Shown here piece by piece: positions 1 to 19,392 of a DNA stretch of 19,392 nt. This DNA comes from a virus. The DNA lies in the IMG/VR virus record IMGVR_UViG_3300045988_148937, positions 1 through 19,392 of that record. One strand, 5' to 3'. A model generated the notes under the pieces. That model was not told where the DNA came from. It worked only from the letters and a program-made list of their open reading frames with translations, and did no database searches. Within the stretch, counting starts at the first letter, position 1. The number at the start of each line of letters is the position of its first letter. Position numbers and translations under genes: made by a program.

Positions 1-3
1 AAA

Positions 4-32
4 TTGTGTACCGCTTTCGCACGTGATAAGAT
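4..32 (+). promoter_or_regulatory. Candidate sigma70-type promoter inside the ITR, firing inward: -35 TTGTGT (4-9), 17-nt spacer, extended -10 TGaTAAGAT (24-32). An identical copy lies on the - strand at 19361..19389
   Basis: Hexamer spacing and the TGn extended -10 were read from sequence. No other obvious promoter sits upstream of either terminal gene. Confidence 0.3.
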
Positions 33-44
33 GTGATCGCAGTT

Positions 45-63
45 GGGGGCGAGGGAAGCCCCC
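45..63. other. GC hairpin GGGGGC-N7-GCCCCC inside the ITR (mirrored at 19330..19348). It would sit at the 5' end of a transcript from the ITR promoter
   Basis: Perfect 6-bp G/C stem seen in sequence. Confidence 0.4.
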
Positions 64-86
64 CGGATTGGAAGGTAGGCAAGGGT

Positions 87-437
87 ATGGAAACAACTAG
101 CGGAAAGATACCAAAATATGAAGTGCAGCGATTGTGCACGCTGCACAACGATCTGGTCATGCTTGAATCGCTTATAGCGCTGTTCATTTGCACGACGTTA
201 GACGCGGAGTACGCCGAATGCGATTGTGTGTATGTTGATGAACTTGGTGGGGATTGCGATGCACTTGGGAGATGGGGTTATTGCGACCCGTGCAAGGTAG
301 AGCGGGTTATGATGTTGGTGTTCGATATTTTCAGGATGTGCGACATAAGCGTTACCCAATCTATGGTGGAGGATATCGTCACCCGCGTATACAACAGCGT
401 TTACATCAACGGCTTAGGAGTAAATCATGGAGAATGA
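87..437 (+). CDS. Hypothetical Cys-rich small protein (CxC..C..CxxC, possible zinc ribbon). First gene inside the left ITR
   Basis: ATG at 87 lies 11 nt after GGAAGG (70-75, inside the ITR). The ORF track begins at GTG 33 inside the ITR, which seems less likely. Stop overlaps the next start (ATGGAGAATGA). Confidence 0.5.
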   Translation: METTSGKIPKYEVQRLCTLHNDLVMLESLIALFICTTLDAEYAECDCVYVDELGGDCDALGRWGYCDPCKVERVMMLVFDIFRMCDISVTQSMVEDIVTRVYNSVYINGLGVNHGE

Positions 438-918
438 GAACGGTTTTGAATCGTACAGGTTTAAGTCGCAGCAGATGCTCGATAGGGCATTCGGTTCGAA
501 CTATCTTCGTTATTGCGAGTTTGATGAAGCGACGGGGGGCGAATGCCCTGGTGCTGATTGCAACGCTTGCAAAGAACGTTTTGTAAAATCGGTTATAGAG
601 CAGATTGATACAGATGTTTTCAGCGAATTGGTCAATTACGAAATTAACGGCAGGAACGTCTTTTCTTCTCAGCATGAGATAAACCGCCTTGAAAATGAAA
701 ATCGCCAACTACGGTTGCGTATCACCGATTTGCGCCACGAGAACGAACGCATTAGAGAAAGTCCACCGGTGCAGCAAGCGCTGAAAGCTAGGGAACGCGG
801 CATGTTCGATGCACTTGCCGAGGTAGAGGACGCAATAGACCGAATCCGCTGCGGTAACGGTATACACCCAGAACTAGCTGAACACATGGAGAAATATGGA
901 TACCCGAACTATCGTTAG
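427..918 (+). CDS. Hypothetical early protein: N-terminal C-x9-C-x4-C-x2-C cluster plus a leucine-zipper-like coiled coil (RLENENRQLRLRITDLRHENERIRE). Possibly DNA-binding
   Basis: AGGAG 8 nt upstream of the start; 163-aa ORF. Confidence 0.6.
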   Translation: MENENGFESYRFKSQQMLDRAFGSNYLRYCEFDEATGGECPGADCNACKERFVKSVIEQIDTDVFSELVNYEINGRNVFSSQHEINRLENENRQLRLRITDLRHENERIRESPPVQQALKARERGMFDALAEVEDAIDRIRCGNGIHPELAEHMEKYGYPNYR

Positions 919-927
919 GAGCTACTG

Positions 928-1137
928 ATGAACACCTTCGATAAGGCAAACGTTGTCGATTACGTGAAATACCTGCGGGAGAACTGCCCGCATGCCGATG
1001 TCTATGCTCAGCAGATCGGAAAATCTTCGAGCTACGTTATCCGCGTCGACGGTTTCACGATTTTCGATAGCAGCGAGCTGCACGCTTTCTTGAGCGGGTA
1101 CAAGTCAGGCTATGCCAAGGGAAGGGCTTACCGATGA
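928..1137 (+). CDS. Hypothetical early protein (69 aa)
   Basis: AGGAGC RBS at 915-920; stop overlaps the next start (ATGA). Confidence 0.55.
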   Translation: MNTFDKANVVDYVKYLRENCPHADVYAQQIGKSSSYVIRVDGFTIFDSSELHAFLSGYKSGYAKGRAYR

Positions 1138-1358
1138 AAATAGAAGTGGAAGTTTCAGAGTACTTGAAGATGGCTTTACTGCTTGAGCGTCACGCCAATT
1201 TGCATGTGGCCATGAAGAACGTTGCATCCGACAGTGAAATGGACGGTTGGCACAAAGGGCGCGAGCTGACGCGTTTAGTCGATGGTTTTTCTGGCGAGAT
1301 AAGCGGTGAGCTTAAGTCGGTCATGGGGTGGTTGGATGAAGCTCAAGAAACTGCATAA
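1134..1358 (+). CDS. Hypothetical early protein (74 aa)
   Basis: ATGA start/stop coupling with the upstream gene. Confidence 0.55.
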   Translation: MKIEVEVSEYLKMALLLERHANLHVAMKNVASDSEMDGWHKGRELTRLVDGFSGEISGELKSVMGWLDEAQETA

Positions 1359-1512
1359 GCTGCTCGTGGACGATTACCTCATAACCGACCTGGACAACGG
1401 GTACACTCATCTGTCCACGGTCGATTTGAAAGAAGAGCTGGACAAGGAAGTTGTGAACATTTGCGCTTTCTACGACCAAGTTCTCGTAAAGGTTTGCGCG
1501 GATATGCGTTAG
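1336..1512 (+). CDS. Hypothetical small protein (58 aa from ATG 1336; ORF track starts at GTG 1306)
   Basis: Open frame continuing the early operon. Start uncertain. Confidence 0.35.
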   Translation: MKLKKLHKLLVDDYLITDLDNGYTHLSTVDLKEELDKEVVNICAFYDQVLVKVCADMR

Positions 1513-1541
1513 AATAGTGGCACCAAGAAAGGAGGTGAGAA

Positions 1542-1769
1542 ATGATTAGGAGAAAACTTACGTTCACAACCTGCGATGTAATAACCCCTGCGGGCGTTAC
1601 GTTAGGCAAATGCGAGCATATAGGGAAGATTTCTCCTGCAAGGCTCGCAAAAGTAGCCCGAAGGCGTTACAAGTATCAGCTCGCGACGATCACTAACTAC
1701 AGTACCCGCGAGGAAACCTACGAGATGGACGAGGAAACGTTCATCGAGCATGCTGAAAAAGTCAAATAA
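1542..1769 (+). CDS. Hypothetical early protein (75 aa), basic
   Basis: Excellent RBS AAAGGAGGTGAGAA upstream of the ATG. Confidence 0.6.
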   Translation: MIRRKLTFTTCDVITPAGVTLGKCEHIGKISPARLAKVARRRYKYQLATITNYSTREETYEMDEETFIEHAEKVK

Positions 1770-1789
1770 CAACAGGAAGGTAAACGATC

Positions 1790-2269
1790 ATGGAAGAAGC
1801 AATGAACGCTGTAGAGACCAACGAGATCGCGGTATTCCCCGCTGACAACGGAATCGCCAACTCTTGCGAAGGCTTCGCGCAGGGCATTCTGCGCAAGGTC
1901 AACGAGGAAGGTTATTATTCCACGTTCGATGTTTCAACAACAGCTGGCCGCAAGGCGCTCTACCGTGCGACCAACGCAAGCTCGCTTCTGCGAGATTTCA
2001 TGGAAACGCCGTTGGAGCTGAAGGACATCACCTTCGCGCCGTGCGAGATCTCCAACGACGATGGGGACACCGTGGCCATGTTGGGCGTGTACCTCACCGA
2101 TACCGACGGCAACACGTACAGTTCAACCTCTACGGGCGTGCTCAAATCGGCGATGCGCATCATCTCGCAGCTTGGCGAGCCTAGCACTTGGGACGAACCG
2201 CTGTCCGTCGTGTGCAAGGAGACCAACACCGCGAAGGGGCGTCGCTACAAGTTCCTCGACGTTGAGTAA
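1790..2269 (+). CDS. Hypothetical early protein (159 aa). Its position just before TP/DNAP would suit a replication accessory protein (SSB/DBP-like), by synteny only
   Basis: GGAAGGTAAA 9 nt upstream of the ATG; followed by an intrinsic terminator. Confidence 0.6.
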   Translation: MEEAMNAVETNEIAVFPADNGIANSCEGFAQGILRKVNEEGYYSTFDVSTTAGRKALYRATNASSLLRDFMETPLELKDITFAPCEISNDDGDTVAMLGVYLTDTDGNTYSSTSTGVLKSAMRIISQLGEPSTWDEPLSVVCKETNTAKGRRYKFLDVE

Positions 2270-2291
2270 AGCAGCGTCTGCGTGTATGCTG

Positions 2292-2318
2292 AAAGGGCGC
2301 CTTTGCGGCGCCCTTTTT
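2292..2318 (+). terminator. Rho-independent terminator: AAAGGGCGCC-tttgc-GGCGCCCTTT followed by a T-run
   Basis: 7-bp GC stem extended by A/T pairs, then TTTTT. Confidence 0.7.
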
Positions 2319-2336
2319 CATCTGCGGAAAAATTAA

Positions 2337-2360
2337 AGCCGTCGGCTTGCAGCGACGGCT
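2337..2360 (+). promoter_or_regulatory. Second hairpin AGCCGTCG-N8-CGACGGCT immediately upstream of the TP RBS, with no U-tract
   Basis: 8-bp perfect stem; followed by GAAGGAAGGTAGG and the ATG. Confidence 0.4.
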
Positions 2361-2378
2361 TGAAGGAAGGTAGGCGCT

Positions 2379-3584
2379 ATGGCGAGAAAGAAACGTACGG
2401 AACTGGACAAGGAGATTTCACGCGCCCAGAAAAACGCCCGTAACAAATTATACCGCATTCGAAAGAACGGCGCAATCAACACCGACGAGTTCGACCCTCG
2501 CGTGTCCCCGCAGGAGCTTAAGGCTATGAACGGCTCGCAGAAGAAGGCGTATCTGCGCAAGCTGAAGCTTTTCAACAAGCGCTCGAACAAAATCGTCGTG
2601 CAGAAGGGAAACGGCATCGCCGTTCCTGAAACGCTGCTCAAGCAGTACCGCCAAGCGGAGCTGGAGGTCAACGCCGCTCGAATCCTCAGGCGCGAGCAGA
2701 TAGAGGAAAGCGTCAAAACAGCCGCCCAGAAGGACATCGAGAAGATAAGGGAAGTCGTCAACACCGAGACTGCGCGCAAGGAACGGGCGGAGAAGCAAGG
2801 CAAGCCGTACAAGCCGCTTGAGAAGTCCGTGAGGGCTATGCGCGGCATGCCCGTCGATTGGCAGCGCCTGGACATCGATTACATGGTCACTGCAAGCGCG
2901 TACTACGATCCCGTCTTCAAGCGCCCCGTGCCAGGCGAGCGCAACCGATTCCAAGACATCGTGCCTATATGGATGCAGGAAGAGTTCCCTTCGGTCGAAT
3001 CGGTAGAGGTGCAGACCAGGAAGGCGAAGGAAGCAAAGAAGCGAATCAAGGTCGCCAGGAAGCGCTACCCTCAGTACCGCGCCGCTCTTGTAGAGAAGGC
3101 CATGTTCTCAGGCTACCCCGAGCTTGCGGAAGCGATCAGGGCGCTCACGTACGCCCAGCTTGATTATCTTCACTATTACACGGACTTCGACGCGTGGGGT
3201 TCGTTCTTCTCGTCTGGAAGGGCGTATGAACGGGGAGAGCAGGCGATGTTCGAGGAGGAACGCGACCAGACAGACCAGGCAGCAGAGCTTATGATGCGTG
3301 AGATATTGAAGGCTAGGCGAATCCGCCCAGGTCAGTCGGGGATATCGAACGTGACCTATGACATGGCGTACCGTGGCGTTATGGGGCGCGAGGCAGCGTA
3401 CGACCCCGACGGCGTGTCGGTGCAGCGCTCTGTGGCGTCAGTCGGCCCGTACAGCAGGACGGAGAGCACGTTCGGGCAGCATATCTTCGATTACAAGGCG
3501 GGCAAGGCAGGCGTTGCCATGAGCGAGCACCGTTTGCAGTCCGTTTACTACGAGATGCTCAGACAGGCGCGAGGAAGCCTATGA
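2379..3584 (+). CDS. Putative terminal protein (401 aa): basic N-terminus 'MARKKRTELDKEISRAQKNARNK', translationally coupled to DNAP
   Basis: Lies directly upstream of, and overlaps (ATGA), a protein-primed family-B DNAP, as in phi29, Cp-1 and PRD1. The N-terminus resembles phi29 TP 'MARSPRIRIK..AEYARLVKNTKAK'. The genome has ITRs. Confidence 0.6.
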   Translation: MARKKRTELDKEISRAQKNARNKLYRIRKNGAINTDEFDPRVSPQELKAMNGSQKKAYLRKLKLFNKRSNKIVVQKGNGIAVPETLLKQYRQAELEVNAARILRREQIEESVKTAAQKDIEKIREVVNTETARKERAEKQGKPYKPLEKSVRAMRGMPVDWQRLDIDYMVTASAYYDPVFKRPVPGERNRFQDIVPIWMQEEFPSVESVEVQTRKAKEAKKRIKVARKRYPQYRAALVEKAMFSGYPELAEAIRALTYAQLDYLHYYTDFDAWGSFFSSGRAYERGEQAMFEEERDQTDQAAELMMREILKARRIRPGQSGISNVTYDMAYRGVMGREAAYDPDGVSVQRSVASVGPYSRTESTFGQHIFDYKAGKAGVAMSEHRLQSVYYEMLRQARGSL

Positions 3585-5272
3585 TAGAGTACGCGAGCGA
3601 CTTCGAGACGACCACCGATGCGAACGATTGCCGCGTATGGGCGTGGGGCTGCGCGGAGGTCGGAGCCGAACCTGAAGACAGCTATGTTTACGGCAACGAT
3701 TTCGCCGGTTGGCTGTCCCACGTCATGGAAAACCCTGGGCGGTACTGGTTCCACAACCTCGGGTTCGATTCGAGGTTCGTTATGTGGAACCTTTTGCATA
3801 TGGGCTTCACGTGGGTGCCTAAGAAGCCGAAAGAAGGAGAGTTTTCGAGCGTAATAGACAACATGGGCAAGATCTACGCTTTGGAGATAGGAAACGCAAA
3901 CGGCAGGCTTCAGCTAGCCGACAGCTACAAGAAGTTCCCCATGAGCCTTGCGAGCGTTGCGCGTGCCTACGACTTGCCGATGAGCAAGGGGGAGCTGGAC
4001 TACGATGCTTACCGAGAAGTCGGGCACGAGCTTACCGAAGAGGAGAAAGATTACCTATCGCGCGACGTGCTGATACTCGCGCGGGCGATGCACAAGCGCC
4101 TTCAGGTGGGAACCAAGCTCACCACAGGGGCTGACTGCCTCGCCACCTACCAGGACATAATAGGCGACGTCAAATGGAAGATATGGTTTCCTCACCTCAA
4201 CCCGAAGCTCGACGGAGAGATACGCCAGGCGTACCGTGGCGGCTACGTGTACTGCAATCCGATTCACCAAGGCCAAGTAGTTGGCGAGGGGATCGCCTTG
4301 GACGTTAACTCGCTCTACCCGTACGTCATGCGCACGGCTCTCTTGCCGTGGGGCACGCCCAAGAGGTTCAAGGGCAGGCCGCGCGAAAGCGAGGAGTACC
4401 CGCTATGGGTGTGCTCGGTGCGCTTCGATGCTGCGATAAAACCAGGCAAGCTTCCCTGCATACAGATGAAGAACAACATGTTCTACGGTGACCGCGAGTA
4501 CATACGCGAGACGGTAGAGCCTATCGAGCTTTCCGTGTCTTCGGTAGACTGGAAGCTCATCTGCGACATGTACGAGGTAACGGTGTACGAGTGGGGCGGC
4601 GGGTACGCGTTCCATGCTTCACACGGCATGTTCGACGATTACATCGATCACTGGGTGCAAGAGAAGATCGTGGCAAGCAAGGATGGCAACCAGGCGCGGC
4701 GGCAGAACGCGAAGCTAGCCCTCAACAACCTCTACGGAAAGTTCGGCCAGAAGGTCGACGTGCAGGGCAAGGTGCCTTTTTTGGACTCAGAGGAGGTGTT
4801 GCGCTTCATCGACGGCGACGAGGACATGCGCGAGCCTGTCTACATCCCAGGCGCGGTGTTCATCACGGCGTGGGCACGCGACAAGACGATACGCACAGCT
4901 TGCGAGTTCGGCGACCGTTACCTTTACAGCGACACCGATTCAATCAAGGCGCTCGGGGCGGACATCCCAGAGGACGTGCACGTGGACGATTACGAACTGG
5001 GGGCATGGGCGTTGGAGGGAAGGTTCGACAAGGGCGTGTTCTTACGTGCCAAAACGTACGCGACGGTAACCGACGGCGTTCCGACCTACGTTTGCGCGGG
5101 CATGCCGAACAGCCTTAAGGATGTTATGATGTTCGAGGACTTCCGATTAGGGTTCACCACGCTGGGCACCGACAATCCCGACTACGCGAACCAAGATAAC
5201 TGGAAGCTCGTCCCTAAGAACGTTCGCGGCGGTTGCGTGCTCGTGCCGCTACCGTTTACAATTCACGGGTGA
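3581..5272 (+). CDS. Protein-primed family-B DNA polymerase (phi29-type)
   Basis: N-terminus 'DFETTTDANDCRVWAWG' matches phi29 'DFETTTKVEDCRVWAYG' (Exo I). Exo II 'HNLGFDSRF', Exo III 'YLSRDVLIL', motif A 'DVNSLYPY', motif B 'KLALNNLYGKFG', motif C 'YSDTDS' and KxY 'KTYA' are all present. Confidence 0.95.
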   Translation: MIEYASDFETTTDANDCRVWAWGCAEVGAEPEDSYVYGNDFAGWLSHVMENPGRYWFHNLGFDSRFVMWNLLHMGFTWVPKKPKEGEFSSVIDNMGKIYALEIGNANGRLQLADSYKKFPMSLASVARAYDLPMSKGELDYDAYREVGHELTEEEKDYLSRDVLILARAMHKRLQVGTKLTTGADCLATYQDIIGDVKWKIWFPHLNPKLDGEIRQAYRGGYVYCNPIHQGQVVGEGIALDVNSLYPYVMRTALLPWGTPKRFKGRPRESEEYPLWVCSVRFDAAIKPGKLPCIQMKNNMFYGDREYIRETVEPIELSVSSVDWKLICDMYEVTVYEWGGGYAFHASHGMFDDYIDHWVQEKIVASKDGNQARRQNAKLALNNLYGKFGQKVDVQGKVPFLDSEEVLRFIDGDEDMREPVYIPGAVFITAWARDKTIRTACEFGDRYLYSDTDSIKALGADIPEDVHVDDYELGAWALEGRFDKGVFLRAKTYATVTDGVPTYVCAGMPNSLKDVMMFEDFRLGFTTLGTDNPDYANQDNWKLVPKNVRGGCVLVPLPFTIHG

Positions 5273-5286
5273 AGGAGGTGATTTGA

Positions 5287-5670
5287 ATGGAAGTTCTCCA
5301 AGGTTTCGACTGGTGGGCGGTAACGATCGCTCTCGTCTTCATCGTGTTCGACTTCGTGTCGGGAATCGTCAAGGCGGCGTACAACAAGAGCATCTCGTCC
5401 TCCGTCATGCGCCAGGGGCTTTACCACAAGGTGGCAGAGTTCATGGTCATCGTGCTCGCGGTGTTCGTCGATGCGGCGTGCCAGCATCTTGAGCTAGGGT
5501 TCGACGCCCCGATACTCTCGGTAGCGTGCGCCTACATCGTGCTCATGGAAGTGGCAAGCATCATCGAGAACATCGGCGAGATGAACCCCGATCTGACAAA
5601 CAGCCCTGTTTTCGGCATCTTTCAGAAAGGAGAGAGCAATGACGCTTTACGGAATCGACGTGAGCAGTAA
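5287..5670 (+). CDS. Holin (3 predicted TM helices; resembles the phi29 gp14 / TcdE holin family)
   Basis: Strong RBS GAAGGAGGTG. Hydrophobic segments WWAVTIALVFIVFDFVSGIV, VAEFMVIVLAVFVDAA and ILSVACAYIVLMEVASIIENI. Immediately precedes and overlaps the endolysin gene. Confidence 0.7.
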   Translation: MEVLQGFDWWAVTIALVFIVFDFVSGIVKAAYNKSISSSVMRQGLYHKVAEFMVIVLAVFVDAACQHLELGFDAPILSVACAYIVLMEVASIIENIGEMNPDLTNSPVFGIFQKGESNDALRNRREQ

Positions 5671-6505
5671 CCAGCCCGCTGGAATCTGCTCGATGGTCGA
5701 TTACGATTTCGCCATCGTAAAGGCAACGGGAAACCCTCGCGGGTACTCGCAGTGGTACGTGAACCCTTACTATGAGCAACAGGTTCAAGAAGCCTACGAC
5801 AGGTGCGGGTGCGTCGGGCTTTATCATTTCACCTACGGAGGAGACGCGGCGGAGGAAGCCGATTTCTTCTGCGATACCGTTTCGGCGTGGGTCGGGTCGG
5901 CAATGCTCGTCATCGACTACGAGGGAGACGGGGCGCTTTCCCGAGGGCGCGAATGGCTGCGCGCGCTCATCGGGCGGGTTCGTGACAACACCGGGGTAAA
6001 TCCCGTGGTGTACGCATCGAGCAGCGTCATCGAAGAGCAGGAGCTGGAAGCGCTCTGCTCCGAAGAGGACTGCTCGCTTTGGAGCGCCAACTACTGGCGG
6101 GGATACGATACCGTCTACGGTTACGACACCGACGGCATGCGGCAGGACGTGCCAAGCTCGGCCTTGTGGCAGTTCACCAGCCAGGGCAGGCTCGATGGAT
6201 ACGACGGCTACCTAGACCTCGACGTGTTCTACGGAGACGCAGGCACGTGGGGCAAGTATTGCAGAGCGAACAAGGAAGAGGAAGAGGAAGACATGCTGAC
6301 GGAGCATCAGGACAAGCTTTTGGCGACCATCTACGAACAGCAGGTGGGAACGTACGACCCGACAGGGCGCGGCATCGAGCTTAACGACCATGACCATATC
6401 AAATGGATTGGCAAATATGTCAACGACATTCAAGCCAAGCTAGAAGAGCAAGACGCCAAAATCGACAAGATTCTCGCCAAAATCAAATGCGGGTGCGCAG
6501 ATTAA
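5639..6505 (+). CDS. Endolysin, GH25 muramidase domain (~aa 1-200), plus an atypical C-terminal region with a poly-Glu linker and coiled coil
   Basis: GH25 hallmarks 'YGIDVSSNQ', 'DFAIVKATGN', 'LYHFTYG', 'WQFTSQG..DLDVFYG'. AAGGAG RBS. Confidence 0.85.
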   Translation: MTLYGIDVSSNQPAGICSMVDYDFAIVKATGNPRGYSQWYVNPYYEQQVQEAYDRCGCVGLYHFTYGGDAAEEADFFCDTVSAWVGSAMLVIDYEGDGALSRGREWLRALIGRVRDNTGVNPVVYASSSVIEEQELEALCSEEDCSLWSANYWRGYDTVYGYDTDGMRQDVPSSALWQFTSQGRLDGYDGYLDLDVFYGDAGTWGKYCRANKEEEEEDMLTEHQDKLLATIYEQQVGTYDPTGRGIELNDHDHIKWIGKYVNDIQAKLEEQDAKIDKILAKIKCGCAD

Positions 6506-6776
6506 CGGCGCTCATCGACATACTGTCCAAGGAATCCCGCTGCGCTTCGGCCAGCGGGATTCCTTTTTCTTGCAATAGGCCGCAAACGGTGTCGGAAACG
6601 GTTGCGACGGCGGAGCGCAGGCTGCACTTCGCGAACCGCTCGCGCGGCATCTCCGCCGAAACGCCGTAGAGAGTCACCCTCACCTCGCACTCGCGGTCGC
6701 GGCTGTCGGCGCAAACATCGGCTGTTACCGCCCAAGCGCCGTCCGCCTTACCGCCTTCTAGGACAATTGTCTCCAT
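6483..6776 (-). CDS. Hypothetical 97-aa protein 'METIVLEGGKADGAWAV...'. It is the only antisense gene in the central genome. Candidate early/late transcription regulator by position (analogous to phi29 gene 4/6)
   Basis: ATG preceded by GGAAGG (10-nt spacer) and a perfect TATAAT (complement of 6809-6814). High GC3 codon usage. Caveat: the ORF runs through the opposite-strand terminator hairpin and overlaps the endolysin 3' end by 23 nt. Confidence 0.35.
   Translation of the reverse strand: METIVLEGGKADGAWAVTADVCADSRDRECEVRVTLYGVSAEMPRERFAKCSLRSAVATVSDTVCGLLQEKGIPLAEAQRDSLDSMSMSAVNLRTRI
6531..6568 (+). terminator. Strong intrinsic terminator: 12-bp perfect stem GGAATCCCGCTG / CAGCGGGATTCC around a C(UUCG)G tetraloop, then TTTTT
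   Basis: Read directly from sequence, 25 nt after the endolysin stop. Confidence 0.8.
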
Positions 6777-6781
6777 AGCAC

Positions 6782-6823
6782 TTTCCAACCTTCCGCTCAA
6801 GTGCGATAATTATAACGCTTGAG
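6782..6823. promoter_or_regulatory. Divergent promoter/operator region. + strand: -35 TTTCCA (6782-6787), 17-nt spacer, extended -10 TGcGATAAT (6802-6810), which would be the late promoter. - strand: TATAAT (6809-6814). The two -10s share the palindromic core ATAATTAT (6806-6813), flanked by IR CTCAAG (6796-6801) / CTTGAG (6818-6823)
   Basis: Hexamers, spacings and palindromes read from sequence. This is the only AT-rich block in a GC-rich 430-nt non-coding stretch upstream of the structural operon. Confidence 0.35.
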
Positions 6824-6940
6824 AAGCCCCGTTCGTTGTGCCAGTAGCGTAAATCGGGACAGCGGGCCTTGCGGCCACCGAAGCGCGGCTCCACTGCTGG
6901 GGGCTTTGAGCATGCCACGGGTGACTTCCGAGCAATCACA

Positions 6941-6978
6941 GACCCTTGCACGAAGTCGCACGACTAACTGCAAGGGTC
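6941..6978. promoter_or_regulatory. Perfect 10-bp inverted repeat GACCCTTGCA-N18-TGCAAGGGTC with a nested GTCG/CGAC mini-stem. It lies in the leader 22 nt upstream of the scaffold-gene SD
   Basis: Seen directly. No U-tract follows, so it is not a terminator. Could be an operator or an RNA processing/stability hairpin. Confidence 0.5.
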
Positions 6979-6999
6979 GACTAGTTTAAGGAGGAAGAA

Positions 7000-7302
7000 A
7001 TGGACTTCGATGAGGTGCTGTCGCAGTACGACAACATCCATGACGTGGAGGGAATCCCCGGGTTCCGAGAGACCCTTGTGAGCTACGGCCAGAGCGTGGG
7101 GCAGGTGTCGGAGGGCGCTAACGCCCGAATCTCGGAGCTGGAGACCGCGCTCGCGGCAGCCGAGGAGAAGGCAACCAACCTCGCCGCCCGCAACTACGAG
7201 CTGCTCATCGCGGCGACCGCCCAGGAGGCGTCCAAAGAACCCGAGCCAACCGAGCCGTCCGAGGAAGACAAGGACGTTTCGACGCTGTTCAAGAACAGAT
7301 AG
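7000..7302 (+). CDS. Head scaffolding protein (phi29 gp7-like, 100 aa, coiled coil, acidic C-terminus)
   Basis: AAGGAGG RBS. Size, position directly before the MCP gene and alpha-helical acidic composition match phi29 gp7. Confidence 0.75.
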   Translation: MDFDEVLSQYDNIHDVEGIPGFRETLVSYGQSVGQVSEGANARISELETALAAAEEKATNLAARNYELLIAATAQEASKEPEPTEPSEEDKDVSTLFKNR

Positions 7303-7311
7303 GAGACAATC

Positions 7312-8796
7312 ATGCCGAACACCGTTTTGCAGGCGGACAACGCCGCCATCATCAACAAGGTTCGTGCCAACGCGAGCCTCGATTACCAGTCGCGAATCCC
7401 CGTGGTAACACAAGCGAACCTGTCCAAGACGTTCGCAACGCTTCAGGCGTACCAGCCGATGTGGAACGAGTTCATGGACGTTCTCATCAACCGCATCGCG
7501 CTGACGCTGTTCAACACGAACAACTTCGAGAACCGCCTGAAGCCGCTCAAGTCGGGAGCTATGCAGTACGGCGGCCAGATTCAGGAGATCGGGGCGAACC
7601 TTCTCCATGCCGAGGCGTACGACCCCGACGACACCAACGTGTTCGGCGGCGAGAAGGCCGACGTTGAGGTCAACTACCACCAGATCAACCGCCGCGACAA
7701 GTACAAGATGCGCGTGAACAACGACCTTTTGGAAGAGGCGTTCTTGAGCGACGGGCAGCTTTCCGCGTTCGTGAACAGCCTTCTCGCCCTTCCCCAAAAA
7801 TCCGACGAGTGGGACGAGTACATCATCATGCGCGGGCTGCTCAAGCGCTACCAGGAAGCAGACGGCTTCTTCAACTACCAGGTTCCGAACCTCGCGACTT
7901 CCGCCGACCCCGAGGCCGACGGCAAGAAGATCACCGAGCTTCTGCGAGAGGTGTACCTGGACACCAAGGGCTTCTACCGAACGAAGTACAACGCGCTGGG
8001 CATGCAGGTAGCGCCCGAGGAGCTTATCCTTCTGGGCACGCCGAAGTTCTTCGCGAAGCTCGACGTCAACGTTCTTGCAGCCGCGTACCATATGGACAAG
8101 GCCGACTTCCTCGCAGACCGAACAATCGTCGTCGACGATTTCGAGATTCCCGGCACGCAGTGCATGTTCCTCGATTCCGAGTGGTACAAGTGCGTCGACA
8201 CCAAGATCAAGACCACCAACATGTACAACCCGAGCGCCGACGAGTGGACGTACTACCTTCATCATTGGGGCATCTACTCCGCTTCGCGCCAGCGCACGTG
8301 CATCCGCTTCTCGACCGACGCGACAACGGCCGTCGTCGGAGCGGCTCGCACGGTGACGGCAATCACGGCAGCGCTCGACCCGACGGTGGCGGGCAACAAG
8401 GTGCTCGCGCCTGGTGCTGACGCCGCGTTCAAGGTGGAAGTGTCCTACTCGGACGGCTCGACCGATTCCAACGCCTATGCGATCATCACGACCGAGGACG
8501 CGACCGCGCCGGCCAAGCTTCCCGCGAACGTCGTGTACCCCGAAACGGGAACCTACGTCGACCGCATGGGCGTGCTTCACGTGTCCGACACGGCAGCGTT
8601 CGACAACCTGACCGTCACCTGGGTGTCCACCGTCGACCCGACCAAGCTAACGTCCGTGAAGCTCACGGCGAGCGACAACGCGGTGGCCGCGTCCGACGAG
8701 TCTGGTGAGCGAGCTGTGGACGATTCGGAAACGACGCCGACCAAGGCCAAGGCGGTTTCCCGTGCCAAGACCGCATCGAGCGCCAAGGCCGAGTAA
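7312..8796 (+). CDS. Major capsid protein, phi29 gp8-like (HK97-fold core plus a C-terminal Ig-like/BIG2-type extension)
   Basis: 'YHQINRRDKYKMRVNNDLLEEAFLSDGQLSAFVNSLLALPQKSDEWDEYIIMRGLL' aligns to phi29 gp8 '[56 protein letters not shown]'. 'DVNVLAAAYHMDKADFL' aligns to phi29 'DVDVLAKAFNMNRTDFL'. Confidence 0.92.
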   Translation: MPNTVLQADNAAIINKVRANASLDYQSRIPVVTQANLSKTFATLQAYQPMWNEFMDVLINRIALTLFNTNNFENRLKPLKSGAMQYGGQIQEIGANLLHAEAYDPDDTNVFGGEKADVEVNYHQINRRDKYKMRVNNDLLEEAFLSDGQLSAFVNSLLALPQKSDEWDEYIIMRGLLKRYQEADGFFNYQVPNLATSADPEADGKKITELLREVYLDTKGFYRTKYNALGMQVAPEELILLGTPKFFAKLDVNVLAAAYHMDKADFLADRTIVVDDFEIPGTQCMFLDSEWYKCVDTKIKTTNMYNPSADEWTYYLHHWGIYSASRQRTCIRFSTDATTAVVGAARTVTAITAALDPTVAGNKVLAPGADAAFKVEVSYSDGSTDSNAYAIITTEDATAPAKLPANVVYPETGTYVDRMGVLHVSDTAAFDNLTVTWVSTVDPTKLTSVKLTASDNAVAASDESGERAVDDSETTPTKAKAVSRAKTASSAKAE

Positions 8797-10956
8797 ATGG
8801 GCGGCCTGCTCGAAAAGCTGCGCGGACAGAACCCCGACGCGGAAGAACCCGCGTCGGGGTTCACCCCTTACTCGTGGCCTACGAACTCCAAGGCCACGCT
8901 GTGCCGCGTGCCGTGGGACGCCACTTACCGCAACGTCGTCGATTGGCGCGACCAGGCAGGCAAAGACGAGTACTTCGAGACTCTCGCGGGCGACTCCGTG
9001 GCTCTCGATTCAATGACGTATCTGAAGCCGAACGACCCGATTTTCGTAGACGTCCCCTTCTCTCGGGCGTACGCCTACAACTACGTGGTTGTGGAGAACC
9101 CAAAACTTCCCGTGCCTGGCGAGGAGGAGCCGCGCAAGCTCTACTATTTCATCACCGCCGTCGGTTACGTTGCCCCCAACACCACGTCTATCGCCGTGCA
9201 GCTGGACGTGTGGACGACGTACGGCGACACCGCCAAGTTCGGCAGGTGCTTCGTTGAGCGCGGGCACGTGGCCATCGCCGCCGAGTGCAGCGCCGAGCCG
9301 CTCGACTGCGGGGAGATGGGGATTTCGCACACGGTGAACTACAGACGCTATCTAACGGCAGCCGAGGGTCTCGACGTGGGAAGCGCGTACCTCGTGGGCG
9401 ACAGCGAGGCTTTCTCGATCGCGCCGGTAGAAGAGGACGGCGGAAGCGCCTGGCGCGTCATCATCATGAGCACCGTCGACTTGATAGCGAGCTGGGGCAG
9501 CGTGTCGAACCCGTCGCTTACCACTGCCGACGGGCAGATCACAGACGGTCTTATCGGCGGCTGCAACGTGTACGCGCTGTCCACGAGCGACTTCAAGAAG
9601 TTCATGGAAGCGGTCTCGGACGCGCCGTGGGTGGCCAAGGGCATACTTTCGGTGACGGCCTTCCCCTCCGCGCTGCTTACGGCGGGCATACCCGTATCGG
9701 CGCACGGCGTCACGCTGTACTTTCTTGGCGATACGCCCGACAAAGGTTTTTACAAAGAGTTCGAGGACATGCCGAGGCGGCTGTCCATCTCGATACCGTA
9801 CCGCTACCGAAACCTGCACAAGTTCATGACATGGCCGTACTCCGCCATAGAGCTGAACGCGTGCAGCGGCAGCCCTGTCTTTTTGAAGCCAGAGCTTCTG
9901 GGCACCGACACGCTCAGGCTCAAGAACATGTCGTGCGCCGTGCCAGGGCATATTAAGATTGGGTTCTATCCGTGGGACTACGGCTCAAGGCGTCCGACAT
10001 CGGACAGCGAGGGCGGTATAAGCGTGCAATCCTACACTATGGACTCTCCCGTTTCCGTAAACGTGCAGGGGGACTTCCTCGATTCCGCCGTGTGGGTGTC
10101 CGACATGCCGAAGTTCTCCCTCGTCAACGACAACTACGCGAGCTATCTTGCGAGCACCGCGCACACGCGCGAGTGGCAGTACAACCAGGCGGGTTGGCAG
10201 CAGTCCAAGTCGAACGCGAGCGCCAACCTATCGTACGATCAGGCTCAGCAGAAAATATCGACGAACGCGTCGAACTACTACAACTCGCTAACGGGCTTGC
10301 AAGCTATGGCCATGGACAGCATCTGGAACGCGCCCGCGCTTCAGATAGGGGATTGGCAGAGCGGGTCTTTAAGCGGCGCGCTGTCCGCCATGGGCGCTGA
10401 CTCCAACGCGTTCGGCTGGAACTCGTCCGACATCGCGAACAACGTGAGCGGGCAGACTCAGTTCCTCAACAACCAGTCGCTTGCGGGAAACATCGCGTCG
10501 CAGAACCTGGATTTGGCTCAGTGGGCGGCTAAGGGCGACTATGAGAACGCCATCGCGGGAATAGACGCGACCGTTCAGGACGCGGCCATATCCACCCCGT
10601 CGGTCATCGGCCAGTCGGGCGGAAACGGGTTCGCGATGAGCAACGGCCTTTTCCTCGTGCAGATGCGCTGCAAGACCATCGACGAGAACCACCAGCGGGT
10701 AATCGGCGAGTACTGGCTTCGGTACGGGTACGCCGTGCGCGAGTTCATGACGCCGCCAAAGGACTTGTGCTGCATGGAGCACTTCACGTACTGGAAGATG
10801 CTCGAAACCTCGATCGAATGCGCCAAGGCGGACGAGACCTCGAAGGAGACGATTCGCGGCATATTCGAGAAAGGCGTTACCGTGTGGCGAAACCCGCGCG
10901 ACATCACGACGTTGGACATCGGAGATAACGACCCTGTAAAGGGAAACTATTACTAA
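8797..10956 (+). CDS. Tail knob / distal tail tube protein, phi29 gp9-like (719 aa)
   Basis: 'LYYFITAVGYVAPNTTSIAVQLDVWTTY' aligns to phi29 gp9 '[29 protein letters not shown]'. C-terminus 'IRGIFEKGVTVWRNPRDI' aligns to phi29 'IRTIFDNGITLWHTDNI'. Start abuts the MCP stop. Confidence 0.85.
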   Translation: MGGLLEKLRGQNPDAEEPASGFTPYSWPTNSKATLCRVPWDATYRNVVDWRDQAGKDEYFETLAGDSVALDSMTYLKPNDPIFVDVPFSRAYAYNYVVVENPKLPVPGEEEPRKLYYFITAVGYVAPNTTSIAVQLDVWTTYGDTAKFGRCFVERGHVAIAAECSAEPLDCGEMGISHTVNYRRYLTAAEGLDVGSAYLVGDSEAFSIAPVEEDGGSAWRVIIMSTVDLIASWGSVSNPSLTTADGQITDGLIGGCNVYALSTSDFKKFMEAVSDAPWVAKGILSVTAFPSALLTAGIPVSAHGVTLYFLGDTPDKGFYKEFEDMPRRLSISIPYRYRNLHKFMTWPYSAIELNACSGSPVFLKPELLGTDTLRLKNMSCAVPGHIKIGFYPWDYGSRRPTSDSEGGISVQSYTMDSPVSVNVQGDFLDSAVWVSDMPKFSLVNDNYASYLASTAHTREWQYNQAGWQQSKSNASANLSYDQAQQKISTNASNYYNSLTGLQAMAMDSIWNAPALQIGDWQSGSLSGALSAMGADSNAFGWNSSDIANNVSGQTQFLNNQSLAGNIASQNLDLAQWAAKGDYENAIAGIDATVQDAAISTPSVIGQSGGNGFAMSNGLFLVQMRCKTIDENHQRVIGEYWLRYGYAVREFMTPPKDLCCMEHFTYWKMLETSIECAKADETSKETIRGIFEKGVTVWRNPRDITTLDIGDNDPVKGNYY

Positions 10957-10965
10957 GGAGGTGCT

Positions 10966-12006
10966 ATGAGCAAGAGAATCAAGGAAAGCGATCTTATCGA
11001 CTGGCCAGACGAGATGGACCAGATGTACGGGCGCAAGTGGGTTAGGAAGATGTTCACGAGCGCCGAGCGCTTCGACATCGCGCAATACCGCCACTGGCTC
11101 TGGTACCTTGAGTCGCTGGCGCTGGGTGCGTTCGAATGGAGCAACGTACCGAGCGGAATAGACGCCCGCGCAATCGAGTACATCCTGCTGCATTTCGGGC
11201 AGGGCGCGCTGTTCATGGACGAGGGCGGCATGCTTTTCGCGAGCGCCGCGCCAGCCGACAACATAAACATGTACTGGAATCCGAACAAAATCCTGCTCAC
11301 CGCGCCGAACGGTCAGACATGGACGCGCCACTGCGAAACGTGGGTGGCCGCAGACGAGGCGGGGGAGCTTACAGTCCATCATCGCAACGCCGCCATGTGC
11401 TTCGACAACATGCGCAGGTTCCCGCTGTTCGCCGACATCCGCAACTATGCGAGAAGGCTTGCTCGAATCGACGCCATCCTCGACGTCAACCACGGCGCTC
11501 AGCGCACGCCTTACATCGTCACGGGCACCGAGGAAGGGAGAAACTCGCGGAGAGACGTCATCAGGAAGCTCGAATCGAACGACCAGTACATACAGATGAA
11601 CTCCGAGCTTTCCTCGAACCTGGGGATGATAGACGTGCTTCAGACGGTAGCGCCCTACGTCGCTGACAAGCTGCTCTCCGACAAGCAGAAAATCCTCAAC
11701 GAGGCCATCACGATGCTCGGCATCGACAACACGAACAACGAGAAGCGCGAGCGCATGATAGACGCCGAGGCCACGTCCAACAACGAGCAGATCATGGTCA
11801 TGCGCAGGACTCGGCTCGAAGAGCGCCGAAAGTTCTGCATCAAGGCGAACACGATGTTCCAAGACCTCGACATGTGGGTAGAATGGGGCGTCCCCCACGA
11901 GCGCACGAACATCGACGCGGAACCGCTTACCGACAACGCGCCAGACAACGAGGGGCAGTTCGCGACGCAGCCAGGGCAGCCGACGACGCGAAGGGAAGGA
12001 GACTAG
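10966..12006 (+). CDS. Head-tail connector / portal protein, phi29 gp10-like
   Basis: 'WLWYLESLALGAFEWSNVP' aligns to phi29 '[22 protein letters not shown]'. 'VNHGAQRTPYIV' aligns to 'VNQNAQKTPVLI'. 'APYVADKL...NEAITMLGIDNTNNEKRERMIDAEATSNNEQI' aligns to 'APYVVDKL...[32 protein letters not shown]'. AAGGAGG RBS. Confidence 0.92.
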   Translation: MSKRIKESDLIDWPDEMDQMYGRKWVRKMFTSAERFDIAQYRHWLWYLESLALGAFEWSNVPSGIDARAIEYILLHFGQGALFMDEGGMLFASAAPADNINMYWNPNKILLTAPNGQTWTRHCETWVAADEAGELTVHHRNAAMCFDNMRRFPLFADIRNYARRLARIDAILDVNHGAQRTPYIVTGTEEGRNSRRDVIRKLESNDQYIQMNSELSSNLGMIDVLQTVAPYVADKLLSDKQKILNEAITMLGIDNTNNEKRERMIDAEATSNNEQIMVMRRTRLEERRKFCIKANTMFQDLDMWVEWGVPHERTNIDAEPLTDNAPDNEGQFATQPGQPTTRREGD

Positions 12007-12007
12007 C

Positions 12008-12574
12008 ATGCTCTACAGCGACCAGGCACCGACGCTCTACGACGTCGTCCACCTCTACGGAGAGGACTACTCGGGCGCACTGTCCGACTACCCGATATGG
12101 GACGAGAGCCAGCGGGAGTGGCTCAACGGGAGAATCTTCGAGAAGTTCGCCTACCGCGAGATCGGGCAGGACACCCCCGCCAAGTTCCTGTTCTTCCTAC
12201 GTCGGCGCATGCACGACATGATGCCGAGCGTGAACCCGCTGTTCGCGGCGCTGGAGAACGTGGACGTGCTCGCCAGCTACGAGACGTTCGACGACGTGGA
12301 CGCTACCAGCAAGAGCAGCGCCGAGCAAGCCAACCTCTACTCGGCAACCCCGCAGACCCAGCTCTCGGGCAACAAGAACTACGCGACCAACCTCACGGAG
12401 ACCGAAGGCGAGAACGAGGGCGAGAGCGCCCAGAAGTCGCGCCATTACGGGCGTTCGGGAACCGTCGGCGACATGGCGTCTAACTGGGCTATGAGCGTGA
12501 ACAACGCGCTCTACATCGTATACAATGGGTTGGAACCGCTGTTCAACCAGATATGGAAGGAGGATGATGCGTGA
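12008..12574 (+). CDS. Structural protein, possibly lower collar / tail tube (gp11 position). Coding status high, identity by synteny only
   Basis: GGAAGGAG RBS, 188-aa ORF directly after the portal gene. No motif-level match recognised. Confidence 0.55.
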   Translation: MLYSDQAPTLYDVVHLYGEDYSGALSDYPIWDESQREWLNGRIFEKFAYREIGQDTPAKFLFFLRRRMHDMMPSVNPLFAALENVDVLASYETFDDVDATSKSSAEQANLYSATPQTQLSGNKNYATNLTETEGENEGESAQKSRHYGRSGTVGDMASNWAMSVNNALYIVYNGLEPLFNQIWKEDDA

Positions 12575-13104
12575 TGGCAGTATGGAAAGACGCGTGCAAC
12601 GCGCTCGATTTCGCTTATCGAGGGTACCAATACCCGCTCCCGCCGTCATGGAAGTACGCGGTCAGGCTCGAAGACCAGATCCAATGGCTTTTGCAGGCGA
12701 TACTCAAGCTTGCGGACGAATCGCTCGGCGATGAAGACCTCGACAGGCTTTACCGCTCGCTTAAGGAGTACATCGACGACAAGGCGGGGAAGCTTCAGAA
12801 GGAGCTTAACGAGCTGTCGGCAGGCGGCGGGTACTCCGTTTCGCCGACCGACGGCTTCAAGCGCTCTGGCACGGTTACGGCTCGCCAGCTGTTCGACGCG
12901 TCGCGCCCGTTCGGCATGACGTACGCAGGGCTTGCCGCCGCCGTCAAGACGTATGACGAGGTGAAGGCGAAGGGAAAGACGTACGATCAGGTGGACTTCT
13001 TCGCCACGCTCTGGTTCGGAGACGGCTCCATGACCGCGCACCGAACGCCCGCAGCGGACATTTCGGAGTCGTGGTTCGGAGGAGGGCGAAATGGCACTGC
13101 CTAA
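12571..13104 (+). CDS. Hypothetical structural protein (177 aa; ATG at 12574 is also possible)
   Basis: GGAGG RBS. Embedded in the structural operon between the collar-like and fibre genes. Confidence 0.6.
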   Translation: MMAVWKDACNALDFAYRGYQYPLPPSWKYAVRLEDQIQWLLQAILKLADESLGDEDLDRLYRSLKEYIDDKAGKLQKELNELSAGGGYSVSPTDGFKRSGTVTARQLFDASRPFGMTYAGLAAAVKTYDEVKAKGKTYDQVDFFATLWFGDGSMTAHRTPAADISESWFGGGRNGTA

Positions 13105-14284
13105 ATTCGCACAAGAAAGGCGAATAGACCTCGTGACCGCGGTCAACGAGCTAAGCGGTGCCGTCGATGAGGCGCTGGCGGGCGGCGGAGGCGGGGGAGG
13201 TTCGTACACCCTGCCCGTAGCGGGGGACTCTACCCTCGGAGGAGTAAAGGGGCAGCGCGTCGCGGAGAAGGACGGGAACGGGCGCATACTCAACGTAACG
13301 CCCGACGGCACGGCGTTCATCGACGCAGCCGACGCGCTCAATCCCGGCGTCGTTCGCTCCAAGGAGGGCAACGCCTTCGCCGACACGGACGCCAACGTGG
13401 CGGTCAACGCGCACGGGTACATGAAGTGCGACGCGGGCAAGGCGTACGTGGACGCGCAGGTAGCGGGAGTGGAAGCGCACCTTGAGGCGTTCGAAGCGGA
13501 AGCGGTCACGCAGGCCGAGGGAACCGCCCCTCTCACGCTCGCCGTATCGCCCGTGGCTGGAAGCGGAAGCAAGCTCACTGCAAGTCTGTCTTACAGCGAT
13601 TTTTTCAGGATTGACCGTAACAACAGGCTAAATTACGACGGTGATGCGTTTAATGCTGCCGCATTCCAATCAACTAAAGGTTGCTACCTGCGTGACGATG
13701 ACGGGGCAATAATCTCACAAAATGGCGATACTTCAGGTTTCGCAATCGACCCGAAGGGCGGAATCCTGGCAGTCGACAGCCGAGAAGATGGAATAGGCAT
13801 CACCTTCAAGCTCAACGTCGGCAACGGCCTGGCGCTCAACCCTCAAACGGGAATGCTGGAACTGCCCATCGACACGACGGCGGGACTCGGGTACGGCTCG
13901 AACGGGCTAGAGGTGGAGGTGGACGGTACCACGATCGTGCACAACCTTAACGGGCAGCTTAGCGTCGTGGACGCAGACGCGAAAGCGGTAACCGTTTCCT
14001 CGCAGCCCTCAGGCAGCCCCGTGTCGGCGCTGGCGCACGGCAAGACGGTGTGCGTGTCGTTCAACAGCGTCGCGGTGAGCGGGAACGCCAAAACGAAAGT
14101 GGGGAACCTCGGAATATACTACGCCCCCAGGACTGCGAAGACAGGCACCGTCGCCGCCATTGGGCCTAACGGCGTGATTACCGCATACTGCCAGGTAGAC
14201 GCAAACGGAAACATCTATATAAACCCCGTTACAGCATCGGGTGCAAACCTATCGTGGACAGGCACGCTAACCTATTTGATCTAA
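13091..14284 (+). CDS. Tail fibre / receptor-binding protein 1 (397 aa): Gly-run, the fibre motif 'YTLPVAGDSTLGGVKG', and a C-terminal domain shared with the next gene
   Basis: The 'Y-x-LP-x-A...GGVK' motif is typical of phage tail-fibre N-termini. C-terminus 'NGNIYINPVTASGANLSWTGTLTYLI' is paralogous to 14295..14960. Confidence 0.75.
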   Translation: MALPKFAQERRIDLVTAVNELSGAVDEALAGGGGGGGSYTLPVAGDSTLGGVKGQRVAEKDGNGRILNVTPDGTAFIDAADALNPGVVRSKEGNAFADTDANVAVNAHGYMKCDAGKAYVDAQVAGVEAHLEAFEAEAVTQAEGTAPLTLAVSPVAGSGSKLTASLSYSDFFRIDRNNRLNYDGDAFNAAAFQSTKGCYLRDDDGAIISQNGDTSGFAIDPKGGILAVDSREDGIGITFKLNVGNGLALNPQTGMLELPIDTTAGLGYGSNGLEVEVDGTTIVHNLNGQLSVVDADAKAVTVSSQPSGSPVSALAHGKTVCVSFNSVAVSGNAKTKVGNLGIYYAPRTAKTGTVAAIGPNGVITAYCQVDANGNIYINPVTASGANLSWTGTLTYLI

Positions 14285-14294
14285 GGAGACCAAC

Positions 14295-14960
14295 ATGTCA
14301 ACGCCTAACTACAATCTTCCAACCATCAGCGGAACCGAGGTAGCCGACTTCGTGGGCGACCTCAACGCGCTCGCCAACGCGACCGACTCCGCCTTGAAGG
14401 CAGTTGAGAACGCTGCATCGACCTACGTCCTTCCAACGGCAACCGCCTACGTGAAGGGCGGCGTTAAAATCGGAAAGGGCATCGAAGCCGACAGCGATGG
14501 TACTATTTCCGTCAAACTTGCCGCAGGAGAGGTGGGGACCGACGCGCTCGCGACTGGCGCGGTCACCGAGGATAAGCTTTCTCAGACAGTCGCCGCTTCC
14601 CTAGCAAACGGAAATCAGGCTCTTACGCAGGCGAACGCAGCTCTCAACGCGTTCAACGCCAAGCCGACACCCGCAGGAACGTTCTCTTCGGGGTCTGGAA
14701 CCATCGAAGCGTGGGGCAGAATCGCCATCGTGCACGCCGAACAGCTTGCCGTGCCCACAGGAACGAAAACGTTGGTGGGAACCGTCGGAGTCGGGTACCG
14801 GCCGAACTCCGAGACTACCGTCCCCGTGTCAGCGTTTGACGGAAGCGGGAACATCGTAATCGCGTTCCTCAAGGTGGAGACGGGCGGGAACATCTACATC
14901 AACCCTGGCGGCAAGACTGGTTTGAACTGGACAGGCACCGCCATCTACCTACTGGGATAG
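14295..14960 (+). CDS. Tail fibre / receptor-binding protein 2 (221 aa), paralog of the preceding gene
   Basis: 'YVLPTATAYVKGGVKIG' motif. C-terminus 'GGNIYINPGGKTGLNWTGTAIYLLG' is similar to the fibre 1 C-terminus. AAGGAG RBS. Confidence 0.75.
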   Translation: MSTPNYNLPTISGTEVADFVGDLNALANATDSALKAVENAASTYVLPTATAYVKGGVKIGKGIEADSDGTISVKLAAGEVGTDALATGAVTEDKLSQTVAASLANGNQALTQANAALNAFNAKPTPAGTFSSGSGTIEAWGRIAIVHAEQLAVPTGTKTLVGTVGVGYRPNSETTVPVSAFDGSGNIVIAFLKVETGGNIYINPGGKTGLNWTGTAIYLLG

Positions 14961-14966
14961 CCAGAC

Positions 14967-16253
14967 ATGCCGCCGCTCGACAACACAGTGCTCTATGCTA
15001 TGTACGTCATCGGTAAGGTTGAGTCAGATTGGGACTGGACTGCCACCTACCCCGCCGACCCCATCACGATCGGCATGTTGCAGGAATACGGGCAGAACGC
15101 CTCAGACCTGCTGAAGATGTGCCGCGAAGGCGACCCGACGGGTTGGGCAGCCTTCGCGGCGTCCGCGTCCTCGCTCGCAAGCGACGTGGACGCCCACGGG
15201 GACTCGTGGAGCTGGTGGGAGTCGCGCTACCTGTCGCAAGACGAGGTAGAAGCGTGGCAGACCATGGCCGCGCGAAGCGAGAACCACGCTATACAGCAAA
15301 GCAAATGGGACAACGACGCGAGGGCTTACGTGAGCAGGCTGGAAACCGACGGCTGGTCGCAGGAGCGTCCCCAGACCCTCGTGTACGCTATGTGCATCTA
15401 CCACCAATCGCCGCAGGCATACGGGCAGGTCACACGTTCGTGCGGGGGAAGCGCGACGCTCGACACGCTGCACGCGACGACGCTCAACAACTGGATAGGG
15501 CAGAGCTACTCGAACCGCTACAACACTGCTTACAGCATGCTCAAGGACTGGGACGGCAACAGCGCGCCGCCCGACTTCGGGCAGGTTGCCGACGCGCCGT
15601 CCACTGGCGACACGGGCACGGTAACGCAGCCCGACTCGCCCGTTCAGCGCGTTGAGATGCGCAACGGGCAGATACTGGTGTGGGGGCTTGAAGGGTACCC
15701 GAACGGGCTTCTGTGCGGGTACAGCGCCCCGAACATCTGGATTCCCATCACCAACAAGGCGGGAGCCGTCAACCCTGGCACAGCGACGGGCGGCGGCGAT
15801 TCCAAGACGGGCAGCGCCATAGTTGAATACGCGAAGTCCAAACTGGGCGAGTGGTACTACAGCCAAGGCTCGGGGCGGCTAGACCCCGAATCGAGCGGGT
15901 ACACCGATTGCAGCGGGTTCGTCTACTGGTGCTACCATCACGTCGCGGGCATCGAGCTTGGCAAGTGGACGGGAGAGCTTGCCACCGACGGCGAGGAGGT
16001 TTTCAGGAGCACCGACACGGGTGCCGTCCCGTGGGACTCCATGCAGGCGGGCGACGTGATTCTGTCGACGAAATACCCGTCCTCGCTCTGGGGATTCGGA
16101 ACCGCAGGCGGCGGGCAGCACGCGCAGATCTACACTGGAACGCCAGGCGAGGTCGTGGACGTGGCAAGCACTCCGTGCCCCACGGTGCGCACGGGCGATG
16201 GAATCTGGGTGTACCCGTCGATAGCGGGTTACATGGTGAGACGGATGCTTTAG
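14967..16253 (+). CDS. Tail-associated peptidoglycan hydrolase: N-terminal phi29 gp13-like glycosidase-type domain plus C-terminal NlpC/P60 cysteine endopeptidase
   Basis: C-terminal 'YTDCSGFVYWCYHH' with the downstream 'HAQIYTG' is the NlpC/P60 Cys-His signature. N-terminal 'GKVESDW...ITIGMLQEYGQNA' resembles phi29 gp13 'GNMQSES...SLGFGLVQWT'. It occupies the phi29 gene-13 position before the ATPase. Confidence 0.8.
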   Translation: MPPLDNTVLYAMYVIGKVESDWDWTATYPADPITIGMLQEYGQNASDLLKMCREGDPTGWAAFAASASSLASDVDAHGDSWSWWESRYLSQDEVEAWQTMAARSENHAIQQSKWDNDARAYVSRLETDGWSQERPQTLVYAMCIYHQSPQAYGQVTRSCGGSATLDTLHATTLNNWIGQSYSNRYNTAYSMLKDWDGNSAPPDFGQVADAPSTGDTGTVTQPDSPVQRVEMRNGQILVWGLEGYPNGLLCGYSAPNIWIPITNKAGAVNPGTATGGGDSKTGSAIVEYAKSKLGEWYYSQGSGRLDPESSGYTDCSGFVYWCYHHVAGIELGKWTGELATDGEEVFRSTDTGAVPWDSMQAGDVILSTKYPSSLWGFGTAGGGQHAQIYTGTPGEVVDVASTPCPTVRTGDGIWVYPSIAGYMVRRML

Positions 16254-16261
16254 GAGGAGAC

Positions 16262-17305
16262 GTGGAAAGAGAATACTACCCCGTTGCCAGAACGTGTTCC
16301 TACGGCGCTCCGCTAACCCTCGTCATCAGCATGCGAAGCTACGGCAAGTCCTTCGGGTTCACGTTGCGCGGCCTTAAGCGCTGGGCGAAGACGGGGGCGC
16401 AGTTCTGCTGGGTGAGACGTTACGACGACGAGACCGCCAAGACCGCGCCGAAGCTGCTTGACGACGTGCTCGCGAACGGGTACATGGAAGGATACGAGTT
16501 CCGCTACATGGGCAGGCGATGGGAAGGCCGCAAGCACGGAGACGACGAGCGTCCCTGGTCTACCGTGTGCCATTGCCTCACGCTCTCGCAGGGGCAGAGT
16601 TACAAGGGCGTCGCGTTCCCCAAGGTCGATACCGTCGTGTTCGACGAGTTCATCCGCGAGGTGAAGACCCCGCCAGGGTACCTGCGCGACGAGACGGGCG
16701 TTTTCCTCAATCTGTTGAAATCGGTGTTCAGAGACCGTCCGAACGTGCACGCCTTCGCGCTTGCCAACGCGTGCGACCTCACTGCGCCGCTGCTCGCGTT
16801 CGCCGGGGTCAGAAGCGAGGAGCAGATCGCAACGCCTTCGGGCTACAGCTGGCACAACCGCAAAAGCGTCCTCGTGCATTACGCTCACGACGCCAAGTTC
16901 GCGGCGCAGGAAGCCGAGACGGTTGTAGGCCGCCTCGTGGCGGGCACGCCGTACGCCGCCGTCATGATGGGAAACCAGTTCGCCAACGGCGGCGACAACC
17001 TCGTGGGCGCGAAGCCTGCGCGAGCACGCTACCGCTACGGCTTCGTGTACGGCGGCGAAAGGTTCGGGGTATGGCTCGACGACATCGCGGGCATATACTA
17101 CGTTAACCGAAAGATTCCCGACAACGGCGGAATGCTGTTCACGCTTCAGGCGGGAGACATGGCCGTAAACGTTCTCATGGTGGAGCGAGCCGCCCCGTTC
17201 GCCAAGGGAATAATGCGGCTGTTCGGGTTCGGGCGCGTGCTGTTCGACAACGCGGCCACTCGCGAGAAGTTCGTAAAGATGCTGGGACTGGTAGGGTTGA
17301 GATAG
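16262..17305 (+). CDS. DNA packaging ATPase, phi29 gp16-like (GTG start with AGGAGG RBS; 347 aa)
   Basis: 'VISMRSYGKSFGF' (Walker A) aligns to phi29 'VIGARGIGKSYAM'. 'FCWVRRYDDE' aligns to 'FIYVRRYKPE'. 'DTVVFDEFIRE' (Walker B) aligns to 'STIVFDEFIRE'. The ORF-track start at 15851 overlaps the hydrolase and is rejected. Confidence 0.9.
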   Translation: MEREYYPVARTCSYGAPLTLVISMRSYGKSFGFTLRGLKRWAKTGAQFCWVRRYDDETAKTAPKLLDDVLANGYMEGYEFRYMGRRWEGRKHGDDERPWSTVCHCLTLSQGQSYKGVAFPKVDTVVFDEFIREVKTPPGYLRDETGVFLNLLKSVFRDRPNVHAFALANACDLTAPLLAFAGVRSEEQIATPSGYSWHNRKSVLVHYAHDAKFAAQEAETVVGRLVAGTPYAAVMMGNQFANGGDNLVGAKPARARYRYGFVYGGERFGVWLDDIAGIYYVNRKIPDNGGMLFTLQAGDMAVNVLMVERAAPFAKGIMRLFGFGRVLFDNAATREKFVKMLGLVGLR

Positions 17306-17323
17306 CGAACGTTTGTTCGCTAT
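17302..17323 (+). other. 9-bp hairpin ATAGCGAAC-gttt-GTTCGCTAT overlapping the ATPase stop codon, with no U-tract
   Basis: Seen directly. Possible 3' stabiliser or weak terminator of the late operon. Confidence 0.4.
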
Positions 17324-17354
17324 ATAACGCTGCCGCCCAAAGCGTCCCCGTCCT

Positions 17355-17455
17355 TTTCGTTTTCGAGAACTTCGAAAAACCGTTTTCGATTTTGCGGGCG
17401 AAAACGAAACGTTCGCAAACCATCGCAGCCGAGCGCGACCGAAAACCGCGAAAAT
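17355..17455. repeat. Array of short inverted and direct repeats built on CGAAAAC / GTTTTCG: TTTTCGA-gaact-TCGAAAA; CGTTTTCG-N10-CGAAAACG; further CGAAAAC copies at about 17398, 17439 and 17449
   Basis: Motif copies and palindromes read from sequence, in a non-coding region between convergent operons. Confidence 0.5.
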
Positions 17456-17573
17456 TTAGGTTCAAGTGTTCGGAAAGCGCAATACGGTGCATCGATAGCG
17501 CACCGTATCACCCTCACGGTATGAGGCGCTATAAGGCTCTGAGAGCGTTTCTAAAGGGGCTGTTTTTTCGCGG

Positions 17574-17731
17574 TGGTATAGTTATAGCCTTTAACGCTTG
17601 CAATGCCTTAAAATCGATTATACGGCGCGCCTTGTGCGCATGAAAGCAGCCCGAAACGACGGAGCTGCAACGGCTGAAAGTAAACCGTGGCTAACTACCA
17701 TGCAAAAAGAAAGCCCGCAAGTTGCGGGCTT
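17574..17731 (+). ncRNA. Candidate small structured RNA (possible pRNA-like packaging RNA). Starts at an extended -10 TGgTATAGT (17574-17582) and ends at the 17702-17731 hairpin. An upstream nested hairpin ATAGCGC-ACCGT-N9-ACGGT-N5-GCGCTAT (17495-17535) may belong to the same or an antisense RNA
   Basis: No credible ORF in this stretch (ORF-track entries 17392..17643 and 17320..17517 overlap each other). Multiple stems. Location adjacent to the gp16-like ATPase. Purely structural inference. Confidence 0.2.
17702..17731 (-). terminator. Intrinsic terminator for the right-end leftward operon: hairpin AAGCCCGC-aagtt-GCGGGCTT followed on the - strand by TTCTTTTTG
   Basis: Stem and T-run read from the reverse complement, 8 nt past the stop of 17739..18002. 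Confidence 0.65.
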
Positions 17732-17738
17732 GAAATGC

Positions 17739-18002
17739 CTAGTGCTGAGGCTTAATCTCCGGCGCTAGCTCGATAGCCCTCCCGAAGGTTTTAACCTGAG
17801 CGAAAAGCTCCCGAGCGGTGCGCCCGCTGAAACGTACGTCATCGGGCCAGCCGTATGCGTCGTGCCACGCTATGACGGCGGTTCGGCTGTCAGAGGACAG
17901 CGAGGCGCGGGGATCGTGTGCGCCGATCGCATCGAGCGCCCGGCATGCGCGCGAAAGCTCGTTTTCAATGCGCTTTCGCGTGGTTCGTGGTGATGTCTTC
18001 AC
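17739..18002 (-). CDS. Hypothetical right-end protein (87 aa, GTG start)
   Basis: ORF with AGGTGA 7 nt upstream. Last gene of the leftward right-end operon. Confidence 0.45.
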   Translation of the reverse strand: MKTSPRTTRKRIENELSRACRALDAIGAHDPRASLSSDSRTAVIAWHDAYGWPDDVRFSGRTARELFAQVKTFGRAIELAPEIKPQH

Positions 18003-18008
18003 GTCGCA

Positions 18009-18500
18009 TCACCTGCACTTATAAGGCGCAACGGCTGCTAAACCGATCTCCGCCTCGTCGGTCTTGCGCACGAGGCGGAAAGCGCCGACGCGCCCGCCTT
18101 CACGGTGTATGATACACGCGTCGAAAGCCTTGGCAAGCTTGCAAAGCAGTTCAATGTAACTAGGGTCGAAAGCGTAGCGCGCAGGCGCTTTAAAGCCCAT
18201 TAAGACGCCTTTCACCATCGCCGTTGAAACGGGCAAAGCGGTACGCCCTGCGCTGTCTGTAGGCGCGTCGAACACGATCGTATCACCCGCAAGAGTGCGC
18301 GCGGGGTCGGCTTCACACCATGCCGGAGCATCGCCGCAATCGAGATAAACGGCGGCGATGATGAACTGGTTAGTTGCAATAAGCCCGCCAAAACTGGGAT
18401 CGTACCAGGGGCGTGAAAACTTTCCCGCCGGCCACTCTTTCCCGCGCTTCTCGCTGCACTTTGCAAGCGCCTTATACTGCTTTCCGCTGATAGTCTGCAT
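18009..18500 (-). CDS. Hypothetical right-end protein (163 aa from 'MQTISGKQYK')
   Basis: GAGAGGTAGAAAG RBS directly before this ATG. The ORF-track start at 18515 would place the RBS inside the coding sequence. Confidence 0.6.
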   Translation of the reverse strand: MQTISGKQYKALAKCSEKRGKEWPAGKFSRPWYDPSFGGLIATNQFIIAAVYLDCGDAPAWCEADPARTLAGDTIVFDAPTDSAGRTALPVSTAMVKGVLMGFKAPARYAFDPSYIELLCKLAKAFDACIIHREGGRVGAFRLVRKTDEAEIGLAAVAPYKCR

Positions 18501-18504
18501 CTTT

Positions 18505-18654
18505 CTACCTCTCATACATCACACATAACGCCGTAAACGCCACTGCCGCCGCCAGACCCGCCCAAAGCGGGGCGAAAAAAAGCGCGAAGGCTGTCACGAT
18601 GCCCGCAAGCCACAATATAGCGTTTTCCCCGCCGCGCACGTTAATCGTCCTCAT
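18505..18654 (-). CDS. Small membrane protein (~49 aa) with one long hydrophobic helix 'ILWLAGIVTAFALFFAPLWAGLAAAVAFTALCV'. Start uncertain
   Basis: The hydrophobic C-terminal half is convincing. The N-terminal part of the ORF-track version overlaps the upstream gene in another frame. ATG overlaps the upstream stop (ATGAGGACGATTAA). Confidence 0.35.
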   Translation of the reverse strand: MRTINVRGGENAILWLAGIVTAFALFFAPLWAGLAAAVAFTALCVMYER

Positions 18655-18862
18655 AATCCGAAAAATCGAATCGCATGGCCTCATACGCTTCAGCGGTGTA
18701 GTACCGCGCTGCATCTGCGAAGCTTTCGAAGCACTTTTCATCGTAGCCCCAAGGACAGCAGACCGCTACCATATAGCATTCTTCGGCCTCGTATAAGGCG
18801 ACATCGTATGTGATGCTGCGATCGTATTGCGAAGAATTTTCGCAAGTCTTGAGCAACTTCAT
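18641..18862 (-). CDS. Small highly acidic, aromatic- and Cys-rich protein (73 aa, about 17 D/E against 6 K/R; ends DYEDD). Candidate DNA-mimic or anti-defence protein
   Basis: GGGAGCG RBS 5 nt before ATG 'MKLLKT'. The upstream gene stop (TGA) lies inside the RBS region, so the genes are tightly packed. Confidence 0.55.
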   Translation of the reverse strand: MKLLKTCENSSQYDRSITYDVALYEAEECYMVAVCCPWGYDEKCFESFADAARYYTAEAYEAMRFDFSDYEDD

Positions 18863-18873
18863 TCGCTCCCGCC

Positions 18874-19053
18874 TCACTTTTCAACCCAAGCATTCCAAGA
18901 CCAGATACCGCAAACACCATCCACCAACGCCGCAAAAGCCTCTGCACTGGCTTTCGATTCAAAAAAGGCGTTATACCAGTCTTGTCCGTTGTTGTAGTAA
19001 ACCCTGTAAACCCGCGTTTTAGTGTAGTTGATTCCGTTTATCGTGGTTTCCAT
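18874..19053 (-). CDS. Hypothetical small protein (59 aa from 'METTINGINYTK')
   Basis: GGAGGCG RBS 6 nt upstream. The upstream gene stop TAA lies 2 nt before this ATG. Confidence 0.5.
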   Translation of the reverse strand: METTINGINYTKTRVYRVYYNNGQDWYNAFFESKASAEAFAALVDGVCGIWSWNAWVEK

Positions 19054-19055
19054 GG

Positions 19056-19307
19056 TTACGCCTCCACAATTGCATTTGCCTGTTGAAGCGTAAAAAAACA
19101 TTCCATAAAGCTTTCAAGCTGATACACGCAATCACGAGGAGAGCCGCAAGCCACAATCTTCTTGGGGATCCATTGACCGCTCGTGTAGTGCTCAATGTAA
19201 ACGTTGTGAGCGATTCCGCCACGATCATGAACGCGCACGTTGAAGCGTTTCATATAGGCATTCACGTAATTGATTTTGCCTTCCAAGACTTTCGCAGTGT
19301 AGCGCAT
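19056..19307 (-). CDS. Hypothetical right-terminal protein (84 aa from 'MRYTAKVLEGK'). First gene inside the right ITR
   Basis: ATG lies 11 nt after the ITR-borne GGAAGG, exactly mirroring the left-end gene 87..437. The ORF-track start at 19370 lies inside the ITR. Confidence 0.55.
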   Translation of the reverse strand: MRYTAKVLEGKINYVNAYMKRFNVRVHDRGGIAHNVYIEHYTSGQWIPKKIVACGSPRDCVYQLESFMECFFTLQQANAIVEA

Positions 19308-19313
19308 GAGGCA

Positions 19314-19392
19314 CCTACCTTCCAATCCGGGGGGCTTCCCTCGCCCCCAACTGCGATCACATCTTATCACGTGCGAAAGCGGTACACAATTT
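19314..19392. repeat. Right inverted terminal repeat, 79 bp
   Basis: Reverse complement equals 1..79 exactly. Confidence 0.95.

Follow-up and report, generated by a model that had tools for sequence, protein, structure and literature searches.

Probable near-complete genome of an uncultured phi29-like podophage with a pRNA-like RNA upstream of its scaffold gene

High-GC phi29-like phages are already known, among them Actinomyces phage Av-1 and phages of Curtobacterium, Arthrobacter and Bifidobacterium. A 2024 survey covered more than 2000 phi29-related sequences with GC contents from 22.8 to 65.9%, whose hosts include Actinomyces, Arthrobacter, Bifidobacterium, Curtobacterium and Eggerthella (PMC11476376). 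In Bacillus phage phi29 (Salasmaviridae), the gp16-type ATPase requires a packaging RNA (pRNA) for docking to the prohead, and the known pRNAs keep their structure at just ~12% common sequence identity (PMC5066667).

The DNA analysed here, called the window, is the whole stretch of 19,392 nt of IMG/VR virus record IMGVR_UViG_3300045988_148937. With high confidence, we regard it as the near-complete linear genome of an uncultured phi29-like podophage with protein-primed replication, an inverted terminal repeat (ITR) that is cut inside, and a pRNA-like RNA. All genes from 87 to 17305 lie on the + strand, bar one small ORF, and the right-end genes lie on the - strand. In the following list, the Pfam matches of polymerase, holin, endolysin, capsid, tail knob, connector and ATPase exceed the curated cut-offs:

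87-437, 427-918, 928-1137, 1134-1358, 1336-1512, + strand: five small left-end early ORFs (gene calls on identical contigs; Pfam and PHROG gave no assignment)
1542-1769, + strand: p6-like dsDNA-binding protein (phrog_6370, E 2e-6)
1790-2269, + strand: phi29-type single-stranded DNA-binding protein, SSB (PF17427, E 1.2e-10; phrog_6243, E 1.7e-17)
2379-3584, + strand: putative terminal protein, 401 aa (position only)
3581-5272, + strand: protein-primed family-B DNA polymerase (DNA_pol_B_2, PF03175, E 5e-64)
5287-5670, + strand: holin of the lysis cassette, 5287-6505 (PF05105)
5639-6505, + strand: GH25 endolysin of the same cassette (PF01183)
6483-6776, - strand: small divergent ORF, 97 aa (called on identical contigs)
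7000-7302, + strand: scaffolding protein (assigned by position, directly 5' of the capsid gene like phi29 gp7)
7312-8796, + strand: phi29-type major capsid protein with a C-terminal extension (Phi29_MCP, PF25622, E 1.5e-80)
8797-10956, + strand: gp9-type tail knob protein (phi29_gp9_C, PF20934; phrog_2248, E 1.8e-82)
10966-12006, + strand: connector (portal), gp10 type (Phage_connector, PF05352, E 3.7e-43)
12008-12574, + strand: lower collar or adaptor, gp11 type (phrog_3225, phrog_5472)
12574-13104, + strand: structural-module ORF (gene call; no family match)
13091-14284, 14295-14960, + strand: two paralogous fibre-like genes (weak tail-fibre PHROGs)
14967-16253, + strand: tail-associated cell-wall hydrolase, NlpC/P60, in the gp13 position (PF00877; tail-lysin PHROGs)
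16262-17305, + strand: gp16-type DNA packaging ATPase (Podovirus_Gp16, PF05894, E 8.7e-41)
17306-17738, no strand: non-coding convergent region (- strand terminator at 17711-17731)
18009-18500, 18641-18862, 18874-19053, 19056-19307, - strand: right-end early ORFs, 18009-19307 (gene calls on contig L012; no match in family searches)

Pfam thus confirms the phi29-type polymerase, capsid, connector, tail knob and gp16 ATPase that a first-pass annotation of the sequence had named, and with them its reading of a phi29-type phage with protein-primed replication machinery. The polymerase aligns with that of phi29 (1XHX) at E 1.6e-103, residues 4-527 against 9-552, and the ATPase aligns over its full length with phi29 gp16 (7JQQ, E 9.6e-35). 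The gene of the putative terminal protein has the position known from phi29 and Av-1, between those of SSB and polymerase and overlapping the start of the latter; its homologues are confined to this clade, and comparison with known terminal proteins gave no sequence match. Likewise, Pfam and PHROG gave no match for the scaffold protein, which is 93% identical in contig L015. The 97-aa ORF shares 38% identity over 40 aa with its counterpart in contig L006, and no nucleotide similarity to the non-coding region 17306-17738 was found in relatives. The two fibre genes reported previously are indeed present, as a paralogous pair with N- and C-terminal domains in common (39% identity, E 2e-13). As their YxLPxA...GGVK motif is found in head fibres too and neighbouring genes of relatives have weak or faint Pfam head-fibre matches, the predicted products of 13091-14960 are best termed fibre-like, of head or tail. 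The earlier suggestion that they take the place of the gp12 appendage is conjectural.

The phage shares with phi29, besides polymerase and ATPase, the capsid, connector, tail knob, collar, SSB and p6-like proteins, a comparable genome size and a leftward early operon at the right end, which here would be short and driven from the right ITR. It differs in the length of the ITR (~196 bp versus 6 bp in phi29), in its left early operon, which in phi29 is antiparallel to the late genes, and in the lysis genes, which precede gene 16 in phi29; polymerase identity is 37%, and no homologue of gp12 or gp4 was found in the window. In layout, Av-1 (Dybvigvirus) is also similar: its linear genome is likewise small and has long ITRs (~227 bp or more, starting TGTGT), the rightward left early genes come in the order SSB, terminal protein, polymerase and precede those for capsid, tail, connector and adaptor, other structural genes and the ATPase, and a few ORFs at the right end run leftward. 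Av-1 ties as best cultured polymerase match (41%), but nucleotide similarity is absent, the capsid and ATPase reach 32% and 25%, respectively, the terminal proteins have no detectable similarity, and the lysis genes follow the ATPase in Av-1 and the polymerase here. The Bifidobacterium phages BadAztec1 and BD811P1 and the Curtobacterium phages Ayka and Reje share the core gene set, the order SSB, terminal protein, polymerase, scaffold, capsid, and a gap of ~180-230 nt 5' of the scaffold gene. Bifidobacterium and Curtobacterium phages also provide the nearest tail-lysin relatives (~35% identity, as measured for Bifidobacterium phi29-like phages), whereas identities are 29-41% for the polymerase and 27-37% for the capsid, and their lysis genes lie elsewhere than after the polymerase.

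The layout had been described as unlike that of phi29. This holds for the lysis cassette, whose position after the polymerase recurs in contigs L006, L016-L019 and L175-L177 and is the only one of the layout traits listed at that time that is specific to this clade; however, co-directional left early and late genes are the published arrangement of Av-1. Similarly, the sequence is GC-rich as stated (58.2% overall, 48-50% in the left arm), but this does not set the phage apart, high-GC phi29-like phages being known. Megablast of the window gave no match. Among cultured phages, the best matches, all from actinobacterial phages, reach 41% for the polymerase and 37% for the capsid, so that no described genus approaches 70% identity; metagenomic relatives reach 78-82%, followed by a large clade at 45-58%. 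Judged by these sequence comparisons, the phage is a new uncultured lineage of a kind already known.

The most unusual feature of the window, which the first-pass annotation overlooked, is a structured RNA at 6817-6978, just 5' of the scaffold gene:

6782-6810, + strand: promoter-like site with extended -10 (TGcGATAAT), found by consensus scan and ending 6 nt 5' of the RNA
6817-6933, + strand: pRNA-like RNA, domain I, 117 nt; long closing helix, three-way junction, bulged arm, D hairpin
6944-6978, + strand: pRNA-like RNA, domain II, GC-rich hairpin, 21 nt upstream of the scaffold start codon

The RNA is 93% identical at the nucleotide level to that of relatives whose polymerases are ~80% identical, and is more strongly conserved than the genes on either side. 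One-nucleotide indels between close relatives exclude a coding explanation of the region. Its consensus fold is backed by compensatory changes: in alignments of 13 sequences, which had been fitted to the model, 93.4% of cells are paired as compared to 71.7% after shuffling (reached in none of 500 shuffles) and just 34-49% with sliding partners, and compensatory double changes occur in 27 of 41 pairs, across all six helices. The domain II stem likewise shows compensatory changes across relatives. Covariance models R2 and R3 retrieved untrained members, always on the + strand and just 5' of the scaffold gene. The lineages concerned have polymerase identities of 45-52% and GC contents of 42 to 60%, and the three weakest matches have E 0.4-1.4. 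In every lineage, a -10-like hexamer, mostly TG-extended, precedes helix P1 by 5-10 nt.

A further constraint links the 5' bulge of the arm (GACAGCG, 6858-6864) to the loop of the D hairpin (ACUGCUG, 6893-6899), which stay complementary while their sequences vary among lineages. Cognate partners form on average 4.2 Watson-Crick pairs versus 2.5 for non-cognate ones, and the observed total was reached in none of 100,000 permutations; within-loop shuffling yields 24.6 +/- 2.3 pairs against 42 observed. Segment by segment, the RNA compares with phi29 pRNA as follows:

5' strand of the closing helix: this RNA 1-28, phi29 pRNA 1-28
arm with 5' bulge: this RNA 31-70, phi29 pRNA 30-71
D hairpin: this RNA 71-89, phi29 pRNA 75-91
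3' strand of the closing helix: this RNA 90-117, phi29 pRNA 92-117
second domain: a hairpin in this RNA, a hairpin in phi29 pRNA

Hence, this previously undescribed RNA closely resembles the packaging RNA hitherto known only from Bacillus phages. Shared with the phi29-family pRNA (RF00044) are the 117-nt domain I, the long bulged helix closing a three-way junction, the arm with its bulge on the 5' side, the adjacent hairpin, the second hairpin domain downstream, and a bulge complementary to the hairpin loop with sequences differing among lineages. In contrast, there is no sequence or covariance-model similarity, this RNA is GC-rich, it has, in place of a U-rich bulge, a 2-nt junction linker (UA, 5' side), and its gene heads the late operon, whereas the phi29 pRNA gene lies near the left end behind an early promoter. 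Searches of Rfam, including its pRNA family, and of GenBank phages gave no match, and the RNA model detected nothing in cultured Av-1, Ayka, BD811P1, BadAztec1 and LE1-1; in the Av-1 record, a 'packaging RNA' is marked at a different place, 16295-16402.

We moderately favour the view that this is a true packaging RNA, the proposed prohead RNA of the clade. The left arm would express, rightward, the small early, p6-like, SSB, putative terminal protein, polymerase, holin and endolysin genes; downstream of them, the putative extended -10 promoter at ~6802-6810 would start an RNA comprising the three-way junction and the second hairpin. Copies of it would attach to the prohead at its connector end and form a ring in which each bulge (CAGC) pairs with the D loop (GCUG) of the neighbouring copy, and the long helix would dock the gp16 ATPase. 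Domain II, which often lacks a following U-run, is possibly a leaky terminator, and late mRNA for scaffold, capsid, tail knob, connector, collar, fibres, tail lysin and ATPase would arise by read-through past it.

A less probable, though serious, explanation is that 6817-6978 acts in cis, as the 5' leader of the late operon, and does not serve packaging in trans. It would then be, for instance, an antitermination, stability or translation-control element, with bulge and loop making a tertiary contact inside one molecule. Indeed, a promoter always immediately precedes the RNA and the ribosome-binding site of the scaffold gene immediately follows it, the second hairpin resembles a terminator in some lineages and has no U-run in others, the gene location is unlike that of the phi29 pRNA gene, an Rfam pRNA match is absent, and the loops could pair within one molecule. 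However, layout and segment lengths match pRNA domain I almost nucleotide for nucleotide, and ligand- or protein-binding leaders would show conserved loops, whereas loops that vary freely as long as they are mutually complementary are a pRNA signature. Moreover, the phage encodes an ATPase of the gp16 type, which in phi29 depends on pRNA for docking (PMC5066667).

As tentative host, we infer an actinobacterium. It is less probable, though far from remote, that the phage infects a different bacterium, such as one of the Bacillota living in an animal gut, GC content and actinophage matches then being loose indicators. The GC content of the RNA-bearing clade spans 42-60%, relatives occur in MAGs labelled Clostridiales, Bacteroidales and others, and identity to every cultured actinophage is low. 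On the other hand, polymerase, capsid and tail knob have their best cultured matches in actinobacterial phages, all matches of the tail lysin come from Bifidobacterium, Actinomyces and Glutamicibacter phages of the phi29-like type, and the MAG labels are mutually inconsistent, therefore making mis-binning more likely.

Finally, the ends of the window were compared with those of related contigs. They carry the following features:

1-79, no strand: left ITR, inner 79 nt; at least 117 outer nt absent from the window
19314-19392, no strand: right ITR, inner 79 nt, cut off likewise
4-32, + strand, mirrored at the right end: putative early promoter in the ITR, read from the letters as TTGTGT, 17-nt spacer, TGaTAAGAT

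As had been reported, the two arms form a perfect inverted repeat (100% complementary; the next-longest in the whole window has 34 nt at 71%). However, the further claim that the genome is complete does not hold. Contig L004, which is the same phage (99.94% identical), reaches 117 nt to the left of position 1, L005 reaches 48 nt to the left, and L012 reaches 48 nt to the right of 19392; the extensions of L005 and L012 are inverted copies of each other without a difference. The first letters of L004 are GTGTAG, the motif at which contigs of three relatives begin, and two relatives have full ITRs of 235-257 bp at both ends that begin (TG)TAGTAAAC. Because same-phage assemblies run past both ends and relatives possess full ITRs, the 79 nt are read as the inner portion of an ITR of ~196 bp, and the window as a near-complete linear genome lacking at least 117 bases of this repeat per end, which puts the full genome at ~19.6 kb. 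The true ends would probably be ~196-bp inverted repeats starting near GTGTAG, the contig having been cut symmetrically within them so that just the inner 79 bp are left. The outermost 69 nt (GTGTAG...) are represented by a single contig, at the left end only.

That the 79 bp are instead the full ITR, with protein-linked ends at 1 and 19392, is very improbable: the repeat sits exactly at both contig ends and the sequence starts with AAA as in phi29, but three other contigs of this phage cross both ends with matching sequences, the conserved motif at which the ITRs of the relatives start lies far beyond the homologous position, and an A/T polymorphism at position 2 plausibly explains a symmetric break of the assembly graph. 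An assembly artefact of a circular or circularly permuted molecule is even harder to credit, for although the symmetric truncation indicates that the assembler shaped the contig ends, such genomes yield direct rather than inverted terminal repeats, the same inverted ends recur in independent assemblies made from several samples with several assemblers, independent assemblies of relatives have inverted repeats at both ends, and the polymerase is of the protein-primed type. A consensus scan did not flag the ITR promoter at 4-32, whose position matches TAGACA-17-TGcTATAGT in the full ITRs of relatives. The arms would be identical as far as the first ribosome-binding sites because each ITR holds such an inward-firing early promoter.

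What raises the window above the ordinary is a family of pRNA-like RNAs that the first-pass annotation missed. The RNA region is non-coding and lies between a minus-strand ORF (6483–6776) and the scaffold gene (from 7000). Nucleotides 6816–6934 are 93% identical to relatives whose polymerase proteins share only about 80% identity with that of the window, and the ORF neighbouring the RNA has no nucleotide similarity in those same relatives. RNAalifold analysis of six sequences yielded, with compensatory changes, a long helix closing a three-way junction, an arm carrying a 5'-side bulge and a terminal hairpin, an adjacent hairpin beside it, and, after a further 10 nt, a separate hairpin. In all lineages the first paired base is preceded, at a distance of 5–10 nt, by a -10-like hexamer that is mostly TG-extended (in the window the extended -10 TGcGATAAT at 6802–6810).

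To follow the RNA beyond close relatives we used successive covariance models. The first (R1, four near-identical sequences) was too narrow, retrieved close relatives only and was superseded. The second (R2), built from 7 sequences including three lineages at 54–58% polymerase identity picked by eye, recovered seven copies on which it had not been trained. The third (R3, 13 sequences) extended the reach to the metagenomic relatives L097, L177, L017, L019 and L187, which have 45–52% polymerase identity and 42–59% GC; some of its matches appeared only with filters off, and the three weakest have E values of 0.4–1.4. All matches are full-length, lie on the plus strand and occupy the gap that immediately precedes the scaffold gene. 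In relative L178 (ERZ27317815 k141_882353, 6499–6851; 54% polymerase identity) the structural module is opposite in strand to the early genes, as in phi29, and the RNA is still directly upstream of the scaffold gene; thus, the RNA goes with the late module and not with the early genes.

In the 13-sequence alignment 93.4% of the cells assigned to pairs are indeed paired, a value inflated by fitting the alignment to the model, as compared to 71.7% in shuffles (reached by 0 of 500) and 34–49% when the partners are slid by 1–3 columns. Double substitutions occur in 27 of 41 pairs and are spread over all six helices, and fitting to a model does not generate so many distinct compensatory pair types. 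Together with the 1-nt indels that separate close relatives within the region, these paired compensatory substitutions rule out that 6819–6989 is read as a 56-aa ORF. We regard the existence of a conserved structured RNA as very probable.

The architecture closely matches that of phi29 pRNA. There, a domain I of 117 nt has its three-way junction closed by helix A; the 5'-side bulge of the C/E arm forms the right-hand loop and the loop of the D hairpin the left-hand loop, which pair between molecules to build a ring on the prohead, and a linker and the hairpin of domain II follow (PMC5066667). Known pRNAs share only about 12% sequence identity (PMC5066667). In the window RNA the order of elements is identical and segment lengths are nearly so:

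Segments of the window RNA (first) and of phi29 pRNA (second), in nt
5' strand of the closing helix: 1–28; 1–28
Arm with 5' bulge: 31–70; 30–71
D hairpin: 71–89; 75–91
3' strand of the closing helix: 90–117; 92–117
Second domain: hairpin; hairpin

A domain I of about 117–120 nt and a domain II hairpin, as expected of a pRNA, are thus present and supported by covariation. Moreover, every lineage has a bulge complementary to its own D loop, with sequences that differ between lineages:

Bulge and D-loop sequences (5'-side bulge first, D loop second) in the window group and in metagenomic relatives
Window group: CAGC; GCUG
L175: CGCAA; UUGCG
L176: CGCC; GGCG
L178: CGCG; CGCG
L183: GCGA; UCGC
L177: GACC; GGUC
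L097: UUGCGA; UCGCAA
L017: UGCA; UGCA
L019: GACA; UGUC
L016: GCC; GGC

Averaged over these ten lineages, cognate loops form 4.2 Watson-Crick base pairs and non-cognate loops 2.5, with loop boundaries that were set by hand and kept the same for both comparisons. None of 100,000 permutations of the bulge/D-loop partners matched the observed total, and shuffling within loops gave 24.6 ± 2.3 as compared to 42 observed. The same phage also encodes a gp16-type ATPase and a gp10-type connector; in phi29, the gp16 ATPase docks on the prohead through pRNA (PMC5066667).

Alternatively, the late mRNA could have this RNA as its 5' leader, with the two loops contacting each other intramolecularly. Against membership in the pRNA group, and hence in favour of such a leader, speaks the genomic location: the RNA gene occupies 6817–6978, directly upstream of the scaffold gene, whereas phi29 pRNA is encoded at 147–320, near the left genome end, and the placement near the left end under an early promoter that is typical of pRNA genes is not seen here. 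In addition, no Rfam family, the pRNA family included, matched at E<=1 in the window or at E<=10 in 6790–7000, and GenBank phages returned no match to the R3 model or in blastn searches. On balance, we favour, with moderate confidence, a role of the window RNA in packaging.

Reviews confine known pRNAs to phi29 and its relatives among the Bacillus phages (PMC5066667, PMC11476376). The RNA-bearing clade is metagenomic, with some members from the gut, and spans 42–60% GC. It is more likely than not that 6817–6978 is a genuine prohead/packaging RNA and that a large, diverse and uncultured phi29-like clade packages its DNA in an RNA-dependent manner. RNA dependence would then probably go back to the ancestor of the gp16-ATPase phages, with the pRNA gene relocated in this clade to the start of the late operon. 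If functional, the RNA would carry RNA-dependent packaging well beyond Bacillus phages, and it bears on the question of whether pRNA is ancestral or a novelty of Bacillus phages. That a distant clade has a covariation-backed RNA of this layout without any sequence similarity makes it directly testable whether other gp16-ATPase phages use an RNA at all, and at least ten natural GC-rich three-way-junction/kissing-loop variants join a motif that RNA nanotechnology employs widely. As a separate observation, the gap between the polymerase and scaffold genes of Bifidobacterium phage BadAztec1 (12680–12857, minus strand) folds as a roughly 117-nt domain that is closed by a long helix, contains a CAGUAG motif and is followed by a GC-rich hairpin. 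This fold resembles the window RNA, but R3 did not detect it. Comparable gaps of 140–230 nt exist in BD811P1, Ayka and Actinomyces phage Av-1.

The protein-coding complement is that of a phi29-type phage, and all of the phi29-type components listed in the first-pass annotation were recovered by Pfam, PHROGs and structure alignments, the Pfam assignments being well above curated cut-offs:

Genes of the window with family assignments (source in brackets)
1542–1769: p6-like dsDNA-binding protein (PHROGs/Pfam)
1790–2269: phi29-type SSB (PHROGs/Pfam)
3581–5272: DNA polymerase, DNA_pol_B_2 (Pfam)
5287–5670: holin (Pfam)
5639–6505: endolysin, GH25 (Pfam)
7312–8796: capsid, Phi29_MCP (Pfam)
8797–10956: tail knob, gp9 C-domain (Pfam)
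10966–12006: gp10 connector (Pfam)
12008–12574: lower collar (PHROGs/Pfam)
14967–16253: tail lysin, NlpC/P60 (Pfam)
16262–17305: ATPase, Podovirus_Gp16 (Pfam)

The protein-primed family-B DNA polymerase matches PF03175 at 217 bits (cut-off 25.8) and aligns with the phi29 polymerase 1XHX from end to end (E 1.6e-103), and the alignment of the ATPase covers the whole of phi29 gp16; these two, like the capsid, connector, tail knob and lower collar, are traits of the phi29 group. At the sequence level no signal for a terminal protein came from Pfam, PHROGs, BLASTP with the Av-1 protein as target or a profile against PDB, and a structure search was suggestive only. A tRNA scan of the window found none. 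The two fibre-like proteins are paralogues with N- and C-terminal domains in common, and both contain a YxLPxA...GGVK motif that occurs in the phi29 head fibre as well. Since neighbouring genes of relatives also give weak or faint Pfam head-fibre matches, the earlier proposal that the two fibres replace gp12 is unproven. On L004, another contig of the same phage, the larger fibre gene (13209–14294; window 13091–14284) is frameshifted near its 3' end, giving 361 aa as compared to 397 aa and removing the C-terminal domain in common with the second fibre, owing either to strain variation or to an error in assembly.

The initial description of the window as a complete genome bounded by inverted terminal repeats (ITRs) does not hold. 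Positions 1–79 and 19314–19392 are perfectly complementary, the runner-up inverted repeat in the window being 34 nt at 71%. However, L004, 99.94% identical to the window across 15.3 kb, starts 117 nt to the left of position 1 (first bases GTGTAGTA), and two further contigs of this phage, L005 and L012, start 48 nt to the left of position 1 and extend 48 nt beyond position 19392, respectively. The exact polymerase protein occurs on other contigs too. As the two 48-nt extensions are identical inverted copies, the ITR measures at least 127 nt. We conclude from the contig ends that the ITR would be about 196 bp (117 + 79) and the genome about 19.6 kb, with the outermost 69 nt of the ITR taken from one contig end and its last few bases uncertain. 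Accordingly, the window would lack at least 117 bp per end, some 230 bp or more in total, and is near-complete rather than complete. Relatives with 78–82% polymerase identity have contigs starting with GTGTAGGA, TGTAGTAA and TAGTAA. Exact-pattern searches of IMG/VR with the ITR of the window gave no match. In two IMG/VR relatives, both ends have the complete repeat (about 234–239 bp on an 18,951-bp contig and about 254–257 bp on an 18,696-bp contig); a third has the full left repeat of about 256 nt and only the inner 58 nt of the right one, the same type of assembler truncation as in the window. Thus, ITRs on a linear genome of about 15–20 kb, a feature of the group, are truncated in the window and full in relatives. 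The concern that the repeats stem from circular permutation could be dispelled: permutation artefacts take the form of direct repeats, and inverted ends were obtained repeatedly in independent assemblies.

A promoter-like site (TTGTGT, 17-nt spacer, TGaTAAGAT; 4–32) lies in the ITR, and relatives have TAGACA-17-TGcTATAGT at the homologous position. This pattern suggests an inward-firing early promoter in each ITR, which would account for the identity of the two arms almost to the first RBS. The ITR copies of L012 (1–127, right) and L005 (1–127, left) from the same sample show two differences, C>A and A>G, both inside the portion perfectly repeated in the window; therefore, either the two copies are not always identical or two strains are mixed. 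The assemblies also show an A/T difference at window position 2 (L004 119), one base inside the window end, and a possible reason for the symmetric cutting of the contig is a variant bubble within the ITR.

The genome itself is one more uncultured lineage in a well-surveyed phage group. Megablast of the whole window against 50,697 GenBank phage records gave no match. The best cultured matches reach 41% for the polymerase (Curtobacterium phages, Av-1, Glutamicibacter phage Voltaire, 'Rhizobium' phage RHph_N3_8) and 37% for the capsid (Curtobacterium and Arthrobacter phages), far from the >70% identity to a described genus that would have spoken against the distinct lineage first proposed. The ICTV places the genus level at about 70% genome identity; with no megablast match and core proteins at most 41% identical, nucleotide similarity to Dybvigvirus, Anjalivirus, Badaztecvirus, Salasvirus and other described genera is below that level. 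GC content is 58.2% overall and 48–50% in the left 2 kb, but high GC, initially taken as a distinguishing mark, is none, as a 2024 survey of >2000 phi29-related sequences found 22.8 to 65.9% (PMC11476376). The supposedly unusual gene order is so only in part. Rightward early genes, SSB, putative terminal protein, polymerase, structural genes and ATPase follow one another as in Av-1, including the co-directional left early genes and the few leftward ORFs at the right end. The sole real departure is the holin and endolysin between the polymerase and scaffold genes, a placement also seen in metagenomic relatives whose polymerase identity is as low as about 45%. Uncultured relatives at 78–82% identity have contigs of about 17.5–19.7 kb, and a larger uncultured clade at 45–58% comprises >25 polymerase clusters (70% identity). 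The window phage thus belongs to a known kind and forms a new, uncultured lineage within it; its layout is Av-1-like, with the lysis cassette relocated.

Regarding the host, we lean towards an actinobacterium: the best cultured protein matches are actinophages, and the tail lysin matches only phi29-like phages of Bifidobacterium (about 35%), Actinomyces and Glutamicibacter. The survey lists Actinomyces, Arthrobacter, Bifidobacterium, Curtobacterium, Eggerthella, Glutamicibacter and Microbacterium among the hosts (PMC11476376). The low identities to cultured phages, the 42–60% GC of the wider clade and contradictory labels on MAGs with relatives argue against this assignment. For the environment the only hint comes from relatives at 46% identity, some contigs of which are titled human gut metagenome. 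Endolysin matches to phages of known host (30–37%) were too weak and too scattered for a host call. Genomes holding relatives were likewise rejected as a guide, since their labels clash (Clostridiales, Bacteroidales, Saccharibacteria, Methanobrevibacter and more), which indicates mis-binned phage contigs. Similarly, the 14–18 kb phi29-like contigs L095–L174, in MAGs labelled Bacteroidales, Prevotella, Saccharibacteria, Methanobrevibacter, Vampirovibrio and others, look like mis-binning, unfit as host calls; the same caution has been voiced for 'archaeal' entries (PMC11476376).

Some further features of the window deserve mention. The ORF at 6483–6776 is the sole minus-strand ORF within a plus-strand block, shares 23 nt with the 3' end of the endolysin gene and is divergent from the RNA promoter; no family matched it, and relatives have 38% identity over 40 aa. 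Residues 335–494 of the capsid protein form a C-terminal extension of about 160 aa past the Phi29_MCP domain, which aligns only to Bacillus phage capsids that likewise carry an extra domain and ends in an Ala/Ser/Lys-rich low-complexity tail. Finally, 433 nt of non-coding sequence (17306–17738) separate the ATPase gene from the leftward right-end genes. By analogy with the Av-1 annotation this stretch was considered as a pRNA candidate and dismissed, being unconserved in relatives and folding only modestly (z-score -2.8). CGAAAAC/GTTTTCG occurs in it several times, in either orientation, and a hairpin (17302–17323) is located right after the ATPase stop codon.

Follow-up and report, generated by a model that had tools for sequence, protein, structure and literature searches.

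The phage studied here carries an inverted terminal repeat (ITR) of about 200 bp, the inner segment of which is probably an early expression cassette, composed of promoter, leader and Shine-Dalgarno (SD) sequence and firing inward. Because it lies inside the ITR, the cassette is duplicated. The DNA analysed, in the following simply called the window, is a stretch of 19,392 nucleotides that kept just the inner 79 bp of this repeat. A symmetrical, inward-firing early cassette had already been proposed by a first-pass annotation. This proposal gains support from the promoters of relatives and from phages Cp-1 and Av-1, while two of its parts, the 79-bp repeat as replication origin and an identical spacing between SD and start codon on both arms, did not hold.

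By its gene content, the window is a near-complete genome of a phi29-like, protein-primed podovirus of the Cp-1/Av-1 type, with a GC content of 58%. It encodes a protein-primed family B DNA polymerase (PF03175, E = 5e-64; phrog_1907, E = 5e-134), the Phi29 MCP, connector, tail knob and gp16 packaging ATPase (PF25622, PF05352, PF20934, PF05894) and a phi29-type SSB. On the left, the gene order is p6-like, SSB, presumed TP and Pol. The TP candidate, a 401-aa ORF at 2379-3584 on the plus strand that overlaps the polymerase start by 4 nt, was assigned by position only; it gave no match in Pfam or PHROGs and no detectable similarity to the TP of Av-1. The polymerase shares 41% amino acid identity with the polymerases of Av-1 and of Curtobacterium phages, and Av-1 is among the nearest isolates. 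Compared by megablast with isolated phages, the window as a whole remained without match, and tblastn of the endolysin returned only matches of about 30-37%, scattered over phages of Firmicutes and Actinobacteria. A relative of the polymerase, which would have pointed to the host, was not present in the 185k bacterial genomes searched. An Rfam scan of the window (E <= 1) had no match and thus yielded no known leader or pRNA family; a non-coding region of 430 nt at 17305-17739 is a pRNA candidate.

Extent of the inverted terminal repeat

The ends of the window are reverse-complementary without mismatch for exactly 79 nt, i.e. positions 1-79 (plus strand) against 19314-19392 (minus strand). The motifs listed by the first-pass annotation, namely TTGTGT, the -10 element, the hairpin and GGAAGGTAGG, all sit where it had placed them. 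Its statement that unique sequence starts at position 80 was confirmed by an independent assembly (L058), which begins exactly at the first unique base.

To place these ends, contigs of the same phage are most informative. Contigs from other samples match the window at 99.94% over more than 3.3 kb, and four of them (L043, L055, L042 and L057, 99.7-99.94% identity) can be regarded as the same phage. Outside the unique junction, the ITR measures 196 nt in L043, 127 nt in L055 (left), 127 nt in L042 (right) and 80 nt in L057, compared to 79 nt in the window. The repeat therefore continues outward past the window by at least 117 nt (L043) and 48 nt (L055) on the left and by at least 48 nt (L042) on the right, and both arms reach at least 127 nt within one sample. 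Thus, the true ITR measures at least 196 bp, about 200 bp, and the 79 bp are the inner portion that assembly retained.

This changes the reading of the window ends, which had been taken as genome termini: the four independent contigs run 1 to 117 nt further out. Likewise, the -35 box does not lie 3 nt from the end of the DNA, as the promoter-like element is found about 120 bp inside according to the longer contigs. The 79-bp repeat had also been equated with the replication origin; the terminal origin region and the promoter rather form adjacent modules, about 120 bp apart. A complete ITR of 79 bp, serving itself as origin and with the -35 box 3 nt from a protein-capped end, is in our view extremely improbable. 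It would account for a perfect 79-nt repeat that starts with AAA, as the termini of the phi29 family do (PMC6266182). Against it stand the four longer contigs, the length of both arms in a single sample, and the homology of the outer part to the ITRs of relatives. Moreover, the AAA at position 1 is internal to cacagAAAAATTGTGT in the longer contigs. As a sliding-back terminus this AAA was rejected, being internal in L043, L042 and L055.

The missing outer ITR, of at least 117 nt, is G-poor and homologous to the outer ITRs of relatives. It ends at (G)TGTAG, at the same point where the contigs of relatives also stop, and L052 shows AAATGTAG. None of the assemblies of this clade reaches a demonstrable terminus, and IMG/VR contained no match to the exact ITR terminus. 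Assemblies of the clade often break at the ITR junction or shortly inside, which likewise speaks against a complete repeat of 79 bp.

Regarding the length of 79 nt, this number is, we presume, a default k value of MEGAHIT, and the assembler k value is a plausible cause. An assembly at k119 left 80 nt on one arm, with a polymorphic base just outside the break. Over 127 positions, the arms in one sample showed two mismatches, located in the spacer and near +1, respectively; hence the perfect identity in the window could partly be due to assembly collapse. Outside the 79-bp fragment lie conserved blocks further upstream, among them an UP-like A/T block, which the reporter fusion of 79 bp suggested by the first-pass annotation would omit. 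More generally, a short ‘perfect ITR’ in a phage contig may be the truncated part of a longer repeat, and therefore claims on origins and termini, as well as reporter designs, derived from such contigs can mislead.

Promoter-like element, leader and Shine-Dalgarno sequence

The promoter-like element of the window consists of a -35-like TTGTGT (3/6) at 4-9 and an extended -10 TGaTAAGAT, which is TGATAAGAT (TG plus 4/6, with A2 and T6 kept), at 24-32 on the plus strand, separated by a spacer of 17 nt. The mirrored boxes are located on the minus strand at 19384-19389 and 19361-19369, respectively, so that identical elements (4-32 and the complement of 19361-19389) face inward on both arms. Sigma-70 promoter geometry puts the start 7-9 nt after the -10 hexamer. 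From this geometry, a transcription start at 39-41 is predicted, mirrored at 19352-19354 on the minus strand.

Several observations qualify this element. The composite motif TTGNNN-N13-15-TGnTANNNT occurs three times in the window, counting both strands, compared to 0.60 +/- 0.83 in dinucleotide shuffles, and the ITR arms hold two of these three occurrences. No other extended -10 site was seen upstream of the two terminal operons. The match to the consensus is 7/12 plus TG, a count that refers to the generic sigma-70 consensus, which may not be that of the host. A generic sigma-70 scan with a threshold of at least 9/12 did not report the element, neither in the window nor in the full-length arm. 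Judged by its sequence, the window copy is a degenerate version and the weakest in the clade.

Comparison with relatives gives a clearer picture. The -35 box, the 17-nt spacer and the -10 box were found in the same register inside the ITR in all six distinct lineages, with a box consensus of T.Gaca, 17 nt, TAt..T. Most promoters of the relatives are near consensus (TTGACA or TAGACA with TATAGT or TATAAT), and all are followed by a leader and an SD. In detail, L004 carries TAGACA / TGaTATAGT (10/12 plus TG) and L052 TAGACA / TGcTATAAT (11/12 plus TG), these being the two relatives that the consensus scan covered (10-11/12 with TG); L039 has TTGACA / TATAGT and L048 TTGACA / TATTAT. Relative to these, the window shows a change of ACA to TGT in the -35 box, while TTG, the TG extension, A2 and T6 of the -10 box and the 17-nt spacing are kept. 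Conservation also extends to the spacer sequence (CaCTTT..caC) and to blocks further upstream, and the leader length and SD geometry of the window agree with the relatives.

The position of this cassette within the repeat is also shared. In L004 (ITR of 257 nt) and L039, the ITR spans the cassette through the ATG, and in L005 (235 nt) through the hairpin. A mirrored inward promoter on both arms was also found in L004, L005 and contig 110232. A distant high-GC group shows the same layout, with a perfect ITR of 127 nt that ends just past TGTGCTATGAT.

Could the promoter of this ITR nevertheless lie at another site of the roughly 200-bp arm, or depend on another sigma factor or a phage-modified polymerase, with the element being an ancestral promoter that has decayed? 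The low match of 7/12, the worst in the clade, the empty generic scan of the full arm and the altered -35 box point in this direction. On the other hand, the full arm holds no better candidate, and TTG, TG, A2/T6 and the 17-nt spacing were kept although the spacer sequence changed, together with a leader length and SD geometry like those of the relatives. We therefore consider such a decay unlikely and prefer a promoter at 4-32 with a weak -35 box.

A second possibility is that the inner ITR serves replication or a nucleoprotein complex with TP, polymerase or the p6-like protein, so that the resemblance to a promoter would be incidental and the hairpin would be a DNA operator or single-stranded DNA structure. 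Conservation of the spacer and upstream blocks goes beyond the needs of a promoter alone, the hairpin is a perfect palindrome, and p6 of phi29 has recognition regions 46-125 bp from the ends (PMC10899789). Even so, both terminal genes face inward, each with an SD, and the DNA upstream of them is ITR only; inward genes with strong SDs in this position need a promoter in the ITR. The relatives carry promoters of 10-11/12 there, and the start sites annotated in Cp-1 are at the equivalent place. Roles in replication and as promoter are not mutually exclusive, and a replication role with a merely incidental promoter resemblance appears very unlikely to us.

Downstream of the predicted start, a stem-loop (GGGGGC-GAGGGAA-GCCCCC) in the 5'-UTR occupies 45-63 on the plus strand, mirrored at 19330-19348, and is part of the MFE fold of both arms. 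Taken alone, this hairpin does not stand out statistically: perfect GC-rich hairpins of 6 bp number 17 in the window, compared to 13.3 +/- 4.5 in shuffles, and the leader folding z-scores are about -0.7. Analogous hairpins were detected in L004, L005, L006 and L052, with three unrelated stems at the same position, which favours structure rather than a sequence-specific operator. One sub-clade (L039, L048 and L054) has no leader hairpin.

In the case of this hairpin, a role as intrinsic terminator or attenuator, acting on outward read-through or on early transcripts, also had to be weighed. A GC-rich stem of 6 bp with a loop of 7 nt would suit it. However, no T-run follows 45-63 on either strand, from which it can be concluded that the hairpin is not a terminator; the terminator scan was silent on it in the window and in the full arm, the genuine terminators of this genome have U-runs, and the SD is unpaired in the fold of the left arm. 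A terminator thus has next to no probability, and the hairpin may instead act as a 5' stabiliser of the mRNA.

The leader closes with the SD sequence GGAAGGTAGG at 70-79 on the plus strand (mirror 19314-19323). This 10-mer stands ahead of both terminal ATGs and recurs 4 nt ahead of the ATG of the TP candidate (2379), as is typical of an SD; GGAAGGTA precedes the SSB ATG at 1790, and most genes of the window carry AGGAG, GGAGG or GAAGG. Relatives have GGAAGGAG or AAAGGAG at the equivalent place. The two arms are not strictly symmetrical beyond the repeat. An identical spacing of 11 nt from GGAAGG to the ATG had been described for both, but the left ATG is at 87 and the right one (19307) at mirrored position 86, which gives 11 and 10 nt, respectively. 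For the same reason, the start codons lie 8 nt past the repeat boundary on the left and 7 nt on the right, rather than 8 nt on both sides.

Terminal genes and the proposed early operons

The left terminal gene (87-437, plus strand, 116 aa) is a lineage-specific ORFan that is also called in independent contigs; among 5.8 billion proteins only the protein itself was found, and it has no homolog in the relatives. The right terminal gene (19056-19307, minus strand, 83 aa) is conserved, with 76% amino acid identity to its counterpart in L004. The 23 synonymous and 22 non-synonymous codon differences between the two indicate purifying selection, as far as it can be read from such a comparison. No tblastn match to the right terminal protein was found in isolated phages, and Pfam and PHROGs gave nothing reliable for either terminal protein.

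Further inside, the left early operon includes a gene for a p6-like dsDNA-binding protein (1542-1769, plus strand; phrog_6370, E = 2e-6), which is conserved at 65-70% in all close relatives. By analogy to phi29, this protein may regulate the origin and the promoter in the ITR. Intrinsic terminators were identified for both early operons: on the left after SSB at 2291-2319 on the plus strand (-21.4 kcal/mol, z = -4.3, followed by UUUUU), and on the right at 17705-17731 on the minus strand (fold z = -4.4, followed by a U-run).

These elements can be combined into the following scheme, in which the outer G-poor sequence of at least 117 nt would hold the terminal replication-origin sequences and the conserved A/T blocks upstream of the promoter. 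The promoter would be of the host sigma-A/sigma-70 type, with a weak -35 TTGTGT, a 17-nt spacer and the extended -10 TGaTAAGAT. Transcripts starting near 39-41 would have a leader of about 48 nt, with a GC stem-loop close to the 5' end and the strong SD GGAAGGTAGG; unique sequence begins 7-8 nt ahead of each start codon. Once one of the ends has entered the cell, transcription by host RNA polymerase would proceed inward from both. The left operon would extend from 87 to about 2269, including the p6-like and SSB genes, up to the terminator at 2291-2319, beyond which TP and polymerase follow; the right operon would run from 19307 to about 17739, up to the terminator at 17731-17705. Finally, the p6-like protein may shut the ITR promoter off, as phi29 p6 does at C2. 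What was found directly in this scheme is the layout of the elements, the truncation of the ITR, a promoter register and SD that are conserved among the relatives, and both terminators.

An ITR that combines an origin module with an inward early promoter is seen in at least three lineage groups (this clade, the distant high-GC group and Cp-1/Av-1). With this pairing, the first-entering end could be transcribed at once and both early operons would be co-regulated. The compact module of promoter, leader and SD could also serve as a part for orthogonal linear replicons.

Comparison with known systems and a possible portable cassette

Mirrored, inward early promoters in or at ITRs are a design already known from Cp-1 and Av-1, which the new phage, judged by its sequence, joins. 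None of the results described here overturns current understanding. In the literature searched, which did not extend to the primary papers on Av-1 and Cp-1, nothing explicit was found on promoters located within phage ITRs.

Streptococcus phage Cp-1 (Cepunavirus) is similar in many aspects: it is protein-primed and phi29-like, with a genome of about 19.3 kb and a long ITR that is G-poor in its outer part. Sigma-A-type promoters are mirrored on both arms and face inward, the first genes follow soon after the repeat, TP and Pol are co-directional with the late genes, and a small leftward operon is located at the right end. In the Cp-1 record, the annotated start sites are PE1/PE2 (351/357) at the left end and, at the right end, PE4/PE5 (mirror 351/257), whereas the start of the window phage is predicted from its sequence. 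The Cp-1 start sites are said to have been mapped experimentally by Martin et al. in J Virol in 1996. The terminal repeat of Cp-1, in which the boxes are mirrored, is without mismatch up to 236 and goes on imperfectly as far as about 352. In contrast to the window phage, each arm of Cp-1 has two tandem consensus promoters (TTGACA-17-TATAAT); the perfect repeat stops within the first of these, and the imperfect part does not reach the RBS. Cp-1 lacks a leader hairpin, and its GC content is 39%.

In the case of the Actinomyces phage Av-1 (Dybvigvirus), the gene order is shared (early genes, SSB, TP, Pol, late genes and a minus-strand operon at the right end). The ITR measures about 210 bp, and the -35 boxes are annotated at its inner edge, at mirrored positions 206-211; these promoters are annotations only. 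Unlike in the window, the two arms of Av-1 match imperfectly and only as far as the -35 box, with the -10 box, leader and RBS lying outside and differing between the arms. No ITR was seen in the record of Curtobacterium phage Reje.

In adenovirus (E1A/E4) and PRD1 (early operons), inward early units are also located near both ends of linear TP-capped genomes with ITRs, although these viruses differ from the window phage in lineage, polymerases and promoter types. In phi29, C2 is present at a single end, and transcription of the left early genes starts at the internal A2b/A2c and runs towards the end; unlike in the window, the ITR measures only 6 bp. The genome map places C2 as an early promoter near the right genome end (PMC10899789), and p6 switches it off while also activating the adjacent origin (PMC4974454, PMC10899789). 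The window encodes its p6-like protein, which may bind in a similar way, at the equivalent gene position.

A more tentative idea, which we regard as possible but doubtful, is that the ITR acts as a self-homogenising, portable early cassette, with the junction at the start codon as a landing site for the capture or swap of early genes. Arm-to-arm repair would keep promoter, leader and RBS (in some lineages also the ATG) identical at both ends; in other protein-primed genomes, panhandle or repair models have been put forward for the maintenance of ITR identity (PMC11886824). Fitting a landing site, the left terminal gene of the window phage is an ORFan, and L039 and L048 have the cassette in common but different first genes. 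In the right arms of L004 and L005, a common leader and ATGCGTTAC are followed by sequence encoding unrelated proteins. Fitting a portable cassette, the 5' stem-loop is kept as a structure with three unrelated stem sequences.

Extent of the terminal repeat

A direct sequence check showed perfect terminal complementarity of exactly 79 nt in the window, with all the motifs of the first-pass annotation in place. Public assemblies were looked up by exact terminal proteins, which yielded the same phage in other samples at 99.7-99.94% identity. Outside the junction between inverted terminal repeat (ITR) and unique sequence, these contigs carry 196 nt (L043, left arm), 127 nt (L055, left arm, and L042, right arm, from one shared sample), 80 nt (L057, right arm) or 0 nt (L058, right arm, whose first unique base is the contig start). 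The "AAA" of window position 1 is internal in the longer contigs, where it lies within cacagAAAAATTGTGT. Judging from these longer contigs of the same phage, the genome therefore extends beyond both window ends, the true ITR measures 196 bp or more, and the putative -35 box and the DNA end are separated by about 120 bp instead of 3 bp. The earlier framing of a 79-bp ITR as the replication origin was thus a product of truncated assembly. In MEGAHIT, 79 is a default k value; assemblies of this clade frequently break at the ITR junction or shortly inside it, and the window's break point has a polymorphic base immediately outside it.

Rich in A and C and poor in G (9% G vs 30% genome-wide), the additional outer sequence shows homology to the outer ITRs of the related phages and ends at GTGTAG, as their contigs do. 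The contig end of one relative, AAATGTAG, is similar to AAATGTA, which has been reported as the core terminus of a phi29-like cluster (PMC6266182). The sequences near the origin form a distinct module in the outer ITR. On the 5'-ended strand, outer ITRs contain 4-10% G vs 30% genome-wide (L043 1-117; the related loci L004 1-155, L005 1-157, L052 1-151 and L039 1-183), and the outer ITR of Streptococcus phage Cp-1 is likewise G-poor (7% G).

Regarding the identity of the two arms, left-arm and right-arm contigs of sample ERZ27229764 differ at window positions 12 (C/A, in the promoter spacer) and 35 (A/G, just 3' of the -10 box), with their mirror positions. Within that one sample, these are 2 differences over 127 positions, so the arms can differ from each other, unless the sample contains a mixture of strains.

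A probable promoter of conserved design within the repeat

The 19,392-bp window (58% GC) encodes a 75-aa p6-like dsDNA-binding protein (1542-1769, phrog_6370) 5' of the gene of a phi29-type SSB (1790-2269), followed by a 401-aa ORF in the position of the terminal protein (TP; 2379-3584) and a protein-primed family B polymerase (3581-5272; PF03175, E = 5e-64). As the p6-like gene precedes SSB, the phi29 gene order 6-5-3-2 is found. Morphogenesis genes (phi29-type major capsid protein, tail-knob protein, connector and gp16-type packaging ATPase) and lysis genes (holin and GH25 endolysin) are also present. The + strand carries every gene over the first 17.3 kb or so, and a small operon occupies the - strand at the right end, a strand layout shared with Cp-1 and Actinomyces phage Av-1. 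A DNA-level search returned no close isolated phage, and host searches led to no assignment. The nearest polymerases (about 41% aa identity) were those of Curtobacterium phages and Av-1, and close relatives with 78-82% polymerase identity were taken from IMG/VR and metagenomes.

The first-pass annotation had placed a promoter-like element in the ITR. The motifs are present: TTGNNN-N13-15-TGnTANNNT occurs at three sites on both strands of the window, two of them the ITR arms, compared to 0.60 +/- 0.83 in shuffles, and the ITR element is the sole extended -10 site 5' of either terminal operon. However, it matches only 7 of 12 positions of a generic sigma-70 consensus in addition to the TG extension, and a generic sigma-70 scan did not report it, neither in the window nor in the full-length arm. 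The register of -35 box, 17-nt spacer and -10 box is the same in all six distinct lineages. The -35 box is TAGACA in L004 (extended -10 TGaTATAGT), in L005 and L006 (TGcTATAGT) and in L052 (TGcTATAAT), and TTGACA in L039 and L054 (-10 TATAGT) and in L048 (TATTAT); the window lineage has TTGTGT and TGaTAAGAT. The relatives' sites picked up by the generic scanner score 10/12 and 11/12, each with TG. These pass the scan whereas the window's fails; on sequence grounds, the window element is therefore a conserved promoter in degenerate form, in which TTG, the TG extension, A2 and T6 of the -10 box and the 17-nt spacing are kept. Conserved blocks of the outer ITR immediately 5' of the promoter, namely the UP-like CAACTTTTT..AAATA at about -57 to -36 and CACC(C)CAAAATAT, are both missing from the window.

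Similar arrangements are found in known systems. The Cp-1 GenBank record annotates an ITR of 236 bp, early start sites PE1/PE2 at 351/357 and PE4/PE5 at 18993/19087 (mirror 351/257), and -35/-10 boxes at mirrored coordinates. By sequence, the two Cp-1 arms match perfectly up to 236 and almost fully up to about 352, and they diverge just before the RBS; the repeated region covers two TTGACA-17-TATAAT promoters. In the case of Av-1, whose ITR is imperfect and about 210 bp long, -35 boxes are annotated at mirrored 206-211, exactly at the ITR end. The ITR of a distant group of high GC content (34% tail-protein identity) is perfect over 127 nt, to a point just past TGTGCTATGAT; from there an imperfect repeat runs through leader and Shine-Dalgarno (SD) sequence, with ATGs at 157/158. 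Altogether, this phi29-like branch shows an established, widespread design in which early promoters are mirrored and face inward, in or at the ITR; the window's cassette belongs to it and is not a new kind of element.

Leader, ribosome binding site and terminal genes

In each lineage, a leader and then an SD follow 3' of the promoter: GGAAGGAG, AAAGGAG or, in the window, GGAAGGTAGG. The perfect ITR extends over 257 nt in L004 and 235 nt in L005. The ATG itself is within the ITR in L004 and L039, the latter with a truncated right end and arms that agree through the ATG; in L005 the ITR stops past the hairpin, with a separate SD for either arm. Leader hairpins have stems of three unrelated sequences, GGGGGC/GCCCCC (window), GCACCC/GGGTGC (L004-L006) and AGCGAGG/CCTCGCT (L052), and are absent from L039, L048 and L054. 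Neither are 6-bp GC hairpins enriched in the window (17 vs 13.3 +/- 4.5 expected), nor do the leaders fold more stably than shuffles (z about -0.7). A role of the ITR hairpin as terminator was ruled out, since a U-run is absent on both strands.

The left terminal gene starts at 87. Equal spacing of the two ATGs, as claimed earlier, did not hold: the right one is found at mirror position 86 instead of 87, so the distances from GGAAGG are 10 (right) vs 11 nt (left) and the genes start 7 vs 8 nt past the junction. The SD GGAAGGTAGG recurs (2365-2374) 4 nt 5' of the TP ATG at 2379, there too with a preceding hairpin (2336-2361), copying the ITR layout, and GGAAGGTA is found 5' of the SSB gene. By these recurrences, the GGAAGGTAGG-type SD is the early-gene SD of this phage.

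The right terminal gene (76% aa identity to its L004 counterpart; 23 synonymous vs 22 non-synonymous codon differences) is, by sequence comparison, a real gene. The left one is an ORFan: neither the relatives nor a set of 5.8 billion proteins yielded a homolog. Intrinsic terminators end the left operon (2291-2319, +, z = -4.3) and the right operon (17731-17705, -, z = -4.4). The symmetrical inward cassette at both ends stands as regards anatomy, conservation and terminators, and so does the truncation of the window; promoter activity, start site, the role of the hairpin and regulation by the p6-like protein are what we infer. Overall, the first-pass observation holds in part and its interpretation has partial support; the cassette is real and probably functional.

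Proposed function and other loci

Upon entry of either genome end, host RNA polymerase would bind the ITR promoter through its weak -35 box, extended -10 and possibly a UP-like block, and transcription would start near position 39-41. The first mRNA nucleotides would then fold into the GC stem-loop, with a putative role at the 5' end, and the unpaired SD would allow translation of the first gene. In Gram-positive mRNA decay, 5'-proximal structures protect against 5'-dependent RNases. Arm-to-arm homogenisation, for which panhandle/repair models have been described (PMC11886824), would hold the cassette alike at both ends. A tentative and rather doubtful extension is that new early genes are captured at the start codon, where the ITR meets unique sequence, behind a cassette that homogenises itself and has a structurally conserved 5' stem-loop. 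In phi29, p6 coats the genome ends, activates the origins and turns off early promoter C2 (PMC4974454; PMC10899789); by analogy, the p6-like gene of the window suggests a similar shut-off of the ITR promoter.

The strong + strand terminator at 2291-2319 separates SSB from the TP and polymerase genes. As no promoter is evident between it and the TP ATG, expression of both may depend on read-through. Further downstream, a strong + strand terminator (6536-6570), a minus-strand ORF of 105 aa (6483-6800) preceded by an SD, GGAAGGTTGG, a promoter-like region that is divergent (about 6782-6815; TTTCCA-17-TGcGATAAT on +, TATAAT on -) and, between this region and the late genes, about 180 nt of untranslated leader were observed; 6483-7000 may serve as a switch between early and late expression and include a regulator gene.

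A 430-nt non-coding stretch 3' of the packaging ATPase gene (17305-17739) is a candidate packaging RNA (pRNA), with no Rfam match and a fold z-score of only -2.2; it contains an extended -10 TGgTATAGT at 17574-17582 and, at its end, a hairpin at 17711-17731. Inside the left terminal gene, a terminator-like hairpin with T-run (123-146, minus strand) faces the left end, with no minus-strand gene upstream. In L004, the left terminal gene has an in-frame TAG (in the region 255-330) where L005 and L006 read through, which may reflect a pseudogene or a sequencing error. Finally, a strain-level indel was detected in an early gene: a 231-nt segment (18030-18260) of the right-operon ORF 18009-18515 is missing from L057 and L058.
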